Assembly (NCBI GenBank): GCA_035627595.1
Contig: DASPLK010000002.1
Location: forward strand, 1,824 to 65,823
Source of the DNA: Minisyncoccota bacterium
GTDB lineage: Bacteria; Patescibacteriota; Minisyncoccia; Phycocordibacterales; Phycocordibacteraceae
Reading direction: 5' to 3'
Length of the DNA: 64,000 nt
Shown: piece after piece, positions 1-64,000 of the stretch
Numbering within the stretch: position 1 is the first letter of the stretch
How the letters are laid out: every line of letters begins with the position of its first letter
Made by a program: the position numbers and the translations under genes
Notes under the pieces: generated by a model
Told to the model about the DNA's origin: nothing
The model's input: only the letters and a program-made list of their open reading frames with translations
Database searches by the model: none

Positions 1-2
1 AT

Positions 3-1652
3 GTGACGGCGACCGGCAATGTCGGTATCGGTTCGACTTCGCCGCGCTCTACGCTTACCGTTGTCGGTTCGGCCTGCTTCAGCGGCGGTACAGGCTCCAC
101 TGCGCTTTGTGGCACGACCGCAGGTTCTATCTACTACCGCACCGCATCAACCGGCACGTACGACGTCGCCGAGAATTACGTTACGTCCGATCTCAACCTC
201 GAGCCGTCGACCATCGTTGCACTTGATACTACGACCGGCATGACCATCACGACTGCGATGCCAGGCTCTATCCCGCTCGGTATCGTCTCAAGCGATCCGG
301 GTCTCACGCTCGGAGGCGCGGATCCGGAAGCAGACATGTCGGTCATGCGTCCAGTCGCTCTTTCCGGACGCGTACCTGTGAAGGTGTCGACTGCAAATGG
401 TCCGATCATGGTGGGTGATCGCCTTATGCTTTCGACAACAACACCGGGCGTTGCGGTGAAGGCACTTCGAAGCGGCTACACGGTTGGTATCGCACTTGAG
501 TCGTACTCAGGATCGGGCAACGGCACGGTCGAAGCGTTCGTCGAGAATCAGTACTATCTTGCACCAACTGATATCTACTTCGACGGCGCAACCGGCCGTA
601 TCGGTATGGGTACCCAAACCCCGGGCCATGCGCTTCAGGTTGCAGGTGATATCGGCGCTACCGGATTCGTGAACACCTCCACAAAGGCTGCCAAGACCGA
701 TATTACATACGTCACTGATGAAGAGGCGGCTACTATGCTCGAGAAGCTGAAGAATCTTCAAATCGCGCAGTACCACTACAAGATGGAGAGCGGCAGTAAT
801 CCGCTTCGCCTCGGCCTTATCGCAGAGCAGGCTCCGACAGAAGTACTATCCGCAGATGGTAAAGGTGTCGATATCTACAAGCTCGCGACCTTCACCCTTG
901 CGGGTGTCCAGGAGCTCGCTAAGCGCACCGACCTCATCGTCACGCGCCTCGATTCACTTGAGGAGCGTCTCGTGCAGCTTGAGAGCGGCAGTATCACGGT
1001 CGGTACGGGTACACCAAGCTTCTCAACTACGACCTTGGTAGCAGCGCTTAAGAGCTTCGGTGTCATCATCGAGAATGGTTTCGCAAAGTTCCAGACGCTC
1101 GCAGCACTTAAGTTTGTTGCCGCAACTGATGAGAACGGCCAGTCCTCAGCCGGGGAAGGCGAGATCCTTGCAGGCAATACGGTCATCGAGATTGAGAACG
1201 AGTTCGCTGCGCCGAATAGCAAGATCTTCGTTACCTTCACTTCTGCGCTTGAAGGCTCCTGGTTTATCGATGATAAGGAGGAGGGAAGCTTCCGCGTCCG
1301 TCTCTCAGAGGCGCAGGACGAGGATGTCACTTTTGACTACTTCATCGTTCAGACGGATAAGGAAATTGAAGAGGAGCCGGAGGAGGTGCCGGTAGTTGAA
1401 GAAGAGCCAGTTATCGAAGAGCCGCCAGCCACAACGCCACAGGATCCAACCCCAGCCCCAGACGCACCGCCGGTAGTAGTAGATACAAACCCAGCTCCAG
1501 AGCCGACTCCAACACCTGAGCCTGTGGCAGACGAGCCTGTGGTGGTCGATACTGCTCCAGAGCCCCAGCCAGCCCCAGCCCCCGAGCCTCAGCCAGCTCC
1601 GGAGCCAGCTCCAGTACCGTCCCCTGAGCCTGCTGCTCCCGCAGGCGTATAG
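3..1652 (+). CDS. Tail-fiber domain protein with C-terminal peptidase S74-like intramolecular chaperone domain and Pro/Glu-rich tail (5' end truncated by window edge)
   Basis: The ORF runs from the window edge. The segment KAAKTDITYVTDEEAATMLEKLKNLQIAQYHYKMES...RLGLIAEQAPTEVL...KGVDIYKLATFTLAGVQELAKRTDLIVTRLDSLEERL matches the endosialidase/tail-fibre chaperone (peptidase S74) consensus pattern. The C-terminus is a PEPTPTPEP low-complexity tail. Confidence 0.6.
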   Translation: MTATGNVGIGSTSPRSTLTVVGSACFSGGTGSTALCGTTAGSIYYRTASTGTYDVAENYVTSDLNLEPSTIVALDTTTGMTITTAMPGSIPLGIVSSDPGLTLGGADPEADMSVMRPVALSGRVPVKVSTANGPIMVGDRLMLSTTTPGVAVKALRSGYTVGIALESYSGSGNGTVEAFVENQYYLAPTDIYFDGATGRIGMGTQTPGHALQVAGDIGATGFVNTSTKAAKTDITYVTDEEAATMLEKLKNLQIAQYHYKMESGSNPLRLGLIAEQAPTEVLSADGKGVDIYKLATFTLAGVQELAKRTDLIVTRLDSLEERLVQLESGSITVGTGTPSFSTTTLVAALKSFGVIIENGFAKFQTLAALKFVAATDENGQSSAGEGEILAGNTVIEIENEFAAPNSKIFVTFTSALEGSWFIDDKEEGSFRVRLSEAQDEDVTFDYFIVQTDKEIEEEPEEVPVVEEEPVIEEPPATTPQDPTPAPDAPPVVVDTNPAPEPTPTPEPVADEPVVVDTAPEPQPAPAPEPQPAPEPAPVPSPEPAAPAGV

Positions 1653-1664
1653 TATTCCTTATAT

Positions 1665-2612
1665 ATGTTTATTTCCCGGACAATCAGCCAGACCCCAAAA
1701 ATCCTAGTAGCTCTTTTGCTCCTACTTGGCATATCGCAGTACACACTTATGCCAATTCGGACGGACGCGGCTATAACCAAGCGGGTATACCTAACGAGTG
1801 GTACATCTTGGACAGTGCCCGCCGATTGGACTTCAACAGGAAGCACCATTGAAGCAATCGGCGGCGGCATGCCTGGAAGCGACGGCGGACGCTTCACCGG
1901 TGGAATCGGCGGCGGCGGCGGCTCATATGCCAAGATTAGCAACCTGTCACTTACGGCAGGCGCATCAGTCTCATACCGAGTTAGTGCGGCCGGGGATACT
2001 GTTTTCAATAGCACTGCGACATTCTGTTCAGGTTCGCCCACCCCGTCTGTTTGCGCCTCATCAGGTGCAGGATCGTCAGCAACCTCTATAGGTACGGTTA
2101 AGTACAGCGGCGGTGGCGGCGGTAATAGTACGAGTCACGGCGGCGGCGGCGGCGGTGCTGCGGGACCGGGAGGGGCGGGAGATATTGGTGGTGACGGTGA
2201 TCTTGGCGGCGGCATTGGCGGCAGTGGCGGCGCCTTCAGTGGCGGCGCCGGCGGCAGTGGTGGTTCTTTTGAAGGAGACGGGGGTTGGGATGGTGGCCAG
2301 GGAACGGAATATGACGATATTCCCGGGCATGGCTCTGGTGGTGGTGGTGGTGGTGGTGCCTCAGCCGCATCTTTTGACTTGGTACCCGGCGGTTGGGGAG
2401 GAGGAGGAGGCTACTATGGCGGCGGCGGCGGTGGTGGCGGCGGTGGTGGTGGTGACCCAAACACATTTATGAGGGGCACGGGTGGCAACGGTGCACCAGG
2501 ACTCATCGTCATTACATACGAATCGACCGATACGGGAAGCACCTCCCAAGCAAAGGTAAAGGTACTCGGCGGAAAGGTGCAAATAGTGGGCGGCAGGGTT
2601 GTAATCCAATAA
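1665..2612 (+). CDS. Glycine-rich secreted hypothetical protein
   Basis: N-terminal hydrophobic signal peptide (KILVALLLLLGISQ), followed by long poly-Gly/Gly-Ser runs. It starts 12 nt after the upstream tail-fibre gene. The alternative-frame ORFs rich in His or Ala are artefacts of the GGN repeats. Confidence 0.5.
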   Translation: MFISRTISQTPKILVALLLLLGISQYTLMPIRTDAAITKRVYLTSGTSWTVPADWTSTGSTIEAIGGGMPGSDGGRFTGGIGGGGGSYAKISNLSLTAGASVSYRVSAAGDTVFNSTATFCSGSPTPSVCASSGAGSSATSIGTVKYSGGGGGNSTSHGGGGGGAAGPGGAGDIGGDGDLGGGIGGSGGAFSGGAGGSGGSFEGDGGWDGGQGTEYDDIPGHGSGGGGGGGASAASFDLVPGGWGGGGGYYGGGGGGGGGGGGDPNTFMRGTGGNGAPGLIVITYESTDTGSTSQAKVKVLGGKVQIVGGRVVIQ

Positions 2613-2637
2613 TAGGTGCGTGATAGAATTCCTTCAT

Positions 2638-3648
2638 ATGACACCCGTACGAATTGCCATTAATGGCTTTGGCCGCATTGGCCGCGCATTTGTCCGCCGC
2701 TCTTGGAACCGACCGGAGATTGAGATAGTCGCCGTAAATGATCTAGGTTCCCTGGAGAATCTTGCGTACCTACTGAAGTACGACACCGTGTACGGTCGAG
2801 CCCCTTTTGCTGTAGATATCAGGGACGGCAACCTCGTCATAAATGGGAAGGAAGTTCGCTTTATATCTGAAAAGGATCCTGCTGCGCTTCCGTGGGGTGA
2901 TCTTGGCGTAGATGTTGTTATCGAATCGACGGGAGTCTTTGATGATTTCGAGAAGGCACAGGCGCACGTACAAGCAGGTGCAAAACGCGTGGTTATCTCC
3001 GCACCTGCAAAGGGCGATATCGGCGGCGAGACTGTACTTATGGGTGTGAACGAAGAAAAGCTTAAGTCGTGCGCGGTATCCTCCAACGCATCATGCACAA
3101 CAAACGCATCTTCGCCGGTTATTGCTATTCTCGATGAGACGATTGGCATTGATTACGCCATTCTCTCTACAACGCACGCGTACACGGCGACACAGTCCAT
3201 AGTCGACAGTCCCGTGAAGGGAAGCGACCTGCGTCGCGGACGCGCCGCAGCGCAGAACATTGTTCCATCCTCGACCGGCGCCGCTATCGCAGTCGGTAAG
3301 GCGTACACGAATCTCGATGGCAGGTTCGATGGCGTATCACTACGTGTCCCGGTCCCGGCAGGCTCCATTGCGGACATAACCTTCGTTGCAAAGCGCGATA
3401 CGACTGCAGAGGAGGTGAACCAGCTCCTACGTACAGCTTCAAAGGAAGCACGTTGGGAAGGGATCTTTCGTGCTAGCGATGATCCGCTCGTGTCCTCAGA
3501 TATTGTCGGCGAGCCGTATGCATCTATTGCAGAACTCTCTATGACACGTGTCGTCGGTCCGCGTCTCGTGAAAGTCATGGCGTGGTACGACAACGAAATG
3601 GGGTATACCGAATCGCTCGTTCGCCACGCGATCAAAGCGGGGTCTTAG
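2638..3648 (+). CDS. gap: Glyceraldehyde-3-phosphate dehydrogenase
   Basis: VRIAINGFGRIGR Rossmann motif and SNASCTTN active-site motif. Full-length similarity pattern to type I GAPDH. Start chosen at MTPVRIAING. Confidence 0.9.
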   Translation: MTPVRIAINGFGRIGRAFVRRSWNRPEIEIVAVNDLGSLENLAYLLKYDTVYGRAPFAVDIRDGNLVINGKEVRFISEKDPAALPWGDLGVDVVIESTGVFDDFEKAQAHVQAGAKRVVISAPAKGDIGGETVLMGVNEEKLKSCAVSSNASCTTNASSPVIAILDETIGIDYAILSTTHAYTATQSIVDSPVKGSDLRRGRAAAQNIVPSSTGAAIAVGKAYTNLDGRFDGVSLRVPVPAGSIADITFVAKRDTTAEEVNQLLRTASKEARWEGIFRASDDPLVSSDIVGEPYASIAELSMTRVVGPRLVKVMAWYDNEMGYTESLVRHAIKAGS

Positions 3649-3654
3649 ATATAC

Positions 3655-4632
3655 ATGCCCACTGACCTCAAGAGTCGCGTCATACTCCTCGCTGCTTGCA
3701 TCGTGAGCTTCGGGGCAGGGTATGGCATTACGTTCTTGAGTGGAGGCAATCTTTCTACGGGTGAGCGAGAGCTTCGCGATACCGGACACTACGCGTATAT
3801 TAGTCCGCTACTAGAGTGTAGCGATACCAATATACTTCTACCCCAAGAAGTCCGTGAAGCAGAGCAGGATGTGCGGGAAATTATCGAGCGGCATAAAAAG
3901 GGCGGCAATCTATCGATTGCCGCCGTATATTTCCGCGACTTAAATAATGGACCATGGTTCGGCGTGAATGTAGATACGCTCTTTGTGCCGGGAAGCCTGC
4001 TTAAAGTGCCGATGATGATCTCATATCTCAAGATCCTCGAACAGGACCCATCATTGGCAGAGCAGGAGATTCTATATGAGCAAAAGATGTCGGCCGCTAT
4101 TCAGAACGTGGCCGTCGCTGACCCGCTCACATTAGGAGAGCGATATAGTCCAGACGAGCTTCTAAGGCGCATGATCACACAGTCGGATAATGAGTCTGCG
4201 TATCTTCTATACTCACTCCTAGGCGATGAACGCGTGGGTGAGGTGTATACCGAGCTTGGACTCGGCGCGCCATTTACTGGCCAAGACTACAATATCCGGG
4301 TACGCGATTACGCGACTTTCTTCCGCATCCTCTACAACGCGACGTACCTCTCACCAGAGAGTTCAGAGCGTGCACTTGAGCTATTGGTGCAAACGGATTT
4401 CGACAAAGGCATCGCCGCCGGGATTCCAGCAAATATTCCAGTCGCAAACAAGTTTGGTGAACGCAACTACGTAGGCACGAGTGAGACACAGCTGCATGAT
4501 TGCGGCATCGTTTACGCAAAGGAGCGTCCATACTCACTTTGCGTCATGACACGAGGTACAGACATCGACGCGCTTTCTAATGTGATACGTGAGATATCTA
4601 GCACGGTATACGCACGCATAAATTCTAAATAA
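3655..4632 (+). CDS. Class A beta-lactamase-related serine hydrolase (membrane-anchored/secreted)
   Basis: N-terminal TM/signal. VPMMISYLK resembles the FPMMSTFK SxxK active-site block. An SDN motif (ITQSDNESAYLL) is present. KFG stands in place of KTG. Confidence 0.55.
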   Translation: MPTDLKSRVILLAACIVSFGAGYGITFLSGGNLSTGERELRDTGHYAYISPLLECSDTNILLPQEVREAEQDVREIIERHKKGGNLSIAAVYFRDLNNGPWFGVNVDTLFVPGSLLKVPMMISYLKILEQDPSLAEQEILYEQKMSAAIQNVAVADPLTLGERYSPDELLRRMITQSDNESAYLLYSLLGDERVGEVYTELGLGAPFTGQDYNIRVRDYATFFRILYNATYLSPESSERALELLVQTDFDKGIAAGIPANIPVANKFGERNYVGTSETQLHDCGIVYAKERPYSLCVMTRGTDIDALSNVIREISSTVYARINSK

Positions 4633-4634
4633 AT

Positions 4635-5117
4635 ATGAATCTATATATTGCATCAGATCATACGGGACTAGAACTAAAGTCTCTTCTTGTGCAAGAACTT
4701 ACGGCTGTCGGCCACTCTGTGCATGATTTAGGCGCGAATTCGTATGATGCGAACGACGATTATCCTGATTATGTAACACCGTGCGCGGAACGTGTCGCCG
4801 CAGAACCTGACGCGCTCGGTATTATTATCGGCGGTAGCGGGCACGGAGAAGCAATGGCAGCAAACCGCGTGAAGGGAGCGCGCGCTGTTTCGTTTTATGG
4901 ACCGCGACAAACGCTCGATGCACTAGAGTCTGAAGGCACGACAGGTACAGATGGGTACGATATCGTACGCATTGCACGCATGCATAATGATGCAAACATA
5001 CTATCTTTAGGCGCGCGCTTCGTGCGCATTGAAGAGGCGGTTCTCGCCGTCCGTGCATTTGTTGAGACTCCTTTTTCAGGAGAGGGGCGGCACATACGCA
5101 GAATAGGGAAGTTCTAG
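4635..5117 (+). CDS. rpiB: Ribose-5-phosphate isomerase B
   Basis: MNLYIASDHTGLELK start and GIIIGGSGHGEAMAANRVKGARA are typical of the RpiB/LacAB family. Confidence 0.85.
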   Translation: MNLYIASDHTGLELKSLLVQELTAVGHSVHDLGANSYDANDDYPDYVTPCAERVAAEPDALGIIIGGSGHGEAMAANRVKGARAVSFYGPRQTLDALESEGTTGTDGYDIVRIARMHNDANILSLGARFVRIEEAVLAVRAFVETPFSGEGRHIRRIGKF

Positions 5118-5858
5118 GTGCTATACTTGAGTGATATGGGGGTCATCGTACCCGCAATCCTTCCAACATCGCGAGAAGACCTCGAGGGCAAGCTCGCGCT
5201 CTTAAACGGTATCGTTGATTCCGTGCAAATTGATGTTGTTGATGGTACGTTTGCCAGCCCTCCCACCTGGCCGTATGTAAATCGAAGCGGAGAATTTGCG
5301 CAGCGCTTAGAGGATGGAGACGCGCTCCCGTATCTCGGGAGCATGCACTATGAGATAGACCTCATGGTCCAGGACGTAGAAGAGGTGATTGGACTTTGGA
5401 TAGCGGCGGGCGCACAACGGCTTGTGGTACACGCAGAAAGCACAGAGCACCTTTCAGGCATCATTCGCGAGCTAGAAGTGAAGTATGGGCACTCAAAGGA
5501 TTTTGCTCCCGGGCTCCTATCGCTTGGGCTAGCTATAGGGAACGACAGCGACCTGTCTCTCATCGAGCCGTACACTGACCGCATCGACTACGTGCAGTTC
5601 ATGGGTATCGCTTCGATCGGGAAGCAGGGACAGCCATTTGATGCGCGTGTGCTTGAAAAGATTGCTGCGTTTAGGCAGAAACATCCGGACATGAGCATAC
5701 AAGTTGATGGGGCGGTATCACTAGAAACCGCGCCACAACTCCTTATCGCAGGTGTGGATCGGCTAGTCATTGGGTCTGGTCTCTGGAAATCCCACGACCT
5801 GAAAGAAGAAATTGAGCGGTTTAAGAATCTTGTCCACGAACACGGCCTATACAGCTAA
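5118..5858 (+). CDS. rpe: Ribulose-phosphate 3-epimerase-like (divergent)
   Basis: GTG start abutting the rpiB stop. Blocks IVPAILPTS, IDVVDG, EIDLMV, VDGAV and LVIGSGLW align to the RPE TIM-barrel blocks. The gene sits in a pentose-phosphate cluster. Confidence 0.55.
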   Translation: MLYLSDMGVIVPAILPTSREDLEGKLALLNGIVDSVQIDVVDGTFASPPTWPYVNRSGEFAQRLEDGDALPYLGSMHYEIDLMVQDVEEVIGLWIAAGAQRLVVHAESTEHLSGIIRELEVKYGHSKDFAPGLLSLGLAIGNDSDLSLIEPYTDRIDYVQFMGIASIGKQGQPFDARVLEKIAAFRQKHPDMSIQVDGAVSLETAPQLLIAGVDRLVIGSGLWKSHDLKEEIERFKNLVHEHGLYS

Positions 5859-5881
5859 GGTCGCATGCTAGGGTGTAGATA

Positions 5882-6379
5882 ATGGTTTCTTCTCGTTCGC
5901 GCGGATTTACGCTCATTGAACTCCTCATCGTTATTGCCATCATCGGCATCCTCTCTTCGACGGTGCTTGTGTCGCTCAATAGTGCACGCGCCAAGGCTCG
6001 CGACGCCCGTCGACTAAGCGACCTCAATCAGGTGCGTACAGCGCTCGAGCTTTATTACTTTGATAACGGGTCATATCCCGTACGGGCAAACTGGATAGGG
6101 ACAACGCCCGGGTGCTATAGCGGTCCTGCAGATCCTAAAACGGCAATCCCGGGACTCGTCCCGAAATACCTGCCTTCAATGCCGCAAGATCCGAAGCCAA
6201 CAGGAACTAGCTACTGCTATTTATACAGATCAGATGGAAAGGACTATAAGTTTATGGCGTACAACTCGGCTGAAACACGCACGCCTGCACCAGGCCAGCC
6301 AAACGCGCGCTACCGTTCTGGCTGCGGAAGTGCACAGAGAACTTTTGCGGTGTACTCCGAAGGGTATGGTTGCATGTAA
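5882..6379 (+). CDS. Type IV pilin-like / pseudopilin with class III (prepilin) signal peptide
   Basis: MVSSRSRG|[25 protein letters not shown] prepilin peptidase motif, followed by the conserved [25 protein letters not shown] block. Confidence 0.85.
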   Translation: MVSSRSRGFTLIELLIVIAIIGILSSTVLVSLNSARAKARDARRLSDLNQVRTALELYYFDNGSYPVRANWIGTTPGCYSGPADPKTAIPGLVPKYLPSMPQDPKPTGTSYCYLYRSDGKDYKFMAYNSAETRTPAPGQPNARYRSGCGSAQRTFAVYSEGYGCM

Positions 6380-6450
6380 GGCACCGCAAGCAATGCATAA
6401 TAAGCTTCACTAACAGCAGTGGGTACGCAAGACATGCTATCTTTTCTATA

Positions 6451-7308
6451 ATGGCGCTCACCGATACTGACATAGCAAATCTTGAAGCGAAGGCACGTGA
6501 TGTGCGCGCGACCATTATAGAAATGCTCGTCGCTGCAGGCTCTGGCCATACCGCTGGACCTCTTGGGATGGCAGACATTTTTACCGCGTTCTATTTCCAT
6601 ATTCTGAAGCACGATCCGAAGAACCCTGACTGGGAAGAGCGCGATCGCCTCATACTGAGTAACGGACACATCGTGCCGGTCCGCTATAGTGCTATGGCGC
6701 ATGCAGGGTACTTTCCCGTAGAAGAATGCCTGACACTTCGCAAGTTCGGCTCCAGGCTCCAGGGACACCCGGAACGCGACCGTCTGCCGGGACTTGAGAC
6801 GACCTCGGGACCTTTGGGTTCCGGGCTCTCCCAGTCAGCAGGCATGGCATACGCATTTAAGATGGATGGAAAGAAGAATCGCGTGTACTGCCTCATGTCA
6901 GACGGTGAGCAGAATGCGGGAAATATTTGGGAAGCAGTACTGTGGGCAGGGAAGTATAAGCTCCACAATCTGACCGCGTTCATTGACCGCAACAATATAC
7001 AGATAGACGGCATGACCGAGGACATCATGCCGTTGGAGCCACTTGCCGATAAGTATCGCGCATTCAACTGGCACGTTATTGAAGTGGACGGACACAACAT
7101 GGAAGAGATCATCGACGCGGTTGATCACGCCCGTGCCATTGTCGAGAAGCCTACGCTAGTCATCGCACACACAATCCCTGGGAAGGGCGTACCGGAGATA
7201 GAGTACGACTACAGGTGGCATGGAAAGCCGCCCTCAAAAGAGGAGGCAGAGCAGTTCATTAAAGTGATCCGCTCAATGGGTGGAAAAGTTCCCAACGAAT
7301 ACGCGTAA
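6451..7308 (+). CDS. tkt: Transketolase, N-terminal (TPP-binding) subunit
   Basis: GSGHTAGPLGMADIFTAFYF...SNGH motifs. Start chosen at MALTDTD, inside the longer ORF that begins at 6370. Confidence 0.85.
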   Translation: MALTDTDIANLEAKARDVRATIIEMLVAAGSGHTAGPLGMADIFTAFYFHILKHDPKNPDWEERDRLILSNGHIVPVRYSAMAHAGYFPVEECLTLRKFGSRLQGHPERDRLPGLETTSGPLGSGLSQSAGMAYAFKMDGKKNRVYCLMSDGEQNAGNIWEAVLWAGKYKLHNLTAFIDRNNIQIDGMTEDIMPLEPLADKYRAFNWHVIEVDGHNMEEIIDAVDHARAIVEKPTLVIAHTIPGKGVPEIEYDYRWHGKPPSKEEAEQFIKVIRSMGGKVPNEYA

Positions 7309-7309
7309 C

Positions 7310-7696
7310 ATGAAGCACATCCAAGATGACATTCGTGCATACCTGACAGAGCGCAACTGGAACAACCTCCGTCCCGGCGACATCGCCAAATCTATTTCCA
7401 TAGAAGCGGCAGAGCTACTGGAGGTATTTCAGTGGGAGAATCCTGAGCTTGATGCGGTTAAAGCTGATTCTGAAAAGCTCGCGGAGATTCGGAACGAACT
7501 GGCCGACGTATTCATATACTGCCTTGATATGGCCACGCTCCTAGATCTTGATGCAGAATCAATTGTCCGCGAGAAGCTCGAGAAGGTTAAGTCGAAGTAT
7601 CCTGCTGAGCTATTCCAGGGAGTACAGAATAGTCCAGGTACAGAGGATATATATATGAAGATAAAGCAGGCGCATCGTAACCAAGGAAACGCATGA
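7310..7696 (+). CDS. MazG-like nucleotide pyrophosphohydrolase
   Basis: EAAELLEVFQW...EIRNELADVFIYCLDMA is the MazG/dCTPase-like helical signature. ATG lies 2 nt after the tktN stop. Confidence 0.65.
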   Translation: MKHIQDDIRAYLTERNWNNLRPGDIAKSISIEAAELLEVFQWENPELDAVKADSEKLAEIRNELADVFIYCLDMATLLDLDAESIVREKLEKVKSKYPAELFQGVQNSPGTEDIYMKIKQAHRNQGNA

Positions 7697-8682
7697 TTAA
7701 CAAAGAACTCAAGCTTGCAGAGAACCTCTTCGATACGAAGATCGAAAAGAAGCCGACTCGCGACGGTTTCGGTAAGGGTACGGTTGAGGCGGGAAGAGAG
7801 AGCGAGAACATTGTTGTACTGTGTGCCGATCTTGCAGAGAGTACGCGCGCAGAATGGTTTCAAAAGGAGTTCCCGACGCGCTTTATCGAAGTAGGAGTCG
7901 CCGAGCAGAACCTAGCAGCGCTCGCCGCTGGATTTGCAGCTGCAGGCAAGGTGCCGTTCATCGCAAGCTACGCGGCGTTTAGTCCAGGCCGTAACTATGA
8001 GCAGATCCGCACCACCGCAGCCCTCAACCAGCAGCCCGTGAAGATTGCGGGCATGCATGCGGGAGTATCAGTAGGCCCTGATGGAGCGACACACCAGATG
8101 CTCGAGGACATCGGCCTTATGCGCATGTTGCCAAACATGACGGTCATCGTGCCTTCAGATGCAGAGGAGGCAAGGAAAGCAGTTGTCGCCGCAGCAAAGA
8201 CGCCGCTTCCGGTATACTTACGCTTTGGTCGCTCAGCGGTCCCGGTGTATACAACGCCTGAGACGCCATTTTCAATAGGAAAGGCAAACGTGCTCTGGGA
8301 GAGTGAAAAGCCAAAGGTTGCACTTATGGCGACCGGCAGTATGGCGTACAACGCTCTCCTTGCTGCACGCGCTCTTGAAGCAGACGGCATAGGTTCCATT
8401 GTGCTTTCCGTACACACGGTAAAGCCGCTTGATGAGGAGGTGATTGTACGCGCAGCGACGCGTGCAGGTCGCGTCATAACTATTGAAGAACATCAAGCTG
8501 CGGGAGGTTTTGGTAGCGCAGTGGCGGAGTGCCTATCAGAAAAACATCCAGTACCTGTTGTGCGTATGGGACTTCAGGACGAGTTCGGTCAAACGGGCGA
8601 GCCAGACGAACTCATTCACTACTACAAGCTAGACGCGCCTGCGATAGTGGGAGTCGCGCGACGACTGCTCGGTAGAGAATAA
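7693..8682 (+). CDS. tkt: Transketolase, C-terminal (pyrimidine-binding) subunit
   Basis: FGKGTVEAG...GVAEQNLAALAAGFAAAGKVPFIASYAAFSPGRNYEQIR...HAGVSVGPDGATHQ motifs. Confidence 0.85.
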   Translation: MINKELKLAENLFDTKIEKKPTRDGFGKGTVEAGRESENIVVLCADLAESTRAEWFQKEFPTRFIEVGVAEQNLAALAAGFAAAGKVPFIASYAAFSPGRNYEQIRTTAALNQQPVKIAGMHAGVSVGPDGATHQMLEDIGLMRMLPNMTVIVPSDAEEARKAVVAAAKTPLPVYLRFGRSAVPVYTTPETPFSIGKANVLWESEKPKVALMATGSMAYNALLAARALEADGIGSIVLSVHTVKPLDEEVIVRAATRAGRVITIEEHQAAGGFGSAVAECLSEKHPVPVVRMGLQDEFGQTGEPDELIHYYKLDAPAIVGVARRLLGRE

Positions 8683-8683
8683 G

Positions 8684-8710
8684 AAAAGAGCCCTCATGGA
8701 GGGCTCTTTT
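8684..8710. terminator. Bidirectional hairpin terminator between convergent tktC and PfkB kinase genes
   Basis: aaaagagccctc-atg-gagggctctttt, a perfect 12-bp stem flanked by A/T runs. Confidence 0.6.
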
Positions 8711-8711
8711 C

Positions 8712-9707
8712 TTATAACGAGGTTACCAGATACTCTGCGGGAGCGCGCTGTAAGTATTCCTCAAGCTTTGCACGCGTAAGGAGTCCTGCCTGTGCGCCCA
8801 CCTCTTGCACCACGGACATGGAGTTAACCGGTCCCCAGAGAAGTGCATCTGAGAAGGGTAGTCCCATCGTGATTGCGGCGGTTATGGTCGACGCAAACGC
8901 ATCGCCTGCACCTGTGCGCTCGAACGGTGCGCGGTCGTCCGGATACATAGGGACACGGTATGTGCGCTCGCCGTCAAACGCATATGCACCCTCGCGGCCA
9001 TCGGTGATGATGACATGCTTTGGTCCAAGCGCCCGTAGCGCCTCAAGGAGTGCGTTTATCTCCTGCCCCGAAGGAAGCTTTAGAATACGCTCTGCCTCTT
9101 CCTTGTTCACGACAAGAAGATCGGCCCTCCTATATATAGGAGTGAGCTTCTCGACACCCATGTTCATCTGGAACGTTCCAGGCTGGAATGTGAAAAAGAT
9201 AGCCGGATGCTCGTTGAGGTATGCGGCCATATCCGCGTAGTACTGCTCGCCGGCCTCTCCTAGGGAGGAAAGGTATACGGTCTTAGGCGCAGGAAGATCC
9301 ATAGGGAAGACATAGTCGTACGGCTCGGGCTTCACAAGGATCGTCCGCTCGCTCTCATAGGAGAGAACGTAATGATGGTTCGTTGACTTGCCGGGAGCGC
9401 GAGTAATAAGTGCGGTCGAAAGCCTCTCCTTATCGAAGTGTTCCATAACCGCTTCGCCATCGCGATCATCTCCGACGGTTGCCATAAGTGCTGCATTAAG
9501 GCCAAGGCGCGCAGCTGACACGGCTGCGTTGGCGGAGTTTCCTACACCCGCGACAATCGTAGAGGAGACGAACGGAATCTTATCGCCCCAGCGCATGGAA
9601 ATGGTGCACGCATCAGTATCGACATCGCAGTGCACCTTAGCATCTTTCAAAAGGATGAAGTCGTCGACGACGGTGTCGCCGATGGCAAGGAAATCAAGGT
9701 TTTGCAT
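8712..9707 (-). CDS. PfkB-family carbohydrate kinase (ribokinase-like)
   Basis: N-terminal FLAIGDTVVD and C-terminal TGAGDAF anion-hole motif. Start chosen at MQNLDFL; the ORF extends to 9785. Confidence 0.75.
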   Translation of the reverse strand: MQNLDFLAIGDTVVDDFILLKDAKVHCDVDTDACTISMRWGDKIPFVSSTIVAGVGNSANAAVSAARLGLNAALMATVGDDRDGEAVMEHFDKERLSTALITRAPGKSTNHHYVLSYESERTILVKPEPYDYVFPMDLPAPKTVYLSSLGEAGEQYYADMAAYLNEHPAIFFTFQPGTFQMNMGVEKLTPIYRRADLLVVNKEEAERILKLPSGQEINALLEALRALGPKHVIITDGREGAYAFDGERTYRVPMYPDDRAPFERTGAGDAFASTITAAITMGLPFSDALLWGPVNSMSVVQEVGAQAGLLTRAKLEEYLQRAPAEYLVTSL

Positions 9708-9755
9708 GGCAAAAGTGTAGCATGTGCATATCCGTCGCATGCTACACTCCCGGTA

Positions 9756-10751
9756 ATGATTGATCTTGCACACATCGCCCGACAAATGGTCGCGCCCGGT
9801 AAGGGACTCCTGGCTGCTGACGAGAGCAACATGAGCGCTGATAAGCGTCTCAAGCTATATGGCATCGAGCCATCGGTCGAGATGCGACGTACGTATCGCG
9901 AGCTATTTCTAAACACGCCCGGTATCGAAGCGTACCTTTCTGGTGTAATCCTCTATGAGGAGACATTGGAGCAAAAGGGGAATGACGGCGTCTCATTTCC
10001 TGAGTCCCTTGCGTCCCGCGGCATCATTCCTGGAATCAAAGTGGACACGGGAACCGAGCCGTTTCCGCAGAGCGCAGACGAGCTCATCACTAACGGGCTC
10101 ATCGGCCTCCCTGAGCGCCTTGCAGAGTATCGTGCAAATTATGGTACTGGCTTCACGAAATGGCGCGCGGTCGTAAAGATCGACGGCGACCGGCTTCCGA
10201 CCGCAACCTCACTCGTTGAGAATGCGAAGCGTCTTGCAGAGTATGCACGCCTAGTACAGGAGGCAGGCATGGTGCCTATCCTTGAACCGGAAGTGCTGCT
10301 AGAAGGTCCGCATAGCCGCGTACGCGCGCGCGAAGTGCTCGTGAGAACTATTGAGACGCTCATGGCGACGCTGCAAGATCATGCGGTTGATTTCTCAGGT
10401 GTCATACTCAAAACCGCTATGGCTGTTTCAGGAAGCGAGAGCGGTAGGCTGGACTCACCTGAAGAAGTTGCCGAAGATACCGTAGGAGCGCTTATAGAGA
10501 CTGTGCCGTCCTCCGTTCCGGGCATTGTGTTCCTGTCTGGTGGACAGACGCCGGATCAGGCAACCGAGAACCTGCGCGCGATTACTGCCAAAGCTCGGGA
10601 AGTGCACGCGCCGTGGCCGATGACCTTCTCTTATGCGCGCGCCTTGCAAGAAGAAGCGCTCACCATCTGGGCTGGTAAAGATGAGAACATGGAAGCGGCT
10701 CGTGCAGCGTATGTAGCGCGGCTTGCTAAGGTCGCAGACGCACTTATATAA
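9756..10751 (+). CDS. fba: Fructose-bisphosphate aldolase, class I
   Basis: GKGLLAADES...LSGVILYEETL class I aldolase motifs. Start chosen at MIDLAHIARQ. Confidence 0.8.
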   Translation: MIDLAHIARQMVAPGKGLLAADESNMSADKRLKLYGIEPSVEMRRTYRELFLNTPGIEAYLSGVILYEETLEQKGNDGVSFPESLASRGIIPGIKVDTGTEPFPQSADELITNGLIGLPERLAEYRANYGTGFTKWRAVVKIDGDRLPTATSLVENAKRLAEYARLVQEAGMVPILEPEVLLEGPHSRVRAREVLVRTIETLMATLQDHAVDFSGVILKTAMAVSGSESGRLDSPEEVAEDTVGALIETVPSSVPGIVFLSGGQTPDQATENLRAITAKAREVHAPWPMTFSYARALQEEALTIWAGKDENMEAARAAYVARLAKVADALI

Positions 10752-10803
10752 GGTGTGGATATAAATGCGCTACTATCGCTACTCAATGCGGTAGGGTGTA
10801 TAG

Positions 10804-11241
10804 ATGCACACCCGGCATGCCGGCTTCACTTTAATCGAGCTCCTGGTTGTCATCGCCATCATCGGCATCCTTTCTGCAACGGTACTCGTATCCCTGAATA
10901 CCGCGCGTAGCAAAGCGCGTGATGCTCGTCGTGAGGCCGATTTGCGGCAGGTGCGGACAGCGCTCGAGCTTCATTACCATGAACACGGGCGCTACCCATA
11001 TCACGTTTCAGGCCAGCGGCTTTCAGGTATAGCATCCTCAATGACCCCTACTTATATAGGAGCCATACCGTTTGACCCTGTAGCAGGGGATACCAGCACT
11101 GGCTACCGCTACTACTCGACTTCAGACTACGATGGGTACCAAATGTTAGTTATGCTCGAGACTGACGCATTAAGTAGCTGGTGCCGTCATGATGGAGGCG
11201 CAAACCCTCCGGCGGTCTGGGCAGCATATCCTCTCTGCTAA
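10804..11241 (+). CDS. Type IV pilin-like protein (prepilin signal)
   Basis: MHTRHAG|[52 protein letters not shown]. Confidence 0.85.
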
Positions 11242-11246
11242 ATCCT

Positions 11247-11693
11247 ATGTCACACGCAAATCAACCGCGCGGCTTCACGCTCATCGAACTACTCATCGTC
11301 ATTGCTATTATCGGCATCTTGTCTGCGACTGTGCTCGTATCGCTCAATCAAACACGAGTGAAGGCGCGTGACGCGCTGCGCCAGTCAGACTTGCGTCAAG
11401 TCCGTACCGCACTAGAGATTTACTATTTTGATAACGGCCGTTACCCAACAGACGGTCCAAATACACGTCTAGGAGAGATATCCTCGTCATTGGTCCCTAG
11501 ATATATGCCTAAGATGCCCGTTGATCCGACCTACGGGTCAGGCAGTAGTGGGTACCGATATCGTTCGGATTCCGCTGGCGAGCAAGGATACGAGATACTT
11601 GTGAATATGGAGACTGATAGCGTTACCTGGTGTAGGCAGGCGGGCGGTGCACCATCTACTGCCTGGGCCTCGTACCCGGCTTGTAGTAGCTAG
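11247..11693 (+). CDS. Type IV pilin-like protein (prepilin signal)
   Basis: MSHANQPRG|[52 protein letters not shown]. It starts 6 nt after the preceding pilin gene. Confidence 0.85.
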   Translation: MSHANQPRGFTLIELLIVIAIIGILSATVLVSLNQTRVKARDALRQSDLRQVRTALEIYYFDNGRYPTDGPNTRLGEISSSLVPRYMPKMPVDPTYGSGSSGYRYRSDSAGEQGYEILVNMETDSVTWCRQAGGAPSTAWASYPACSS

Positions 11694-11731
11694 CGACTTG
11701 CAGAAGCGCCCTTAATCCGTATACTTCCCGC

Positions 11732-12361
11732 ATGCCACAACTAACCGTCACCCCCCGCACTGAGATCGGGAAGTCCTCCTCGCTTTTGGCGAAGGACGGC
11801 CTCATGCCTGCTGTTGTCTACGGACATAAGCAGGAGGCGACCCCGGTTTCTCTTCCGATTGCGGATTTCACCAGGATTCTCCGCGAGAGCGGTGAGTCCG
11901 TTGTCATCGACATCGATGGCCTCGGCAAGCCAATGCAGGTCTTGATCCACGATATCGACCGCGATCCTGTTTCAAATCAGCCCCGCCATGCAGACCTTTA
12001 CGCTATCGAGAAGGGAGCAAAGGTTGAGGTAGCCGTACCGCTTTCCTTTACTGGCGAGTCGTTTGCGGTAAAAACCGGTGCAAACCTAGTGAAGGTGCTT
12101 CATGAGCTCCAGATCGAGGCTGCGCCTGCAGACCTTCCGCAGGAGATCGAGATCGATATTTCTGCACTCAATGCTGTTGGTGATCAGATCCATGTGAAGG
12201 ATCTCGTCCTACCGAAGGGCGTTGTGACCCATGTAGACCCAGAAGAGGTCGTTGTGCTCGCGCAGGAAGTCGAAGTAGATACTGAGACTGATACTGCCGC
12301 TCCAGATATGGGAGCTATCGAGGTAGAGAAAAAGGGTAAGGACGAAGAACAGGCGGCATAA
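11732..12361 (+). CDS. rplY: 50S ribosomal protein L25 / general stress protein Ctc
   Basis: LTVTPRTEIGKSSSLLAKDGLMPAVVYG...SLPIADF is an L25 N-terminal beta-barrel signature, followed by the Ctc-type C-terminal domain. Confidence 0.8.
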   Translation: MPQLTVTPRTEIGKSSSLLAKDGLMPAVVYGHKQEATPVSLPIADFTRILRESGESVVIDIDGLGKPMQVLIHDIDRDPVSNQPRHADLYAIEKGAKVEVAVPLSFTGESFAVKTGANLVKVLHELQIEAAPADLPQEIEIDISALNAVGDQIHVKDLVLPKGVVTHVDPEEVVVLAQEVEVDTETDTAAPDMGAIEVEKKGKDEEQAA

Positions 12362-12376
12362 ACATGAACGCTTCAC

Positions 12377-12406
12377 AAAAAGCGGTTCCGAGAGGGACCG
12401 CTTTTT
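12377..12406 (+). terminator. Rho-independent terminator after rplY
   Basis: aaaaagcggttcc-gagag-ggaccgcttttt hairpin followed by a T run, then a TATACT -10-like hexamer. Confidence 0.6.
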
Positions 12407-12423
12407 GATATACTAAGCTTCTT

Positions 12424-13770
12424 ATGGGTGCACGACTTCTCTTCGCAGCACTTCTACTTAGTACCATCGGCGCGATTGCTCCGTCGGTATTATTTGCGCA
12501 GAGTACGGATGCGACCGCGCAACGTCGCGCAGAACTTCAGCGTCAGCTAAATTCAGTGGAATCACAGATCGCAGCAACCAACTCTGTCATTACGAAGCTT
12601 CAGGGCGAAGGCGCATCATTGCAGCGCGATATCAATATTCTCGATGGAGAGATCAAAAAGGCAAAGCTCCAGGTGCAGGCGACCGATATCGCAATCCAAG
12701 CGCTGGCAAGTAACATCACAGTCCATTCGAGAACCATCAGTACGCTCACGGAACAGCTGGGAACTCAAAAGGAGGCGCTCGCAGAAGTGATCCGCAAGAC
12801 ACGTGAGTACGATGACTACTCTTTGGTGGAGGTCGCGTTTTCTGCTAAGGACGTATCCGAGTTCTTCGGCGATCTCGATTCTTATGCAGCGATCAACGCC
12901 GCCATCGACGCTTCAAGTAAGCGCATCATTTCCACACGCGAGTCTACATCCCAGGAGCGCGATGCGCTTGAGACTCAGAAGTCGCAACACGAGAAGCTAA
13001 AACAGTTGAAGGTGGCTGAGCAGCGGAAAGTTCAGGAGCAGGAAGTCGCAAAGCAGAAGCTGCTCGATCAGACCAAGGGGCAAGAAGCCGCGTATCAGCA
13101 GGTTAAGGCAATGCATGAGCGTACTGCAGCGCAGATCCGTGCTGAGCTCTTTGCGCTAGCGGGCGGAGGCGGCGCAATTCCATTTGGCACAGCGGTCGAA
13201 CATGCAAAGACAGCATCACGTCTCACAGGCGTTCGTCCCGCGCTCATCCTCGCAATTCTCTCTCAGGAATCTGATCTCGGAAGGAATGTCGGTCAGTGTC
13301 TTATCACAAGTCTTGAGACAGGCGATGGAAAGGGAAAGAACACAGGCACGCCGTTCTCGGGTGTCATGAAGGTGCCGCGTGATACCGTCCCGTTCAAGCG
13401 CATTATGGATGCGCTTGGCCAAGACTGGTCTACAACAGCAGTCTCCTGTCCGCAGCCGGGTGGCTATGGAGGTGCGATGGGACCAACGCAGTTCATTCCT
13501 TCTACGTGGGAAATGTATGAGGGCCGCATCAAGAGTGCGCTTGGGGTTGCTGCATCAAACCCATGGAATTCACTACATGCGATTACCGCAACGGGCTTCT
13601 ATCTAGCTGATGTCGGTGCCGCTGGAGGTGCTTACCAAGCAGAACATACGGCAGCAGCCCGATATTATGCTGGCGGCAACTGGGCAACGGCAGGACAGGT
13701 ATACGCTAACAGCGTAATGGGGAAGGCAGCCGCTTTCCAGAAGGATATCGATACGCTAAACGGAAATTAG
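12424..13770 (+). CDS. Secreted coiled-coil protein with C-terminal lytic transglycosylase (SLT/MltB-like) domain
   Basis: Signal peptide. About 230 aa of heptad coiled-coil (EnvC-like). Then ILSQESDLGR (catalytic Glu context) and GAMGPTQFIPSTW, which are typical of lytic murein transglycosylases. Confidence 0.7.
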   Translation: MGARLLFAALLLSTIGAIAPSVLFAQSTDATAQRRAELQRQLNSVESQIAATNSVITKLQGEGASLQRDINILDGEIKKAKLQVQATDIAIQALASNITVHSRTISTLTEQLGTQKEALAEVIRKTREYDDYSLVEVAFSAKDVSEFFGDLDSYAAINAAIDASSKRIISTRESTSQERDALETQKSQHEKLKQLKVAEQRKVQEQEVAKQKLLDQTKGQEAAYQQVKAMHERTAAQIRAELFALAGGGGAIPFGTAVEHAKTASRLTGVRPALILAILSQESDLGRNVGQCLITSLETGDGKGKNTGTPFSGVMKVPRDTVPFKRIMDALGQDWSTTAVSCPQPGGYGGAMGPTQFIPSTWEMYEGRIKSALGVAASNPWNSLHAITATGFYLADVGAAGGAYQAEHTAAARYYAGGNWATAGQVYANSVMGKAAAFQKDIDTLNGN

Positions 13771-13844
13771 GCGGTTCCTTTCTTCCTATACTTTTCCACA
13801 TTGGATAAACGAAAACCATGTAGGTCGGTTATGCTTAGACTTAC

Positions 13845-15269
13845 ATGAACAAGACACTCGCATTTGTCCTCTCCGTATTATTATTGTCATCGCCGCTATA
13901 CTCGTCCGCACAAGAAGCCGCTGATCTGCCAGAACCAGAAGCGGTTGAGCAACAGGAAACTGCTGTTTTGCCAGAAACAGTCGAGCTACCAGCACGCCTC
14001 ACTGCTCCTGAAGGACTCACCTCGTGTTTTGAGACATATCGCTTTGGCTCGGTATATGCAGATTTAGCTCCATCACTCACAGAAGCATCGCAAAGCTCCT
14101 CGCTCGCATTCTCAGGGACGATAACAAATGAGAATCCATATCCTGTATCTGATATCACGATCTGGGCGAAAGTATTTAAGGTTCGTACGGAAGGAAAGGA
14201 CATAAACGGCCCGGATGTGCTTGCATGGGAAGCGGTCGCAACTGATCTAACCCTTAAAGCAGGCGAGACACGTCCGCTCTCGTATGAATGGTTCGTTCCT
14301 GCAGATGCCGAGCCGGGAAACTACCAGCTCGCAACCTATGTCACCAACTTCGATAGGTTTGAGCTATCAGGTCTGACCTTCACGGACGATATCGTCGGCA
14401 TGAAGAATGAGTTCACGGTGGTTGGAGACTCTATGGGCGCAGTGCGCTTTGATAAAGATGGTGTAACGGTTGCTGATCGCACATTTTACTTTGCTGCCTA
14501 TCCGCCAACTCTTCCTAGAGATACGGAGTCCGTACCGGTAGTCGCTACTATCGTTAACACAACGCCGGCACCCTACTTTGGAACGGTAACGTGGAAGCTG
14601 CACTATTGGGATCGCATTACAAATCGCACGCTCATCTCTGAATCAACTGAAGAGGTGCAGGTTAATCCAAATGAAACTGCGACCGTATCCTATACCGTGG
14701 ATGATACAGATCACGCGGTGTACTATCTCGTTGGCGAACTAGAGACCGAGCTAGGCTCGAAATCAATTATTGGCGTACGCTTTGTACGCGAGGGAGTTCA
14801 GGAGGCACGTTTGAACTTCGTAACGGGTACACCTGACCCAGAGAGCGGAAAGGGTGTTGCGGTTGCGTGTATTCACGCAACTAACTACACGCCCGTTGAA
14901 AATGGCCGCATAGAGCTTTCTGCTCGCCGTTCGGGACTCTTTTACGATCTCCTCGCGCCGTTTGGAATTGGCGATCTTGGATTCAAGAAGTATGAGGGCC
15001 TAATCTCTAGCGAGATTTATGCGCTTGAGATGCCTCTTACTGCAGCAGCAGCTTCATACGTAGTAAGCGCAAAACTGTATCAAGGAGATGAGCTCGTGGA
15101 CCAGGTGAGTGTGCCGTACTGTGAAGGTGACAAGTGCGCATCCATGATCTGGGTGTACGTATCCGTAGGTTTGATCCTCCTCAGTCTTATTGGAATCGGT
15201 GTGTACGTTCTTCTGAGACGACGACGTACTACTGCAATACCGCAGCCACCAGTAACCCCAACCGTATGA
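13845..15269 (+). CDS. Secreted hypothetical protein with C-terminal TM anchor plus poly-Arg stop-transfer
   Basis: Signal peptide (LAFVLSVLLLSSPLYSSAQE). C-terminal IWVYVSVGLILLSLIGIGVYVLLRRRR. No recognisable catalytic motif. Confidence 0.6.
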   Translation: MNKTLAFVLSVLLLSSPLYSSAQEAADLPEPEAVEQQETAVLPETVELPARLTAPEGLTSCFETYRFGSVYADLAPSLTEASQSSSLAFSGTITNENPYPVSDITIWAKVFKVRTEGKDINGPDVLAWEAVATDLTLKAGETRPLSYEWFVPADAEPGNYQLATYVTNFDRFELSGLTFTDDIVGMKNEFTVVGDSMGAVRFDKDGVTVADRTFYFAAYPPTLPRDTESVPVVATIVNTTPAPYFGTVTWKLHYWDRITNRTLISESTEEVQVNPNETATVSYTVDDTDHAVYYLVGELETELGSKSIIGVRFVREGVQEARLNFVTGTPDPESGKGVAVACIHATNYTPVENGRIELSARRSGLFYDLLAPFGIGDLGFKKYEGLISSEIYALEMPLTAAAASYVVSAKLYQGDELVDQVSVPYCEGDKCASMIWVYVSVGLILLSLIGIGVYVLLRRRRTTAIPQPPVTPTV

Positions 15270-17272
15270 TCCGTATCACCAACGCCCTCGTTTTCTCGCT
15301 AGTACTTTTGGGAGCTGTCTCGTACGCACCGCAAGCGGAAGCTAAGAGTGTGTCTCATAGCTATGTGTACGAGGCATACATGATGCTCACCCAGGCGACG
15401 CCATTTTGGGCGGAAATGAGCAATCCGAACGTGACGGTTACCTATGAAGCCACGATCACTAATGCAGACACGGGTGCAGTGATCAATGATGGTGCGCAGG
15501 TGCCCAAAGGAACACGCATCAAGATAGCGCCTAAGCCGCATACCTCGGACGATATTTACTGGTTCGGCACTGGTTCCTCAAATGACAGTCCGTATGGTAG
15601 CTGGGGCACTTCCGCTCCTGGCGTCACCTGCGACGCTAAGGACTTCCTGAACCCGGTCTACTACGTCGGTGATGTGTATGTGTCTGTGATTGTCCCTCCG
15701 CCAACTAAAACGATTACACAGTCAAGCAATATGACTTGCGGAGCTGTTGCCGCAGATGGATCAAAAATATGTACCGTGACGGGTGTAGGAGCTGCTACAG
15801 CAACAGTTAAATTTGCTGCGACATCCGGTACATGGCACTCATCCTACAAACCTTCGGGAGATCCAACTACGTGTAGGCGTGGATTTAGTCCCGTATATAA
15901 TACATATCGAAATCCGGACGGTTGGTCGTACTCCAGCGAAGTTGCACGTGTCGATGTTCCGGAGAAGTCTATTACGTTCTCTTTTAACGCAGTAGATGTT
16001 CAGGCACCGCCAGCAGCTCCAACGATAACGTGTCCAGCTTCAGGTAAGGTGGGACAAGAGCTTAGCTTCACCTTTACCGCAGCGGATCCAAACAGTGACC
16101 AGCTTCGTTACGGTATTAACTGGGCAGGGGGCACGACTGTTACCCAGTGGGCACCTGCATCAGGATACGTAAATAGCGGAACTGCCCAGACGGTTAAGCG
16201 CACATGGACTTCTGCTGGCACGTACACGGTGAGGGCTCTTGCCCAAGACAGCAAGGGAGCATCCTCTGCATGGGCCTCGTGCCAGGTAACGATTTCAGCG
16301 TCGCCTGACCTCATCCCAACTTCGCTTACACCGCAGCGAGCAGTCGAAGATAGGTCCGTAACGTTCGTTGCCAACATATCGAATGCAGGAGGAGCGGCTG
16401 CTGGAACATTCTCATCAACGGTGTACATCTGTGCCCAGGCAGATACAGCCTGCAGGAATAGTGTCGTCGCAAACGCAAATAACTCATGGTTTAAACGGCT
16501 TGTAGCGTTCTTCATACCATCTGTAGCGCGAGCTGCTACTGCGGTTCAGGTGCGGCTAAGTGGAAGCGGAATTGCTGCAGCTTCAAGTGGGCAGCAAACG
16601 GGAAGCTACACATTCCCTAATCAAGGCACGTACGTCATGCGTGTATGCGCAGACCGTCCCGCTAATGCGGTCGTCGAGTCTAATGAGACGAATAACTGTC
16701 AGGATTGGACCACAATTGTTGTTGATCCTGCAGTGCCGCCTTCAGTCTCGTGTGCCGTATCTCCAACACGCATCAGCTCAGGTCAAAGTGTTACGTACAC
16801 GACGACATCTAATGGCGGAGCTACGGGACCTTACACCTGGACTCCTTCAGATGGAGCAAACGTAGGTACGGGCGCATCAGTGACTCGCACAATCACTACG
16901 CCTGGCCCTCACAGCATGACCGTAAAGGGTTCAAACACAGCGGTAGCAAACTGTCCGCTTGTGGATGTGACCGCAACCTGGTGTACGAGTTCAACACCGG
17001 ACCTCACCATAACCGCAGAGCCTAGTCGAGTTAACATTGGCCAGTCAGTTGAGCTTGAGTGGAGTGCTAGGGGAGTTAATGGCCAGAACGCTACTTGTAC
17101 GGTTACGGGCCCTGGAGTTTCCTGGTCTGGACCGGTCTCTCTAGCACCTTCCTGTAGCGTATCTGGATCAGCAAATCCGGTCATAAACACTCAAAGTACC
17201 TATACGCTCACCTGTGGTGCTACGAGCGAGTCAGTTATTGTGAACGTGGTGCCTGACGTCGTCGAGTTCTAG
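15266..17272 (+). CDS. Large secreted protein with multiple Ig-like/PKD-like domains (paralog of 18355..19749)
   Basis: ATG overlaps the upstream TGA (ATGA). Signal peptide (LVFSLVLLGAVSYAPQAEA). Repeated Cys-bounded ~90-aa modules. The C-terminal VIVNVVPDVVEF motif is shared with the paralog. Confidence 0.65.
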   Translation: MIRITNALVFSLVLLGAVSYAPQAEAKSVSHSYVYEAYMMLTQATPFWAEMSNPNVTVTYEATITNADTGAVINDGAQVPKGTRIKIAPKPHTSDDIYWFGTGSSNDSPYGSWGTSAPGVTCDAKDFLNPVYYVGDVYVSVIVPPPTKTITQSSNMTCGAVAADGSKICTVTGVGAATATVKFAATSGTWHSSYKPSGDPTTCRRGFSPVYNTYRNPDGWSYSSEVARVDVPEKSITFSFNAVDVQAPPAAPTITCPASGKVGQELSFTFTAADPNSDQLRYGINWAGGTTVTQWAPASGYVNSGTAQTVKRTWTSAGTYTVRALAQDSKGASSAWASCQVTISASPDLIPTSLTPQRAVEDRSVTFVANISNAGGAAAGTFSSTVYICAQADTACRNSVVANANNSWFKRLVAFFIPSVARAATAVQVRLSGSGIAAASSGQQTGSYTFPNQGTYVMRVCADRPANAVVESNETNNCQDWTTIVVDPAVPPSVSCAVSPTRISSGQSVTYTTTSNGGATGPYTWTPSDGANVGTGASVTRTITTPGPHSMTVKGSNTAVANCPLVDVTATWCTSSTPDLTITAEPSRVNIGQSVELEWSARGVNGQNATCTVTGPGVSWSGPVSLAPSCSVSGSANPVINTQSTYTLTCGATSESVIVNVVPDVVEF

Positions 17273-17335
17273 TCAGACAGCCGGATGACACTGAAGTGAG
17301 CGGTTGCGGTGCAGCCTGAACAGTGATCTATCCAC

Positions 17336-17656
17336 ATGCGTGATACCGTCCCTGTAAAGGAGGCGGTATCATTGCGTTATATGGATGAACCTACTACTAC
17401 TCCTGTGCAAGAAGCATCTGCGTCTATAAAGAAAAAGCTTCCCATTTATGCTCTTATCGTTGCCCTGCTTGTTACAGCAGCTCTCGCCGCGGCAGCGCTT
17501 TGGCACTACCATCCGTATTTTAAAGAGCAGCGCGCGGTGCAAGAGGGCGAGGAAAGACAGGCCATTCTCAACTCGCTCCCTGAGAATCCTGCGGCCAAAG
17601 ACCTCACCTTTGAGGAACGTGAGGCGATCCTTTCGGGCCTTGAGATAGCTGAATAG
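17336..17656 (+). CDS. Small single-pass membrane protein
   Basis: Single TM helix (LPIYALIVALLVTAALAAAALW), co-oriented within the secreted-protein operon. Confidence 0.45.
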   Translation: MRDTVPVKEAVSLRYMDEPTTTPVQEASASIKKKLPIYALIVALLVTAALAAAALWHYHPYFKEQRAVQEGEERQAILNSLPENPAAKDLTFEEREAILSGLEIAE

Positions 17657-17739
17657 TTTTCCCCCTAAAGGGTTTTGCCCTGGTATGTGAGAGAGCCTCA
17701 GGAGTATACTTAGTGTATTAACCTACGAATTATTTCCGC

Positions 17740-18336
17740 ATGCGTACCATTAAGAAACTACTGGGTGCTATACACAAGCCTCTACTTACGGCGCTTATCG
17801 CCGTGTTTGTTGTCGGCGGTGTTGCCGTCGCTCAGACAACCTTCACACAGCCTGCATCAACACCTCCTGGTGGAAACGTCTCGGCACCGGTAAATGTTGG
17901 AACGACATTTCAGCAGAAGCTTGGCCAATTGTGGTCAAAGTCCATGGGTACGGATGATGGATACTGTATTGGGGACAGCTGTATCACGGAGTGGCCAACC
18001 AATACGATCGCGAGCTGCCAGATGTGTATTTCGGTCAAGGCTGACACTAGCGGCGACAACAGCAAGGCGCGTCAGTGTGGCGGCACCTCAGGCGGAATAG
18101 CTGCAGGTGGAGGTACGTCGTGTGTGCCGATCGACCAGTGGACCGCACCGTATCGTGACGATACTGACGACCGTGCCGGTGGCTGTCAGATGCAGTGGAA
18201 GCTCGACTGTACGGCTCCATACGGCGATAGACCAGCGCCAGCCCCTCCTACTTACACGGGTGATGGAAATGACGAAGTCGTAAATCCAGGCGATAGGTTT
18301 GAAGAAAGGTCTACCGAGTACGAAACAGTACAGTAA
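17740..18336 (+). CDS. Cys-rich secreted/signal-anchored hypothetical protein
   Basis: N-terminal TM/signal (LLTALIAVFVVGGVAVAQT). Ten Cys residues in a 150-aa ectodomain. Confidence 0.5.
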   Translation: MRTIKKLLGAIHKPLLTALIAVFVVGGVAVAQTTFTQPASTPPGGNVSAPVNVGTTFQQKLGQLWSKSMGTDDGYCIGDSCITEWPTNTIASCQMCISVKADTSGDNSKARQCGGTSGGIAAGGGTSCVPIDQWTAPYRDDTDDRAGGCQMQWKLDCTAPYGDRPAPAPPTYTGDGNDEVVNPGDRFEERSTEYETVQ

Positions 18337-18354
18337 GTCCTTATCGTCTATTTC

Positions 18355-19749
18355 ATGCGCTTCCTTCTAGTATTCCTGTCTGTTGCGATATTCGCACTTC
18401 CGCATATCGCAGAAGCAGGATCTTCTGACAATCTGTCGGGTTGGGCATGGTCATCCACCATCGGATGGGTAAGCTTCAACAGCACAACAGGAGGCGGCGC
18501 TAATTATGGCGTAACCGTGAGCGACAGTGGCCTCATGAGTGGATACGCATGGTCTCCAAACGTGGGCTGGATAACCTTCAACAGCAGCCAGCTTGGTGGT
18601 TGTCCTACTGCACCGTGCCAGGCAAACTTCAACAAGCAGACGGGCGCAGTAACCGGATGGGCACGCGCCCTCGCAGGTAACGGTTCGTCCGTCCAAACAG
18701 GTGGTTGGGGAGGCTGGATACAGCTTTCCGGTAGCTCGTACGGAGTATCGGCAACAGGCTGCCAATGGGATGGCTATGCATGGGGAGGAGGACAAAACCT
18801 TCAGAATGGCGTTATTGGCTGGCTTTCATTTAGTGGTTCGGGATACGGGGTGACGGGTACGGGAAGTGCGTGTGTCGCTTCGTCGGTAGACCTGACGGCA
18901 GGAGCCGTCACGCCAACAACCGCAACTGCTGGATCAGCGATAACTCTTCGCGCAAATGCTTCAAATATTGGTACTGCAGCATCGGGGAGCTTCCCGGTGC
19001 TGTTCCAAGTACTTGAAACGGGAGCACGCTTCAATAGCTCGTACTTGGCTGCCATTGCTGCTGGCGGCAGTAGAGAAGGCACCGCAAGCCATACTTTTAG
19101 CGATGAGGGCACGTATTCTGTCCGAGCCTGTGCGAACTACAACACCTCATGGGCCAATATCACGGCTGAAGGCAACTACGCAAACAATTGTGGACCGTGG
19201 ACAACAATTACGGTACAAGCCGCCTCCTCACCCGCACTTAGTTGTAGTGTCAGCAATACCAGTGTCAGTCCCGGACAAAGCGTGACATACAATGCAAATC
19301 CGTCGGGTGGTGCTACCGGCCCGTACAGCTGGAGCGCAGCTGATGGGGGAAGCTACGGCACTGCTGCCACTGTTACGCGTACGCTTACGGCTCCTGGCGT
19401 TTATGCGATGAATGTCGATGCGTCGAATACGGCTGTCTCTTACTGTCCAACCGTGTCAGTTAGCGCGTGCCCTGGATCACACACAGCCTCCATCGAGGCT
19501 GACAGGACCCGCGTCAGTTCCGGTTCTACCATTACGCTCAACTGGGAAGCTAGCGGCGTCGCTCGGAGCTGTGTGATAACAGGGCCTACAGGCACGCTCC
19601 ATACCGTAAATGCTACGAGCTGTAACATTCCTGACGGCACTATTACTGCGGCGGTCACGACCCAGAGCACCTTCACCATTTCCTGCGATAGCGGAGAGAT
19701 TACGGACTCCGTCATCGTAAACGTCATCCCTGAGTTCACAGAGTTCTAA
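18355..19749 (+). CDS. Secreted Ig-like repeat protein (paralog of C-terminal half of 15266..17272)
   Basis: Signal peptide. The NNCGPWTTITV...SGGATGPYSWSAADGG...TAVSYCP blocks are near-collinear with NNCQDWTTIVV...NGGATGPYTWTPSDGA...TAVANCP in the paralog. Ends in VIVNVIPEFTEF. Confidence 0.65.
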   Translation: MRFLLVFLSVAIFALPHIAEAGSSDNLSGWAWSSTIGWVSFNSTTGGGANYGVTVSDSGLMSGYAWSPNVGWITFNSSQLGGCPTAPCQANFNKQTGAVTGWARALAGNGSSVQTGGWGGWIQLSGSSYGVSATGCQWDGYAWGGGQNLQNGVIGWLSFSGSGYGVTGTGSACVASSVDLTAGAVTPTTATAGSAITLRANASNIGTAASGSFPVLFQVLETGARFNSSYLAAIAAGGSREGTASHTFSDEGTYSVRACANYNTSWANITAEGNYANNCGPWTTITVQAASSPALSCSVSNTSVSPGQSVTYNANPSGGATGPYSWSAADGGSYGTAATVTRTLTAPGVYAMNVDASNTAVSYCPTVSVSACPGSHTASIEADRTRVSSGSTITLNWEASGVARSCVITGPTGTLHTVNATSCNIPDGTITAAVTTQSTFTISCDSGEITDSVIVNVIPEFTEF

Positions 19750-19761
19750 ACGTAGAAGGGT

Positions 19762-19795
19762 GAGGAAAACCCCGTGTTTGCACGGGGTTTTCCTC
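19762..19795 (+). terminator. Hairpin terminator ending the secreted-protein operon
   Basis: gaggaaaaccccgtg-tttg-cacggggttttcctc, a perfect 15-bp stem. Confidence 0.65.
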
Positions 19796-19814
19796 TATGG
19801 TACAGTTGCCGACG

Positions 19815-20063
19815 ATGAAGACAGACATCCATCCGGCAAACTACCGCCAGGTTATCTTCGAGGACATTGCCTCGGGGCAGTCTTTCCTTTTGGGCTCTAC
19901 TATCCGTACTACGGAGACGGGCACCTTTGAAGGCAAGGAGTACCCTAAGGTGATCGTCGAAATCTCGTCGAAGTCCCACCCGTTTTACACGGGCGAGGAC
20001 CGCACCCTCGATAAGACCGGTCGCGTTGAGCGCTTCAAGCAGCGCGCCGCAAAGCGTAAGTAA
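19815..20063 (+). CDS. rpmE: 50S ribosomal protein L31
   Basis: MKTDIHPANYRQVIF...HPFYTGE L31 signature. Confidence 0.85.
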   Translation: MKTDIHPANYRQVIFEDIASGQSFLLGSTIRTTETGTFEGKEYPKVIVEISSKSHPFYTGEDRTLDKTGRVERFKQRAAKRK

Positions 20064-20073
20064 CGACGCTTAC

Positions 20074-20106
20074 GAACGCCCGCCTCTACTAAGGAGGCGG
20101 GCGTTC
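20074..20106 (+). terminator. Hairpin terminator after rpmE
   Basis: gaacgcccgcctc-tactaag-gaggcgggcgttc, a perfect 13-bp stem. Confidence 0.6.
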
Positions 20107-20123
20107 TGCGCTATCATAGACCT

Positions 20124-21077
20124 ATGGAATACTCTCCAGAATTTAAAAAGAATTTCTCGACTGCGTATCTTGCGGAAGAGTACGAGCGTCTTGTCGCTGA
20201 GGCAGAAGAGGCTGTTTTTGCTGCAGGTGGAGATGCTGAGCTTCTCCTAATGGCTGAGGAGGACGTTAAGCGAATTGAGGAGCGTAAGGGTGAAATATTG
20301 AAGGAGATAGAGCGCATACTCGACAAGGACAAGGAGGAGGCTGCAAAGCCTCACGCCATCGTACTTGAGTTTAGGGCTGGTGCTGGCGGGGACGAGGCGA
20401 CCCTGTTTGCAGGTGAGCTTAAGGAGATGTACACGCGGTATGCGGAAGGGAAGGGGTGGAAAACGCGTGTCATCGACGACCTCACTGTAGAGATCCAGGG
20501 CACTGACGCGTATGACGCGCTGCGCTACGAGACTGGTGTGCACCGTGTGCAGCGTGTCCCGCTTACCGAGAAGTCCGGCCGTATACATACCTCAACCGCG
20601 TCAGTTGCAGCGCTACCAATCCGCCAGAAGCCATCGGTGGAGATCAACCCTGCGGATATACATATGGAATTCACGCGCTCGGGAGGCGCCGGCGGCCAGA
20701 ACGTGAATAAGGTTGAGTCTGCAGTGCGACTCGTGCATATCCCAACAGGCGTAGACGTGCGCTCCTCAAGCGAGCGCAGCCAGCTAGCCAATCGCGAAAA
20801 GGCTATGCAGATCCTAACCGCGAAGCTCGAGGCACTCGCCATCGAGGAAGAGGCAAAGCGGCACTCAGACCTGCGTGCAGGCCAGATTGGCACAGGGGAT
20901 CGTTCTGAGAAGATCAGGACCTATAATTTCCTCCAGGACCGCATTACCGACCATCGTCTGAAGGAGTCTTGGCACAACCTGCCTAAGATCATGGCAGGCG
21001 GACTTGATGACATTGTTGAGACTCTGAAGCAGCGTGCAGCCGAGGGTGGGGTGGGACCGGCCGAGGAGGCCGACTAG
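20124..21077 (+). CDS. prfA: Peptide chain release factor 1 (short form)
   Basis: GGQ motif ([24 protein letters not shown]). The [17 protein letters not shown] block aligns to the RF1 PxT tripeptide-anticodon region. 317 aa. Confidence 0.75.
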
Positions 21078-21115
21078 CCCGGGAATTGCTTGTTTTATAG
21101 GCCCGTGATACCTTA

Positions 21116-21826
21116 ATGAACAATATGACCATACCAGAAATGGCCGGTGTTGGTGTTGACCGTCTCTTTGCGACGGGCGCTCACTTTGCTCAGTTGAAGA
21201 GCCGCCGGCATCCTTCAATGAAGCCCTACATTATCGGCACGAAGTCTCGCGTCGAGATCTTCGATCTTAAGAAGACCGACGAGCAGCTAGCAGCTGCTAA
21301 GGCCGCCATTGCCGCTCTTGCGCGCGATGGTAAGACCGTCCTCTTCGTAGGTGGCAAGCGCGAGGTCTCCGATATTCTTCGCGATACCGCCCGCCGCATC
21401 GGCGCACCATATGTTGCCGGCCGTTGGCTTGGAGGAACTATCTCCAACTTCACTGAAATCAAGAAGCGTATCGATCGCCTTGCTGATCTCTCGCAGAAGC
21501 GCGATGCAGGTGAGCTCACGAAGCTCTACACCAAGCTTGAGCGTATCTATATTGATCGCGAGATCGAGCGCCTCTCTGAGCGTCTTGAGGGCATCCGCGA
21601 CCTTTCCAAGCGTCCTGACGCCATGGTCATCGTTGATACGCGCCATGAGGCACACGCAACCAAGGAGGCACGGGAGGCTGGCATCCCAGTCATCGGTGTC
21701 ATGAGCTCTGACTGCAACATCAAGGATGCTGCGTATCCGATCGCAGGTAACGATTCCTCCCGCGAGACCGTTACCCTTATCCTCAACGAGCTCGCTGCTG
21801 CATACGAGCAGGGCCGCAAAGGCTAG
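21116..21826 (+). CDS. rpsB: 30S ribosomal protein S2
   Basis: GAHFAQLKSRRHPSMKPYI...TVLFVGGKRE S2 family motifs. Confidence 0.85.
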   Translation: MNNMTIPEMAGVGVDRLFATGAHFAQLKSRRHPSMKPYIIGTKSRVEIFDLKKTDEQLAAAKAAIAALARDGKTVLFVGGKREVSDILRDTARRIGAPYVAGRWLGGTISNFTEIKKRIDRLADLSQKRDAGELTKLYTKLERIYIDREIERLSERLEGIRDLSKRPDAMVIVDTRHEAHATKEAREAGIPVIGVMSSDCNIKDAAYPIAGNDSSRETVTLILNELAAAYEQGRKG

Positions 21827-21880
21827 AGTAAAGCCGCATTGCGGCTTCGCTCGTTTATCTATTTAGATCTACCTGTACCT

Positions 21881-22462
21881 ATGGAAATCACGACCGAAAC
21901 ACTGAAGATGCTTCGCGACAAGACGGGCGTCTCTGTTATGCAGTGCAAGAAGGCGCTTGAGGAGGCAAATGGCGATGTTGATCAGGCCGAAGTAATCCTC
22001 AGGAAGCGTTCTGGTGCTGCTGCTGATAAGAAGGCTGACCGTGAGCTTGGCGCGGGCGCGGTTGCGACCTACGTACACGGCGGCGAGATTGGCGCAATGG
22101 TGCTCCTTTCTTGCGAAACTGACTTCGTCGCTCGCAACGAGGAATTTCCGCAGCTTGCCCGCGAGATCGCTATGCAGGTAGCAGCATCGAACCCGACGTA
22201 CCTATCCGAGACTGAGATCAGCGAGGAAGCAAGGAACGCAGCCATGGCGGTCTTTAAGGAGGAGGTGAAAGATAAGTCTGAGGACATGCAGGAGAAGATT
22301 CTTGAGGGCAAAATGAAGAGCTACTTCAAGGACCAGGTTCTTCTAGAGCAGGCATACATCAAGGACGATTCCAAGACCGTTCGCGACCTCATCACCGAGG
22401 CTTCGCAGAAGTTCGGCGAGCGCGTCGAGATCAGCAAGTTTGCGCGCTTTAGCGCCCGCTAG
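21881..22462 (+). CDS. tsf: Elongation factor Ts
   Basis: LKMLRDKTGVSVMQCKKALEEANGDVDQAEVILRK UBA-like N-terminus and the ETDFVARNEEF core. Confidence 0.85.
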   Translation: MEITTETLKMLRDKTGVSVMQCKKALEEANGDVDQAEVILRKRSGAAADKKADRELGAGAVATYVHGGEIGAMVLLSCETDFVARNEEFPQLAREIAMQVAASNPTYLSETEISEEARNAAMAVFKEEVKDKSEDMQEKILEGKMKSYFKDQVLLEQAYIKDDSKTVRDLITEASQKFGERVEISKFARFSAR

Positions 22463-22468
22463 CCGCCT

Positions 22469-22873
22469 ATGGCGTACCTGATCGCCATAGCCATCTCATT
22501 CCTACTCCTTGGCGGTTTCCTCGCGCTCACGCGCTTTGAGACTGGACGGGGCGTACGGTTCTTTGGAAGCATTCGTACTCGCTTTGATACAGGCGTCGAG
22601 CGTACGAGCTTCATCATCCGCCATGTTGATTGGAGTGCCGTGCTTGCGACACTTGTACGTACCGCTGCAGCGCGTATCGTGCATGACATCGCGCACGCGT
22701 CCCTGATAGCCGTGCGTATCATTGAGCGCCTTCTTACGCGCGTGGTAAAGTACCTGCGCTCAAGTCGTCAGCAGGCGGCCGCGACAAGCGACAGGAAGAA
22801 GTTCGACTTGCGTGCGTCCTTGGCGCAATTGCGTCAAACCCTGAAGAAGGCAAAAGAAGAGGCAGAGGTGTGA
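22469..22873 (+). CDS. Hypothetical small membrane protein
   Basis: N-terminal TM (LIAIAISFLLLGGFLAL). No recognisable motif. Follows tsf. Confidence 0.35.
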   Translation: MAYLIAIAISFLLLGGFLALTRFETGRGVRFFGSIRTRFDTGVERTSFIIRHVDWSAVLATLVRTAAARIVHDIAHASLIAVRIIERLLTRVVKYLRSSRQQAAATSDRKKFDLRASLAQLRQTLKKAKEEAEV

Positions 22874-22888
22874 TACAGTGCGTTGTGC

Positions 22889-22965
22889 GCCAGCGTAGCT
22901 CAGTTGGTTAGAGCAGCTGTTTTGTAAACAGCAGGTCGTCGGTTCGAACCCGACCGCTGGCTCCA
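22889..22965 (+). tRNA. tRNA-Thr (anticodon UGU), CCA encoded
   Basis: Cloverleaf read by eye: acceptor GCCAGCG/CGCTGGC; D-arm TAGCTCAGTTGGTTAGAGC; anticodon stem GCTGT/ACAGC with loop TTTGTAA (UGU); T-arm GTCGG-TTCGAAC-CCGAC; discriminator T, then CCA. Confidence 0.8.
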
Positions 22966-22970
22966 AACGA

Positions 22971-22994
22971 AAACGGCCCCATATGGGGCCGTTT
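22971..22994. terminator. Bidirectional hairpin between tRNA-Thr and the convergent thioredoxin-like gene
   Basis: aaacggcccc-atat-ggggccgttt. Confidence 0.6.
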
Positions 22995-22997
22995 CGC

Positions 22998-23681
22998 TTA
23001 TCGCTTTGAGGTTGTTGTGGCAGTCGATGTCGCCATCTCAAAGAGACGCTTGGGGAACTTCGGTTCAAACTCCTCGACTGAGGTGAATCCATTCACGCGC
23101 TTGCCGTCGATGACGAAAGCCGGGAAAGGAGCCTTTATCTTTTCGACAGCAATGAGAGTGGAGAGGGCGCCAAGATCAAGGTTGTAGTCGAAGGAGTAGA
23201 CGCGAAGTGACGGGTACGTTTCGCGCAGGTACGAGAGCGCAGCACCGGCCCTATCACAATCCGGACAATCACCCTCATTGGAGTAGAAGTAGAGGACCAC
23301 GACTGGCTCGAGATCACAGGCCTCTGCAAGGCGCTTGGTGAGGAGGTAATCGCGGATCTGCAGAAGGGTGTACTGCTTCTTCAATTGCAGCACCTGCGCA
23401 TCGTCGCTACCGAGCCGCTCCTCGGTCACGGCGACCTTGTCGCCTAAGGTCGATACCTCACGTGAGAGTACGTTGCCCTCGGTGAGGTTCTCACACGACG
23501 CTTCTTCAAGGAGCGAGAACTGGGTCTCTATGGAAAGGGTGTCGGTTGCGAGCTGGTTTTGGATAGCTGCAAGGTCGGCAGCACGCTCACGGTTCAAGCG
23601 ATCAATAAGGTAGGCGATCGAACCGATGATGGCGATTGTGATAATGAGTGCGAGAAGCGCGTTACGGGTGAGTAGATTCAT
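22998..23681 (-). CDS. Membrane-anchored thioredoxin-fold protein with coiled-coil (CxxC)
   Basis: N-terminal TM (ALLALIITIAIIGSIAYLI). Coiled-coil segment. VVLYFYSNEGDCPDCDRAG is a thioredoxin-like CPDC motif. Confidence 0.5.
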   Translation of the reverse strand: MNLLTRNALLALIITIAIIGSIAYLIDRLNRERAADLAAIQNQLATDTLSIETQFSLLEEASCENLTEGNVLSREVSTLGDKVAVTEERLGSDDAQVLQLKKQYTLLQIRDYLLTKRLAEACDLEPVVVLYFYSNEGDCPDCDRAGAALSYLRETYPSLRVYSFDYNLDLGALSTLIAVEKIKAPFPAFVIDGKRVNGFTSVEEFEPKFPKRLFEMATSTATTTSKR

Positions 23682-23697
23682 ACAGAAAGGTTACTAA

Positions 23698-24966
23698 TTA
23701 GCGCCACGGCCGGCGGGTGCCAGTCGCAACATCAGCGATTGACCGGATGAGCCAGAACGGCGCGATAAGGCCGTATAGGAAGATCCAGCCGAGGACGCCT
23801 AATGAAAGCTTAGCAGGGGTCTTAGAAATGTGCTTGCCCATGATAATGAACATCACAGAGCCTAGGGCGGCGACCATGGCGAGCGTCACGAATACCGTAA
23901 CGGGGAAGTAAAAGAGGTCAAAACTGAAGCGCGGCGTGAGGAGATAGGAGAGCGGGAGGCCGTGCGTGGTGCTGTAGGTCTGGATAGAATCGGAAATGAA
24001 CTGGTAGACGACGATAAAGGTCATCATGATACCGCCAACGATTGCGAAGAAGCCCAGAGGAAGCACGATAAGGCCGAGAACGCCAAATGCAGGATTGCCG
24101 ACCATGTCGCGGTAGTCATAAAGAACGTTTCGGAGGAATCCAGTCGTCCAGCGGACACGCTGCTTAATTAGGGACGGCACGCTCTTAGGGCTCTGTGCAT
24201 ATACGCGCGCCTTATAGGCGTTCTCGATCCAATAGCCGTTGCGCTGAAGGCGAAGTGCCATTTCCATGTCCTCTGCGTTATGGCCATTTCTAAAGCCGCC
24301 CACTTCCTCCACGATACTCCTGCGGTAGAGAGAGAACGGGCCCGGAGTCACATAGATGCCGTTTACGGACGCGAGTATGTGGCGAAGTGCGATGCCGAGG
24401 ATATACTCCACATTCTGCATTGCTTCTATAAGTGTTTTTGGCTGATGGACTGACATGGCGACCGTCACAGCACCCACCTTCGGTTCTTCGAAATAGGGGA
24501 CAGTCTCTTTTAGTGCATTTGGCTCTACGAACGAGTCGGCGTCCATGCAGCCGACAATCTCTGCATCCGTTATCGCGATGCCCGCATTAAGGGCTGTGTG
24601 CTTGCCGCCATTCTCCTTATGCACAATGGTGACTCGCGGATTGCCCTTGAACGCTTCAAGCTCCTTGGCAGAGTTATCGGTCGACCCGTCATCTACGACG
24701 ACGATAGAAAGTTTGTCCTTAGGGTAATCAAGCGCAAGTAGGGAGTCGACACTGCCACGGATGGTACGCTCCTCGTTCCAGCAGGGAACAATGAGGGCGA
24801 CCGTGGGGGTCGCGTCAGAGAAAACACGGTTGCGGCTTGCGCGCGCTGGACCAGAAAGGAAGGTCAGCAGCAAAAAGACCTCGAAATAGATGGCCGCAAA
24901 AAGGAAGGGATACGAGATTAGCTCGAAATACATAAATGGGCCCGGATGTACCTGAAAGCCTAGCAA
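23698..24966 (-). CDS. Processive family-2 glycosyltransferase (PgaC/cellulose-synthase-like)
   Basis: ALIVPCWNEE...VVVDDGSTD (DxD context), GCMDADS, and a QRVRW (QxxRW) processivity motif, with flanking TM helices. Confidence 0.75.
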   Translation of the reverse strand: MLGFQVHPGPFMYFELISYPFLFAAIYFEVFLLLTFLSGPARASRNRVFSDATPTVALIVPCWNEERTIRGSVDSLLALDYPKDKLSIVVVDDGSTDNSAKELEAFKGNPRVTIVHKENGGKHTALNAGIAITDAEIVGCMDADSFVEPNALKETVPYFEEPKVGAVTVAMSVHQPKTLIEAMQNVEYILGIALRHILASVNGIYVTPGPFSLYRRSIVEEVGGFRNGHNAEDMEMALRLQRNGYWIENAYKARVYAQSPKSVPSLIKQRVRWTTGFLRNVLYDYRDMVGNPAFGVLGLIVLPLGFFAIVGGIMMTFIVVYQFISDSIQTYSTTHGLPLSYLLTPRFSFDLFYFPVTVFVTLAMVAALGSVMFIIMGKHISKTPAKLSLGVLGWIFLYGLIAPFWLIRSIADVATGTRRPWR

Positions 24967-25018
24967 ATATAGGTCCCTTTTCCTAGTTCGTACATGAAGT
25001 GTTTCCGGGTATACTCAA

Positions 25019-25756
25019 ATGAACATGGAAGAAGGTCGCCTGCATCCTATAACGGTCGCCATCCGCGAAATGGCGGAGATATTCGGCCGCATGGGCTTCT
25101 CGGTAGCCCAGGGTCCCGAACTCGAGACCGAGCACTACAACTTCAATGCACTTAACATTCCCGCAGACCATCCTGCGCGCGATATGCAGGACACCTTCTG
25201 GACCACGGAGGAGCCGCGACGCGTGCCGCGCACGCAGACCTCACCGATGCAGGTCCGGTATATGGAAGCGCAAGTAGCAAAGGGCATCTTGCCGCCGTAT
25301 CGCATCATCGTTCCCGGCAAGGTGTTCCGAAACGAAGCGACCGACGCGACGCATGAGGCGCAGTTCTATCAGAATGAGGGACTCGCAATAGGAGAGGACG
25401 TATCGCTCGCGAACCTGAAGGGAACGCTCGATACCTTCTTCAAGGAATACCTGGGCGAGGGGTCGCGCGTGCGTTTCCGTCCGAGCTACTTCCCGTTCGT
25501 GGAGCCCGGCGTCGAGGTAGACGTATGGTTCGAACCGGAAGGGAAGGAAGGACGATGGCTCGAGGTCATGGGCGCGGGTATGGTGCATCCAACCGTAATA
25601 AAGAATGCAGGACTCGATCCTGAGAAGTATCAGGGCTTCGCGTTTGGTGGCGGCATCGAGCGACTCATCATGGTGAAGTATGGCGTGCCTGACGTGCGGC
25701 TCTTCCATGGAGGCGATGTGCGATTCGTGCATGGGTTCGCTGAATCAGAAGTATGA
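25019..25756 (+). CDS. pheS: Phenylalanine--tRNA ligase alpha subunit (short form)
   Basis: FNALNIPADHPARDMQDTFW and class II motifs 2 and 3. 245 aa, lacking the N-terminal extension. Confidence 0.85.
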   Translation: MNMEEGRLHPITVAIREMAEIFGRMGFSVAQGPELETEHYNFNALNIPADHPARDMQDTFWTTEEPRRVPRTQTSPMQVRYMEAQVAKGILPPYRIIVPGKVFRNEATDATHEAQFYQNEGLAIGEDVSLANLKGTLDTFFKEYLGEGSRVRFRPSYFPFVEPGVEVDVWFEPEGKEGRWLEVMGAGMVHPTVIKNAGLDPEKYQGFAFGGGIERLIMVKYGVPDVRLFHGGDVRFVHGFAESEV

Positions 25757-27645
25757 GGATTTCCCGCACCTGGTTACAGAAGTACTTTGATACAGAGCTC
25801 CCGAGCGCTGAAGTCATTGCTGATGCGTTGACCTTCCACGCGTTTGAGATAGAGGAGGTAGATGGTGAGGTGCTCGATATCAAGGTGCTTCCCGATAGGG
25901 CTGCGTATGCGCTTTCGCACCGCGGCATCGCGACCGAGGTTGCAGCGAACTTGAAGATCCCGCTCGTGCGCGATCCGCTACGCGAGGCGCTCCCGACATG
26001 GACTCCAGCAGATGAGCTTGTTCTTACAAGAGGCGTTGAGGATAAGGTGAACCGTAAAATGGGTGCGCTCGTGCGTGGCGTAAGGGTAGGTCCGTCCCCT
26101 TCGTGGCTTAAGGAAGCGCTCGAATCAGTCGGAGCGCGTTCAATAAATAATGTCGTCGATGCAACTAACTACGTGACCCTAAACATGGGGCAGCCCTTGC
26201 ATGCGTTTGATGCAAAAAAGATCACGTGGCATGACAGCAAGCTCCATATCACCGTTCGTGGTGCCGCTGCAGGTGAGAAGATAACCGTGCTTACCGGCGA
26301 GACGTACACGCTTCCAGAAGGAGCGCTCGTCATCGCGGAAGCGGTCGAGGGTACGGCGCTCGATATCGCTGGCATCAAGGGCGGGGCAGCGTCAGCGATA
26401 ACGGAAGATACGACCGATCTGTTCGTCTCGGTCGCGAACTTTGACGGCCCTTCGGTCAGGAAAACGGCACAGGCATTGAACCTCTTCACTGATGCTTCGC
26501 TCAGGTTCCAGAATAAGATTTCCCCGGAGCTTGCTGCCTATGGCATGCGCGACGTATTGGCGCTCATACAGGAGGTTGCTGGGGGAGAGGTTGTTGGTGT
26601 GAATGATGTATACGGAGGAGGCACTGCGCCGGTGGTGGTCTCGGTATCCCTCGATCGTGTGAACCGACTTCTCGGGACCGCGCTCTCTTCGGACGACATC
26701 GAGAGCGCACTTGCCCGGCTCGGTCTTTCGTTTGTGGCTGAGGGCAATGTCTATACGGTGACGCCTTCATTCGAACGCCGTGACCTCGTCATCGATGCAG
26801 ACCTTATAGAAGAGATAGGACGTATCATTGGGTACGACGCCATTGCGAGTGCACAGCTTTCACCGATAGCGCGCCCGCTCGAGAGCGCGCGCTATGCGGG
26901 TGTGGAACGCATCAGGGATTTGCTCCGCATGCGCGGCTATACAGAGATCTCGACCCAGAGCTTCGCATCCACGGGAGATATTATGCTTGCTAATCCTCTT
27001 GATGTATCTAAGCCCGCGCTCCGTACGGCTCTATCAGAAAACATGCAGGCCGCCCTTGCACGCGCCGTCCAGTTGGCGCCCCGCGTGCTCGGACCCTCAA
27101 TACCTGTACGGCTTTTTGAAATAGGATCAGTATTCCCAAAGGACGGGGAGCATCTTTCACTCGTTATCGGATACGCCGCTACGGCAGGGAAAACTAAGGA
27201 GGAACACCTAAGTGAAATTCTGGACGCACTTAATGACGAGCTTGGGCTTGCTGGGCCAGTGGCACGCACATCCGAATCGGTGGCAGAGCTCTCGCTTCGC
27301 GCGGTCGATCTCGAGTCACTCGGAAGGGATTACGCGCCGCTACCGTTCTCGCTCGGTACATTTCGCATGTACTCCATCTATCCGTTTGCGCTTCGCGATA
27401 TTGCGGTCTGGACCCCTGAAGGCACAGCAGAGTCCGAGGTCGCAAACCAGATATTGAAGGAGGCGGGTGATAACCTCGTGCGCATCGATCTATTTGATCG
27501 CTTCGAAAAGGACAGCCGCATTTCCTACGCGTTCCGTCTCGTATTTGAAAGCAAGGAACGCACGCTTTCAGACGCTGATCTTGATCCTGCCATGGCGCGT
27601 GTTACTCAGGCGCTCAATTCCCAAGAGGGCTGGACCGTACGCTAA
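25753..27645 (+). CDS. pheT: Phenylalanine--tRNA ligase beta subunit (short form)
   Basis: MRISRTWLQKYFD start and B3/4 and B5-like blocks. ATG overlaps the pheS stop. 630 aa. Confidence 0.8.
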   Translation: MRISRTWLQKYFDTELPSAEVIADALTFHAFEIEEVDGEVLDIKVLPDRAAYALSHRGIATEVAANLKIPLVRDPLREALPTWTPADELVLTRGVEDKVNRKMGALVRGVRVGPSPSWLKEALESVGARSINNVVDATNYVTLNMGQPLHAFDAKKITWHDSKLHITVRGAAAGEKITVLTGETYTLPEGALVIAEAVEGTALDIAGIKGGAASAITEDTTDLFVSVANFDGPSVRKTAQALNLFTDASLRFQNKISPELAAYGMRDVLALIQEVAGGEVVGVNDVYGGGTAPVVVSVSLDRVNRLLGTALSSDDIESALARLGLSFVAEGNVYTVTPSFERRDLVIDADLIEEIGRIIGYDAIASAQLSPIARPLESARYAGVERIRDLLRMRGYTEISTQSFASTGDIMLANPLDVSKPALRTALSENMQAALARAVQLAPRVLGPSIPVRLFEIGSVFPKDGEHLSLVIGYAATAGKTKEEHLSEILDALNDELGLAGPVARTSESVAELSLRAVDLESLGRDYAPLPFSLGTFRMYSIYPFALRDIAVWTPEGTAESEVANQILKEAGDNLVRIDLFDRFEKDSRISYAFRLVFESKERTLSDADLDPAMARVTQALNSQEGWTVR

Positions 27646-28283
27646 TGGAAAAGCACCTGTATTTCGTCAGACACGGTGAGAGCAACTCTAATGTTGATGG
27701 TGTGATGCGTGGCATCGATTCCATACTTACGGATAAAGGGCATAAAGAGGCTGCATTCGTAGCAGAACGTATGACGCATATAGGTGTCGATGCGGTGATC
27801 GCAAGTACGTATCCGCGTGCTATTCAGACCGCTACACCTATAGTCCAGGCACTTGGCTTGTCACTCGAGACCAATGATCTTCTTATTGAGCGCCGTTCGC
27901 CGAGCGCTTTCCGCAACAAGTCCCAGGATGCAGAACTCAAGGACGAGGTACAGACGTTCCAGGCACGATACTGCGAAGACGGGTACGTGCACTCGGATGA
28001 AGAGACATTGCCGCAGATGCGCGAGCGTTCCTTGGCCGCGCTGCGCTTCCTCGAAGAGCACCCTGCAACGCGGATATGCGTGGTTACGCATGGGATATTC
28101 CTTCACGCGCTTTTCTGTGCCCTTTATGAGGGTCCGTCGTATACAGGAAAGGATTTCCAGAAGACCTGGAAGATGGCGACCCATAATACGGGCATCTCCT
28201 ACATCAGACGCCTAGAAGAGGGACATCATTGGGAGCGCGACTGGCATATCGTATCCTGGAACGACCTGGCCCATTTAGGCTAG
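27645..28283 (+). CDS. Histidine phosphatase family protein (phosphoglycerate-mutase-like)
   Basis: LYFVRHGESNSN RHG catalytic motif. Start overlaps the pheT stop (TAATG). Confidence 0.75.
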   Translation: MEKHLYFVRHGESNSNVDGVMRGIDSILTDKGHKEAAFVAERMTHIGVDAVIASTYPRAIQTATPIVQALGLSLETNDLLIERRSPSAFRNKSQDAELKDEVQTFQARYCEDGYVHSDEETLPQMRERSLAALRFLEEHPATRICVVTHGIFLHALFCALYEGPSYTGKDFQKTWKMATHNTGISYIRRLEEGHHWERDWHIVSWNDLAHLG

Positions 28284-28356
28284 CAAGTAGGCTCTATTTC
28301 AGTGCTTTAAGCAGGGGAAAACTTGCACTTGATGTGCTATACTTTACGTAAGAAAC

Positions 28357-30444
28357 ATGGCCAAAGCCGCAGATAATAAAGAGAAAAAAGCTGCCGCAAA
28401 GGGCAGCTCGTACGATGCCTCATCGATTACCGTCCTTGAGGGTCTTGACCCAGTCCGTAAGCGTCCGGGTATGTACATCGGTACCACCGGTCCCGATGGC
28501 CTCCACCATCTCATCTGGGAGATTTTCGATAACTCACGTGATGAGGCAATGGGTGGTCATGCTGACGATATCGAGATCGCACTGTTGCCAAATAACCGCA
28601 TTCGCGTTGTCGATAACGGACGCGGCATCCCGGTAGACAAGCACCCGCAGACCAAAGTATCCGCGCTTGAGATGATCATGACTACGCTCCATGCCGGCGG
28701 TAAGTTCGGTGGAGAATCTTCCGGCTACAAAGTATCCGGCGGTCTTCACGGCGTGGGCGCATCAGTCGTCAACGCGCTTTCGACCTGGGCACGTGCCGAG
28801 GTGCATCGCGACGGTGCGGTACATGAACAGGAATACAACATCGGCAAGCCAAAGAGTGCGGTAAAGAAGATAGGAACTTCTGATCGTCGAGGAACTATTA
28901 TCTCCTTCGAGGCGGACCCAACGATCTTCCAGGAGATCAAGTATGATTGGCACCGAATCGCCAACCATGTCCGCCAGCAGGCGTACCTTGTGAAGGGCAC
29001 GCGTATCTCTGTGATTGATGCCCGCAATCTCGAGTCGGTATCCGATGCGGGCGCCTTTTATCTCCGCGAACTCGGACTTGAAGCACCCTCGATGACTTTC
29101 TACTTCGAGGGAGGTCTTCGCTCTCTTGTATCATTCTATAACCAGCACCAGACCCCGGCCCATAAGAACATCTTTTATGTCGATGGCGGGGAAGGAGACG
29201 TCGCAGTCGAGGTAGCGTTCCAGTACACGGATGATCTCACGCCGCGCCTCCTGGCGTTTGCGAACAACATCTACAACCCCGAGCACGGTATGCACGTGAC
29301 GGGATTTAAGACTGCGCTAACGCGTACCCTTAATGCATACGGTCGCTCCTCCGGCATCCTCAAGGATAGCGAGGAAAACTTTACGGGAGACGATGTTCTG
29401 GAGGGCATCACGGCCGTTATATCGGTGAAGATGCCTGAGATCCAATTCGAAGGCCAGACTAAGGGAAAGCTAGGTTCCGTGGAAGCGCGCGGCGCTGTCG
29501 AGAGCGTATTTGGCGGCGCGCTGTCGTCATTCTTCGAAGAGAACCCGGATGATGCAAAAGCAATCGTTAACAAGGTGCTTATAGCGCTCAAGGCGCGTAA
29601 GGCTGCTAAGGCCGCAAAGGATTCAGTGCTCCGCAAGGGTGCATTGGAAGGAATGACCCTTCCAGGCAAACTTGCCGACTGCCAGACCAAAGCTGCGGAA
29701 GAGTCCGAACTCTTTATTGTGGAGGGAGACTCCGCAGGCGGTACCGCGAAGACCGGACGCGACCGCCGTACCCAGGCCATCCTTCCGCTACGCGGAAAGA
29801 TCCTCAACATTGAGCGCGCGCGCCTCGATAAGATGCTCGCTTCAGAGCAGATCAAGAACCTTGTCGTTGCGCTCGGTACCGCGATTGGCGATGTCTTCGA
29901 TATTACGAAGCTCCGCTATCACAAGATCATCATTGCAACCGATGCTGACGTCGACGGCGCCCATATTCGTACGCTTCTTCTGACTCTTTTCTATCGCCAT
30001 TTCCGTGCAGTTATCGATGGCGGGTATATCTATATCGCTCAGCCACCTCTCTACAAAATCAAGCGCGGCAAGGAAGTGCTTTACGCATACACCGATGAGG
30101 ATAAATTCAAGATTCTAGGCAAGGACGCTGAACTTTTGGAAGACCCCGGCGAGAACGAGGGTACAAGCGAGGAGGGTGAAAATGAGTCTGAGGAAGAGGA
30201 GGAAACTACCTCATCCAAGAAGTCCGCTAAGATCTCCATTCAGCGTTATAAGGGTCTTGGTGAGATGAACGCATCCGAGCTCTGGGAAACTACTATGGAT
30301 CCGAACCGTCGCGTTCTCAAGCGTGTCACTATTGAAGACGCAACCGAGGCAGACCGCATCTTCGGAGTACTTATGGGTACGGACGTTGCAAGTCGCAAAG
30401 CATTTATACAAAGCAACGCGAAGCTCGCAAATATTGATGTTTAG
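28357..30444 (+). CDS. gyrB: DNA gyrase subunit B
   Basis: [20 protein letters not shown] (GHKL ATPase N-box), [13 protein letters not shown] motif, QRYKGLGEM. Acidic insertion near the C-terminus. Confidence 0.85.
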
Positions 30445-30950
30445 TGCGGGATAGCTTTAACGTAGTTCATTCCGTAGCTGGTGTCACAGGTAGGACAACA
30501 ACTTACATGGTTCGTGGGCCCATTTACAAACCTATCTTCGGTAGCGAGACTTGCCATCACATACGTAGCTTCTGAGCAGCTATATTTCATGTATGCATGA
30601 CTTTGGACTGACGCGCTTGAGGAACGAGCGCCTGTGGGGTCAATTATCTCGCTCGGTACGTATCCACCATTTACTAAGCACATTGCAGTAGAGGTGTGGC
30701 CGCTATACGCTACATTGAACCAGCCACTACCGTTTCCACCACTACCACATCCGCTTCCGGAACCTGCAAAGGTGCCGTGATCTAACGCATATAAATAGAG
30801 CGCTTTAATGATGGTATCAACATCAGCCTTGCGCCTGGCATCCAGCGCCTTGAATCGCGCGCTATTTAGCGATACGAGGACGGTCGCAGAAAGGATACCT
30901 ATGATGGCGATGACAACCAATAATTCAATAAGAGTGAATCCGCGCTTCAT
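30441..30950 (-). CDS. Type IV pilin-like protein (prepilin signal), Cys-rich C-terminal domain
   Basis: MKRG|[39 protein letters not shown]. Its 3' end overlaps the gyrB stop (convergent). Confidence 0.85.
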
Positions 30951-31002
30951 ATATACGTTATACCCTGTTGAGATATGGACGCCATGCCTGACTTAGGATA
31001 AC

Positions 31003-31030
31003 AAAAAGCCCCACGTGCGTGGGGCTTTTT
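31003..31030 (-). terminator. Hairpin terminator for minus-strand gene 31051..31848
   Basis: aaaaagccccac-gtgc-gtggggcttttt. On the minus strand it is followed by TTTTTGTT. Confidence 0.6.
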
Positions 31031-31050
31031 GTAAATGGAGTAGGGAACCC

Positions 31051-31848
31051 TTAGTCCTCGACCTCAATTTCGAAAGTGAGGCGGTTGTTGTTTTCGTTGG
31101 ACTCGTTGACGTCTTCACCGCTGTCGATCTCAATTTTTACATCGTTCTCGCCATCACGGGGACGATCGTAGCCCAGAGTGAAGTCAGCAAACTGACCGGG
31201 CATGAGCGATACCTGCTCGCGGGACTTGTAGGTGTAGCGCGGGCGGGTCGGAAGTTCTGCTTCGAACTGCCACCGGCCGCTCTCGTTCGTGCCGGTATTG
31301 GTCACGCGGAACTTGAACGCAGGACGCTCGTCCTCAGGGACAGTTGAGTCCTTCACAAACGAGTCGGTCGAACTCGTGCGGAGATACCCGACCTCGACAA
31401 GGCGAACCGTAAGATCGGCTTTGCCATAAAGGTTCCGAGTGCCCGGTACCGGGACTGCAATCACAGTCGGGGTCGTAGGCTGTGTAGGCGTCACAGTCTG
31501 GGAAGGAGTTGACGGAACAGGGTAGGTGGTTGTTTCTACCGGATCGGTAGAGGTGGCACTCTCCTCATCTTCATCATTCCTTTCATTCTCAAATGGGACG
31601 CTTTCTCCTGGAACGACCTCAAGGTCATTGTCTCCCTCATCGCCTCCGAAGATAGACGAGAAGTACACGTTAGCTGCGCCGAGGCGGGAAGCCGTATCCG
31701 GGAGGATGCGGGCAGCGTAGATAGCAAGCGTAATACCAATAAACAGAAGCGCGACGAAGCCGACGACGGCAAGGCCGTTAATCGCGGCCCGGCGGGTGCC
31801 TGTTGGGCGCTCGACGGTCGTTGTGGTGGTATGGGTCATGGGTTCCAT
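31051..31848 (-). CDS. Membrane-anchored acidic hypothetical protein (possible CARDB-like C-terminal domain)
   Basis: N-terminal TM (LAVVGFVALLFIGITLAIYAA). D/E-rich linker. Thr/Pro-rich segment. C-terminal beta-rich domain ending NNNRLTFEIEV. Confidence 0.45.
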   Translation of the reverse strand: MEPMTHTTTTTVERPTGTRRAAINGLAVVGFVALLFIGITLAIYAARILPDTASRLGAANVYFSSIFGGDEGDNDLEVVPGESVPFENERNDEDEESATSTDPVETTTYPVPSTPSQTVTPTQPTTPTVIAVPVPGTRNLYGKADLTVRLVEVGYLRTSSTDSFVKDSTVPEDERPAFKFRVTNTGTNESGRWQFEAELPTRPRYTYKSREQVSLMPGQFADFTLGYDRPRDGENDVKIEIDSGEDVNESNENNNRLTFEIEVED

Positions 31849-31950
31849 ATGCTCACATATGTACCATAGCCTATATTCTTTGTCAAATCTGTGGTAAAAG
31901 CTGAAAACTTGACAAAAGAGATAATCTTATGTAGTTATATGTAAGAACAT

Positions 31951-32607
31951 ATGGCACAGGTTCACGACAGCAAGGAGGCCTCAGGGCTGCTCGCACAGGT
32001 ATTCGCAAGGAAGTTCAGCTTCGTTGCGGCCTTTACGCTTGTATTTTTTGTGACCTTCTCGGTGCTCCAGGCGTTTGAGCTGGTGCCTGAGGAGATTGCA
32101 AAAGAGGAAGTAAAGGAGGGGCGCCTCACTGCATCAGTCGCTGAGACGGTAAAGGCGCTTCCGGAGTATCCGACGCGTATTGAGATCCCGGCTATTGAGA
32201 TGAATGCGGAGATTGCGAACCCGACGTCGACAAATGTTGCGGTACTTGATCGCGCGCTCCTGAAGACGGCGGTCCGCTATCCGACGTCGGCACGACTTGG
32301 CGAAGAAGGGAACGTTATCCTTTTCGGCCACTCGAGCTATCTTCCGGTCGTGAACAATGAGGCATATAAGATCTTCAATGAAATTCAGAAGCTTGAAGAG
32401 GGTGATCGCATCACCGTCTATGGCACCGAAACTGTATACGTATACGAGGTGGATGCCGTAGAAGAGAAGGATGCTGAAGCAGATGCAATCCCACTAACCG
32501 TAGGGGAGCCGACGCTAACCCTTTCGACTTGCGATTCGTTCGGAAAGAAAACCGACCGGTTCGTTGTTACCGCAAAGCTTGTGGGAAGCCATCCGATCGA
32601 GGACTAA
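31951..32607 (+). CDS. Sortase family transpeptidase
   Basis: N-terminal membrane anchor. The catalytic triad is arranged in sortase order: ILFGH (His), TLTLSTCD (TLxTC Cys), and DRFVVTAKL (Arg). Confidence 0.75.
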   Translation: MAQVHDSKEASGLLAQVFARKFSFVAAFTLVFFVTFSVLQAFELVPEEIAKEEVKEGRLTASVAETVKALPEYPTRIEIPAIEMNAEIANPTSTNVAVLDRALLKTAVRYPTSARLGEEGNVILFGHSSYLPVVNNEAYKIFNEIQKLEEGDRITVYGTETVYVYEVDAVEEKDAEADAIPLTVGEPTLTLSTCDSFGKKTDRFVVTAKLVGSHPIED

Positions 32608-32721
32608 GGTCCCCGTTGGATGGCTCGTCGCAAGATGAGAAGTTCGGCCGCGAAAGCGGAAGCGAGCGAATGTTCAAACGTGCTCCCAATTTCGGGTTCA
32701 GCACAAGCAAGGAGAACAGAG

Positions 32722-33705
32722 ATGAAGAAGCGCCTTCTGACTACCGCGCTTTCCATCGCTCTCGTCGCGCTGCCCACTCAATTCGTGGGAGCATCGGCGG
32801 TGATGGCGATGGAGCCGGCTGGGCAGTCATTCTGTCCGGACGGAATCGAAAGCGGCGAGGAACTCGCCCGAAAGCTTGATGCTTCGCTGGCGATCGACCC
32901 GCAGGGCAGCCGGCCGCTTGAAGGCTGTCACGCGAACCCTATCGAGTTCCTGGTGGCCTTCAATGCTGCCGATCGACAAGAAGGTCTGACCCACGTCAAC
33001 CAGCTCCCAGCCTATGCCAGGAAGCTGGTCCCCGTGGAAGTGGACCGGACGCTCGAGTACCAGTCGTCTTGCATCCGCGTGATGTCGGGCGGCAGGAGGG
33101 CAGTCGAGATGGGTTGTGTTACGCGCTCGCTGCGTCGCGGGGAAGTGATCTACATGAACCCCGATACGCAGACGAAGGTCCTGTGGAGCGGCTGCGCCAA
33201 TCCCGGGTTCGCCCCAAGCCTCGAGCTCATCGTCGTGGGCAGGGAGTGCATCCGCATTCGGGTACCCCCGCTGCCTGTCGGCACCGTCGCGCGTGGCGGG
33301 TACATCGGTCCGCGCCTGCTTCCGGGCCGCTGCCACGCGCTCCGGCTTCCGGGTGCCGAAGATCGCATCTTCGACCTCCCGGAAGAATGTCCGATGGGCG
33401 TTCGCGAGCGTGAAGGTCGGCTGGTCCCGATCGTTTGTGACTGGACCGCCGTCGAACGCAACACGAGCCGGATCATGGGACAACCCGTGCAGATCCAGAA
33501 CGTGAGCTTCAGCTTCGTCGTCAGGGAGACGGACGGTTTCGACTGGTACCTTCCTCCCGAGGCGGTCGAGGGCCATGCCGCACTCTGTTTCGAGCTTCCG
33601 AACGGCGACATCGTCACGTTTTCGGTCAGCGAACGGAACTACGTGGACGGCGAGTACGTGGTTACTGAAGCGGACATCCGCAACAATACCCACGACATCG
33701 GCTGA
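32722..33705 (+). CDS. Secreted Cys/Arg-rich hypothetical protein encoded in a high-GC island
   Basis: Signal peptide (MKKRLLTTALSIALVALP). Codon usage dominated by GCC/CGC/CCG, unlike the neighbours. The opposite-strand W/R-rich ORF is an artefact. Confidence 0.45.
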   Translation: MKKRLLTTALSIALVALPTQFVGASAVMAMEPAGQSFCPDGIESGEELARKLDASLAIDPQGSRPLEGCHANPIEFLVAFNAADRQEGLTHVNQLPAYARKLVPVEVDRTLEYQSSCIRVMSGGRRAVEMGCVTRSLRRGEVIYMNPDTQTKVLWSGCANPGFAPSLELIVVGRECIRIRVPPLPVGTVARGGYIGPRLLPGRCHALRLPGAEDRIFDLPEECPMGVREREGRLVPIVCDWTAVERNTSRIMGQPVQIQNVSFSFVVRETDGFDWYLPPEAVEGHAALCFELPNGDIVTFSVSERNYVDGEYVVTEADIRNNTHDIG

Positions 33706-33819
33706 TTGTTGGTGCGTGCGGGGCTTAAAACCCCCGCACGTCACCTCCATCTCTTTCTCCTTTTTTATACGCTGCGAAAGCAGCAGGGAATTATTTCTTA
33801 TCACTTTACTGAAACACCT

Positions 33820-35892
33820 ATGGAAAGCATCGTCGCCAAAAGCCGATTCTCGAAATCCAAACCGATTCTTGTCGGCGTGTTCGCCGTGCTCGTAACGCTC
33901 GCAAGCGGTATGGCACTCGCGTTCGCACTCGGATTTACGACCCCGGAGAAATTGATGGCACAGGTCACGCCACAGCCGCCATGCTGCACACCGCAGCCAC
34001 CGCAGCCACCTCCACCACCGCCACCTCCACCACCGCCAACACCTCCGGTCACTCCACAGCCTCCCTGCTGCGTGCCTCCACCGCCTCCACCGCCGCCACC
34101 TCCACCACCACCTCCACCACCTCCACCACCTCCGCCACCACCTCCACCACCTCCACCTCCTCCGCCACCGCCACCGCCGGTAGTCGCGCAGTGTGTCTAC
34201 TTGCGTGCAAACAAGAGCACTATTTCGGCACCAGGCGAAGCAGTCGTCCTTAGCTGGAAGACCATTAATGGTGTATCTGCATCCATCAATAATGGAGTCG
34301 GTGCTGTTTCTCCGGTCGGGGAGGGTTCTATAACCGTTAATCCGACAGGGGACACTACGTATACTCTTACCGTCAACGGCATCATCGGCCAGGCCGATTG
34401 TGAGACGAGTATCACTATTGGTGATACGCAGCCAGCTGCGCGTTGTGTTGCATTTGCTGCAAGCCATGAGCAAATCACACCGGGCCAGGCCGTCACGCTT
34501 ACCTGGGAGACCGAGAACGCTACCCGCGCCTCGATTAACCAGAACATCGGTCAGGTAGCTCTATCGGGTTCCATGACGGTCAACCCGACCCAGACCACGA
34601 CCTACATCCTTACTGTTGAGGGCGTAAATGGGCCAGTCGATTGTCAGGATACAGTAGTTGTCGATGATGGACCTCCTCCGTCCGGTCCTCGCTGTATCTA
34701 CCTAAGGGCTAGCGATACAACTATTGAGGAAGGACAGGAGATCACCCTTACCTGGGAGACCGAAAGGGCATCGCGCGTCGAACTCAACCAGGGTATCGGT
34801 CGTGTTGCCGCTGACGGTTCTCGTGAGGTTAGCCCAGATGAGGACACGACCTATGTTCTCTCAGTGTATGACGACGAAGATGGCGAAGCCGCTGATCTCA
34901 TCGACACCTGCCAGGTGAGCGTTTCTCTCGATGACGACGACGATGATGATGGAGGCGGCGGTGGCGGTGGCGGAAGCCGCAGGCCGCGTGTCGTACTTGA
35001 TGTAGACACCATTGAGCCTGAGCCACCGCTCTCCTTCGTGTACCTCTCTGAGATGCCGTACACCGGTCTTGATCTCGGTCCTATGGGTACCGCTGTCTAC
35101 TGGCTCATGCTGATCGGCTGGAGCGCAGCAGCTGCATACCTCACGCTCTTCCACATCATGCCGTTCGCGCTCCGTAGGGTCCGCACCTTCGGCACGGATG
35201 TTCATGGCGTCCTCAATAGCGATCATGCTCCAGAGGCGCACGAGGAGACCGTGATGCATTCCGCATCGCATGCAGTACCTGCTGCACATCCTCCGGCATC
35301 GCATGCACCTGCACACGCTGATGCAAGCCACTTCCGGGGCTACACCTCTAAGGAGGGCTTCCGCTCCTTCGCGCAGACCGATACGCTTACGATCGATGAC
35401 ATCGTAAAGGGTCTATCTCGCGAAAGCGCGCAGGCACCAGTACACCAGGAGCCAGTAGTACAGGCATCGGTATACCAGGCGCCAATCGCACAGGCGCAGA
35501 TTGAGCCGGTCATCGTACCGAACACAGAGCGCATCCAGGAGCAGACCGCCGCTCAGATGGAGATCCATCACGACGTTCCAGCATTCATCCAGGCACTTCT
35601 TGCAGGTGACCGTGATACGGTCTTCGGCATGCTGCGCCAGGTGAATCGTACGGGCGGCGACTCTGAGACCTTCGTGACCCATGCGGTCTGCGCGCTTGAC
35701 GATGCGTACCGCGCACGTCTTGAGGGCACCCCGTGCCATCCAGAGATTCTCCGCGCTACCGAGGATTGTGCTACACCATTCCTTGAGAAGGTGATCGTAT
35801 CCCTTGCGACCGCAGTAGACTCGAGCTACTCAACGGGCGTGACAGGCGCAAAACTTGCGCTCACTCGTGCGCTCTCCGTTGTAAACGGATAA
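33820..35892 (+). CDS. Large surface protein: signal anchor, ~60-aa poly-Pro linker, 3 tandem Ig-like repeats, Asp/Gly-rich spacer, internal PYTG-TM-RRVR segment, His-rich C-terminal region
   Basis: Start chosen at MESIVAKSRF. Three ~100-aa repeats (CVYLRANKSTISAPGEAVVLSWKT..., CVAFAASHEQITPGQAVTLTWET..., CIYLRASDTTIEEGQEITLTWET...). LSEMPYTGLDLG is followed by a 25-aa hydrophobic stretch and then RRVR. Confidence 0.6.
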   Translation: MESIVAKSRFSKSKPILVGVFAVLVTLASGMALAFALGFTTPEKLMAQVTPQPPCCTPQPPQPPPPPPPPPPPTPPVTPQPPCCVPPPPPPPPPPPPPPPPPPPPPPPPPPPPPPPPPPPVVAQCVYLRANKSTISAPGEAVVLSWKTINGVSASINNGVGAVSPVGEGSITVNPTGDTTYTLTVNGIIGQADCETSITIGDTQPAARCVAFAASHEQITPGQAVTLTWETENATRASINQNIGQVALSGSMTVNPTQTTTYILTVEGVNGPVDCQDTVVVDDGPPPSGPRCIYLRASDTTIEEGQEITLTWETERASRVELNQGIGRVAADGSREVSPDEDTTYVLSVYDDEDGEAADLIDTCQVSVSLDDDDDDDGGGGGGGGSRRPRVVLDVDTIEPEPPLSFVYLSEMPYTGLDLGPMGTAVYWLMLIGWSAAAAYLTLFHIMPFALRRVRTFGTDVHGVLNSDHAPEAHEETVMHSASHAVPAAHPPASHAPAHADASHFRGYTSKEGFRSFAQTDTLTIDDIVKGLSRESAQAPVHQEPVVQASVYQAPIAQAQIEPVIVPNTERIQEQTAAQMEIHHDVPAFIQALLAGDRDTVFGMLRQVNRTGGDSETFVTHAVCALDDAYRARLEGTPCHPEILRATEDCATPFLEKVIVSLATAVDSSYSTGVTGAKLALTRALSVVNG
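33972..34178 (+). repeat. CCN trinucleotide (poly-proline-coding) low-complexity tract
   Basis: About 200 nt of near-pure CCA/CCG/CCT codons. It produces the spurious antisense W/R-rich ORF 32827..34473. Confidence 0.8.
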
Positions 35893-35904
35893 GCCACCAA
35901 TACC

Positions 35905-35934
35905 AAAAGCCCCCGGCTAATGCCGGGGGCTTTT
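35905..35934. terminator. Bidirectional hairpin between the convergent surface-protein gene and thrS
   Basis: aaaagcccccggc-taat-gccgggggctttt, a perfect 13-bp stem with flanking A/T runs. Confidence 0.7.
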
Positions 35935-35937
35935 GTG

Positions 35938-37677
35938 TTAGGAACGTTCTTGAATTTCTGTAGTGAGCCGCGAAACGAGCTCTTCCCTTGAAAGTGTCTC
36001 GGAGGACCCGCCCCTTGATTCAAGGGTAACCGCACCGCTCTCAACCTCTTTATCGCCAAGCACGAGGAAGTAGGGGACACGCTCCTGTTTCGTAGCGCGT
36101 ATCTTCTTACCAAGAGATTCGCTCGCGTCATCAAGTTCGGCGCGCACGCCAGCAGCCTGGAGCATGGTGGATACTCCGCGCGCATACTCGTGATGCTTAT
36201 CGGATACCGGCAATACCTTTACCTGCACCGGAGAAAGCCAGAGCGGGAAGTTGCCGCCAAGGTGCTCAATCAAGACCGCAGAGAAGCGCTCTATGGAACC
36301 CATAATTGCGCAATGAATCATAACGATGCGCTCTTTCTCGCCCTTCTCATTAACACAGGTGAGGTCGAAGCGCTCCGGCTGGTTCATATCGAGCTGGATG
36401 GTCGCAACCTGGTGCTGGCGGCCCATAGAATCGGTTGCCATGAAGTCGAGCTTGGGACCGTACATCGCCGCCTCACCTTCGGCTTCGAAATAATCAGCAT
36501 TGCGCTCTTTGGCAATCTCGCGAAGCGCGTTCTCTGCATTTGCCCAGATCTCAGGCGTACCCAGGTAGCTCTCCATGTTCTTAGGATCATGGAAAGAGAG
36601 ACGAACCTTGAGCGTGTAGCCAAAGGCGCTGTAGAAGGTATCCACCATGTCCCAGATGCGGAAGAATTCTTCTTTGACCTGGCTCTGGCGACAGAAGACG
36701 TGACTGTCATCCTGTGTAATCGAAAGGACGCGTGTAAGCCCGCCGAGTTCCCCGGACTGCTCATCACGATAGACCATGGTGGTCTCTGCGTAGCGCTGCG
36801 GCATCTCGCGGTAGGAGTGGGGCTTGCGGGCGAAGATCTGCGTGTGGTGCGGGCAGTTCATAGGCTTCAGTGCGTATTCCTTGCCTTCGCGGGTCGTGAT
36901 ACGGAAAAGCTCATCGGCGAACTTAGCCCAGTGACCAGAAGTCTCATAGAGATCCTTCTTAGTAATGTGCGGGATGGTTACGCGCTGGTACCCGTTCCTC
37001 TGGCGGAGTTCCCAGATGAAGCGGTCGAGCTCATGGCGCACGATGGTGCCTTTTGGCGTCCACAAGGGAAGTCCAGACCCTACGAGGGGGGACGTGATAA
37101 AGAGGTCGAGTTCCGCGCCGAGCTTACGATGATCGCGCTTCTTGGCTTCCTCGATCTGCGCCTGGTACGCCTCTAGCTCTTCTTTGGTATCGAAAGCAAG
37201 ACCATAGATGCGGGTGAGCATCGCGTTCTTCTCATCGCCACGCCAGTATGCGCCTGCAACTCTATCAAGTATGAACGAGTCGGCTTTTATGTCATGAGCG
37301 GGCGTCTCACTGTGGCCGCCCCTACATAAGTCAGTGAAGCCGCCCGCAGTGTAGAGGGTGATAGGCTCTCCCTTGCTAACAATTTCGTCTATGAGCTCGA
37401 GTTTGTAGGGATTGCCGCTAAAGCGGTCGCGAGCATCTTTTTCAGATACTTCCGTGCCCGTCATATCCTTCCAGTCGGCAAGAAGCTCCCGCATGGAAGC
37501 AGTGAGCGCAGCGAGTTCGGTCTCTCCCGGGGTCTCACCGCCTGAGAAATCGAAGTCGTAATAGAAGCCGGTCTCAACAGCCGGCCCGATAGTGGCCTTT
37601 GCGTGGGGATAGCGCTCCTTCACTGCAGCGGCAAGCAAATGGGCCAAGGTATGGCGTTTTTCTTCTAGCGTTGGCAT
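35938..37677 (-). CDS. thrS: Threonine--tRNA ligase (short form lacking N-terminal TGS/editing domains)
   Basis: The MPTLEEKRHTLAHLLAAAVKERYP start matches the catalytic-core start of ThrRS. Class II motifs and a C-terminal anticodon-binding domain follow. 579 aa. Confidence 0.8.
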   Translation of the reverse strand: MPTLEEKRHTLAHLLAAAVKERYPHAKATIGPAVETGFYYDFDFSGGETPGETELAALTASMRELLADWKDMTGTEVSEKDARDRFSGNPYKLELIDEIVSKGEPITLYTAGGFTDLCRGGHSETPAHDIKADSFILDRVAGAYWRGDEKNAMLTRIYGLAFDTKEELEAYQAQIEEAKKRDHRKLGAELDLFITSPLVGSGLPLWTPKGTIVRHELDRFIWELRQRNGYQRVTIPHITKKDLYETSGHWAKFADELFRITTREGKEYALKPMNCPHHTQIFARKPHSYREMPQRYAETTMVYRDEQSGELGGLTRVLSITQDDSHVFCRQSQVKEEFFRIWDMVDTFYSAFGYTLKVRLSFHDPKNMESYLGTPEIWANAENALREIAKERNADYFEAEGEAAMYGPKLDFMATDSMGRQHQVATIQLDMNQPERFDLTCVNEKGEKERIVMIHCAIMGSIERFSAVLIEHLGGNFPLWLSPVQVKVLPVSDKHHEYARGVSTMLQAAGVRAELDDASESLGKKIRATKQERVPYFLVLGDKEVESGAVTLESRGGSSETLSREELVSRLTTEIQERS

Positions 37678-37756
37678 AGCATGAGAATAGCATGGAAAGA
37701 CAAAGGGCGGCTCCTTGCGGGGCCGCCCTGTATAGTCCTAGCGCTCGGGTGCATCC

Positions 37757-37963
37757 CTAGGAAGGCTCCCTATATGCGCTAGCAAGTTGCGTAAGTTTGG
37801 CGGCGAACTCATACAGTAGGTCGCTCATAGTGCCGCTCTTCTCGGCCTTTCGCTTCTCCAGGCCCTGGGTAGCGATGGCCAGAAGGGCTACGTGCGCGAT
37901 CGGTCCGCGCCCGTCCTGAAGTCTTTTGAGAATCTCAGGCAGTGTCAGCGATGATTCGCTCAT
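37757..37963 (-). CDS. Small hypothetical protein (68 aa)
   Basis: Intact ORF co-oriented between dnaE and thrS. No motif. May be non-coding. Confidence 0.25.
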   Translation of the reverse strand: MSESSLTLPEILKRLQDGRGPIAHVALLAIATQGLEKRKAEKSGTMSDLLYEFAAKLTQLASAYREPS

Positions 37964-38004
37964 TACCGTTTCTCCACGCGAGTCAGTCTCGCAACACCGT
38001 TATA

Positions 38005-41000
38005 TCAAAGCGCCTTCATGTTCTCAATGGAGAGCGATGTCTCGCCGTTTCTTCCGGAGATGGTCGCTTTTATGAGAAGGCAGGTGCCAGGCACGAGAAA
38101 CTCTGCGAAGTCCTTGTATAGTTTCGTGAAGATAACTGCCTCGATGGAGTCGGTTTTATCTGCAAAGCGCACGAATGCCATCTTCTCGCCCTTCTTGGTA
38201 AGGATAGTGCGCACCTCTTCAACAATGACCGGAAGAATTACTGGAAGTCCTGGGGTCGGATCTGCGAGCACATTCGCAATCGTCCGCTTCGCCTTGTTCA
38301 ACGTTTCCGCATGCTCATCAAGGGGGTGACCGGAGACATAAATGCCCAAAAGCTCCTTCTCCCATACAAGCTTCTCTCCCAGAGAGATCTCGACGACCTC
38401 CTCTGGAAGTCGAAGTGTAGGCGCGCTCATAGTGCCAAACAGGGAATCCTGATGCGCTGTCTGCGTAGCGTCCCTATGGAAGGTGAGCATCTGCTCGATA
38501 TGGCGAAGCATGAGTCCGCGATCGCCGAGACTGTCGAGCGCACCGCACTTGATCAGAGACTCGAGGGATTTACGGTTTAGTGCTCTTGAACCGATACGGC
38601 AGAGGAAATCGGAAAGGGAGGAGAATGGTCCACCCTCCTGACGCGCACGCAGAATCTCCTCAGATATACCCTCACCGAAGTTCTTAATGGATGTGAGGCC
38701 GAAGCGGATGGCATCCGTGCCATCCTCGCGGTCTTTGCCTAATACGACGGTGAAGTCGGTGCCGCTCTCGTTAACGTCCGGCGGGAGTACAGGTATACCG
38801 AGTCGCACGCACTCTGCAACGAAGATTGCGATAGCTTCGGTATCTCCCGCGTCAGCAGTAAGCACGGCAGCCATGTACTCGACCGGGTGATTAGCCTTCA
38901 TATACGCGGTCTGGTACGCCACCTTGCCGTAGCTTGCAGCGTGCGCCTTATTGAAACCGTACGCGGCAAAGGGCTCGATGAGCTTCCAAATACGCTCAGC
39001 TTTCTCTCTGCTGAGCTTTCCGAAATCCATAAAGCCTTGCAAGAGCTTCTCCTTCTGCGCCTCCATCTCAGCCGGGATCTTCTTTCCCATAGCCTTTCGG
39101 AGATTGTCGGCTTCGAGCCAGGAGTACCCACCCAGCTTAATCGCGGTCAAAAGCACGTCGTCCTGATACACGAGAAGCCCGTACGACGCATCGAGGTAGT
39201 CTTTCATGCGCTCGTCCATATAGTGGATGAGCTTCGAATTATGCTTACGCTCCACATACTGTGGGATCGTTTCCATCGGGCCCGGTCGATAGAGCGCGAC
39301 CATGGCATTGATGTCATGGATAGTAGTAGGACGGAGCTCTTTGAGGTACCGGGTCATGCCCGAACCGTTTAGCTGGAAGAGCCCCTCGGTCTCGCCGCGG
39401 GCGAGCATAGAAAAGGTAAGGGCATCGTCAAGCGGTATGTTCTCGATATCTATCCAGCGGTCGCGACTCTCCCTTACGCGGTCAACTGCGTCAGAAAGGA
39501 TCGCAAGGTTCTTAATGCCGAGAAAGTCGAATTTGAGAAGACCCGCATCTTCAATCGCATGCATGTCGTACTGTGTAATCAATTTCCCGGTCTTAGGGTC
39601 GGTCTGAAGGGCGGTCCATTCCGTAAGCGGGGTAGGAGCAATGACGACGCCTGCGGCATGCACGCCCGTATGGCGGGCTGATCCCTCAATGCGGCGAGCA
39701 AGATCTATGACTTCTTTCACATCGTCATCGCTCTCATAGAGATTCTTTAATTCCTCCTCAAGCTCGAGCGCGCGACCGATGGTCATGGGGAATCCCTGGC
39801 TGCCCATGGGGATCAACTTTGCGATGCGGTCGCCAATACCGTAGGAGTGCCCTAAAGCGCGTGCTACGTCGCGAACTGCAGCACGCGCCATCATAGTGCC
39901 AAACGTACCGATCTGCGCGACCTTATCCTCGCCGTACTTCCTTTTCGCATACTGAATAACCTCGTCACGGCGGTTGTCGGCGAAGTCCATATCGATGTCC
40001 GGCGCCTTTGGGCGTTCTGGATTGAGGAAGCGCTCGAACGGAAGCTTGTATGCGATAGGGTCGACGTTCGTTATGCCAACCAAGTATGAGACTAGGGAGC
40101 CAGCAGCCGAACCGCGAGTCGTAGTAAGGATGCCCGCGCTTTTGGCAAACGTGAGGAGGTCCGAGACCACAAGATAGTACGGAGCGAAGCCCTTAGAGAT
40201 AATGACTTCGAGTTCATACTCGATACGCTCCTTCACCTCAGGAGTCTCCTTCATACCGCGCATGGAGAGACCGGCGTACGTGCGCTCTCGTAAGACTTGC
40301 TCATGCGTTTTGCCCTCCTCAACCTCGATAGCAGGGAAGACCCAGCTTCCAAGCTCAAACGATACGTTGCAGCGTTCTGCGATCTCTCCTGAACGCCAGA
40401 CCGCATCTTCCTCGTCCTTGAACCATTCAAGCATTTCTTTCTCAGTAACGAACGAGAAGTCCTCGACTTCATTTGCGCCGTGCCGCCCGTGCTTGATGCG
40501 ACGCAGTACCTCATTTGCTTCTCGATCATCAGGGCGCAGATAATAAACATCGTGTTGCGCCACAAGAGGAACGCCTGACTCTTTAGAAAGCGCGCGTACG
40601 CCGTCCATGCGCTTTATATGACCATCCGCTTTCGGGTGATGCGTAATCTCGAGGAATACGTTGCCCTTGCCAAACACACTTACGTACTCAGCCAGAGCAG
40701 CGGCAGCGCCTGCAACATCGCCTGCCGATAGGAGCTTCATGGGTGCTCCAGCAAATGAGGGGATGAGCGCTATGAGTCCATCCTTATGCTCCTTAAGTAT
40801 CTCGAGGTCTATGCGCGGGCGGTCGGACATACCCTCGGTAAAGGAGAGGGTGACAAGTTTCAAAAGATTCTTATACCCGGCTTCGTTTTCAGCCAAAAGG
40901 ACGAGACGTGAGAATTTCTCGTTAGCATCGCGGTCGTGCCGGGAGCGCTGCGCGACGTATGCGTCGACGCCGATGATGGGCTTGATGCCGGCCTTGGTCG

Positions 41001-41163
41001 CAGCTTTATAGAACTCGATGACACCATGGAGGTTGCCTGCATCCGTAAGCGCGAGTGCCTCCATCCCAGCTTCCTTCGCGGTTTTAACGAGTTCCGGAAT
41101 CTTTGGAAGCGCCTCAAGGAAGGAGTAGTGGCTATGAACGTGGAGGTGCGCGTAGCGACTCAT
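38005..41163 (-). CDS. dnaE: DNA polymerase III alpha subunit
   Basis: The YAHLHVHSHYSFLEA PHP-domain start and the polymerase core blocks (GSAAGSLVSYLVGIT, DIDMDF, GLLKFDFLG) are present. Start chosen at MSRYAHLH. Confidence 0.85.
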   Translation of the reverse strand: MSRYAHLHVHSHYSFLEALPKIPELVKTAKEAGMEALALTDAGNLHGVIEFYKAATKAGIKPIIGVDAYVAQRSRHDRDANEKFSRLVLLAENEAGYKNLLKLVTLSFTEGMSDRPRIDLEILKEHKDGLIALIPSFAGAPMKLLSAGDVAGAAAALAEYVSVFGKGNVFLEITHHPKADGHIKRMDGVRALSKESGVPLVAQHDVYYLRPDDREANEVLRRIKHGRHGANEVEDFSFVTEKEMLEWFKDEEDAVWRSGEIAERCNVSFELGSWVFPAIEVEEGKTHEQVLRERTYAGLSMRGMKETPEVKERIEYELEVIISKGFAPYYLVVSDLLTFAKSAGILTTTRGSAAGSLVSYLVGITNVDPIAYKLPFERFLNPERPKAPDIDMDFADNRRDEVIQYAKRKYGEDKVAQIGTFGTMMARAAVRDVARALGHSYGIGDRIAKLIPMGSQGFPMTIGRALELEEELKNLYESDDDVKEVIDLARRIEGSARHTGVHAAGVVIAPTPLTEWTALQTDPKTGKLITQYDMHAIEDAGLLKFDFLGIKNLAILSDAVDRVRESRDRWIDIENIPLDDALTFSMLARGETEGLFQLNGSGMTRYLKELRPTTIHDINAMVALYRPGPMETIPQYVERKHNSKLIHYMDERMKDYLDASYGLLVYQDDVLLTAIKLGGYSWLEADNLRKAMGKKIPAEMEAQKEKLLQGFMDFGKLSREKAERIWKLIEPFAAYGFNKAHAASYGKVAYQTAYMKANHPVEYMAAVLTADAGDTEAIAIFVAECVRLGIPVLPPDVNESGTDFTVVLGKDREDGTDAIRFGLTSIKNFGEGISEEILRARQEGGPFSSLSDFLCRIGSRALNRKSLESLIKCGALDSLGDRGLMLRHIEQMLTFHRDATQTAHQDSLFGTMSAPTLRLPEEVVEISLGEKLVWEKELLGIYVSGHPLDEHAETLNKAKRTIANVLADPTPGLPVILPVIVEEVRTILTKKGEKMAFVRFADKTDSIEAVIFTKLYKDFAEFLVPGTCLLIKATISGRNGETSLSIENMKAL

Positions 41164-41232
41164 TACCCCTAGGATACCAAAGCATCGGCTATCCTCAGAG
41201 CGCACAGGAAACGAGGGCGTACATGCTATAAA

Positions 41233-41763
41233 ATGTATATGGTTTCCACGCGTAATACGCGCGGCTTCACGCTCATCGAGCTCCTGGTTGTCATCGCCAT
41301 AATCGGCATTCTCTCAGCTACGGTGCTCGTTTCCTTGAACACCGCACGTGGGAAAGCACGTGATGCTCGGCGTCTTTCCGACCTGCGGCAAGTGCAAATT
41401 GCGCTTGAGCTCTATTACCACGCACACGGTTCATATCCCGTATCGCCAGCAGGTGGCTTCACCTGGGCGCGCAGCTCATGTGTCACCGGAAGTCAGTACT
41501 ATACGGCGCTTGAGCCGTTAGTGTCTGAAGGGTACTTGCCATCCATACCTATAGATCCGGTCAACCAAAGCAGTGGCAGTCCTATACATTGCTACTGGTA
41601 CTTTACCGAACAGCACGATGGCGGAAACTGCGGTACTGCCGTTAATGCGAATGAATACGAGTATGTCCTCTTCTTCTCTACGGAGGGTGCCGATCTAAAC
41701 CATCCAGTAGGTCGCGTTGGTGCTTCTGGCCCATCGTGGTGCCTGCTCGGTCCGAAGAGGTAG
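41233..41763 (+). CDS. Type IV pilin-like protein (prepilin signal)
   Basis: M(YM)VSTRNTRG|[52 protein letters not shown]. Alternative start at 41239. Confidence 0.85.
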   Translation: MYMVSTRNTRGFTLIELLVVIAIIGILSATVLVSLNTARGKARDARRLSDLRQVQIALELYYHAHGSYPVSPAGGFTWARSSCVTGSQYYTALEPLVSEGYLPSIPIDPVNQSSGSPIHCYWYFTEQHDGGNCGTAVNANEYEYVLFFSTEGADLNHPVGRVGASGPSWCLLGPKR

Positions 41764-41831
41764 GTCGTATATCCTAGAAATGGCGCGTAGCAATATTAAA
41801 TTCTATGTAGCGTGCGTGCTATAAAAGGTAT

Positions 41832-42341
41832 ATGTTCACTTCCCGGAGCGAGCGCGGCTTCACGCTTATCGAGCTCCTGGTCGTCATCGCTATCATCGGC
41901 ATTCTATCGGCGACCGTGCTCGTGTCTTTGAATACAGCGAGAACAAAAGCGCGGACCGCAGCCATAAAAGCGCAGGTCATTGAATTCCGTAAATTAATGG
42001 AGCTTGAACACCTTCAGACTGGAAGCTATGTGAACCTTGCACGTGGTTGGGTTGGAACCGGCGCCACAAACCCCACATGCGAAAATCGTGGATATGCCGG
42101 AGCATACGCGGATCAGGCTGTTGCCATCTGTAGAGGCATAGTCTCAAATGGCATTGCGGGGGAAAATGTTTTACATACAGGCGTAAATACCGCACTCGGG
42201 TTTACCTACACAGAGGACGTGGCAATTATGGCCGTGCTTCCCGACGGAAACATGTTTTGCGCGGGGTCTAGCGGAGCGACTTCGGAGGTTGCATTTTTAA
42301 GTGCGAATTATGTACAGCCCGGCTGTTACAGCAACCCCTAA
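41832..42341 (+). CDS. Type IV pilin-like protein (prepilin signal)
   Basis: MFTSRSERG|[40 protein letters not shown]. Confidence 0.85.
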
Positions 42342-42346
42342 CGCAT

Positions 42347-42919
42347 ATGTATATTCTCGGTATTGATGAAGCCGGGCGTGGTCCACTCGCCGGCCCGCTT
42401 GCAATCGGATTTGTGCGCGCACCCGACGGATTCGATTTTCTAGGCGCATTCTCTGGTTTGAATGACTCTAAGCAATTATCCGAGAAAAGCCGGGAAGTGA
42501 TTTTTGCGCTGCTTGAAGGGTGCGGGGAAGTCGCGTATCGGGTTGAGTGGATTGAAGCAAGCGAAATAGATGCACATGGCCTTACCGCCTCAATTGGTGC
42601 CGCAGTTGCGCGCGGTGTGCGCGCACTCATGCAGCCGGAGGAAGGGAAGGTGTATCTTGATGGCTCATTGAAAGCGCCTGCCGAGTACGTGCAAGAAACA
42701 GTTATTGGTGGCGACGCACTCATCCCGGCAATTATGATTGCCTCTGTCGCAGCAAAAGTGCTGCGGGATAGAAAGATGGTAGAACTCGCAGAGAAGTATC
42801 CTGGGTATGGATTTGAAAAACACAAAGGGTATGGCACCAAAATGCATTACGAAGCGCTCAAGTTGCTTGGTCCCTGTGATGAACACCGCAGGCTCTTCCT
42901 TCGCAAGTTGTCCAAGTAA
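42347..42919 (+). CDS. rnhB: Ribonuclease HII
   Basis: MYILGIDEAGRGPLAGPLAIG and the conserved DDSK-like catalytic residues (DSK, D at GYG). Confidence 0.85.
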   Translation: MYILGIDEAGRGPLAGPLAIGFVRAPDGFDFLGAFSGLNDSKQLSEKSREVIFALLEGCGEVAYRVEWIEASEIDAHGLTASIGAAVARGVRALMQPEEGKVYLDGSLKAPAEYVQETVIGGDALIPAIMIASVAAKVLRDRKMVELAEKYPGYGFEKHKGYGTKMHYEALKLLGPCDEHRRLFLRKLSK

Positions 42920-43305
42920 AAGCAATCCCTCCGGGTGTTAACCGGAGGGACGAGCTCAGTGTCGGAAGGCGCCCGAAGACGCCCATGGTGAGCTGTGGAG
43001 GCTAGCCCGCCTCAGGGTGTCCAAACCCATGAGCATTGCTACTCGGGGATCTGGAAACCCTGACGCGAACATGAGACTCCGGTATTGGCTTCGAGCTGAT
43101 ACCTCATTGAGGCCCCCAAAAAACAGGGTAAACATGTACTTTTCGAAGCCTAACCTTAGCTGCTCTTGCTGCATCAGGTTACGGCCCCGCGCTCCAGCAA
43201 ATGGGCAAAGAGGGCGGGCATTCCCATCTTTTCACCGTATCGTCCCTCTGGCAAGTAAATACGGCACCCTTCCGCTTTTTAGGGCCCTATGGTACGGTAT
43301 GCCCC

Positions 43306-43662
43306 ATGTCAGTACGAATGCGCCATACCAGTTCCCACACCAAGAACCGCCGCAGCCATCACGCGCTAACGGCGGATAAGGTCGTGAAGGATAAGGACTC
43401 GGGCGCGCTACGCCTGCCGCACCGTCTCGATGAGACGACCGGCATGTACCGCGGCAAGCTCATCGTTCCTGAGCGCAAGAAGGCGCTTAAGAAGGAGGAG
43501 AAGCGTCGTGAGCGCAACGAGGGCAAGAAGGAGGAGATGCTGAACGCAGGCATGGGCCACAAGGAGCCCGTACATATGGAAGAGAAGCAGCCTGAAAAGA
43601 AGGGCGTTCTCGGCCGCATGACTAAGGGCCGCGTCACCTCCCGCAACGCCACCGGTTCCTAA
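43306..43662 (+). CDS. rpmF: 50S ribosomal protein L32 with Lys/Glu-rich C-terminal extension
   Basis: MSVRMRHTSSHTKNRRSHHALTA...YRGKLIV matches the L32 core. The frame continues ~60 aa as a K/E-rich tail. Confidence 0.7.
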   Translation: MSVRMRHTSSHTKNRRSHHALTADKVVKDKDSGALRLPHRLDETTGMYRGKLIVPERKKALKKEEKRRERNEGKKEEMLNAGMGHKEPVHMEEKQPEKKGVLGRMTKGRVTSRNATGS

Positions 43663-43680
43663 TCCTTCCCATCAAGGGAC

Positions 43681-43718
43681 AATGCACAACCCCGCGCACT
43701 TGCGCGGGGTTGTGCATT
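43681..43718 (+). terminator. Hairpin terminator after rpmF
   Basis: aatgcacaaccccgcgca-ct-tgcgcggggttgtgcatt, an 18-bp perfect stem. Confidence 0.6.
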
Positions 43719-43751
43719 ACTGTTAGGCTTTAGGGACACGCTCTTTCCAGT

Positions 43752-44675
43752 ATGGCTAATCGGCACCTTGCACGCTCCGTTGTTCTGCAGACGCTCTTCG
43801 AGTGGGATACTGCGCATATCCCGCAGGAGGGAGTCGCAGAAGTCCTCGCTCGCAACATCGAGGAGTTCAGCGGCGACGAAACCGACCGGCCATTTATGGA
43901 ACAACTTCTCCAAGGCGTACTCGCCAAGCAGCCAGATCTCGACCTCGTTATCGCGAAAGCCGCTCCGGACTGGCCTATAGACCGCATCGCACCAGTAGAC
44001 CGAAACATCCTACGCATCGGCCTTTTTGAGCTTCTGTTTGCGGACCGCGCGCAAGTTCCTGCCAAGGTTGCAATAAACGAGGCGATTGAACTTGCCAAGG
44101 TGTTTGGCGGCGATTCCTCCGGCCGCTTTGTGAATGGTGTGCTTGGCGCTGTGTATAAGGAAATGGGCGAGCCCGGCAAGGATGAGACCGGCAAGAAGCA
44201 GCGTGTGAGGCGTGAGGACCTGCCGGTTGAGCACCTCGGCGGCGCAGTTGTGTACGCAGAGCACGAGGGTCAGTATTTCCTTGCGCTCGTCCATGATGTG
44301 TTTGGACACTGGACGCTCTCAAAGGGCAGACTCGCAGAAGGCGAAGACCTCAAGGACGGTACAAAGCGCGAGATCAAGGAGGAGATGGGTATCGATATTG
44401 AGATTGAACAAAAGATTGGTGAAAACGAATATGTCGCGTCGCACCCGGAGAAGGGAAAGTTCCGCAAGCATGTCACGTATTTCTTAGCGCGCTCCGAGTT
44501 TCTGCCGCTTAAGCTCGAGGAGGGGAAGGGCGGTCTCGATGACACGCGCTGGTTCCGTCTGACAGATATTCTTGACCTCAATTTCTATGACGACATGCTC
44601 CCTATCGTCACTCAGGGCGTACAGGAACTTCTCAATAAGTCGCAAGCAAAGAAAGAGGCAAACGAACAGCGCTAG
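43752..44675 (+). CDS. nusB: NusB antitermination factor fused to a C-terminal NUDIX hydrolase domain
   Basis: N-terminus ARSVVLQTLFEWD...RIGLFELLF...AINEAIELAKVFGG (NusB fold signature). C-terminus GRLAEGEDLKDGTKREIKEEMGI (Nudix box GX5EX7REuXEEXGu). Confidence 0.75.
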   Translation: MANRHLARSVVLQTLFEWDTAHIPQEGVAEVLARNIEEFSGDETDRPFMEQLLQGVLAKQPDLDLVIAKAAPDWPIDRIAPVDRNILRIGLFELLFADRAQVPAKVAINEAIELAKVFGGDSSGRFVNGVLGAVYKEMGEPGKDETGKKQRVRREDLPVEHLGGAVVYAEHEGQYFLALVHDVFGHWTLSKGRLAEGEDLKDGTKREIKEEMGIDIEIEQKIGENEYVASHPEKGKFRKHVTYFLARSEFLPLKLEEGKGGLDDTRWFRLTDILDLNFYDDMLPIVTQGVQELLNKSQAKKEANEQR

Positions 44676-44713
44676 CTTCCTTTTTGACCCCTTTTATTGC
44701 ATAGTGCAGACAT

Positions 44714-45400
44714 ATGAGCGATATCGCTTCTCATGCCGCAAGGCTCGGAATAGTATTCTCCGACCTCGACCTTTTGGCCGAGGCGTTAACGCATCGCTCC
44801 TATTTGAACGAGCATAAAGCCGCTAAGGCGCATAACGAGCGGCTCGAATTTTTGGGGGATGCGGTTCTTGAGCTCTCCATCACGCACTTCCTCTTTACGA
44901 AGTTTCCTAACAAGCCCGAGGGTGATTTGACCGCATATCGAGCGGCACTCGTGAACACATATTCTCTAGCTGAGACCGCAGAGGAGATCGGCCTTAATGA
45001 TATGTTGCTTCTCTCAAAAGGTGAGGCAAAGGATACCGGCCGCGCGCGTCAGATAATCCTTGCTAACGCGTTCGAAGCGGTACTAGGTGCAGTCTATCTC
45101 GACCAGGGGTACGAAGCTGCCAATGCCTTTGTTGAGCGGCACCTATGTCCAAAGATAGACGATATCGTCGCAAAGCGCGCATACCAGGACGCCAAAAGCC
45201 GTTTTCAGGAACTCGCCCAGGAGAAGAAGGGACATACACCGACCTATAAGACCATCAGTGAAGAAGGTCCAGATCACGATAAGAAGTTTACCGTCGGCGT
45301 ATTTGTCGGACATGACGAAGTAGCGCACGGAGAAGGAAAGAGTAAACAGGAAGCTGAGCAGGCAGCAGCAACAGCCGCCCTCTCTAAACTTGGGTGGTAA
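44714..45400 (+). CDS. rnc: Ribonuclease III
   Basis: ERLEFLGDAVLEL RNase III signature plus a C-terminal dsRBD. Confidence 0.85.
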   Translation: MSDIASHAARLGIVFSDLDLLAEALTHRSYLNEHKAAKAHNERLEFLGDAVLELSITHFLFTKFPNKPEGDLTAYRAALVNTYSLAETAEEIGLNDMLLLSKGEAKDTGRARQIILANAFEAVLGAVYLDQGYEAANAFVERHLCPKIDDIVAKRAYQDAKSRFQELAQEKKGHTPTYKTISEEGPDHDKKFTVGVFVGHDEVAHGEGKSKQEAEQAAATAALSKLGW

Positions 45401-45404
45401 ACGA

Positions 45405-45426
45405 GTGTCCTCCCGAGGGAGGACAC
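45405..45426. terminator. Hairpin between the convergent rnc and Gam-like genes
   Basis: gtgtcctccc-gag-ggaggacac. Confidence 0.5.
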
Positions 45427-45435
45427 CGTGCCGTC

Positions 45436-46059
45436 TCATTCCTTAACTTTTGCGCGCTTGGGTTTTGTTACTTCCCATGTGATGTCGCTCGGATCTTCTG
45501 GGAGAGAGCCCTCAAGTCGCACGTCGCCACTCTTATTTGGACGGATCTCAATCTTCGTATCGAAGATCGTCGTCACCGTTTTGAGCCGCTTTGCGAGCTC
45601 GGGATCTTCCTGAAGCGCCTGCAAGTTCGGCGCGTCGGCGCCTCTCCTGATAAGCTTTCGTGCAAGGCCCTTGCGTCTAACCTCCTTGAAGAACGCATCC
45701 GTGTCGCCGCCTTTTATGCTAAAGCTCGGGCGTGGCACATCACGCTGACGAATCTCGCCAGTCGAGAAGCGCACGGTACGCATGCCGCGCTCGACCAGTT
45801 CATCCCATCGCGAGAGCACAAACTCGATAAGTACGTTCGCGACTGCAGTTGCCTTTAAAAGCTCAGGGTTTGAGAGAGCCTTCTTCTGCTCCTGAACCGC
45901 TGTCATCTTCTGCTGCAGCTTGGCTAAGCGCTTGTCGCACCGCGCTTCGATGGAACTCCGCTTGTTGAGGGCGACACCGATCCGCGACAGGAGACTAGCC
46001 GCCTCCCGGCGCGACGTAGGCGTTACAGGAATCAGGTCAGTTAAAGAACCGTTAGGCAT
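45436..46059 (-). CDS. Bacteriophage Mu Gam-like host-nuclease-inhibitor (DNA-end-binding) protein
   Basis: N-terminal coiled-coil region. The block VRFSTGEIRQRDVPRPSFSIKGGDTDAFFKEVRRKGLARKLIRRGADAPNLQALQEDPELAKRLKTVTTIFDTKIEIRP is collinear with the Mu Gam core (KFATGEV..R.RPPSVSIRG.DAV.E.L.R.GL.RFIR...EINKEAI.). My alignment is from memory, not a search. Confidence 0.55.
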   Translation of the reverse strand: MPNGSLTDLIPVTPTSRREAASLLSRIGVALNKRSSIEARCDKRLAKLQQKMTAVQEQKKALSNPELLKATAVANVLIEFVLSRWDELVERGMRTVRFSTGEIRQRDVPRPSFSIKGGDTDAFFKEVRRKGLARKLIRRGADAPNLQALQEDPELAKRLKTVTTIFDTKIEIRPNKSGDVRLEGSLPEDPSDITWEVTKPKRAKVKE

Positions 46060-46177
46060 GTCCGCCTCCTTTCAATGGTCCGCACATAAGCATGCAGAGC
46101 TCGTTATTAAGAGCGGCTGAAGCTTTATCTGCAGTTCTCCCTTACGGCCCTCCAAAGGCGCGCTATACTACGTACAA

Positions 46178-48394
46178 ATGCTAAAGCGCCTTGAAATCGC
46201 AGGGTTCAAGTCCTTTGCCCGGAAGACCGTGCTCGATTTCTCGAGTGCCGCTACGGCTATTGTCGGACCTAACGGCTCCGGAAAGAGCAACGTTGCCGAG
46301 GCTTTCCGCTTTGCACTTGGCGAGCAGTCGATGAAGTCGATGCGAGGAAAGAGAAGTGAGGACCTTATTTGGGCAGGTAGCCACTCAACCGCCCGCCAAA
46401 ATAGGGCAGCGGTTGCAATCGTGTTCGATAACACGCCACGCAAGGGTGTGCGCGTATTTCCGAAGCTAGATTTTGATGAGGTTGCCATTGAGCGCGTTGT
46501 ATACCGCGATGGTGTGAGCGAATACTCGATCAATGGCTCTAAAGCGCGTCTGCGCGACATACAGGAGCTACTTGCAAGCGCAAACATTGGTGAGACCGGA
46601 CATCACATCATTTCTCAGGGAGAGGCCGACCGCATTCTCATGGCACATCCGCGCGAACGTCGCGCGATGCTCGAGGACGCACTTGGGTTGAAAGTTTTTG
46701 AGTTCAAAAAGCAAGAGGCCGAGCGAAAGCTCGAGAAGACTGAGGAAAACATGCGCGAGGTTGAAGCGATCCGTAGGGAGCTTGCACCGCATCTACGATT
46801 CCTCGCTAAACAAGTCGAGAAGCTCGAACGCGCGGAGGAGCTTTCACGTGAGCTCGCTGACGTCTGCCGCACATACTTTGCGATAGAGGACCTATACCTA
46901 AAGGAGGAGAAGATAAAAGCTGAACGAGAGCGGTCTGAATCAAGCCAACGGCTCCAAGAGGCAGCTGGCGAGCTCGCTGTGTTTGAGGAGCGCGCTACAA
47001 CCGATAGCGAGGGCATGAAAAAGACAGAGGCGGTCCGTATCGCTGAGCGTGAACTCGAAAAGCTACGCGAAGAGCGCACCCAGCTTACGCGCGATATTGG
47101 TAAGGCCGAGGGAGCGCTCGATGCCGCAAAGCGACGGAGTGCGCAGGTCGCTGATTCCCCATACGTTAAGATCGCGCGTGAGGAGCTCTCTATTCTCAAA
47201 CAGGAAGTAGATCGCCAAACGGATGCTGCGATCGCTGCAGAAGACCCCGGAGCTTTAAAAGCAGCGCTGGTCGCCCTTCGAGGGGCCGTATCAGCATTCT
47301 TTGAGCGATTTGGCAGTCCGAACGATGACCTCCTGGCAGAGGAGCAGAATGCGGTCTATAGCCTTCAGAACCAATACGATGCGCTCGCGACTAAGGACCG
47401 TGAGCTAGCGGAACAGATAGAGATTGCTCGTAATGCGCTCCAAAAGGCACGCGAAGCGCAGATTGCATACCAAGAGACAGGTAGGGAAGAGCGGCACCGC
47501 CTCCTCTCGCTTGCCGAGACGCGCGCGCATGAGGAGGCGAACGTTGCGCGCGCAGAAGCACGTCTTAATGAGCTACAGCTCCTTGCGGAGGAATTGATGC
47601 GTGATAAAGCCGAGGTCGTGCCATTAGCAGGACGCAATGCACTTTCATATGAGGCGCTTACGGATCTTCCTAATGAAGATCGTCGTACTCAAGAGGATCG
47701 AAAGCGCTCGATGGAGCGTTTGAAGATTCGTGTCGAGGAAGCGGGTGGTTCAGGCGAAGACGTACGCACTGAATACCAAGAGACGAAGGAACGAGAAGAG
47801 TTTCTTGCTAAGGAAGTTGAGGACCTCGGCAAATCTGCAGAAGGACTGCGTGAGCTTATACATGATCTGGATACCGAGCTTCAGAAGACCTTCTCTGAAG
47901 GTCTCGCAAAGGTAAATGCATCGTTCAGTGAGTTCTTCGCACTCATGTTCGGAGGCGGCTCTGCGAAGCTTGTTTTGGAAGAGCCTACAGCAGTTGATGA
48001 AGAAGAAGAGGAAATGGACATTCGGCCGAAGAACGAGCGGCTGGGTATCGAGATAGCCGTTAACCTGCCGAAGAAACGCCTTCAGTCACTAATGCAGCTC
48101 TCAGGGGGTGAGCGAGCGCTAACCTCCATTGCGCTCATCTTTGCCATGAGCCAGGTGAATCCTCCGCCATTTTTGATACTTGATGAGACCGATGCAGCTT
48201 TGGATGAGGCAAACTCCCGCCGTTACGGCGATATGATTGAGGAGCTCGCGAAAAAGTCTCAGCTAATCGTAATCACGCACAACCGCGAGACTATGAGCCG
48301 CGCAGGCATCCTCTATGGCGTGACTATGGGAGGCGACGGTGTTTCCAAGCTCCTGTCAGTAAAATTTGAAGAAGCAGTTGCGGTCGCGAAGTAG
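46178..48394 (+). CDS. smc: SMC-family ATPase (short, no recognisable hinge)
   Basis: N-terminal LEIAGFKSFARKTVLDFSSAATAIVGPNGSGKSN Walker A. C-terminal LSGGERALTSIALIFAM...LILDETDAALD signature and Walker B. Long central coiled-coils. 738 aa. Confidence 0.7.
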   Translation: MLKRLEIAGFKSFARKTVLDFSSAATAIVGPNGSGKSNVAEAFRFALGEQSMKSMRGKRSEDLIWAGSHSTARQNRAAVAIVFDNTPRKGVRVFPKLDFDEVAIERVVYRDGVSEYSINGSKARLRDIQELLASANIGETGHHIISQGEADRILMAHPRERRAMLEDALGLKVFEFKKQEAERKLEKTEENMREVEAIRRELAPHLRFLAKQVEKLERAEELSRELADVCRTYFAIEDLYLKEEKIKAERERSESSQRLQEAAGELAVFEERATTDSEGMKKTEAVRIAERELEKLREERTQLTRDIGKAEGALDAAKRRSAQVADSPYVKIAREELSILKQEVDRQTDAAIAAEDPGALKAALVALRGAVSAFFERFGSPNDDLLAEEQNAVYSLQNQYDALATKDRELAEQIEIARNALQKAREAQIAYQETGREERHRLLSLAETRAHEEANVARAEARLNELQLLAEELMRDKAEVVPLAGRNALSYEALTDLPNEDRRTQEDRKRSMERLKIRVEEAGGSGEDVRTEYQETKEREEFLAKEVEDLGKSAEGLRELIHDLDTELQKTFSEGLAKVNASFSEFFALMFGGGSAKLVLEEPTAVDEEEEEMDIRPKNERLGIEIAVNLPKKRLQSLMQLSGGERALTSIALIFAMSQVNPPPFLILDETDAALDEANSRRYGDMIEELAKKSQLIVITHNRETMSRAGILYGVTMGGDGVSKLLSVKFEEAVAVAK

Positions 48395-48458
48395 CGACCT
48401 TGCCGTTTCGATAGAAGTTGTATATAACGGGGAACCCCCGTAATCAGGAGAGACGGTA

Positions 48459-48692
48459 ATGAAAGTACATGTGCGATACGACCCGCCTCCTTTTGAGAAC
48501 GGTTCGGTCAACGCCAGCACGGATCTGGCAAGCCTGACGGGCGTTCGCTTGATACGTCAGGGTGAGAAGTCCGAGATGCCGCGTCCGAAAAGAAGCAGGT
48601 TTGCGCTTGTCACTCTTTTCAATCGCTGTGCACGAAGAGACCGCAAGAGGCGTCGCCTCGCTATGATCGAAAAGAAAAGAAGAAAGCGCTAG
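48459..48692 (+). CDS. Small highly basic hypothetical protein (77 aa)
   Basis: AGGAG Shine-Dalgarno 8 nt upstream of the ATG, within a 300-bp gap. C-terminal KKRRKR. No homolog recognised. Confidence 0.3.
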   Translation: MKVHVRYDPPPFENGSVNASTDLASLTGVRLIRQGEKSEMPRPKRSRFALVTLFNRCARRDRKRRRLAMIEKKRRKR

Positions 48693-48749
48693 ATGTGCCA
48701 AGCACACTATCCACTCGCCCGGGACCCGTCCCGGGCGTATTGTTTAGAT

Positions 48750-49997
48750 ATGGCCGCATTCCAATACTTCCAAGAGCACGTATCAAACGCCGCAAAGGTC
48801 CTCTCCCTTACTTCTGAGCGCGCGGAACTGCTTATGACACCAGACCGCGTTCTTCGTGCGAATCTATCCATACGCATGGATGATGGGAGCACGGCGTCTT
48901 TTCCTGCATACCGTGTCCAGTTCAATAACGCGCGCGGCCCATACAAGGGCGGCATACGCTTCCATCCGGAAGCCGATGAGGATGAGGTCTCGGCGCTCGC
49001 TGCAATGATGGCGGTGAAATGCGCGGTTGTCGGCATTCCGCTTGGAGGTGCAAAGGGCGGCGTTGCTGTTGACCCTAAAAAACTTTCTAAGGATGAAATA
49101 CATGCCCTTGCGCGCGCATACGTTCGCGCATTTGCGGAACATGTAGGTCCCGATCAGGATATTCCGGCGCCTGACGTATACACAAATCCGGAGATTATGG
49201 GCGTGATGCTTGATGAGTATGAGCATATCGTCGGAAGATCCGCGCCCGGCATGATCACGGGAAAGCCACTTTCGCTTGGTGGAAGTCTTGGGCGCGATAC
49301 GGCGACTGCAGATGGTGCGATCGCTGTTTTGAAGAGCCTTATGCAGGACAGGGGACTTGATCCAAAAACGCTTCGAGCGGGCGTACAGGGTGCCGGAAAT
49401 GCAGGGGCACAGGCAGCGCATCTACTTTATTCAATGGGCATGAAAGTGACAGCGCTTGCCGACAGCAAGGGAACGCTCCTTGTGTCAGATGGAATGGATG
49501 TAGAGAGCGTGCTTGCAGTTAAAGAAGCAGAGGGTTCGGTTATACACGCTGCGCCGCTTCAGAATGAGGAAGGAAAGATACTGCCAGCCGATGCCGTTAT
49601 TATCGAAGGATGCGACGTACTCGTGCCTTCCGCCCTGGAGGAGCAGATAACTGAATCAAATGCGAAGGAAGTTAGAGCGGGTATTGTACTTGAGGTTGCG
49701 AACGGTCCAACGACACCAGCCGCAGATACCATCCTTGCATCAGAAGGTGTCGTCGTAGTTCCTGATGTTTTGGCAAATGCTGGTGGGGTCACGGTGTCGT
49801 ACTTTGAGTGGATACAAAATCGCACAGGACACTATTGGACCAGAGGAGAAGTGAAGGAACGGTTAGAGGGTGTAATGACGAAGGCGTACCGCGATGTCGC
49901 GGATATTGCTGCAGAACGCGGAATCACGCTTCGTGAGGCGGCATATGTGCTTGGCATAGAGCGGATAGACGAGGCGGTGCGTGCGCGTGGTCGTTAA
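48750..49997 (+). CDS. gdhA: Glutamate dehydrogenase
   Basis: KGGIRFHPEADEDEVSALAAMMAVKCAVVGIPLGGAKGGV (GDH active-site Lys region) and the NAD(P)-binding GxGNAG motif. Start chosen at MAAFQYF. Confidence 0.85.
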   Translation: MAAFQYFQEHVSNAAKVLSLTSERAELLMTPDRVLRANLSIRMDDGSTASFPAYRVQFNNARGPYKGGIRFHPEADEDEVSALAAMMAVKCAVVGIPLGGAKGGVAVDPKKLSKDEIHALARAYVRAFAEHVGPDQDIPAPDVYTNPEIMGVMLDEYEHIVGRSAPGMITGKPLSLGGSLGRDTATADGAIAVLKSLMQDRGLDPKTLRAGVQGAGNAGAQAAHLLYSMGMKVTALADSKGTLLVSDGMDVESVLAVKEAEGSVIHAAPLQNEEGKILPADAVIIEGCDVLVPSALEEQITESNAKEVRAGIVLEVANGPTTPAADTILASEGVVVVPDVLANAGGVTVSYFEWIQNRTGHYWTRGEVKERLEGVMTKAYRDVADIAAERGITLREAAYVLGIERIDEAVRARGR

Positions 49998-50022
49998 AGT
50001 TGCATGTCCAGGATTCTGGGCT

Positions 50023-50427
50023 ATGTTGGAAAGGGTTCAACTGCTCTGGGAGGGCACAATGCTTGCGACGCAACAGCCTTTGCTGCCGTTTACCTATCTT
50101 CCCCTTGTACGGGAAGAGGACGATAAACCAGCGAAGGTGAGCTACCGTAATCTACTTCGCCTGGTCTGCGCAGAGTTCGGTATCGAAGAAAGCGAACTTT
50201 GCGGTGAGTCCCGCGTTCGTAAGATCGCACGACCTCGCCAAGTGCTCATGTACCTTGCGCACTTTGATGCGCGCAAGTCTTATCCGTGGATCGGAGCAAG
50301 GATCGGTGGTCGCGACCATACGACCGCGCTGCACGGCAAGAGAAAGATCGAAGAGCTTCTGGCCGCTGGAGACACAGCTATCAGAGAATCGATCGGACGT
50401 ATTCAAGAACAATACACAAATGCCTAG
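50023..50427 (+). CDS. Standalone DnaA C-terminal (domain IV, HTH DNA-binding) -like protein
   Basis: RKIARPRQVLMYLAHFDARKSYPWIGARIGGRDHTTALHGKRKIEELL is collinear with the DnaA domain IV signature (ARPRQVAMYLA...IG..FGGRDHTTV.HA.RKIE). No AAA+ domain. An alternative start at 49981 would overlap gdhA. Confidence 0.6.
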   Translation: MLERVQLLWEGTMLATQQPLLPFTYLPLVREEDDKPAKVSYRNLLRLVCAEFGIEESELCGESRVRKIARPRQVLMYLAHFDARKSYPWIGARIGGRDHTTALHGKRKIEELLAAGDTAIRESIGRIQEQYTNA

Positions 50428-50446
50428 GGTCCCCGTTGGGGACCCA
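50428..50446 (+). terminator. Hairpin terminator after the DnaA-C-like gene
   Basis: gggtcccc-gtt-ggggaccc, then ACCATTTTAT. Confidence 0.5.
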
Positions 50447-50476
50447 CCATTTTATATCCTCTGAAAGGAGTGCGAC

Positions 50477-52447
50477 CTAGGACGACTCCTCCCCAAGACC
50501 AAAGTCGAGCTCTCGCTCCTGAATGCGGGCAGCGATAAGCTTTACGCGGATGGGGTCACCAAGGCGGTATTCCTTCTTTGTGCGCTCACCGACGATTCGG
50601 TACCGCTTATCGTCATAGATGAAGTAGTCCTGACCGAGATCGCGGATGCGGATCATACCCTCGGCGCGGTTCTCGGTAACCTCAACATAGAGACCGCGAT
50701 CGGAGACGCCAGAGATGACGGCATCGAACTCTTCGCCGGTCTTCGGCTCCATGAACTCAACGAGTTTAAGCTTCACAGAGTCGCGCTCTGCTTCGGCAGC
50801 GGATACCTCGCGCTCGGAAGAGTGGACTGCAAGCTCATCGAGTTCGTCAACTTCTTCCTTAGAGATAGGCTGGTTGTTCGAGAAGTGCTTCATGATGCGA
50901 TGCACGAGAAGGTCAGGGTAGCGTCGAATCGGAGAGGTGAAGTGCGTGTAGTACGCGAACGCGAGGCCGTAGTGGCCACCGTTCTTTATGGCGTAGGTCG
51001 CCTTGGCCATGGAGCGAAGCGTGGCGACCTTGATGAGATACTCTTCCGGCTTCCCCTCAACTTTCTTAAGAAGCTCGTTGATATCGGAACCTTTTACCTT
51101 GCCACCCGTGTGCTCAAGCGTATAGCCAAGGACCTTCAGGAACTCGGCGAGGTTCTCGATCTTCTCTGCGTTCGGCAGATCGTGCACACGGTATACAGAA
51201 ACACTCGCGATCTTATCGTTCTTGGTGCGGTTGGCGAGCTCGGTCGCAACCTCCACGTTAGCAAGGAGCATGAAGTCCTCGATAAGGAGATTCGTATCGC
51301 GGCGCTCTTTGAGATGCACAGCGACAGGCTTTCCGGTCTCATCAATTTCGACTTTCACCTCAGGGGTATCAAACGCAATTGCGCCTGATGCCTCACGCCT
51401 CTTGCGCATGATCTTCGAAAGGGTATTGAGGAGCGTGAGCTCTTTGAGATGTGGGCCTTCATTAGTATCAAGCACTGCCTGCGCCTCCTCGTATGAGAAG
51501 CGCTTATCAGAATGAATTATCGTCTCACCGAACCAGCGCTCAAGAACATTGGCATCTTTGTCCATGCGGAATACCGCAGACATCGCAAGCCGATCCTCAT
51601 TTGGGTTCAAGGAACAAAGGTTCGTTGAAAGCACGTGGGGAAGCATCGGGATGGTGCGATCTACAAGATACACAGAGGTTGCCCTGTAGCGTGCCTCGTC
51701 ATCGATTGCCTTGCCCGGCTTTACAAAGAACGAAACATCGGCGATATGCACTCCGATCTCATAGGTGCCGTCCTCTAATTCCTTCACAGAGAGCGCATCG
51801 TCGAAGTCTTTGGCATCTGCCGGATCGATAGTAAAGGTGAGGGTGTCGCGGAAATCACGTCGTGTACCGAGCGCTACCTCAGCAGCGATCAAGTCCTTGC
51901 CGGAGGTCTCAAGCTCTCTGGCTTCCGTTACGACGCCTGGCGGGAAGTCGGAACGGAATCCTTGCGAGAGCGCCAGAGCCCGCATCTCGGTCTCATGTAC
52001 GCCTGCTGGGCCAATGATCTCCTCCATCGTGCCCCACGGGATGGGCTCGTTCTCGTTCCAGCCCTTGAACGCGACGACGACTTTATGCTCAAGCGGCAAC
52101 GACTCACCGCGTACGAGAATCGGGACATGCATTTTCTTCCAGTCAGGGATGAGGATGACCGCGCCTGCGCCAAGACCCGAGTCAGGGTTCGCGAGGATGA
52201 GTTTGCCAACAAACTTGTCGTGTGCACGACGCACGACCTCGACTATCTTGCCGGCTGCACGCTTCTTACGGGTGCGCTGATCTTCGACGAAGCCTATGGA
52301 TTCAACCTTCACGATGTCGCCCGGGAGGGCGTTACCGAGGTTGCCGGGCTCAATGATGAGGTCTTCCTGCTCGGGGTCTATGGAGAAGAAGCCCGTGCCG
52401 CGGCGGGTAATAACGATGGGGCCCTCGTATGTCTCGGTTGGTGTCAT
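50477..52447 (-). CDS. rnr: Ribonuclease R (RNase II family 3'-5' exoribonuclease)
   Basis: RNB catalytic domain (IDPADAKDFDDALS, VYLVDRTIPMLP), cold-shock-like N-terminus and S1 domain at the C-terminus. Confidence 0.85.
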   Translation of the reverse strand: MTPTETYEGPIVITRRGTGFFSIDPEQEDLIIEPGNLGNALPGDIVKVESIGFVEDQRTRKKRAAGKIVEVVRRAHDKFVGKLILANPDSGLGAGAVILIPDWKKMHVPILVRGESLPLEHKVVVAFKGWNENEPIPWGTMEEIIGPAGVHETEMRALALSQGFRSDFPPGVVTEARELETSGKDLIAAEVALGTRRDFRDTLTFTIDPADAKDFDDALSVKELEDGTYEIGVHIADVSFFVKPGKAIDDEARYRATSVYLVDRTIPMLPHVLSTNLCSLNPNEDRLAMSAVFRMDKDANVLERWFGETIIHSDKRFSYEEAQAVLDTNEGPHLKELTLLNTLSKIMRKRREASGAIAFDTPEVKVEIDETGKPVAVHLKERRDTNLLIEDFMLLANVEVATELANRTKNDKIASVSVYRVHDLPNAEKIENLAEFLKVLGYTLEHTGGKVKGSDINELLKKVEGKPEEYLIKVATLRSMAKATYAIKNGGHYGLAFAYYTHFTSPIRRYPDLLVHRIMKHFSNNQPISKEEVDELDELAVHSSEREVSAAEAERDSVKLKLVEFMEPKTGEEFDAVISGVSDRGLYVEVTENRAEGMIRIRDLGQDYFIYDDKRYRIVGERTKKEYRLGDPIRVKLIAARIQERELDFGLGEESS

Positions 52448-52794
52448 TACTAAAGACTGTAGCAGATTAGGGTAGGGAAGCTAAATTGTTCGTGATGGTA
52501 TCTTCGCAGGTCATATATGCCTGCATATTGATCTGAATAGATTGTTGGACCACCCGATATATGATTGATATCGCGACGGTGCGCACTCTGCTTCGCCACA
52601 GATCTCCAGAGCAAACGCGCATTCGCTATAGCTGACCCTGGCCTCTTCTCAGAAGAGGTTAAGAAGAACCTCGGGTCAGTAATTAGGTTAGGTACGGCCG
52701 CTTTGACAATTAGGTGATATTGGCTCCATATATACCTTGGCTGCTCAGCCACATTAGTTGGCTTTTGAATTCATCGCTCTGGGAGGAGACCCAA

Positions 52795-53211
52795 ATGCGT
52801 AAACTGAGACGTGAGAACAGCTGCTGCGACTACCACTGGCTGGTGTCGCTGGTGGGACGCGGCATGGGAATGGCCGCATTTAGCGTGACCTACTGGACCA
52901 TCTGGATCCTATGGGTCCTGAACTTTGACCAGAAGTCGCTCTGGGTGAACCTGGCTTGGGCCGCGGCGATGATAATCGGCGGTATCGTCATGTATCTCAT
53001 CGTCGGAATCGCATCGTTCCTCGTGAGCGACAACTGGGCCTATCGGGTCACCAACGGATCCGATCGCGACCCGAAGGTGGTCGATCGCGTCGTCGACTTC
53101 TGGGAAAGGGTGCGGAAGCGCTTCGGCATCTTCACCTGGCCCTGGGGCGTCGCCTGGATCCTCGGGCTCATCTGGACTCGGTCCTTCAGTTGGAGTACGG
53201 TTCGCGCCTAG
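52795..53211 (+). CDS. Trp-rich multipass membrane hypothetical protein
   Basis: GGAGG RBS 8 nt upstream. Three or four predicted TM helices. High local GC. The longer ORF begins with GTG at 52714. Confidence 0.45.
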   Translation: MRKLRRENSCCDYHWLVSLVGRGMGMAAFSVTYWTIWILWVLNFDQKSLWVNLAWAAAMIIGGIVMYLIVGIASFLVSDNWAYRVTNGSDRDPKVVDRVVDFWERVRKRFGIFTWPWGVAWILGLIWTRSFSWSTVRA

Positions 53212-53237
53212 CGCGACCCGCTCCTCCGACTACAGTG

Positions 53238-53270
53238 CCCCCAACCGCAAGGTCGGGGGCGCTTTCTTTT
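53238..53270 (+). terminator. Hairpin plus T-tract terminator
   Basis: gcccccaacc-gcaa-ggtcgggggc, followed by CTTTCTTTT. Confidence 0.5.
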
Positions 53271-53297
53271 GACTATATATATTGATTCTGGTACTCT
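53269..53297 (+). promoter_or_regulatory. Candidate sigma70-type promoter for rpsP operon
   Basis: TTGACT, 17 nt spacer, TACTCT. About 10 nt upstream of the rpsP ATG, implying a very short leader. Confidence 0.3.
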
Positions 53298-53306
53298 TGC
53301 CGCACT

Positions 53307-53774
53307 ATGTTGATGATCCGATTTCAGCGCATCGGCCGGAGGAATGATCCGGCGTTTCGCATTGCCGTACTCGAGAAGACTTCTGGCCCTAAGGCCGGAA
53401 AGTTCGTGGACCTCGTAGGTTCTTACAATCCAAAGACCAAGGAGACCAGCCTTAAGGCTGATGCTATTAAGGACTGGGTTTCTAAGGGCGCCCAGATCTC
53501 CCCGTCGGTCATGAACCTCCTTATTGCCAACAAGGTGTACGAGGGTCCGAAGATCCAGGTCATCTCCAAGAAGAATCTCGAGAAGAACAAGCCTGCTGAG
53601 GTAGCTCCTGAGGCACCTGTAGCTGAAGCAGCTCCTGCTGCTGAGGAGTCCGTAGAGGTGGCGCCGACCGAGGAGGAGGTAGCCGAGGAGGCTGCTGAGA
53701 CCGAGGTGATTGCTCCTGAGGCAGCTCCTGCCGAAGAGGCACCCGCTACCGAGGAAGAGCAGCCAGCTGCGTAA
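53307..53774 (+). CDS. rpsP: 30S ribosomal protein S16 with Ala/Glu/Pro-rich C-terminal extension
   Basis: MIRFQRIGRRNDPAFRIAVLEKTSGPKAGKFVDLVGSYNP S16 core, followed by a ~70-aa AEAAPAAEE-type low-complexity tail. Confidence 0.85.
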   Translation: MLMIRFQRIGRRNDPAFRIAVLEKTSGPKAGKFVDLVGSYNPKTKETSLKADAIKDWVSKGAQISPSVMNLLIANKVYEGPKIQVISKKNLEKNKPAEVAPEAPVAEAAPAAEESVEVAPTEEEVAEEAAETEVIAPEAAPAEEAPATEEEQPAA

Positions 53775-53838
53775 GTCTCGGCCAGGAAGCATTTGCTTCC
53801 TCACGAAAGCTTTACTCTGACATTCCTACCATTCCGCT

Positions 53839-54141
53839 ATGCAAGACCAAGACCACGCTTTCCTTGAGTACGTCGTAAAAGCACTCGTAGACAATCCAGA
53901 CCAGGTCGTCATCACCCGCTCGGTGGACGAAATGGGCGTCCTCCTCACTCTTACCGTTAACGCAGAGGACATGGGCAAGATCATCGGACGCGATGGCAAT
54001 ATCGCCAAGGCGCTCCGCACGCTTCTTCGCGTGGTCGGCATGAAGCACAATGCCCGTGTGAACTTAAAGATCAATGAGCCAGTTGGCGGCAAGCGCGATG
54101 ATATGCGTACCGTCGATGAGGCCGTCGAAGCGCTAGGCTAG
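53839..54141 (+). CDS. KH-domain RNA-binding protein (YlqC/UPF0109 family)
   Basis: MGKIIGRDGNIAKALRTLL KH GxxG-like loop. Canonical position between rpsP and trmD. Confidence 0.7.
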   Translation: MQDQDHAFLEYVVKALVDNPDQVVITRSVDEMGVLLTLTVNAEDMGKIIGRDGNIAKALRTLLRVVGMKHNARVNLKINEPVGGKRDDMRTVDEAVEALG

Positions 54142-54175
54142 AATGAAAGCGGCAAAGGCCGCTTTCTTCAAACAC

Positions 54176-54844
54176 ATGCTCCGATTCCATCTCATCACTC
54201 TGTTCCCTGAAGCTTGTGAGGCGTACTTATCCGCGTCGATTCTTGGCCGTGCGCGCAAAGAGAAGAAGATCTCTGTCGACTACCAGTCGCCGCGCGACTA
54301 TGTGACCAACCGGTGGGGAAAGGTGGACGAACGACCATACGGCGGCGGTCCTGGCATGGTCATGACTGCGCTACCGGTTGCTAAAGCAATAAAGAAATCC
54401 CTTGCCAGAAGGAAGGGAAAGATTGCAGTCATTTGGTTCCAGCCTGAAGCAAAAGAATTTAATAATACGGAAGCGGACAAGCTTTCAAAATATGACGATG
54501 TCGTCCTTGTGTGCGGCAGGTACGAGGGTATCGACGAGCGTGCGAAGAAGATAGCTAAGGCCATGGGGAAGCTTCATACATATTCTGTCGGGAGTGCGGT
54601 CTACACAGGAGGAGAAATACCCGCAATGGCTATCGTCGATGCGGTCACCCGCAGGATACCTGGCGTCCTTGGAACAGATGAGTCAGTAGAGGAGCGAAGA
54701 ATCGCCTCAAGAGAAATATATACACGTCCAGAGAGTGTTGAATGGGAAGGAAAAAAGCTACGTGTACCTAAGGTGCTTCAAAAAGGCAACCATAAGGAGA
54801 TAGACGCCTGGAGAGAGAAAGTCAGCGCAAAGAGGAAGAAATAG
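54176..54844 (+). CDS. trmD: tRNA (guanine37-N1)-methyltransferase
   Basis: MLRFHLITLFPE...SPRDY...DERPYGGGPGMVM TrmD SPOUT motifs. A hairpin (gaaagcggc-aaa-ggccgctttc) lies just upstream. Confidence 0.85.
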   Translation: MLRFHLITLFPEACEAYLSASILGRARKEKKISVDYQSPRDYVTNRWGKVDERPYGGGPGMVMTALPVAKAIKKSLARRKGKIAVIWFQPEAKEFNNTEADKLSKYDDVVLVCGRYEGIDERAKKIAKAMGKLHTYSVGSAVYTGGEIPAMAIVDAVTRRIPGVLGTDESVEERRIASREIYTRPESVEWEGKKLRVPKVLQKGNHKEIDAWREKVSAKRKK

Positions 54845-54871
54845 CAATCCTCAGGATTCATGCGCTTTTCA

Positions 54872-54900
54872 TTGACGCTACAGACACTGGGGTATACAGT
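54872..54900 (+). promoter_or_regulatory. Candidate promoter upstream of rpoB
   Basis: TTGACG-N17-TACAGT (or N15-TATACA) in the 209-bp gap before rpoB. Confidence 0.25.
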
Positions 54901-55052
54901 AGGGCTAACCAGAAAAGATTGAGTGGTGGGGGCACTCTGGGGGTAGCAAAATCAAGGTTTTATTTACAAAGCGTCCAGGGAACGGGACGCGGCTCGTTGT
55001 ACACGGGCCGATTCGGCGTTTCTTTGGGCGATATATAACACTTGCGAACGAT

Positions 55053-58000
55053 ATGCGTAATACCAAAACGCTCACGCAGAAGACGTTTGCGGCATTCCAG
55101 CCGCCCCGCGTCCCGTTCCCAGATCTGGTAGGCCACCAGCGGGATTCGTTCAACTGGCTTTTGAAGGACGGCTTCATGGAACTCTTCAAGGAGTTTTCGC
55201 CGATCCCTGATTACTCAGGAAAGAAGTTCGAGCTCCGCATCGACGGGTTCGAGATAGGTGATCCTAAGGGTGACGAAGAGTCCGCGCGCGAGAATATGCG
55301 TACGTACGAGGTACCGCTCAAGGTATCCGTGACCCTTCTCAACAAGACCATGGGTACTGAAAAGACCCAGGAGATATTCCTCGCAGACATTCCGATGATG
55401 ACGCCACACGGCTCGTTCATCGTAAGTGGTGTCGAGCGCGCTATTGTTCCGCAGCTTGCTCGCTCCTTTGGCGCGTTCTTCGTTGCAGAGGAAGTGAAAG
55501 GAAAGAACTTCTTTGGCGCGAAGATCATCCCGAGCCGCGGTGTATGGATCGAGATCGAATCTGATGCTGATGGTGCGATCTACGTTAAGATCGATCGTAA
55601 GCGCAAGTTCCCAGTCTCCAACCTCCTCACCGTATTTGGTGCAGGCACTAAGGAAGATGTCCTTGCACGCTTTAAGGGCGACGCGGTCGCAACCGCTGCA
55701 ATGCAGGCGACTATCGCCCATGACACCGCGAACTCCCTGGAGGATGCGTATGTCGAGATTCACCGCCGCATGCGCGATGGTGATCTTGCTACCCCCGAGA
55801 ACGCCAAGCAGTACGTCAACGCGCTCTTTACCCCCGAGCGCTACGACCTCTCTAAGGTTGGACGCTACCGTCTCAATCAGCGCTTTGCTGGCAAGCTTGA
55901 TGCCAAGGCGCTTGCAGATCGCGTTCTTTCTCTCGATGATCTTACGAAGATCGTCGCTGAGATCGCGCGCATGAACCAGGATCCGAACGCGGTTCCGGAC
56001 GACATTGATCACCTCGGTTTCCGTCGCGTTCGTTTCGTCGGTGAGCTTCTCCAGGCGCGTATGCGCGTGGGTATGTCGCGTATGAAGCGCAACATTCAGG
56101 ACCGCATGAGTACTATTGAGAGCGAAACTTCGCTCCCGATGGCGTTCATTAATCCGCGCCCATTCCAGGCATCGGTTCGCGAGTTCTTCACTGCCAACCA
56201 GCTTTCGCAGTTCATGGACCAGCAGAATATTCTCGCTGAGCTTGAGAACATGCGTACGCTCTCAGCACTTGGTCCGGGTGGTCTCACCCGCGAGCGCGCA
56301 GGCTTTGAGGTTCGCGACGTGCACCCATCCCACTACGGTCGTCTCTGTCCAATCCATACTCCGGAAGGTCAGAACATCGGTCTTATCCTGCGTCTTGCAC
56401 TTCATGCACGCACGAATGAGTTTGGCGTCATCGAGACCCCGTACGCGGTTGTGAAAAACGGCGCAGTGACCGAAGAGGTCGTGTATCTCAACGCACTTGA
56501 GGAGGAGAGTCGTGTCATTGCGCACGGCGCAACGCCAATCGATGAAAAGGGACGCATCGTCCCGGATGTTATTGAGGCGCGAAAGAACGGCGAACCGGCA
56601 ATTGTGTCACGCAATGAGATTGATCTCATTGATGCATCAACCTACCAGATGTTCTCCGCAGCAACCGCGATGATTCCGTTCGTCGACCATGATGACGCGA
56701 ACCGTGCGCTCATGGGTTCGAACATGCAGAAACAGGCGACACCGGTCCTCGTTCCTGAGGCTCCGCTCGTTGCAACCGGTATAGAGGGTCATGCAGCTCG
56801 CAACACTGGCCGTCTCGTCATATCTGAGGATGCCGGCGAGGTTACCTATGTCGATGCGCGCAAGATCACCGTCGAGGGCGCAAAGGGCAAGAAGGAGTAC
56901 AAGCTCCAGGGTCTTACTCAGACCAACCAGAACTCTGCGTTTATGCAGCGTCCTTCGGTGCGCCTTGGAGACAAGGTGAAGAGGGGTGACGTGCTCGCGG
57001 ACAACTCCTCGACCGATCAGGGCCAGATGGCGCTTGGACAGAACGTCCGCGTCGCCTTCATGAGTTGGAGCGGTGCGAACTACGAGGACGCTATCATCGT
57101 GTCTGAGAGGCTCGTGGAGAACTCAAAGTTCACCACCATTCATATCGAGGACTTCGAGTGCGCCGTCCGCGATACGAAGCTTGGTCAGGAGGTAACTACG
57201 CATGACATCCCGAACGTCGGCGAATTGCGCCTTAAGAACCTCGACGAGGAAGGCGTTGTCCGCATCGGCGCAGAAGTACGTCCTGGCGACATTCTCGTCG
57301 GAAAGGTGACGCCTAAGGGCGAGACCCAGCTAACCCCAGAAGAGCGTCTTCTCCGCTCGATCTTCGGCGACAAGGCCAAGGACGTGAAGGACACCTCGCT
57401 CCGCATGGAGGGCGGCAAGCGCGGTCGCGTTATCGGAGTGCGCGTCTTCTCACGCGAGAAGGGCGACCAGCTCGAGAGCGGCATCATCAAGAAGATCGTA
57501 GTCACGGTCGCACAGGTCCGTAACGTATCGGTGGGTGATAAGCTCGCCGGACGCCACGGAAACAAGGGCGTTATCTCTCGCGTGCTTCCGGTCGAGGACA
57601 TGCCGTACGACAAGGACGGTAACCCTGTCGATGTCATCCTCACCCCGCTCGGCGTCCCGAGTCGTATGAACCTCGGACAGATTCTCGAGCTTCACCTCGG
57701 TCTTGCGGCAAACACCCTTAACTACCAAGCTATCGTTCCGCCGTTTGCAGGAGCTACCGCAGATGAGATTCGTAACGAGCTCGAGGCGGCAGGATTCGAC
57801 CGTTCCGGTAAGATGCAGCTCTTCGATGGCCGCACCGGTGCGGCGTTCGCACAGGCGATCTCCGTTGGCTACATGTACATCCTAAAGCTCCATCACATGG
57901 TGGAGGACAAGATCCACATGCGTTCCATTGGCCCGTACTCCCTTATCACCCAGCAGCCGCTCGGTGGAAAGGCGCAGAACGGCGGTCAGCGCTTTGGCGA

Positions 58001-58232
58001 AATGGAGGTGTGGGCACTCCTCGGATACGGTTCCGCGTACACGCTCCGCGAGATGCTCACCATCAAGTCTGACGACATCACAGGCCGCTCGGCGACCTTC
58101 GATGCAATCGTGAAGGGCGAACCGGTCTCCCATGCGGGAACCCCGGCATCGTTCTCCGTACTTACCAACCAGATCCGCGGTCTTGCGCTCGATATTGAGC
58201 CGCTCGCGCGCGATAACGACATGGACGCATAG
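55053..58232 (+). CDS. rpoB: DNA-directed RNA polymerase subunit beta
   Basis: Conserved blocks FVAEEVKG, SALGPGGL, NYEDAIIVSERL, GRHGNKGVISR, GQRFGEMEVWAL. 1059 aa. Confidence 0.9.
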   Translation: MRNTKTLTQKTFAAFQPPRVPFPDLVGHQRDSFNWLLKDGFMELFKEFSPIPDYSGKKFELRIDGFEIGDPKGDEESARENMRTYEVPLKVSVTLLNKTMGTEKTQEIFLADIPMMTPHGSFIVSGVERAIVPQLARSFGAFFVAEEVKGKNFFGAKIIPSRGVWIEIESDADGAIYVKIDRKRKFPVSNLLTVFGAGTKEDVLARFKGDAVATAAMQATIAHDTANSLEDAYVEIHRRMRDGDLATPENAKQYVNALFTPERYDLSKVGRYRLNQRFAGKLDAKALADRVLSLDDLTKIVAEIARMNQDPNAVPDDIDHLGFRRVRFVGELLQARMRVGMSRMKRNIQDRMSTIESETSLPMAFINPRPFQASVREFFTANQLSQFMDQQNILAELENMRTLSALGPGGLTRERAGFEVRDVHPSHYGRLCPIHTPEGQNIGLILRLALHARTNEFGVIETPYAVVKNGAVTEEVVYLNALEEESRVIAHGATPIDEKGRIVPDVIEARKNGEPAIVSRNEIDLIDASTYQMFSAATAMIPFVDHDDANRALMGSNMQKQATPVLVPEAPLVATGIEGHAARNTGRLVISEDAGEVTYVDARKITVEGAKGKKEYKLQGLTQTNQNSAFMQRPSVRLGDKVKRGDVLADNSSTDQGQMALGQNVRVAFMSWSGANYEDAIIVSERLVENSKFTTIHIEDFECAVRDTKLGQEVTTHDIPNVGELRLKNLDEEGVVRIGAEVRPGDILVGKVTPKGETQLTPEERLLRSIFGDKAKDVKDTSLRMEGGKRGRVIGVRVFSREKGDQLESGIIKKIVVTVAQVRNVSVGDKLAGRHGNKGVISRVLPVEDMPYDKDGNPVDVILTPLGVPSRMNLGQILELHLGLAANTLNYQAIVPPFAGATADEIRNELEAAGFDRSGKMQLFDGRTGAAFAQAISVGYMYILKLHHMVEDKIHMRSIGPYSLITQQPLGGKAQNGGQRFGEMEVWALLGYGSAYTLREMLTIKSDDITGRSATFDAIVKGEPVSHAGTPASFSVLTNQIRGLALDIEPLARDNDMDA

Positions 58233-58254
58233 TCCTGTCCTAATCCACATTCCT

Positions 58255-61200
58255 ATGGCTACACCAAACAGCACCGGAAAGCGCAACCCAGGACCGCACG
58301 CGCGCGACTGGAACTCGCTACGTCTTTCGCTCGCAAGCCCGGAGCGTATCCTTGAATGGTCCCGCGGTGAAATCACCAAGCCGGAGACCATCAACTACCG
58401 CACCCAGCGTTCGGAGAAGCACGGCCTCTTCGATGAGAAGATCTTCGGTCCGGAGAAGGACTACGAGTGTTACTGCGGCAAGTACAAGGGCATTCGTTAT
58501 AAGGGCATCGTTTGTGATAAGTGTGGTGTTGAAATCACGCGTTCCATCGTCCGTCGCGAGCGTATGGGTCACATCGAGCTTGTTACTCCTGTTGCTCACA
58601 TCTGGTTCCTACGCTCGATGCCTTCTCGCATGGCGCTTCTTCTTGGCGTTCCTGCAACTGACCTGGAGAAGGTTATCTACTTCGCTGGCTACATCGTCAC
58701 GAAGGTAAACGAAGATGTGAAAAAGCGTCTTCTTAATGAGCTTGAGGCTGAATATAAGAGTAAGCACAAGGAGTGCGCAGACGATAAGCAGCGCGATGCT
58801 CTAAAGGAGCGCATGACGCTTGCTAAGCAGGAGATCGACACGATCGTTGTAGGTAAGGTATTCGATGAGATCGCATACCATCGCTACTCGGTTAAGTACG
58901 GCACACTGTTCGAGGCGCGTATTGGCGCAGAAGCCATCTACGACCTCTTCCGCGGACTTAAGATGGAGGAGCTCAAGACAAAGCTTGAAGAGCGTTACAC
59001 CAGCGCAGGCCAGGCAGAGAAGGAGAAGCTCGCAAAGCGCATCTCCCTTATCTCCAATATGCTTGCTGCTAAGACGCGCCCTGAGTGGATGTTCCTCACG
59101 AAGATTCCGGTCATCCCGCCAGCGCTTCGTCCGATGGTCGCACTTGAAGGTGGTCGCCATGCAACGTCTGACGTTAACGACCTATATCGTCGCGTCATCA
59201 ACCGCAATAACCGCTTGAAGAAGCTTCTTGATATTCACGCACCGGAGGTCATCCTTCGTAACGAGAAGCGCATTCTTCAAGAGGCAGTAGACGCGCTCCT
59301 TGATAACTCGATTAGGAAGTCAGGAGCTAACGCAGGTGCAATGACGCCAGCACAGCGTCGTCCTTTGAAGAGTCTCGCTGACTACCTCAAGGGTAAGCAG
59401 GGCTACTTCCGCCAGAACCTTCTCGGTAAGCGCGTCGACTACTCCGGCCGCTCCGTGATCGTGGTGGGTCCTGACCTTGAGCTTGATGAGTGCGGTCTTC
59501 CAAAACATATGGCGCTCGAGCTCTTCCGCCCGTTCGTCATCGCAGGACTTCTCTCGCGCGAGCTCGCCTTCAACATCCGTGGTGCAGGTCGCCTCATTGA
59601 AGACGGCGTACCAGAGGTGTGGGAGATCCTCGAAGAGGCTATCCAGGGCAAGTATGTGCTCCTCAACCGCGCGCCAACGCTTCACCGCCAGGGTATCCAG
59701 GCGTTCCGTCCTCGCCTTATCGAGGGTGATGCTATCCAGCTCCATCCGCTCGTCTGTCCGGCCTTCAACGCTGACTTCGATGGTGACCAGATGGCAATTC
59801 ACGTGCCGCTTTCAGAGGAGGCACAGTGGGAGGCAAAGAACGTCATGAGCGCGAACAAGAACATCTTGAAGCCGGGTTCAGGCGAAATGATTGTCATGAC
59901 CCAGAAGCCGCTTGATATCGTGCTTGGTACCTTCTGGCTCACCAAGGCCGTTCCAGGCGCAAAGGGTGAGGGCATGTACTTCGACTCTCCAAATGCGGCC
60001 ATCCTCGCGCACGAGTACGACGCTGTCGACTTGCGTGCAATGGTGAAAATTTTGCCTCGTGCAGACAAGGCGAAGTATGAGCAGTTCAATGGTGAGTTGT
60101 TTGAGACCACCGTCGGACGACTCTTGTTCAACACGGTCCTTCCAAGCGACTACCCATTCATCAACGATGCCATCACTAAGAAGGTGCTTTCCGGCATCAT
60201 GCATGACTGTATGATCCGCTACGGCATCGATGCGGTTCCGGGCATCGTCAACAAGGTTAAGCGCTTCGGATTCGAGTACGCTACCAAGTCAGGCGTGTCC
60301 TGGTCTATCGACGATGTGTCGGTCCCTGCAAAGAAGGGAGATATCATCGAAAGCGCTAAGACAAAGGTGACTAAGATTGAGGATGACTACCGCAACGGTC
60401 TTCTGACCGAGGAAGAGAAGCGCCGCATGGTTATTGAGATCTGGCACGGCGCAAAGACCGAAGTCGAGAAGGCTGTCGAGGAGCAGCTCGATCCGGCAGG
60501 CTCTGTCCATGACATGGTGCGCTCCGGCGCCCGCGGTACCTTGGGTAACCTTACCCAGATGGCCGGCATGAAGGGTCTCATCCAGAACACCGCCGGCGAG
60601 ACCATCGAGGTGCCGATCGTGTCCTCGATGACCGAGGGCCTCAACCCGGTCGAGTACTTCATGAGTACGCACGGAGCGCGTAAGGGTCTTACCGACACCG
60701 CGCTTGGAACCGCACGTGCAGGCTACCTTACCCGCCGCTTGTTCGACGTCGCGCAGGATTCCATCGTTACGGAAAGAGATTGTGGCACCAAGCGTGGTAC
60801 CGCTATCTCCCGTGTTTCAGCGTCGGGTATACGCATTGACTTCGCAGAGGCTATTCGTGGCAGGACGCTCTCCGCTGAGGTTGCTGACCTCTTCAAGAAG
60901 GGTCATTACCTCACCACAGAGGACTCGGTGAAGATCTCCGAATCAGATGTACAGGCGGTCACGGTTCGTTCGCCAATGGCATGTGAGACTCGCTACGGAA
61001 TCTGCGGTACCTGTTACGGTATGGATCTAACGACCCAGCAGCCGGTAGATCTCGGCGAGGCGGTTGGAACGGTCGCAGCACAGGCTATCGGCGAGCCGGG
61101 AACTCAGCTTACGATGCGTACCTTCCACGCTGGCGGTACGGCATCTGTGGGCGGCGATATTACCCAGGGTCTCCCACGTGTCGAGGAAATCTTCGAGAAG

Positions 61201-61971
61201 CGTTCGCCGAAGAATCCAGCTGTCATCTCTAAGACCGACGGTATGGTCACGGAGATCAGGGAGGAGGGCAGGGAGCGCATCATCGTGGTCGCTCCGGAAG
61301 CGGGTCAGGGCAAGAAGAACGGCGCCGCAATCGAGTACACTGCACCGCACCCGCGTATGGCGCTTGTTAAGGCTGGTGACGCAGTCGTACGAGGCCAGTT
61401 CCTCACCGACGGTTCCGCGGATCTTGACGATCTCTTCGAGTATGCGGGCCGCGCAGCGGTACAGGAGTACATCATTGCGGAGACCTCCAAGATCTACGAG
61501 CTTCAGGGTGCATCCGTGTCCCGTAAGCACCTCGAGGTCGTGGTCAAGCAGATGTTCTCCCGCGTTAAGATCACCGACACTGGCGATTCTGACTACTCGG
61601 TTGGCGATGTCGTCGAGCACTGGGAGTTCGCAGAATCGGTGAAGACTATGGAGGCAGAAGGGAAGATTGCGCCTAAGGCGCGTGAGATGGTCCTTGGTAT
61701 CAAGGAGTCCGCATTGTCTCGCCGCTCATTCCTTTCAGCTGCGTCCTTCGAGCAGACCACGAAGATTCTCATCAACGCAGCTCTCAAGGGCTCCGTCGAT
61801 ACGCTTCGCGGCCTCAAGGAGAATGTTATTCTCGGCCGCCTCATTCCGGCTGGTACGGGCTTTGCAGGAAGCAAGAAGCACGAGGCTATCTCGGAGCTTC
61901 AGGCAGAACGCGCAAAGCTTCGTCGCGAGATGGAGGAAGAGGCAGAGCGCCAGATGGCAGAAGCTGTCTAG
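58255..61971 (+). CDS. rpoC: DNA-directed RNA polymerase subunit beta'
   Basis: Zn-finger [32 protein letters not shown] catalytic motif, bridge-helix and trigger-loop blocks. Start chosen at MATPNSTG, 23 nt after the rpoB stop. Confidence 0.9.
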
Positions 61972-62022
61972 CAAAGAGTGTTATAGCAAAAGGCCCGCAC
62001 ATGCGGGCCTTTTGCTATTTCA

Positions 62023-62050
62023 AAGGCCGCGTCAGATGACGCGGCCTTGT
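62023..62050 (+). terminator. rpoC terminator (second of two tandem hairpins; the first is at 61985..62016)
   Basis: aaggccgcgtca-gat-gacgcggcctt then GTTGTTTCG. The upstream hairpin is agcaaaaggcccgca-cat-gcgggccttttgct. Confidence 0.6.
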
Positions 62051-62057
62051 TGTTTCG

Positions 62058-62273
62058 CTACTCACGAAGCCGATGCGGGATCTGGTGCTGGTCGAGCTCT
62101 TCGGCGAGGATTCGTATCTTGTCTGCGCCAAGACCCTTGATCTGGCGAAGGGTGGTGCCCTCACAGTTCGCGAGCTTCCTCACTGTCGTTAGCCCGTATT
62201 GCTCGAGCAAATCCTTGAGGTACTGGGTGATGCCCAAGTCCCTGACGAGACTTGAGACTCGAATTTTAGTCAT
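62058..62273 (-). CDS. Small helix-hairpin-helix protein resembling RNA polymerase alpha C-terminal domain
   Basis: LGITQYLKDLLEQYGLTTVRKLANCEGTTLRQIKGLGADKIRILAEEL is an HhH pattern like the alpha-CTD. 71 aa. Confidence 0.4.
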   Translation of the reverse strand: MTKIRVSSLVRDLGITQYLKDLLEQYGLTTVRKLANCEGTTLRQIKGLGADKIRILAEELDQHQIPHRLRE

Positions 62274-62363
62274 GGCAATCTCCTTTCAACTAGGGGGAGT
62301 TAAATACGTAGCAGGGGATCTGTCAAATGAAGCCAGACGGAAAAGAGGGTACACTAGGGGTAC

Positions 62364-64000
62364 ATGCCCGATACGGTCCAGCAGGTAAAAGATAAGCTCA
62401 CCATCCAAGAGGTGGTGGCGCCGTACGTGAAGCTCACAAAGTCCGGCCGCTACCTGAAAGGGCTTTCGCCCTTCACGAAGGAAAAGACCCCGTCATTCTT
62501 TGTGAACCCGGAACGCAACTCCTATTACTGCTTCTCCACGAGCCAGGGTGGCGACATCTTCACATTTATCGAGAAGATGGAGGGCGTGGATTTCAAGGGA
62601 GCGCTAAAGATTCTTGCAGAAAAGGCGGGCGTTGAGGTTGTGTATGAGAAGGGTGGCAATGATAACAAAGGGAAGCTCGACAGGCTTCGTGAGGCGATGG
62701 CGCGAGCGGAGCAGAAGTACGTGGAGCACCTGGACCCCAAGGGTGCTGCATACTCATATGCGAAGTCGCGCGGACTTACAGACGAGACCATTAGGAATTG
62801 GAGCATCGGCTACGCGTCTGATGCGTGGCGCACATTGCTTGAGGAACTTACTGCAGCAGGATTCGCAACAAGGGAAATGGAGGCTGCAGGACTCATCAAG
62901 GAGGCTGACGAAAAGCGCGGTACCTTCTATGACCGTTTCCGGAATCGCCTCATGTTCCCAATTAAGGACATTGCTGGCCGCACGGTAGCCTTCACTGGCC
63001 GCTCTTTGGATCCGAATGATCAGGCGAAGTACTTAAACTCACCGGAAACAGATCTCTATAAAAAATCGGAAATACTTTTTGGCCTCGATAAGGCCAAGGA
63101 TGCGATACGTCAGCGTGGGTTCGCTATTCTTGTGGAAGGGCAGTTCGACCTTATACTCCTCCACCAGATTGGCTTTGCAAACACCATCGCGCTTTCCGGT
63201 ACCGCGCTTACCGACCGACATATTGCGCTCATCAAGCGCTACGCAGATAACCTTATGCTCGCATTGGATGCTGATAGGGCAGGACTCGCCGCAAGTGCCA
63301 AGAGCGCACACGCAGCCCTGTCTGCAGGTATGCGTGTAAAGGCAGTTCGGCTCCCTCTGGGAAAGGATCCTGCAGATATCGCAAATGAAGATCCTAAAGA
63401 GTTTACTCGGCTCGTTAAAGATGCGGAGTCTATTGTTGAATTCTTCCTATCAGTTCTGGCTTCTTCCGAGACCGATTCGCACAAACTCGTGATCGCGGTC
63501 GAGAAGACGGTACTGCCTTTGGTCGCGGCTATCCCGTCTGCTCTAGAGCGGGAGCACTTCGTGGGTGTTATATCCCGGGCACTTGGGACGACGCCGGACG
63601 CAGTGCGTGCAGGGCTACCGAAAGGAGATCGCCCCACCTCCTCATCGACCGCTCAGAAATCTGCTCCTCAATCGTCTACTTCAATGACGCCCAGAGATCA
63701 GCGCGCCATCCTTGTTCGTGCTATCATCCATAGCTACCCAGACCTTGCCATTGCGAAACGCTTGACGAGCGAGTATAGTCGTATTACTGGAGCAGCGTTA
63801 CCGGAGGAGCCTCCTCCCGAGCGCGCCCTTTTTGAGGCCGGACTTGCCTTCGGGGAGTCGCCACGAGAAACAGAAGCAGATGATCTTGTTCGCGCGTTCG
63901 AGCACGCCGTATTAAGCGAACGGCTTAATGACGCGACTATGCGCCTTCGGCTAGCCGAAGCTGCACGGAACGAATCGGAGATCGCCCAGCTATCGAAGCT
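62364..64000 (+). CDS. dnaG: DNA primase (3' end beyond window); zinc-binding domain with degenerate ligands
   Basis: GLSPFTKEKTPSFFVN...YYCFSTSQGGDIF aligns to GLCPFHNEKTPSF...YHCFGCGAHG, with 3 of 4 Zn ligands substituted. TOPRIM block ILVEGQFDLILLHQIGFANTIALSGTAL...ALDADRAG. The frame stays open to the window end. Confidence 0.8.
   Translation, partial: MPDTVQQVKDKLTIQEVVAPYVKLTKSGRYLKGLSPFTKEKTPSFFVNPERNSYYCFSTSQGGDIFTFIEKMEGVDFKGALKILAEKAGVEVVYEKGGNDNKGKLDRLREAMARAEQKYVEHLDPKGAAYSYAKSRGLTDETIRNWSIGYASDAWRTLLEELTAAGFATREMEAAGLIKEADEKRGTFYDRFRNRLMFPIKDIAGRTVAFTGRSLDPNDQAKYLNSPETDLYKKSEILFGLDKAKDAIRQRGFAILVEGQFDLILLHQIGFANTIALSGTALTDRHIALIKRYADNLMLALDADRAGLAASAKSAHAALSAGMRVKAVRLPLGKDPADIANEDPKEFTRLVKDAESIVEFFLSVLASSETDSHKLVIAVEKTVLPLVAAIPSALEREHFVGVISRALGTTPDAVRAGLPKGDRPTSSSTAQKSAPQSSTSMTPRDQRAILVRAIIHSYPDLAIAKRLTSEYSRITGAALPEEPPPERALFEAGLAFGESPRETEADDLVRAFEHAVLSERLNDATMRLRLAEAARNESEIAQLSK

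Follow-up and report, generated by a model that had tools for sequence, protein, structure and literature searches.

Six dispersed type IV pilin-family genes of a Paceibacterota bacterium, with an N-terminus very probably kept alike by purifying selection and not by ongoing gene conversion

Type IV pilus (T4P) gene clusters and scattered pilin paralogues have already been amply documented in the CPR. The pilin family and the PilB/T/C/M/N/O proteins were found to be enriched and widespread there, with PilQ absent (PMC6744442), and T4P genes were part of the conserved core of Parcubacteria (PMC4508563). TM7x makes two kinds of T4P and encodes 12 pilins at four loci, some of them lone pilins (PMC11623550). 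Multiple dispersed pilins are a known hallmark of CPR/Patescibacteria and are thought to serve host attachment and DNA uptake. Two CPR contigs in our comparison (L104 and L086) carried a cluster of pilM, (pilN), pilO, pilB, a response regulator, pilT, pilC, a pilin, pilD and minor pilins. Of 32 long metagenome loci centred on a pilin, 24 had no ATPase within 10 kb.

The six genes analysed here were similar to known CPR pilins, such as those of Nanosynbacter lyticus TM7x (PilA1/PilA2 and the lone PilJ/PilK) and the CPR family 'fam000005' (Meheust et al. 2019), in their class III signal and predicted lollipop fold, and in having many paralogues in a small genome, several pilin loci with machinery-free ones among them, and no secretin (PMC11623550, PMC6744442). 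Unlike TM7x, the host belonged to the Paceibacterota and was not a Saccharibacterium, the C-terminal domains were lineage-specific, and the proteins were known from their genes alone. Moreover, there were six copies in 64 kb, all with a major-pilin-type N-terminus and none adjoining machinery genes. Pili of monoderm bacteria without a secretin, built from pilins that share the alpha1-N segment, were also known from Streptococcus sanguinis (PilE1/PilE2) and Clostridioides difficile (PilA1). The six proteins might co-assemble, as PilE1 and PilE2 of S. sanguinis do in such Gram-positive type IVa-like pili with several major pilins; unlike the six genes, the Gram-positive pilin genes sit inside one pil operon. 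The Neisseria pilE/pilS system was similar in combining a conserved N-terminal part with variable exposed C-terminal parts over many loci. Neisseria pilS copies lack a promoter and the 5' end of the gene, and long stretches of their DNA are identical to pilE, whereas the copies described here were complete and their DNA identity did not go beyond amino-acid constraint. Finally, the GspG/PulG/EpsG proteins of type II secretion shared with our genes the motif AR.KARDA.R..DL..I..ALE.Y after alpha1-N, a part of the fold, and a weak PF08334 similarity, but here T2SS-specific partners were missing from the window, the lineage was monoderm and most copies were under the Pfam threshold.

The window, that is the whole 64-kb stretch of DNA analysed, came from an NCBI MAG of an uncultivated ultrasmall soil bacterium of Candidatus Paceibacterota (CPR/Patescibacteria). 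An earlier note on this DNA had listed six pilin-like genes, and all six were confirmed as complete ORFs at the same coordinates, full-length and with a start codon and a leader; a six-frame motif scan of the window found exactly these six and no seventh. The gene p5882 (5882..6379, forward strand; 165 aa, leader MVSSRSRG, four Cys, GspG-like C-domain, NCBI HYE22987) had rpe on one side and the N-terminal half of transketolase on the other. The gene p10804 (10804..11241, forward; 145 aa, leader MHTRHAG, two Cys, PF07963 at 3.3e-9) was the first of a tandem pair with p11247 (11247..11693, forward; 148 aa, leader MSHANQPRG, two Cys, NCBI HYE22994). The pair separated the class I aldolase gene from the L25 gene, and its C-domains were 47% identical. 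On the reverse strand, p30441 (30441..30950; 169 aa, leader MKRG, six Cys, a Gly-rich divergent C-domain, NCBI HYE23013) was convergent with gyrB, the 3' ends overlapping by 4 nt. Genes for surface proteins (sortase, CARDB) were found near it. The gene p41233 was divergent from dnaE; its ORF opened at 41233, and NCBI called the gene from 41239 (41239..41763, forward; 174 aa from 41239, leader M(YM)VSTRNTRG, four Cys, NCBI HYE23022). Directly upstream of rnhB was p41832 (41832..42341, forward; 169 aa, leader MFTSRSERG, four Cys, NCBI HYE23023). The dispersal of the paralogues, single or paired amid housekeeping genes, was as the note had described it. All six genes were already deposited and annotated at NCBI, several under the name 'type II secretion system protein', which probably misleads in a lineage of monoderm cells.

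The identification as type IV pilin-like paralogues was well supported by profile, signal and structure matches. PF07963 (N_methyl) matched all six proteins above the gathering score with E-values from 2e-9 to 2e-8 (2.7e-9 for p5882), and each had a class III (prepilin) signal with Gly-1, Phe1 and Glu5 (G|FTLIE) followed by a hydrophobic helix. The leaders were basic, with 1-2 Lys/Arg each, and ranged from 4 to 9-11 residues. They had been described as near-identical, which was incorrect, since the six differed in both length and sequence and only the mature N-terminus was alike. In the latter, G|FTLIELL(V/I)VIAIIGILS(A/S)TVLVSLN, 24 of 26 positions were invariant. The AR.KARDARR (DARR..DLRQ) block, previously ascribed to all six, was present in four of them and absent from p30441 and p41832, which diverged from about mature residue 31. 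The mature proteins had 138-165 residues, and their C-terminal domains were indeed divergent and Cys-bearing: the counts were 2, 2, 4, 4, 4 or 6, even in every case, and one Cys was C-terminal or nearly so. Combined into a profile, the six matched the solved major pilins PilA of Geobacter (5e-16), PilA4 of Thermus (9e-12) and PilE of Neisseria (1e-10). In the AF2 model of p41233 (pLDDT 89.1), a 52-residue helix at 12-63 (pLDDT 93-98) was predicted to carry an alpha/beta domain in a pilin lollipop fold. The ten best Foldseek matches of this model were all pilins or pseudopilins, C. difficile PilA1 among them, with weak E-values (best 0.013). The p41832 model, from a shallow alignment, reached a pLDDT of 44.8 with confidence only in the N-helix at 12-63, and the C-domains of p30441 and p41832 gave no confident model. 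Altogether, we consider it highly probable that the six were genuine type IV pilin-family subunits with a major-pilin-type N-terminus, alike by purifying selection and not by ongoing conversion.

If so, the prepilin would enter the membrane via its hydrophobic alpha1-N, a PilD-type peptidase would cut after Gly-1 and methylate Phe1, and the subunits would be polymerised into pili by a PilB/PilC/PilM-N-O machine whose genes would lie in another part of the genome. A secretin would not be required since CPR cells lack an outer membrane. As all six share the first 25 mature residues, one peptidase, platform and filament core should accept all six proteins. The differing globular domains, with predicted disulfide bonds, might then make filament surfaces differ or suit some subunits to the tip or to minor positions, the proposed functions being host attachment, DNA uptake or motility. 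A ComGC-like competence pseudopilus was not indicated: there was no T2SSE or T2SSF gene in the window and no comG-type operon with ComGA/ComGB around the pilins, and p41233 had only a weak match to ComP_DUS (E 0.072, below threshold). A role in DNA uptake may still apply to these pilins. The reported absence of assembly genes from the 64 kb was confirmed by Pfam and tblastn: Pfam on 20 non-obvious ORFs found no PilB/T/C/D/M/N/O, and tblastn of the window with two CPR T4P gene sets returned only noise at E<=1. Among the proteins retrieved with PilB, none came from the source contig or its accession series.

The earlier note had also described the 5' regions as near-identical in DNA and had taken this as a sign of ongoing gene conversion or cassette-like diversification. 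The first claim did not hold, as identity was 72-86% over codons 1-26 and 40-76% over codons 27-52, and the longest in-register identical run was 26 nt in the window versus 29 nt between non-orthologues of different genomes. At synonymous sites, pS over codons 1-26 was 0.67 among the window paralogues (saturated) and 0.66 for the same 26 residues in unrelated genomes. Identical amino acids were encoded by the same codon in 238 of 589 cases (0.40) versus 0.345 expected from the codon usage of the window; over codons 1-26 this fraction was 0.43 among window paralogues and 0.49 between them and non-orthologous pilins of L002, a syntenic relative. Tandem pilin pairs in four CPR contigs (L104, L099, L118 and L122) served as a positive control: they had pS of 0.04-0.09 and patches of ~90-150 nt with 96-100% identity, sharply delimited at either end. 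Thus, the synonymous-site test was able to detect conversion. In the window both pS and the same-codon fraction stayed at control level, and the conversion proposal failed the refutation criterion that the note itself had set. The N-terminal identity is kept by purifying selection on the protein, the paralogues being old and their synonymous sites saturated, and the conversion reading is refuted for the present state of the window. The amino-acid conservation of this N-terminus was far beyond chance, yet it was a property of the whole family, and dozens of other Paceibacterota contigs encoded pilins with the same N-terminus. As a methodological gain, comparing synonymous sites against cross-genome and positive controls could tell protein constraint from conversion.

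Comparison with relatives showed how these genes were inherited. In L002, DnaE was 90% identical with dS>1 (synonymous sites saturated), and the order pilin, CARDB, sortase, thrS, dnaE, pilins, rnhB was shared with the window. At least three of the six pilins had the same chromosomal places in L002. There, L002:11113-11625 was the orthologue of p41832 (75% identical over the full length), and a 174-aa N_methyl gene adjoining the CARDB gene occupied the place of p30441. Pilin orthologues in L002 were 72-75% identical and their C-domains 68%, as compared with whole-protein identities of 75% for RNase HII and 77% for sortase. Since their identity to orthologues was close to that of RNase HII, the C-domains were stably inherited and not hypervariable. 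Full-length orthologues of p41233 were 81, 80, 72, 63 and 57-58% identical, and the C-domain of p5882 had 58% identity with a pilin encoded next to dnaE in L008. The six pilins are old, separately inherited copies of an abundant known family. Among species representatives, a pilin lay within 10 kb of dnaE at only 13 of 81 dnaE loci, and the dnaE|rnhB junction was empty in most and held 1-3 pilins in six lineages. The housekeeping backbone of Paceibacterota is otherwise strongly conserved, and it is at its junctions that pilin genes appear and disappear; this turnover was the broader outcome of the comparison. Otherwise the six genes are real and ordinary, and they matter little beyond correct annotation.

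A possible but rather doubtful extension is that the alpha1-N segment of dispersed CPR pilins evolves in concert by episodic short-tract conversion, the window being long past the last event; this would keep several pilins compatible with one filament core. In view of shared clade-specific residues, some homogenisation of paralogues may have occurred in the past: the six window paralogues and three from L002 had A11, I15, A18, T19 and V22 in common (p5882 has S18), a set missing from p41233 orthologues in sister clades and more distant ones. Across CPR loci, the amino-acid identity of alpha1-N was 0.86 for within-genome pilin pairs versus 0.70 between genomes, and the identical patches of the four tandem pairs in other contigs would also fit. 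These data are accounted for as well by co-evolution under selection alone or by duplication within the lineage.

The proteins might instead not form filaments: they would be secreted or exposed on the surface and use the class III signal and its peptidase just for membrane anchoring or release, like archaeal sugar-binding proteins with such signals. Such a role would fit the lack of assembly genes nearby, the housekeeping and surface-protein genes as neighbours and the very diverse C-domains. We regard it as quite unlikely, since their size, Glu5, 52-residue alpha1 and even Cys counts were features of polymerising pilins, and the N-terminus was the same as in the pilin between pilC and pilD, the major-pilin slot of the T4P clusters of L104 and L086. 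The strict conservation of the whole alpha1-N would also be expected for filament-core packing more than for signal cleavage.

It was very unlikely that the six were GspG/H-like pseudopilins of a type II secretion system, forming a short periplasmic piston instead of a surface pilus. Apart from the NCBI names, this was suggested by the match of the profile to GspG (5wda, 5.5e-10), by EpsG and PulG among the Foldseek matches of the p41233 model and by a marginal PF08334 (T2SSG) score of p5882 (22.1 bits versus a cutoff of 21), p11247 remaining under the cutoff with 20.1 bits. However, PF08334 similarity was at or below threshold where present and absent in 3-4 of the six, and no gspC/D/E/F/L/M or secretin gene was found within the window. 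The CPR clusters with the same pilin N-terminus held PilM, PilO, PilB, PilT, PilC and PilD, with no GspC/D/L/M among ten cluster genes run through Pfam. Moreover, CPR were reported to be without a secretin or a Gram-negative envelope (PMC6744442), and in TM7x pili were seen and genetically assigned to such pilins (PMC11623550).

Type IV pilin subunits under protein-level constraint thus remained the preferred reading. A present-day Neisseria-like system, with conversion of the 5' ends and cassette exchange of the exposed domains for antigenic or host-range variation, was extremely improbable despite the protein-level likeness of the mature N-termini, the identical 5' patches of tandem pilins in other contigs, the intermediate pS of 0.26-0.41 among the three tandem pilins of L002 and the shared clade-specific residues, since in addition to the synonymous-site results the C-domains kept their identity to orthologues, five of the six complete genes had a -10-like element and tblastn with the C-domains found no extra, truncated or silent copies in the window.

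These -10-like elements were read from the sequence and were not called by a consensus promoter scan; with them, five of the six pilins appear to have their own -10 element just before the start codon. On the forward strand, TAGGGT preceded p5882 (5869-5874) and p10804 (10792-10797), and TATAAA preceded p41832 (41820-41825) and p41233 (41227..41232). The latter followed TGC and ended 6 nt before the ATG at 41239, as in a putative promoter of a leaderless transcript. For p30441 the element was TATAAC on the reverse strand (30957-30962). Similar hexamers occurred 7-16 nt before many other start codons of the window, where Shine-Dalgarno motifs were few. The p11247 gene started 5 nt past the p10804 stop and had no -10-like element of its own, and for these reasons it was probably co-transcribed with p10804. 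Finally, a perfect 15-bp inverted repeat (ACAAAAAGCCCCACG/CGTGGGGCTTTTTGT) was located at 31001..31032, in the gap after the CARDB gene and ahead of the p30441 start. It resembled a terminator and would set p30441 apart from the transcription unit upstream of it.

Six complete open reading frames of the type IV pilin kind, here named by their start positions (p5882, p10804, p11247, p30441, p41233 and p41832), were present in the 64-kb window (54.7% G+C), and neither a six-frame motif scan nor a more permissive scan of the window produced another convincing copy. Each encoded a short basic leader, a glycine and then FTLIELL(V/I)VIAIIGILS(A/S)TVLVSLN. The mature proteins were 138-165 residues long, all six possessed Glu5, and their cysteine counts were 2, 2, 4, 4, 4 and 6. 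The N-terminal methylation motif PF07963 was matched by all of them (E about 1e-9), and two of the six were borderline for PF08334 (T2SSG) in Pfam. By sequence, the six-pilin profile matched GspG and major pilins of solved structure, among them Geobacter PilA, Thermus PilA4, Neisseria PilE and P. aeruginosa PilA. The AlphaFold2 model of p41233, built from 46 homologues, was confident (pLDDT 89.1); it consisted of an N-terminal helix of 52 residues with a small alpha/beta head, and its ten best PDB matches were all type IV pilins or pseudopilins, with weak Foldseek E-values. The model of p41832, made from the six-sequence alignment, reached a pLDDT of 44.8 and its head was uninformative. Thus, the earlier note was correct in assigning these genes to the type IV pilin family. 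It had also described near-identical leaders, whereas the leader peptides ranged from 4 to 9-11 residues and differed in sequence; the conserved AR.KARDARR block that it reported was found in four of the six pilins and was missing from the other two. The p41233 protein was 100% identical to HYE23022, annotated at NCBI as 'MAG TPA: type II secretion system protein [Candidatus Paceibacterota bacterium]', and further records existed among the window pilins (HYE22987, HYE22994, HYE23013 and HYE23023), with no accession returned for p10804. The exact sequences of all six were also present in JGI/ENA. There is thus nothing unusual about the six genes, which belong to a well-known family and had been annotated before.

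It had been proposed that the 5' regions of these genes were nearly identical at the DNA level and that ongoing gene conversion or cassette-like exchange diversified the exposed domain. In a paralogue codon alignment anchored at Gly-1, nucleotide identity was 72-86% over codons 1-26 and 40-76% over the next 26 codons. Where two paralogues had the same amino acid, they used the same codon in 238 of 589 comparisons (0.40), and 0.345 was predicted from housekeeping codon usage in the window. We considered empirical controls more telling than this expectation. One control was the set of non-orthologous pairs between the window and its closest relative with a readable contig, the ENA scaffold L002, for which recent DNA exchange is impossible. 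Over codons 1-26, the same-codon fraction was 0.43 for window pairs versus 0.49 for these cross-genome pairs. The longest in-register identical run reached 26 nt between window paralogues, against 29 nt across genomes. Moreover, the synonymous-site difference (pS) over codons 1-26 was 0.67 for window pairs (range 0.49-0.95) and, in 38 pairs that encode the identical 26 residues on unrelated contigs, 0.66. In a tblastn search of the window, the six C-terminal exposed domains (C-domains) yielded just two matches, one within the tandem pair p10804/p11247 (47%) and a weak one between p5882 and p11247; no silent or truncated pilin copies were recovered. Therefore, the 5' DNA was not nearly identical, and the conversion or cassette reading was not supported, since the window pairs did not exceed the cross-genome controls and silent copies were absent.

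The same comparison gave a very different result for tandem pairs of major-type pilins on other CPR metagenome contigs (L104:10016-10903, L099:692-1550, L118:10004-11050 and L122:43-930), which served as a positive control. Their pS was 0.04-0.09, with patches of ~90-150 nt at 96-100% identity that all spanned the same N-terminal segment, namely the codons of the mature N-terminal helix, and identity was ~50% on either side, in the upstream leader/UTR and in the downstream C-domain. Such bounded patches are characteristic of gene conversion over short tracts, or else of partial duplication in the very recent past. The detection of these patches indicated that the test had power. Thus, conversion-like events occur in this pilin family, but none was seen in the window.

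One further pattern concerned the N-terminal part of the mature helix (alpha1-N). All nine window and L002 paralogues had A11, I15, A18, T19 and V22 (mature numbering), except for S18 in p5882, and the p41233 orthologues of sister clades instead had S11, L/M15, S18, V/I19 and A/S/T22. Across CPR loci, alpha1-N likeness was 0.86 for within-genome pairs versus 0.70 for between-genome pairs. Since residues were shared in a clade-specific manner and within-genome pairs were more alike, we concluded that pilin N-termini co-evolve within genomes. This could be due to old conversion, to selection that favours co-assembly with a single machinery or to lineage-specific duplication. Whatever its cause, the process is not ongoing in the window.

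Comparison with L002 showed how the exposed domains were inherited. Its DnaE was 90% identical to that of the window, synonymous sites between the two genomes were saturated, and both shared the gene order pilin, CARDB, sortase, thrS, dnaE, pilins, rnhB, rpmF, nusB, rnc, smc. Between dnaE and rnhB, L002 had three pilins (L002:10001-11625) and the window two (41233-42341). The middle gene of the trio (L002:10549-11076) had no counterpart in the window. Over the first 26 codons, the trio members were closer to each other than any window pair (pS 0.26-0.41, 87-92% nucleotide identity). The full-length L002 orthologues of p41233 and p41832 were 72% and 75% identical, with C-domains at 68%, and the corresponding values for RNase HII, sortase and the CARDB protein were 75%, 77% and 75%. 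Since C-domain identity was 68% versus 75-77% for neighbouring proteins, the exposed domains are inherited vertically under purifying selection rather than shuffled. More distant full-length p41233 orthologues were 81, 80, 63 and 57-58% identical.

A DnaE search of species representatives gave 80 loci (53-74% identity), none of them from the source species, which together with L002 made 81 dnaE-anchored loci. The housekeeping backbone was strongly conserved across the 80 representatives, and pilins came and went at the junctions of the conserved block (window 28357-48394; loci L004-L040). The order gyrB, CARDB protein, sortase, thrS, dnaE, followed by divergent rnhB, rpmF, nusB, rnc and smc, was kept in ~35 Paceibacterota representatives. 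Only 13 of the 81 loci had a pilin-like gene within 10 kb of dnaE. In most of the 81, dnaE directly abutted rnhB, in six lineages this junction held one to three pilins, and other pilins were located at smc|rnc or dnaE|thrS. Additionally, the C-domain of p5882, located in a pentose-phosphate cluster in the window, shared 58% identity with a pilin adjacent to dnaE in locus L008. Pilin genes thus form an accessory family, with gains, losses or moves at the junctions between genes. The flanks of the window pilin genes lacked direct or inverted repeats that would point to a mobile element.

The reported absence of pilus assembly genes from the 64 kb was confirmed both by Pfam on 20 non-obvious ORFs and by tblastn, where PilM/N/O/B/T/C/D queries taken from two CPR clusters produced nothing beyond noise in the window. 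A scan of the dnaE-anchored loci recovered the synteny and no machinery genes. With the Lloydbacteria PilB of contig L086 as a query, the best 120 matches lay on a plateau of ~60% identity, and the source contig was not among them; for ten NCBI-derived candidates, such accessions as existed fell outside the HYE22xxx-23xxx series. When metagenomes were scanned with the six-pilin alignment, 80 pilin loci were recovered. Of these, 32 were at least 8 kb long, and a T2SSE-type ATPase was located within 10 kb in 8 of the 32; thus, pilins away from the machinery were the rule. Contigs L104 and L086 carried a cluster of pilM, (pilN), pilO, pilB, a response regulator, pilT, pilC, pilin(s), pilD, four minor pilins and ligA (gene identities verified by Pfam for L104), in which the pilin(s) had the same N-terminus as the window pilins. 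Therefore, the machinery exists in the lineage. It has been reported that CPR genomes are enriched in pilins and T4P components, which are widespread in the group and co-localised in many genomes, with PilQ absent (PMC6744442), and that the conserved core of Parcubacteria includes T4P genes (PMC4508563). In the Saccharibacterium TM7x, 12 pilins are spread over four loci, some of them as lone genes, and the organism makes two distinct T4P for host binding and motility (PMC11623550).

In five of the six pilin genes a -10-like hexamer was located 6-7 nt upstream of the ATG, p11247 began 5 nt past p10804, and a perfect hairpin was present upstream of the p30441 unit. Judging from sequence, the pilin genes probably form self-contained, leaderless transcription units. 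A consensus promoter and terminator scan of the window gave nothing above shuffles. Many other window genes had a TATACT/TATAGT-like hexamer 7-16 nt upstream of their start (e.g., 1650-1664, 11720-11731, 28335-28356 and 46160-46177) and Shine-Dalgarno motifs were few, a pattern suggesting that transcripts with no leader, or with a very short one, are widespread in the source organism.

A surface-protein neighbourhood lay beside p30441 (31051-35892), where a CARDB protein and a sortase were accompanied by a 728-aa protein containing long stretches of proline, whose MPYTG motif and following hydrophobic segment may be a sortase sorting signal. The protein at 32620-33705 (+) had no Pfam match and shared only 27% identity with the protein in the corresponding position of L002 versus 75-90% for its neighbours, so it was either very fast-evolving or replaced. 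Large predicted surface proteins were also encoded at 3-1652, 15134-17272 and 18355-19749, one with Peptidase_S74 (endosialidase chaperone) and two with CARDB and PKD. The tRNA and Rfam scans of the window found only tRNA-Thr (22889-22965), and rpoB was intact (55053-58232). Between rnc and smc (45436-46059, minus strand), the window had a gene whose product matched the phage Mu Gam-like domain PF07352 (E 3.5e-7), and in L002 rnc was directly followed by smc. The NusB orthologue (43752-44675 (+), 307 aa) corresponded to L002:13069-13989, which matched both NusB and NUDIX in Pfam and would be an unusual fusion. Finally, a 148-aa protein (49981-50427 (+)) comprised little more than the C-terminal helix-turn-helix domain of DnaA (PF08299, E 7.7e-21).

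Follow-up and report, generated by a model that had tools for sequence, protein, structure and literature searches.

A conserved lytic transglycosylase gene followed by an exchangeable set of surface-protein genes in a Minisyncoccota bacterium

A cluster of six genes (g1–g6) in a 64,000-nt stretch of DNA from a Minisyncoccota bacterium (the window) is best explained, with fair probability, as one unit of two evolutionarily separate parts: a core wall enzyme, g1, and an exchangeable surface-display cassette, g2–g6. In growth or division, the enzyme most likely cuts the peptidoglycan of the cell itself, and the hypervariable slot that holds the cassette, between g1 and the rpmE promoter, would represent a permissive, well-expressed insertion site rather than a sign of a functional tie to g1.

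Gene layout and transcription signals

The six co-directional genes occupy 12424–19749 on the + strand, and each product carries a signal peptide or a membrane helix; the cluster is flanked by a terminator plus promoter (12376–12414) and by a 15-bp hairpin (19762–19795).

12376–12407, + strand: rplY intrinsic terminator, 14-bp stem followed by UUUUU (fold z −4.4 relative to shuffles)
12406–12414, + strand: predicted g1 promoter, extended −10 TGATATACT, 9 nt before the ATG
12424–13770, + strand: g1, 448 aa
13845–15269, + strand: g2, 474 aa
15266–17272, + strand: g3, 668 aa counted from the ATG
17336–17656, + strand: g4, 106 aa
17740–18336, + strand: g5, 198 aa
18355–19749, + strand: g6, 464 aa
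19762–19795, + strand: terminal hairpin, perfect 15-bp stem (76-nt fold of −32 kcal/mol, z −4.75 relative to shuffles)
19798–19806, + strand: predicted rpmE promoter, extended −10 TGGTACAGT, from the pattern scan; rpmE starts at ATG 19815

All open reading frames of the six-gene cluster described in the original prediction are present, including the ATGA overlap at the g2/g3 junction (15266–15269), and its gene descriptions proved correct. The remaining intergenic gaps measure, in order, 74, 63, 83 and 18 nt. The prediction also stated that known machine components were lacking, which holds for the cluster itself, where Pfam, NCBIfam and neighbourhood searches found no ATPase, secretin, platform, channel or other machine protein, but not for the neighbourhood: shortly before it (10804–11693) are two type IV pilin-like genes.

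Scanning the g1–rpmE region for the extended −10 pattern of the lineage (TGnTAYAnT) returned only two + strand matches, at 12406 before g1 and at 19798 before rpmE, and comparison of folds with shuffles revealed no significant hairpin in the internal gaps; g1–g6 are therefore likely to form a single transcription unit, in agreement with the single operon proposed originally, and internal promoters of another type may exist within it. Across the window, eight of the nine TGNTAYANT matches sit 8–20 nt upstream of a gene start. Most related loci show TGnTATACT at the equivalent place before g1, and 44 of 77 have a looser −10 pattern (no TG) at the distance expected; hairpins equivalent to the rplY terminator likewise lie 3′ of rplY in most related loci. 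We propose that g1 would be transcribed from its own conserved extended −10 promoter right after the rplY terminator, and that g2–g6 would be expressed by read-through from this promoter; the distance of only 9 nt to the ATG implies a leaderless or near-leaderless mRNA.

At the distal end, what had been called a strong terminator does possess a perfect stem; however, it lacks a U-run and overlaps the rpmE promoter, the −35 element of which (TTGCAC, 19778–19783) is contained in the loop and 3′ arm. Similar hairpin-plus-promoter layouts occur 5′ of rpmE in related loci having cassettes, and TGGTATAGT upstream of rpmE is conserved across related loci; the true rpmE start is at 19815, not 19797.

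Surface-protein modules and a shared C-terminal domain

The cassette comprises two conserved modules, g2–g3 and g4–g5–g6, each of which begins with at least one small or membrane-anchored protein and ends in a secreted multi-Ig CARDB/PKD protein. At its N-terminus the g2 product has a signal-like segment, and at its C-terminus a membrane helix with RRRR after it; Pfam returned only sub-threshold matches to beta-sandwich (Ig/CBM-like) families. The protein is classed as a type I membrane protein, its signal peptide preceding a ~400-aa beta-rich ectodomain, and is the proposed partner of g3. Homologs of g2 (38–42% identity) were found in four related loci (L010, L036, L037 and L051); in L010, L037 and L051 the next gene is g3-like, and in the latter two it overlaps the g2 homolog by 4 nt, while the next open reading frame in L036 encodes a protein with the EF-tail domain described below. 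The g3 product is a secreted multi-Ig protein with Pfam matches above cut-offs to CARDB (1.4e-12) and PKD_4 (8e-12).

The second module opens with g4, a small single-pass membrane protein (helix at aa 37–55) whose true start may be ATG 17378 and whose homologs occupy the equivalent position in two other genomes (L087 and L088; 60–71% identity). The g5 product, with eight Cys and an N-terminal hydrophobic segment, is secreted or anchored and is the best-conserved member of the trio, being 80–86% identical in L087 and L088, as against only 61% for g1 in those genomes; its family comprises only 14 clusters, all hypothetical, with no relatives in Pfam, NCBIfam or solved structures. The trio forms the last slot genes in both genomes, and a third record contains g5-like and g6-like genes with adjacent locus tags. 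The g6 product is a secreted four-domain beta protein (AlphaFold pLDDT 89) composed of a GWAWS-repeat domain (aa 27–168), CARDB (aa 179–288), PKD (aa 294–369) and an Ig-like EF-tail domain (nt 19483–19746); CARDB and PKD exceed the Pfam cut-offs, no Pfam or NCBIfam model matched the N- and C-terminal domains, and Foldseek matched only generic tandem Ig arrays. Its proposed paralogy with g3 was confirmed by 38–39% identity across the C-terminal two thirds and by the presence of CARDB and PKD in both.

The EF-tail domain shared by g3 (nt 16994–17269) and g6 is an unannotated, strictly C-terminal Ig-like domain of ~90 aa with the free end VNVIPxFxEF-COOH (IPEFTEF in g6), and this tail is unstructured in the g6 model. 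A profile of the domain matched 932 protein clusters; among the best 150, the match reaches the last residue in nearly all and 133 end in EF, and all 45 non-redundant g3/g6-like proteins in related loci end in EF or EY. EF-tail genes are nearly always preceded by a gene for a membrane-anchored protein. In a ~320-aa family with a membrane helix and PD40-like repeats, an EF-tail gene lies directly 3′ in 22 of 35 genes, with a variant tail gene next in 4 more and a contig end in a further 7. From gene order, we infer a surface-display pair in which the product of the gene just upstream is anchored in the membrane and the EF-tail domain would dock the secreted protein onto it; if so, these genes would constitute modules for display on the cell surface that can be exchanged and that serve adhesion or form a surface coat. 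A single mode of docking sits less easily with the variety of these partners (PD40-like, g2-like and g4/g5).

It is unlikely that g3 and g6 instead form a self-assembling S-layer-like coat, in which the EF-tail binds subunits or a wall polymer rather than the upstream membrane protein and the upstream genes are unrelated neighbours or assembly chaperones. An archaeal S-layer protein (7ptp) does occur among the many tandem-Ig Foldseek matches, and the tail domain is the best-conserved part of these mosaic proteins, as would suit binding to one invariant ligand common to all of them, for example the wall; however, the tight pairing with membrane-anchored partners (22–26 of about 28 evaluable cases, 4-nt overlaps) would be unexplained, and the occurrence of several EF-tail proteins per genome, each with its own kind of N-terminal domain, is less in keeping with a single lattice protein than with display modules.

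A conserved wall enzyme beside a variable slot

The g1 product consists of a signal peptide (aa 1–26), a coiled-coil hairpin (aa 30–245, nt 12511–13158; 2 × 100 residues in the AlphaFold model) and an SLT_2/MltB-type catalytic domain (aa 254–447, nt 13183–13764; PF13406, 33.8 bits relative to the Pfam cut-off of 24.3). It contains the GAMGPTQFIPSTW motif, and Glu282, which aligns with the catalytic Glu of Slt35 and is invariant among 22 homologs, is the predicted catalytic residue. More than 2500 homologs were found, labelled lytic murein transglycosylase of Paceibacterota. In a profile search of solved structures, EnvC chains scored best (8hd0_E, E 2.4e-6, query 41–232 aligned to EnvC 32–223); the top EnvC matches are chains from FtsEX complexes and span the whole hairpin. 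Foldseek matches include EnvC and PcsB at E-values of only about 5e-3, listed beside SMC, chemoreceptors and toxins, as long coiled coils match generically. Taken together, Pfam, the EnvC structure match and the AlphaFold model uphold the description of g1 as an EnvC-like coiled coil combined with an intact C-terminal SLT domain.

This architecture suggests an FtsEX-type regulated wall hydrolase, in which the coiled coil may link the enzyme to FtsEX or a similar membrane regulator, on the pattern of known coiled-coil hydrolases. Neither ftsE nor ftsX was found in the 64-kb window or in any related locus examined, so it is the architecture that points to FtsEX; both genes are reported in Patescibacteria genomes (PMC11809585).

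The backbone rplY–g1–(slot)–rpmE–prfA–rpsB–tsf is conserved in 80 species loci, and in about 70 of 78 loci a full-length g1 ortholog (43–100% identity) has rplY on one side and rpmE on the other. Among the 60 species with both g1 and rpmE visible, the slot is empty in 26 (rpmE within 250 nt of g1, no surface gene), measures 0.4–1.3 kb in 5, and holds 2–9.8 kb of variable genes in 29; slot genes change in number and family from species to species, and proteins sharing the g3/g6 C-terminal domain are also encoded away from g1. Gene g1 is a conserved core housekeeping gene of Paceibacteria, a group of ultrasmall bacteria (candidate phyla radiation), and, given that rpmE directly follows it in 26 of 60 species and that the slot is variable, it is not dedicated to g2–g6. 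These are lineage-specific surface proteins, as had been supposed, and swappable modules rather than machine parts built around g1. The scattering of orthologs that the original prediction had named as counter-evidence was found between g1 and g2–g6; g2–g3 and g4–g5–g6 are each co-inherited. Since the cassette lies within the g1 transcription unit in 29 of 60 species, co-expression may bring some functional benefit.

Still less likely than the coat is an episymbiont attack module, in which g1 would cut host peptidoglycan and g2–g6 would be adhesins that position it. Such a role would suit cultivated relatives in the phylum, which are reported to grow attached to host cells, as well as the predicted export of all six products, the typical adhesin architecture of Ig-like CARDB/PKD arrays, and a rapid cassette turnover suited to host-range adaptation. 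Yet g1 occurs almost universally, at a single locus and in synteny with ribosomal and translation genes, its promoter is conserved and of housekeeping type, its coiled coil resembles regulators of own-wall hydrolysis, and the presence of a cassette makes no difference to its sequence conservation.

Least likely is the original proposal that g1 is dedicated to making space in the wall for the insertion of the g2–g6 products, which would make up a trans-envelope or surface apparatus specific to the lineage: despite a probably common transcription unit, the presence in 29 of 60 species of surface-protein genes directly 3′ of g1 and co-oriented with it, and multi-domain proteins of 460–1650 aa that have to cross the wall, the synteny data already contradict it and it is largely refuted, as g1 is full length and conserved in the 26 species with nothing before rpmE, cassette gene number and families vary, EF-tail genes occur away from g1 too, ATPase, channel and platform proteins are lacking, and g1 combines an MltB-type domain with an EnvC-like regulatory coiled coil, unlike the small VirB1/EtgA-type SLT that is the usual machine-dedicated enzyme.

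Comparison with known systems

Known coiled-coil proteins that act with FtsEX are EnvC (E. coli, V. cholerae, P. aeruginosa), PcsB (S. pneumoniae), CwlO (B. subtilis) and RipC (M. tuberculosis); a review of these partners lists none that has an SLT domain (PMC11627006). Like them, g1 is exported and has a long antiparallel two-helix hairpin followed by a C-terminal peptidoglycan-directed domain, and some g1 homologs are named ‘CwlO-like' by JGI; unlike them, its domain is an MltB-type lytic transglycosylase acting on glycan strands rather than a LytM, CHAP or NlpC/P60 domain of peptidase/amidase type, and ftsEX is not encoded in the window. With MltB/Slt35 (family 3, SLT_2, GH103), g1 shares an SLT_2 match above cut-off, an ES motif on the catalytic Glu of Slt35 and the GAMGxxQF(I/M)PS(T/S) motif; it differs in having no lipoprotein anchor, a 215-residue coiled-coil hairpin N-terminal of the domain and a Cys-flanked insertion within it (C292...C342, both Cys invariant), and in sequence it resembles solved MltB structures only distantly (E about 0.02–0.1). 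As with VirB1, EtgA and FlgJ-type enzymes, a wall-cutting enzyme heads a cluster of exported proteins; in contrast, machine genes are absent, 26 of 60 species conserve g1 while lacking the cluster, and the enzyme family and regulatory coiled coil differ.

The EF-tail domain resembles LPXTG/sortase, PEP-CTERM/PGF-CTERM (exo-/archaeosortase) and type IX C-terminal sorting domains in being strictly C-terminal on diverse secreted proteins, and the type IX domain also in being a ~90-residue Ig-like beta-sandwich. Unlike sorting domains, its motif is followed by no membrane helix or basic tail and ends in a free EF carboxylate, and it matched no Pfam/NCBIfam sorting-domain model; unlike the type IX case, the bacterium lacks both an outer membrane and a type IX system. 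Finally, g3 and g6 fold as bead-like beta-sandwich arrays like bacterial and archaeal surface proteins built of tandem CARDB/PKD Ig domains, from which they differ in the EF-tail domain of both, in the N-terminal GWAWS-repeat domain of g6, and in their genetic pairing with membrane-anchored partners.

Layout and transcription signals of the g1-g6 unit

The ORF listing returned the six consecutive plus-strand genes of the original prediction at the coordinates assigned to them, including the ATGA overlap at 15266 between g2 and g3, and a hairpin closes the unit as proposed.

Features of the g1-g6 region (window coordinates; genes from the ORF listing, z values from folding against shuffles)
12376-12407, terminator of rplY, a 14-bp hairpin with a U-run (z -4.4)
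12424-13770, + strand, g1, coiled-coil lytic transglycosylase
13845-15269, + strand, g2, protein with a C-terminal membrane helix
15266-17272, + strand, g3, CARDB/PKD protein, ATGA overlap with g2
17336-17656, + strand, g4, exported or membrane protein
17740-18336, + strand, g5, Cys-rich protein
18355-19749, + strand, g6, CARDB/PKD protein
19762-19795, perfect 15-bp hairpin 3' of g6 (z -4.75)

All six products carry a signal-like N-terminal hydrophobic segment or a membrane helix, and the unit is surrounded by housekeeping genes (gap, transketolase, fba, rplY, rpmE, prfA, rpsB, tsf, pheST, gyrB, dnaE, thrS, smc, rnc and rpoBC); the third-position G+C of g2-g4 is below that of the flanking genes.

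Transcription signals were scored by folding and by a lineage motif in place of a generic sigma-70/terminator scan, which returned no plus-strand promoter between 10.5 and 20.5 kb and detected neither of the bracketing hairpins. By folding, strong hairpins are present at both ends of the unit only, the four gaps inside it folding no better than shuffled sequence. In most of 77 related loci (g1 relatives in other genomes), g1 is preceded by the rplY terminator and TGnTATACT, with the start codon ~6-12 nt further on, and in 44 of the 77 a looser -10 pattern, without the TG, is spaced from g1 as expected. The motif TGnTAYAnT has nine matches in the window, a total not above that of shuffles; their positions are non-random, eight of the nine sitting 8-20 nt 5' of the start of a correctly oriented gene or tRNA, which implies leaderless transcripts and points to promoters in this lineage that work without a -35 element and give mRNAs with no leader or a very short one. 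Such sites were recorded at window positions 5119, 9714 (minus strand), 9740, 12406, 19798, 22871, 28335 and 52456 (minus strand), the genes concerned being fba, pfkB, g1, rpmE, tRNA-Thr, gyrB and rnr. Since a pattern scan of the plus strand between 12400 and 19810 located the motif at 12406 and 19798 only and the hairpins lie only at the ends, g1-g6 look, from these sequence signals, like a single unit under the g1 promoter, within which promoters of other types may occur.

The downstream gene rpmE has its own promoter, which in most loci reads TTGC-N17-TGGTATAGT ~8-10 nt before the start and whose -35 element sits within the 19762-19795 hairpin. The longest rpmE ORF spans 19797-20063, and the product from the ATG at 19815 begins MKTDIHP; homology together with the promoter position indicates that the real start is this ATG, not 19797. 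An Rfam scan of 10000-23500 detected tRNA only, with no leader or riboswitch before rpmE or inside the cluster. The TGnTAYAnT observation should aid gene-start annotation in these genomes.

Several other genes of the window encode surface-type or otherwise unusual products. Three type IV pilin-like genes with an N-terminal methylation motif lie at 10804-11241, 11247-11693 and 41233-41763, the first two forming a tandem pair (60% identical) just 5' of rplY, and pilin genes occur at varying positions across the same region in many related loci. A sortase gene (31951-32607) is followed by two genes without a family assignment (32620-33705 and 33706-35892); no LPXTG-type signal was found at the C-terminus of either protein, and a protein look-up gave no entry for 32620-33705. 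Window positions 3-1652 hold, like L002 1-426 and L004 1-458, the 3'-terminal part of a giant gene, which has a Pro-rich tail and a Peptidase_S74 (endosialidase chaperone) domain. Its counterparts in related genomes, in the same syntenic place 5' of gap, encode proteins 3484-4265 aa long that contain Bact_surface_Ig-like domains. At 3655-4632, amid glycolysis and pentose-phosphate genes, lies a gene for a class A beta-lactamase-like protein (Beta-lactamase2, E 3e-35).

A core gene beside a hypervariable slot

One genome per species was scanned, yielding 80 loci with g1 relatives (43-83% identity) onto which all window proteins were mapped. The gene rplY lies 66-310 nt 5' of g1 in ~70 of 78 loci and the order 3' of g1 is always rpmE-prfA-rpsB-tsf; among 60 distinct species, 26 have rpmE 250 nt or less from g1, 5 have a gap of 0.4-1.3 kb between the two, and 29 one of 2-9.8 kb. 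We term this stretch the slot; species with an empty slot and species with a filled one are mixed along g1 identity (empty in L023, L031 and L033 at 61-63%; filled in L004, L019 and L020 at 62-63%), and the same pattern was seen on four further contigs with precomputed gene calls. The slot data therefore mark g1 as a core gene: whether it is present, how long it is and how well it is conserved are all independent of the surface genes.

This bears on the original proposal of a transglycosylase dedicated to an apparatus made by the downstream genes. Its observation that g1-g6 include no known machine components held, domain scans of the cluster and the window detecting no secretion, pilus or flagellar machine families. 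The dedication itself was not supported: g1 stands alone before rpmE in 26 of 60 species, an outcome that agrees, for the link of g1 to the rest, with what the original proposal named as refuting it. Machine-dedicated transglycosylases of the VirB1/EtgA/FlgJ type are encoded in and co-inherited with their machine cluster, whereas g1 is neither, and a machine-dedicated enzyme is accordingly less well supported than a core one. The same grade applies to a reading of g1-g6 as serving host attack.

The genes g2-g6 form two co-inherited modules of exported proteins, g2-g3 and g4-g5-g6, in this hypervariable slot, probably on one transcript with g1. The expected C-terminal anchor of g2 and Cys-rich character of g5 were both confirmed, g2 ending in a membrane helix followed by RRRR and g5 containing 8 Cys. 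Four g2 homologs (38-42% identity) are known from the loci: in L010, L037 and L051 the homolog is followed by a g3-like gene (overlapping it by 4 nt in the latter two), and in L036 by a protein with the same C-terminal domain as g3 and g6. The g4-g5-g6 trio recurs in two other genomes (L087 and L088), always last before rpmE, with g5 80-86% identical against 61% for g1 and 77% for RF1; the g5 family comprises only 14 clusters in the whole protein collection. No Pfam match above cut-off was obtained for g2, g4 or g5, no relatives of the g2 and g5 families were found among solved structures, profile-profile comparison revealed no relation between g2 and g6, and the g5 motif PPGGNVSAPVN occurs nowhere else among the ORFs of the window and the loci.

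A strictly C-terminal domain paired with membrane-anchored proteins

What the large slot proteins have in common is an unannotated domain placed strictly at the C-terminus and ending in a free EF tail; their genes are paired with those of membrane-anchored proteins. Both g3 (CARDB 48.2 bits, PKD_4 45.5 bits) and g6 (CARDB 37.3, PKD 28.5 and PKD_4 28.4 bits) exceed the Pfam cut-offs and have hydrophobic N-terminal segments, the signal peptide expected of CARDB/PKD surface proteins. All 45 non-redundant g3/g6-like proteins of the loci end in the pattern ...QSTYTLxC...VxVN(V/I)(I/V)PxFxEF, directly followed by the stop codon; within the window only g3 (...VNVVPDVVEF) and g6 (...VNVIPEFTEF) end in this EF-tail domain, with no residue beyond. 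Sortase and exosortase signals consist of a short motif, a membrane helix and a basic cluster, whereas g3 and g6 have neither helix nor cluster after the motif.

An exhaustive search of 1.84 billion representative proteins with a profile built on the ~92 C-terminal residues of g3 and g6 gave 932 clusters at E<=1e-3, of which 203 reach E<=1e-10. Among the best 150 clusters nearly all match to the last residue, 133 end in EF, and the complete members begin with signal peptides. No Pfam or NCBIfam model matches the domain, and a cluster look-up of ten EF-tail proteins returned only 'CARDB domain-containing protein [Patescibacteria group bacterium]'. In the g6 model (pLDDT 89) the EF-tail domain is a beta-sandwich (aa 377-457) whose last seven residues, IPEFTEF, are unstructured; g6 as a whole is a four-domain beta array with generic tandem-Ig structural matches only (Foldseek), and an S-layer role for g3 and g6 is less well supported than surface docking.

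The N-terminal part of g6 (aa 27-168; window 18433-18858) is an all-beta domain with GWAWS..IGW(I/V)SFN repeats that neither Pfam nor NCBIfam covers. For many proteins in the database the match to g6 is confined to this domain (32-39% query coverage, 57-65% identity), which indicates that it recombines with other C-terminal parts.

The genes that precede EF-tail genes are non-random. One protein family of the related loci, ~320 aa long with a membrane helix at the N-terminus and 'SPDG..VAY' PD40-like repeats (PD40 at 20.6 bits, just under the 20.9 cut-off), has 35 members; the next gene encodes an EF tail for 22 and a variant tail for 4, and 7 lie at a contig end. The family is unannotated (for example 11442-12428 of L002) and nearly always sits immediately 5' of an EF-tail gene, a pair that often occurs in tandem copies; the window has no member, and g2, itself outside this family, and g4/g5 take its place there. 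A candidate relationship of g4 to the family was rejected, the match being limited to the membrane-helix part and, at 13 bits, not significant. In the more distant relatives L057, L058 and L060, slot genes of 593-793 aa end in ...KILPAFREQ-COOH instead of ...VNVIPxFxEF, still with a 320-aa family member upstream.

We propose that the EF-tail domain may dock the secreted protein onto a membrane-anchored partner encoded directly upstream, candidate readers being the PD40-like propeller family, g2-like proteins or g4/g5. The modules would then be exchangeable surface or adhesion units, plug-in displays expressed from the g1 transcript. Should the EF tail serve as a docking signal, it would represent a new way to hold proteins on a single-membrane cell and provide a simple sequence rule to list the surface proteome and hence likely host-contact proteins.

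The g1 enzyme and FtsEX-controlled hydrolases

The predicted combination of an EnvC-like coiled coil with a C-terminal SLT domain in g1 proved correct. SLT_2 (PF13406; cut-off 24.3 bits) is matched at 33.8 bits over aa 256-365 and is present in 119 of 119 homologs with a precomputed Pfam entry (120 homologs listed); Pfam and NCBIfam scans found no peptidase-type domain in g1. In the AlphaFold model (22 homologs, pLDDT 78), helices 30-130 and 144-245 pair into a single long antiparallel hairpin with a conserved tip (D130-S145), and a globular domain (254-447) comes after it. When the family profile was compared with all solved structures, EnvC of FtsEX-EnvC complexes ranked first (8hd0_E, E 2.4e-6, covering EnvC 32-223; 6tpi_A, 2.3e-5), in register along the entire hairpin, and the catalytic part was matched by MltB/Slt35. 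Foldseek likewise placed EnvC:FtsX at the top and PcsB lower, with weak E-values and generic coiled coils among the matches. By phmmer, LAILSQESDLG of g1 aligned to IIGVETRWG of the Slt35 chains 1ltm and 1d0k, so that E282 falls on the Slt35 catalytic glutamate, Glu162 of the E-S/T motif; E282 and the GGYGGAMGPTQFIPSTW block are invariant among the 22 homologs. The enzyme is predicted to be an active MltB-type (family 3) lytic transglycosylase, which as a member of this class would form 1,6-anhydro-MurNAc products. Its gene belongs to the core set and has a promoter of its own, and the protein carries an EnvC-like hairpin.

The NCBI annotation already names g1 a lytic murein transglycosylase (100% identical to 'lytic murein transglycosylase [Candidatus Paceibacterota bacterium]') and g3 and g6 CARDB proteins. 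The g1 identity places the genome in the Paceibacteria/Parcubacteria branch of the candidate phyla radiation. A literature search found nothing specific on the g1 architecture or on CARDB proteins in this phylum, and we found no description of a fusion between an EnvC-type coiled coil and a transglycosylase that is a conserved core gene in a large lineage, of the EF-tail domain and its gene pairing, or of the hot slot between g1 and rpmE.

By analogy, g1 may act on the cell's own wall under an FtsEX-type membrane regulator, in which case it would bind the FtsX extracellular domain and depend on the FtsE ATPase. Genes for ftsE and ftsX are reported from other classes of this phylum (PMC11809585). 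Neither is visible in the window or the related loci, nor are ABC ATPase ORFs, taken as an FtsE proxy, in the window or 88 loci, so the tie to FtsEX is one that we infer. That the EF-tail domain is an undescribed Paceibacteria surface-anchoring or sorting signal read by an upstream partner and, in addition, g1 the first lytic transglycosylase with an EnvC-type coiled coil under FtsEX control is a tentative proposal, on balance unlikely to hold in full. If g1 is regulated in this way, FtsEX-type control would reach glycan-strand cleavage, and a central conserved wall enzyme would have been identified for a very large uncultured lineage.

The closest functional analogy of g1 is to the FtsEX-controlled coiled-coil hydrolases and activators EnvC, PcsB, CwlO and RipC (reviewed in PMC11627006), which it resembles in export and in a long antiparallel hairpin N-terminal to a wall-directed domain. 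The C-terminal domain of these proteins is LytM, CHAP or NlpC/P60, whereas that of g1 is SLT_2; none of the four carries a transglycosylase domain (PMC11627006), and g1 does.

What the first reader, a model, noticed from the sequence alone, without database searches (positions are those of the whole stretch)
43752..44675. NusB fused to a NUDIX hydrolase domain
A single 307-aa ORF encodes a complete NusB-like antitermination domain (residues ~1-140). It is followed without a stop by a NUDIX domain with a canonical Nudix box (GRLAEGEDLKDGTKREIKEEMGI). NusB normally acts with NusE on nascent rRNA. Coupling it to a nucleotide-diphosphate hydrolase could link antitermination to RNA 5'-end (de)capping or alarmone/nucleotide hydrolysis. 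I am not aware of this fusion as a characterised architecture.
Basis: seen in the sequence. Interest (0 to 1): 0.55.

Follow-up and report, generated by a model that had tools for sequence, protein, structure and literature searches.

The report
NusB fused to Ap4A-hydrolase-like Nudix domain
In a large group of tiny uncultured bacteria (Patescibacteria), the rRNA transcription factor NusB is permanently fused to a nucleotide-binding Nudix domain that keeps its binding pocket but often loses its catalytic residues, so it looks more like a nucleotide or RNA-5'-end binding module than a dedicated enzyme.

Summary
Window 43752-44675 (+) is one uninterrupted 307-aa ORF with a bona fide NusB domain (TIGR01951 above its cutoff) and a Nudix domain with a canonical Nudix box (residues 192-214).

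It is not an assembly artefact. The same ~300-aa fusion occurs in at least 80 species-level genomes, and 474 species genomes encode a relative. There are 371 unique full-length proteins down to ~30% identity, all from Patescibacteria (labels Kaiserbacteria, Paceibacterota, Nomurabacteria). The order rpmF - nusB::nudix - rnc is conserved. Sources name the protein only "NusB", and I found no paper on the fusion.

The Nudix domain resembles Ap4A/Ap6A hydrolases (Aquifex 3i7u, Thermus Ndx1, NUDT2). Across the family the phosphate- and adenine-binding residues are nearly invariant. The catalytic "RE" glutamate (E207) is kept in only 56% and changes at least 73 times. The query's relatives at 85-90% identity carry E207K. 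The domain stays under purifying selection (dN/dS ~0.13) after the box degenerates. Hydrolysis is therefore plausible here, but it is not the conserved function.

The gene also has a ~16-nt leader carrying a BoxA-like motif (GCTCTTTCC). The same motif sits in the 16S rRNA leaders of related Parcubacteria, which suggests NusB autoregulation.

Verdict: a real, uncharacterised variant of NusB, moderately interesting.

The parts
43752..44675 (+). nusB::nudix ORF, 307 aa including stop
   Evidence: N-terminus MANRH invariant in homologues
43752..44171 (+). NusB domain (residues 1-140), seven helices
   Evidence: Pfam and TIGR01951. Foldseek to Aquifex NusB in the NusB-NusE-BoxA complex, 3r2c: TM 0.88, rmsd 1.8. 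F126, D83 and F16 align with AaNusB F122, E81 and EcNusB Y18.
44166..44225 (+). Linker (residues 139-158). It starts with the conserved GEPGKD motif and is predicted disordered at 141-151.
   Evidence: Y135, K136, E137, G139 and P141 are invariant, and E140, G142, K143 are >=90% conserved, in alignment A2. pLDDT <50 at 141-151. The motif is absent from stand-alone CPR NusB proteins.
44226..44639 (+). Nudix domain (residues 159-296), Ap4A/Ap6A-hydrolase-like
   Evidence: Pfam. Foldseek: 3i7u TM 0.89, 1vc8 TM 0.85, also 4mpo, 1ktg, 4ijx. phmmer: Ndx1 at 4e-7. BLASTP to NUDT2.
44325..44393 (+). Nudix box G192-I214. Canonical in this genome, degenerate in about half of the family.
43740..43750 (+). 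BoxA-like motif GCTCTTTCCAG, ending 1 nt before the ATG
   Evidence: G[ACT]TCTTT lies within 30 nt upstream of the start codon in 65/79 nusB::nudix loci. The counts are 1/72 for rnc, 1/68 for rnhB, 2/65 for smc and 0/77 for rpmF. The same motif is in the 16S leaders of related Parcubacteria, L091 and L117. Consensus GYTCTTTAANA is from PMC5725501.
43721..43729 (+). Extended -10-like element TGTTAGGCT, 10 nt upstream of the BoxA-like motif (putative promoter; inferred)
   Evidence: A TAnnnT hexamer ends 6-14 nt (mode 9) before the motif in 60/66 loci, and 36 of these have a TGn extension.
43681..43718 (+). 17-bp GC-rich hairpin between rpmF and nusB::nudix (probable rpmF terminator)
   Evidence: MFE -50.9 kcal/mol, z = -8. 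A hairpin at the same place, with a different sequence, is present in most related loci.
43306..43662 (+). rpmF (ribosomal protein L32 with a long K/E-rich C-terminal tail), conserved upstream neighbour
   Evidence: Pfam L32p. Adjacent in 77/80 loci and in the distant fusions L083 and L085.
44714..45400 (+). rnc (RNase III), conserved downstream neighbour
   Evidence: Pfam. Adjacent in 74/80 loci and in L083 and L085. The rnc start overlaps the nusB::nudix stop by 8 nt in 14/72 loci.

Best explanation
This is the organism's working NusB. It should pair with ribosomal protein S10 (NusE) and bind BoxA RNA in rRNA leaders, and apparently in its own ~16-nt mRNA leader as well, which would give autoregulation. 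A conserved GEPGKD-containing tether carries an Ap4A/Ap6A-hydrolase-type Nudix domain. The family-wide role of that domain is to bind a nucleoside-5'-polyphosphate. In these bacteria BoxA lies within a few to ~25 nt of the transcript 5' end. The tethered pocket can therefore reach the 5'-terminal (p)ppN or an Np4N cap of the same RNA that NusB holds, and I consider this the most likely ligand. Free Ap4A-type dinucleotides are the alternative ligand. In this genome the Nudix box is intact, so the domain is predicted to hydrolyse its ligand as well. In about half of its relatives it can probably only bind.

Shown: the fusion is real, both domain identities, conservation of the binding residues, volatility of the catalytic residues, purifying selection, synteny, and the BoxA-like leader.

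Inferred: S10 and BoxA binding, the identity of the ligand, the transcription start sites, and any effect on antitermination or rRNA processing.
For: NusB identity: TIGR01951 above cutoff. Fold match to NusB in the NusB-NusE-BoxA complex. Residues aligned with the BoxA- and NusE-contacting residues F122, E81 and Y18 are conserved: F126 in 371/371, D83 in 368/371, F16 in 346/371.

Nudix subtype: the best structural matches are Ap4A/Ap6A hydrolases. H186, K191, Y227, K239 and Y279 align with NUDT2 His37, Lys42, Tyr82, Lys89 and Phe128, the P1-phosphate and adenine-stacking residues.

Binding versus catalysis: W187, K191, Y279, Y227, K239 and E211 change 4-14 times on the tree of 371 sequences, whereas E207 changes at least 73 times and is kept in 209/371. 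Sequence pairs at 94-96% identity differ in box status, and the nearest relatives carry E207K. The degenerate-box subset still keeps the core binding residues (W187, K191, Y227, K239, Y279) in 92-98% of sequences and has dN/dS 0.13, against 0.09 for the canonical subset.

Context: rpmF - nusB::nudix - rnc is conserved even in fusions at 28-40% identity.

BoxA: the motif is specific to this gene's leader, starts about 9 nt after a -10-like box, and is identical in its first 10 bases (11 of 12) to the 16S-leader motif of a syntenic Parcubacteria contig.

Precedent for non-catalytic Nudix domains: PMC5389931, and the NrtR Nudix domain is among the top structural hits.
Against: No ligand, activity or partner was measured.

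AF2 gives no confident interdomain geometry (pTM 0.53).

Transcription start sites are inferred from -10-like hexamers only.

The rRNA leader is removed by RNase III anyway, so a need to process its 5' end is not obvious.

Some of the conserved 'binding' residues (W187, W267) may be conserved for structural reasons.

E211 is nearly invariant. Its equivalent in Ndx1 is the residue mutated to inactivate that enzyme (E50Q). Variants lacking E207 might therefore retain some catalysis.

The tree is UPGMA, dS is near saturation (~1.3), and sampling is biased towards close relatives.
Confidence: 0.4

Rival explanations
1. One reading: the Nudix domain is primarily an enzyme, an RNA 5'-pyrophosphohydrolase or decapping enzyme of RppH/NudC type. 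NusB recruits it to nascent rRNA, and catalysis is the reason for the fusion.
For: The box is canonical in this protein and in 187/371 relatives. E211 is nearly invariant. Dcp2, NUDT12 and NudC are among the structural hits. RNase III is adjacent. BoxA lies close to the 5' end.
Against: The catalytic E207 is lost in 44% of sequences, with at least 73 changes, and it ranks in the most variable third of Nudix-domain positions. E198, R206 and E210 are also frequently lost. The closest relatives carry E207K. The domain remains under purifying selection after the loss. RppH curated models score far below cutoff, 21.6 against 118.
Confidence: 0.2
2. The Nudix domain binds, and sometimes cleaves, free dinucleoside polyphosphates (Ap4A/Ap5A-type alarmones) or a related nucleotide. 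It thereby tunes NusB activity, coupling rRNA synthesis to translation stress. This would be a sensor domain, as in NrtR.
For: The nearest structures and sequences are Ap4A/Ap6A hydrolases. The Ap4A-binding residues are conserved while the catalytic ones are not. The NrtR Nudix sensor domain is a top structural hit. Non-enzymatic Nudix regulators are known.
Against: There is no evidence for an allosteric link. The domains are predicted to be independent (pTM 0.53). A sensor does not explain why half of the family keeps a perfect catalytic box. Ap4A metabolism in these organisms is unknown.
Confidence: 0.2
3. The Nudix domain is a structural or protein-binding subunit of the rRNA antitermination complex. 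It would be an enzyme-fold scaffold, analogous to the inositol-monophosphatase-family protein SuhB in E. coli.
For: Catalytic residues are dispensable. The linker motif GEPGKD is conserved yet predicted disordered, which is typical of a docking motif. SuhB is an integral part of the rrn antitermination complex (PMC6614797, PMC6614801).
Against: The most conserved Nudix residues are those that line the nucleotide pocket in Ap4A hydrolases, not an obvious new surface. No partner could be tested.
Confidence: 0.1
4. A fortuitous fusion of two unrelated housekeeping genes (NusB and a nucleotide-sanitising or Ap4A hydrolase) in a streamlined genome, with no mechanistic coupling.
For: Patescibacteria have compact genomes with overlapping genes (the rnc start overlaps the nusB stop in 14/72 loci). 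AF2 shows no interdomain contact.
Against: The fusion is retained down to ~30% identity with a conserved linker motif. A housekeeping hydrolase should keep its catalytic residues. No confirmed split form was seen among the 80 species loci.
Confidence: 0.08
5. A sequencing or assembly error joined two adjacent genes.
For: None found.
Against: The same continuous ORF is present in 80/80 independent species-level genomes and in 371 unique proteins from NCBI, JGI, ENA and Logan assemblies.
Confidence: 0.01

Closest known systems
NusB (E. coli, Aquifex, Thermotoga; PDB 3r2c, 3d3b, 1tzt)
   Same: Same fold and family: TIGR01951 above cutoff, TM 0.88. BoxA- and NusE-contact positions are conserved. 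There is an N-terminal Arg-rich segment (R4, R8). A BoxA-like element lies in a Nus-factor gene leader, as described for suhB and ribH-nusB (PMC5725501).
   Different: Carries a ~165-residue C-terminal extension (conserved linker plus Nudix domain). Sits between rpmF and rnc rather than in ribH-nusB-type contexts.
Ap4A/Ap6A Nudix hydrolases (human NUDT2, C. elegans NDX-4, Aquifex aq_158 3i7u, T. thermophilus Ndx1 1vc8, Chlamydia CT771)
   Same: Best structural and sequence neighbours of the Nudix domain. The H-W-T-x-x-K-G motif, the loop-5 Tyr, the Lys, and the C-terminal aromatic residue that bind the P1 phosphate and stack the adenine are all conserved.
   Different: Those are stand-alone enzymes with strictly conserved catalytic glutamates. 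Here the domain is fused to NusB and the 'RE' glutamate is lost in 44% of family members. No curated Ap4A-hydrolase model is matched above cutoff.
RsmB/Sun 16S rRNA m5C967 methyltransferase
   Same: The only well-known architecture in which a NusB-like domain is fused to an RNA-directed enzyme domain. RsmB models align to residues 8-149.
   Different: In RsmB the NusB-like domain is N-terminal to a SAM methyltransferase and is not the cell's NusB. Here the NusB domain is an equivalog-level NusB and the partner is a Nudix domain.
NrtR and other non-catalytic Nudix domains (DBC1 and others)
   Same: A Nudix fold with a degenerate box used for ligand binding and regulation of gene expression. The NrtR Nudix domain is a top Foldseek hit.
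   Different: NrtR is a DNA-binding repressor with a winged-helix domain and binds ADP-ribose. Here there is no DNA-binding domain, and the pocket residues are of Ap4A-hydrolase type.
RppH / NudC / Dcp2 RNA 5'-end Nudix enzymes
   Same: Nudix domains acting on RNA 5' polyphosphate or cap structures. This activity is conceivable for canonical-box members.
   Different: RppH curated models are far below cutoff. Those enzymes keep their catalytic residues and are not tethered to a transcription factor.
SuhB in the E. coli rrn antitermination complex
   Same: An enzyme-family protein that serves as an accessory subunit of the Nus complex and is autoregulated through a BoxA in its leader.
   Different: Unrelated fold (inositol monophosphatase) and a separate polypeptide.

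Membership tests
NusB (TIGR01951 / PF01029) | Sequence match above the curated family cutoff | tested here: met
   TIGR01951 scores 129.3 bits against a cutoff of 88.35. PF01029 E 4.8e-35.
NusB (TIGR01951 / PF01029) | All-helical NusB fold | tested here: met
   AF2 predicts seven helices with pLDDT >90. Foldseek: 3r2c/3r2d TM 0.88, rmsd 1.8 A.
NusB (TIGR01951 / PF01029) | Residues that contact BoxA and NusE (AaNusB F122, E81; EcNusB Y18) | tested here: met
   F126 is invariant, D83 is present in 368/371 (a conservative E-to-D change), and F16 is present in 346/371. Based on alignment and roles from PMC3177189.
NusB (TIGR01951 / PF01029) | Binds S10/NusE and BoxA RNA; supports antitermination | not testable with these tools
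   Only indirect evidence: a BoxA-like motif in its own leader and in the rRNA leaders of related CPR bacteria.
NusB (TIGR01951 / PF01029) | Is the only NusB of the genome | not testable with these tools
   No second NusB in the 64-kb window.
Nudix hydrolase superfamily (PF00293) | Pfam match and alpha/beta/alpha Nudix fold | tested here: met
   PF00293 scores 42.6 bits against a cutoff of 21.1. Foldseek gives more than 500 Nudix hits.
Nudix hydrolase superfamily (PF00293) | Nudix box GX5EX7REUXEEXGU | tested here: met
   Exact match at residues 192-214 in the query. Only 187/371 family members keep E198, R206, E207, E210 and E211 together.
Nudix hydrolase superfamily (PF00293) | Mg2+-dependent pyrophosphohydrolase activity | not testable with these tools
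   Needs an enzyme assay.
Ap4A/ApnA hydrolase subgroup (NUDT2 / Ndx1-like) | Closest structural and sequence neighbours are ApnA hydrolases | tested here: met
   3i7u TM 0.89, 1vc8 TM 0.85, also 4mpo, 1ktg and 4ijx. Ndx1 at 4e-7, 1kt9 at 1e-3, 3u53 at 1.6e-3.
Ap4A/ApnA hydrolase subgroup (NUDT2 / Ndx1-like) | P1-phosphate and adenine-stacking residues (human His37, Lys42, Tyr82, Lys89, Phe128) | tested here: met
   The equivalents are H186, K191, Y227, K239 (or K236) and Y279, by BLASTP alignment (NUDT2 sequence recalled from memory). Roles are from PMC4734340. Conservation.
Ap4A/ApnA hydrolase subgroup (NUDT2 / Ndx1-like) | Match to a curated ApnA-hydrolase family model, and measured substrate specificity | tested here: inconclusive
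   No NCBIfam Nudix model reaches its cutoff; the best are MutT1 at 21.8 against 475 and RppH at 21.6 against 118. Activity was not tested.
RppH (RNA pyrophosphohydrolase) | Match to RppH equivalog models | tested here: not met
   NF001936 scores 21.6 against 118, and NF001938 scores 15.3 against 116.
RsmB-type NusB-like fusion | NusB-like domain followed by a SAM-dependent m5C methyltransferase domain | tested here: not met
   RsmB models match only residues 8-149, at 58.8 against 319. There is no methyltransferase domain.
NrtR-like Nudix regulators | Nudix domain plus a C-terminal winged-helix DNA-binding domain | tested here: not met
   No wHTH domain. Only NusB and NUDIX are detected. The resemblance is functional only.

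The most novel reading that the evidence does not exclude
Patescibacteria have built a new input into the Nus antitermination machine. The NusB-tethered, Ap4A-hydrolase-derived pocket grips (and in some lineages cleaves) the 5'-terminal triphosphate or Np4N cap of BoxA-containing transcripts, or it senses Ap4A-type alarmones. This would couple rRNA transcription, processing and NusB autoregulation to 5'-end chemistry or nucleotide stress. It might also substitute for accessory factors such as SuhB in these minimal cells.
Probability: 0.25. Interest if true: 0.75.

Novelty: new variant of a known kind. Interest (0 to 1): 0.55.

Why it matters
NusB is a universal, normally single-domain factor. 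A permanent fusion to a nucleotide-polyphosphate-binding domain across a major uncultured lineage points to an unrecognised layer in rRNA transcription and processing control.

It also gives a natural series of catalytic-on and catalytic-off variants, sometimes at more than 94% identity. These are ideal for testing whether binding or hydrolysis matters.

If the ligand is the RNA 5' end or an Np4N cap, this would be the first transcription-elongation factor with a built-in 5'-end reader.

The BoxA-like leader extends Nus-factor autoregulation to Patescibacteria. It also defines their BoxA variant, which has C at position 8.

On the practical side, current annotation ('NusB') hides the second domain in thousands of database entries.

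Tried and rejected
- **Artefact hypothesis.** Rejected.
- **Split nusB + nudix forms.** I looked for them. The short Nudix-only representatives (P0209, P0214, P0261) start inside the linker and sit on 1-2 kb contigs (for P0214), so they are probably fragments. None of the 80 species loci is split.
- **Stand-alone NusB of another CPR lineage.** P0200 lies in a different context, with no Nudix gene next to it. There is therefore no evidence for an ancestral adjacent pair.
- **Taxon names for distant representatives.** The listing of cluster members gave none.
- **Literature.** Searches for NusB+Nudix, NusB+Patescibacteria, and CPR+Nudix+antitermination found nothing relevant. PMC7461214 did not contain the NusB interface residues I expected.
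- **Simple promoter scan.** It found nothing useful near the gene. The -10-like boxes were found by comparing loci instead.
- **Metagenome scan for a BoxA-like motif upstream of 16S.** It returned mostly non-CPR bacteria; the L162 group, for example, has 6S RNA and RNase Y. Only L091, L117 and L146 could be tied to Parcubacteria through homology or synteny with the window. No rRNA leader from the query's own close clade (Kaiserbacteria-like) was obtained.
- **Other Nudix or BoxA sites in the window.** A second Nudix box was sought and not found. GCTCTTTC is not enriched in the window overall: 4 matches against 2.9 expected.
Full report
**1. Observation**

Window 43752-44675 (+) is a single 307-codon ORF with no internal stop. 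Pfam finds NusB (residues 7-136, E 4.8e-35) followed by NUDIX (residues 165-282, E 7.4e-11), both above gathering cutoffs. NCBI's equivalog model for NusB (TIGR01951) scores 129.3 bits against a cutoff of 88.35. The 23-residue Nudix box GRLAEGEDLKDGTKREIKEEMGI (residues 192-214, DNA 44325-44393) fits GX5EX7REUXEEXGU exactly.

**2. The fusion is real and widespread**

A search of 5.8 billion proteins returned 120 listed proteins of ~300 aa at 75-98% identity. All carry both Pfam domains. They come from NCBI, JGI, ENA and Logan assemblies and, where named, are called only "transcription antitermination factor NusB". A profile search returned 120 more at about 56-69% identity, labelled Nomurabacteria, Moranbacteria or Paceibacterota (identities).

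A scan of one genome per GTDB species found 474 stretches that encode a relative. The best 80 loci all carry the uninterrupted fusion at 70-85% identity.

Among 1.84 billion 50%-identity representatives, 146 hits have E <= 1e-30. About 56 of them are full-length fusion clusters, reaching down to ~30% identity. Stand-alone NusB proteins of 140-157 aa from other lineages appear at 45-56% identity to the NusB half.

All organism labels are Patescibacteria/CPR: Kaiserbacteria, Paceibacterota, Parcubacteria, Minisyncoccia. A few labels are obviously automatic or wrong. A sequencing or assembly artefact is excluded.

**3. Genomic context**

In the 80 loci the order dnaE(-) | rnhB - rpmF - nusB::nudix - rnc - smc is conserved. 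L32 is present in 77/80, RNase III in 74/80 and RNase HII in 74/80. Pfam confirms the window's own neighbours.

Three distant fusions at 28-40% identity keep the core:
- L083: yceD - rpmF - nusB::nudix - rnc.
- L085: rpmF - nusB::nudix - rnc.
- L084: rnhA - rnhB - small ORF - nusB::nudix, then the contig ends.

The rnc start overlaps the nusB::nudix stop by 8 nt in 14 of 72 loci; the median gap is 38 nt. A stand-alone NusB from another CPR lineage (P0200) lies in an unrelated context with no Nudix gene nearby. The fused gene is thus embedded in a ribosome-biogenesis neighbourhood of L32 and RNase III.

**4. The NusB half**

AlphaFold2, run on an 87-sequence alignment, gives mean pLDDT 89 with seven helices at residues 2-138. 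Foldseek superposes them on Aquifex NusB from the NusB-NusE-BoxA and NusB-NusE-dsRNA complexes (3r2c, 3r2d): TM 0.88, rmsd 1.8 A.

I used the HMMER alignment to E. coli NusB and the structural roles given in PMC3177189:
- AaNusB F122 stacks on BoxA U8. Its equivalent, F126, is invariant in 371 fusions.
- E81 reads U8 and is held by NusE H15. Its equivalent, D83, is present in 368/371.
- EcNusB Y18 is buried in the NusE interface. Its equivalent, F16, is present in 346/371.

The N-terminal MANRHLARS with R4 and R8 is nearly invariant. I therefore regard the protein as a functional NusB. Binding itself is inferred.

**5. The Nudix half**

No curated NCBIfam Nudix family is matched above cutoff. 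MutT1, RppH, NudI and others score only 15-22 bits against cutoffs of about 95-475.

By sequence against the PDB, the best hit is the Thermus Ap6A hydrolase Ndx1 (4e-7). It is followed by a MutT/Nudix protein, Chlamydia CT771 (an Ap4A hydrolase) and Rv2985/MutT1. C. elegans and human Ap4A hydrolases come at ~1e-3.

By structure, the best target-normalised matches are Aquifex Ap4A hydrolase 3i7u (TM 0.89, rmsd 2.0), Ndx1 (TM 0.85), CT771, C. elegans NDX-4 and human NUDT2. The non-catalytic ADP-ribose-binding Nudix domain of the regulator NrtR also ranks near the top.

BLASTP against human NUDT2 aligns H186-W-T-L-S-K191-G with H37-W-T-P-P-K42-G. It also aligns E207 with E58, E211 with E62, Y227 with Y82 and Y279 with F128. 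K239 (or K236) corresponds to K89.

PMC4734340 states that His, Lys42, Tyr82 and Lys89 form the P1 phosphate site. It also states that the loop-5 Tyr and a second Tyr/Phe (Phe128) stack the adenine. The domain is therefore an Ap4A/ApnA-hydrolase-type Nudix domain.

**6. Binding residues are conserved; catalytic residues are not**

This is the key new result. I aligned 371 unique full-length fusions and counted changes by Fitch parsimony on a UPGMA tree.

| Residue class | Position | Inferred changes |
|---|---|---|
| Pocket | W187 | 4 |
| Pocket | K191 | 4 |
| Pocket | Y279 | 7 |
| Pocket | Y227 | 12 |
| Pocket | K239 | 14 |
| Box | E211 | 14 |
| Box | R206 | 42 |
| Box | E198 | 47 |
| Box | E210 | 54 |
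| Box | E207 | at least 73 |

- E207 is the "RE" glutamate. It is equivalent to NUDT2 E58, the residue mutated in PDB entry 4ijx, titled "human Ap4A hydrolase E58A mutant". It is retained in only 209/371 sequences; the alternatives are K 57, V 38, G 29, A 15 and I 14. It ranks 36th most variable of 136 Nudix-domain positions.
- Only 187/371 sequences keep all five key residues. Among the 57 sequences compared at the 50%-representative level (56 cluster representatives plus the query), only 10 do.
- The flips are recent. The query and its relatives at 98% and 95% identity have REIKEE. The next relatives, at 85-90%, have RKIKEE. Pairs at 94-96% identity differ in status.
- The domain does not decay after the loss. 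The degenerate-box subset keeps the core pocket residues (W187, K191, Y227, K239, Y279) in 92-98% of sequences.
- Nei-Gojobori dN/dS for the Nudix domain is 0.09 in canonical pairs, 0.13 in degenerate pairs and 0.155 in mixed pairs. NusB is ~0.10 throughout. dS is ~1.3, so these values are approximate.

This pattern is what one expects of a domain selected for ligand binding, with hydrolysis optional. Non-enzymatic Nudix domains are an established class (PMC5389931).

Caveat: E211 is almost invariant, and its Ndx1 equivalent E50 is the residue mutated to inactivate that enzyme. Residual or alternative catalysis in E207-less members cannot be excluded.

**7. Linker**

The two domains are joined by residues ~139-158. 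The motif Y-K-E-x-G-E-P-G-K-D (135-144) is invariant or nearly so in the fusions. It is absent from stand-alone CPR NusB proteins. AF2 predicts residues 141-151 as disordered, and pTM is only 0.53, so no fixed interdomain arrangement is predicted. A conserved but disordered motif suggests a docking or hinge element. Its partner is unknown.

**8. A BoxA-like leader (found in passing, relevant to function)**

Upstream of the ATG the related loci share three features:
- A GC-rich hairpin whose sequence varies while the stem is kept. In the window it lies at 43681-43718, with -50.9 kcal/mol and z = -8. It is probably the rpmF terminator.
- A -10-like TAnnnT hexamer (TATACT, TACTCT and others), with a TGn extension in 36 loci. 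It ends 6-14 nt (mode 9) before the third element, in 60/66 loci.
- The motif A-G-(C/A)-T-C-T-T-T-C-(C/A)-A-T, lying 0-6 nt before the ATG.

G[ACT]TCTTT lies within 30 nt upstream of the start in 65/79 nusB::nudix loci. The counts are 1/72 for rnc, 1/68 for rnhB, 2/65 for smc and 0/77 for rpmF. In the 64-kb window this is the only copy placed directly before a gene start at an intergenic site.

The motif matches the first seven positions of the BoxA consensus GYTCTTTAANA (PMC5725501).

A metagenome scan for GCTCTTTC 61-121 nt upstream of the 16S 5' end returned at least 120 loci. Most are not CPR. Three are tied to Parcubacteria:
- L091 is syntenic with window 10.8-22.5 kb (pilin, L25, M23-like, prf-like, rpsB, tsf) at 33-48% identity.
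- L117 carries prf-like, rpsB and tsf.
- L146 carries several type IV pilin-like genes that match the window's.

Their 16S leaders carry GCTCTTTCCAATTG (L091), GCTCTTTCACAATT (L117) and GCTCTTTCAAGTTG (L146). The window's nusB leader reads GCTCTTTCCAGT, which is 11 of 12 identical to L091.

So the lineage's BoxA apparently has C at position 8, and nusB::nudix carries one in a leader of only ~16 nt. This fits Nus-factor autoregulation as shown for E. coli suhB and proposed for ribH-nusB (PMC5725501). It also independently supports the view that the fused protein acts as NusB. I could not obtain an rRNA leader from the query's own close clade.

**9. Mechanism**

Steps shown: the architecture, the domain subtypes, the conservation pattern, the synteny and the BoxA-like leader.

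Steps inferred:
- NusB::Nudix pairs with S10 and binds BoxA.
- BoxA starts about +2 to +4 in its own mRNA, and roughly 20-25 nt from the start of the rRNA leader in L117. Both distances are judged from -10-like boxes.
- A ~20-residue flexible tether can therefore place the Ap4A-type pocket on the 5'-terminal (p)ppN or an Np4N cap of the same RNA.

The pocket binds in all members and hydrolyses only where the box is intact, as in this genome. I give this model about 0.4. The rivals are:
The volatility of the catalytic residues weakens it.
- A sensor or hydrolase of free Ap4A-type alarmones (0.2).
- A SuhB-like structural subunit (0.1).
- A fortuitous co-expression fusion (0.08).
- An artefact (0.01).

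**10. Comparison with what is known, and novelty**

The NusB half is a member of the NusB family. The Nudix half is a member of the Nudix superfamily and resembles ApnA hydrolases, but no curated subfamily membership could be shown.

The only familiar NusB-like fusion is RsmB (NusB-like domain plus methyltransferase), and this protein is not one of those. NrtR is a precedent for a catalytically degenerate Nudix sensor in gene regulation. SuhB is a precedent for an enzyme-fold accessory subunit of the Nus complex. RppH, NudC and Dcp2 are precedents for Nudix action on RNA 5' ends.

I found no paper describing a NusB-Nudix protein, although databases hold thousands of copies named simply NusB. 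I rate it a new variant of a known kind, with interest 0.55.

**11. Limits**

- No reads, whole genomes, PAE matrix or model coordinates were available.
- The tree is UPGMA and the sampling is biased towards the query's clade.
- dS is close to saturation.
- Transcription start sites and the ligand are unverified.
- Two reference sequences (human NUDT2 and the E. coli rrn boxA) were recalled from memory and cross-checked only against residue numbers or consensus sequences in papers.

Noticed in passing
window 43738-43751, with the -10-like box at 43721-43729; related loci L001-L080; L091 10739, L117 5029, L146: nusB::nudix has a ~16-nt leader made of a BoxA-like motif (GCTCTTTCC) that abuts the ATG. 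The motif is specific to this gene among its neighbours. It is nearly identical to the motif in the 16S rRNA leaders of related Parcubacteria contigs. This suggests NusB autoregulation and a CPR BoxA variant with C at position 8.
   Followed up: partly
window 43681-43718: A perfect 17-bp GC-rich hairpin lies between rpmF and nusB::nudix (-50.9 kcal/mol, z = -8). Most related loci have a hairpin at the same place with a different sequence, so the stem is conserved by covariation. It is probably the rpmF terminator, although the U-tract is weak.
   Followed up: partly
related loci L001-L080, upstream of rnc, rnhB, smc and rpmF; for example the window's rnc start at 44714: The neighbouring genes have TGnTAnnnT (-10-like) boxes only 7-9 nt before their ATG and no Shine-Dalgarno sequence. 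This suggests mostly leaderless mRNAs in this lineage. nusB::nudix is the exception, with a short leader.
   Followed up: partly
window 43306-43662: rpmF encodes 118 aa, but the L32p Pfam domain covers only residues 6-53. The remainder is a Lys/Glu-rich C-terminal tail. tblastn matches in related loci fall into a short class and a long class, so the tail is variably conserved.
   Followed up: no
window 45436-46059 (-): A 207-aa phage Mu Gam-like ORF (PF07352, 30.7 bits) lies between rnc and smc. It is present in only 2 of 80 related loci, so it is a variable, possibly phage-derived insertion.
   Followed up: partly
window 46178-48394: The SMC homologue is only 738 aa, whereas typical bacterial SMC is ~1,100-1,200 aa (from memory). 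The SMC_N model spans residues 1-723, and no hinge domain was reported by Pfam.
   Followed up: no
window 5882-6379, 10804-11241, 11247-11693, 30441-30950 (-), 41233-41763, 41832-42341: Six small genes share a type IV pilin-like N-terminal methylation motif ([18 protein letters not shown]). The two nearest to the locus are confirmed as PF07963. Such genes are present in only 8-9 of the 80 related loci at this position.
   Followed up: no
proteins P0223 and P0260 (50%-identity representatives): Two 142-aa stand-alone Nudix proteins have a MutT-like N-terminal half (W..PGG type). Their C-terminal half is 56-58% identical to the fusion family. They may be recombinants or chimeric assemblies. This is unresolved.
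   Followed up: no
window 42920-43305: About 385 nt between rnhB and rpmF contain no convincing ORF. A distant relative (L083) has yceD at this position. The content of this region in the window was not examined.
   Followed up: no
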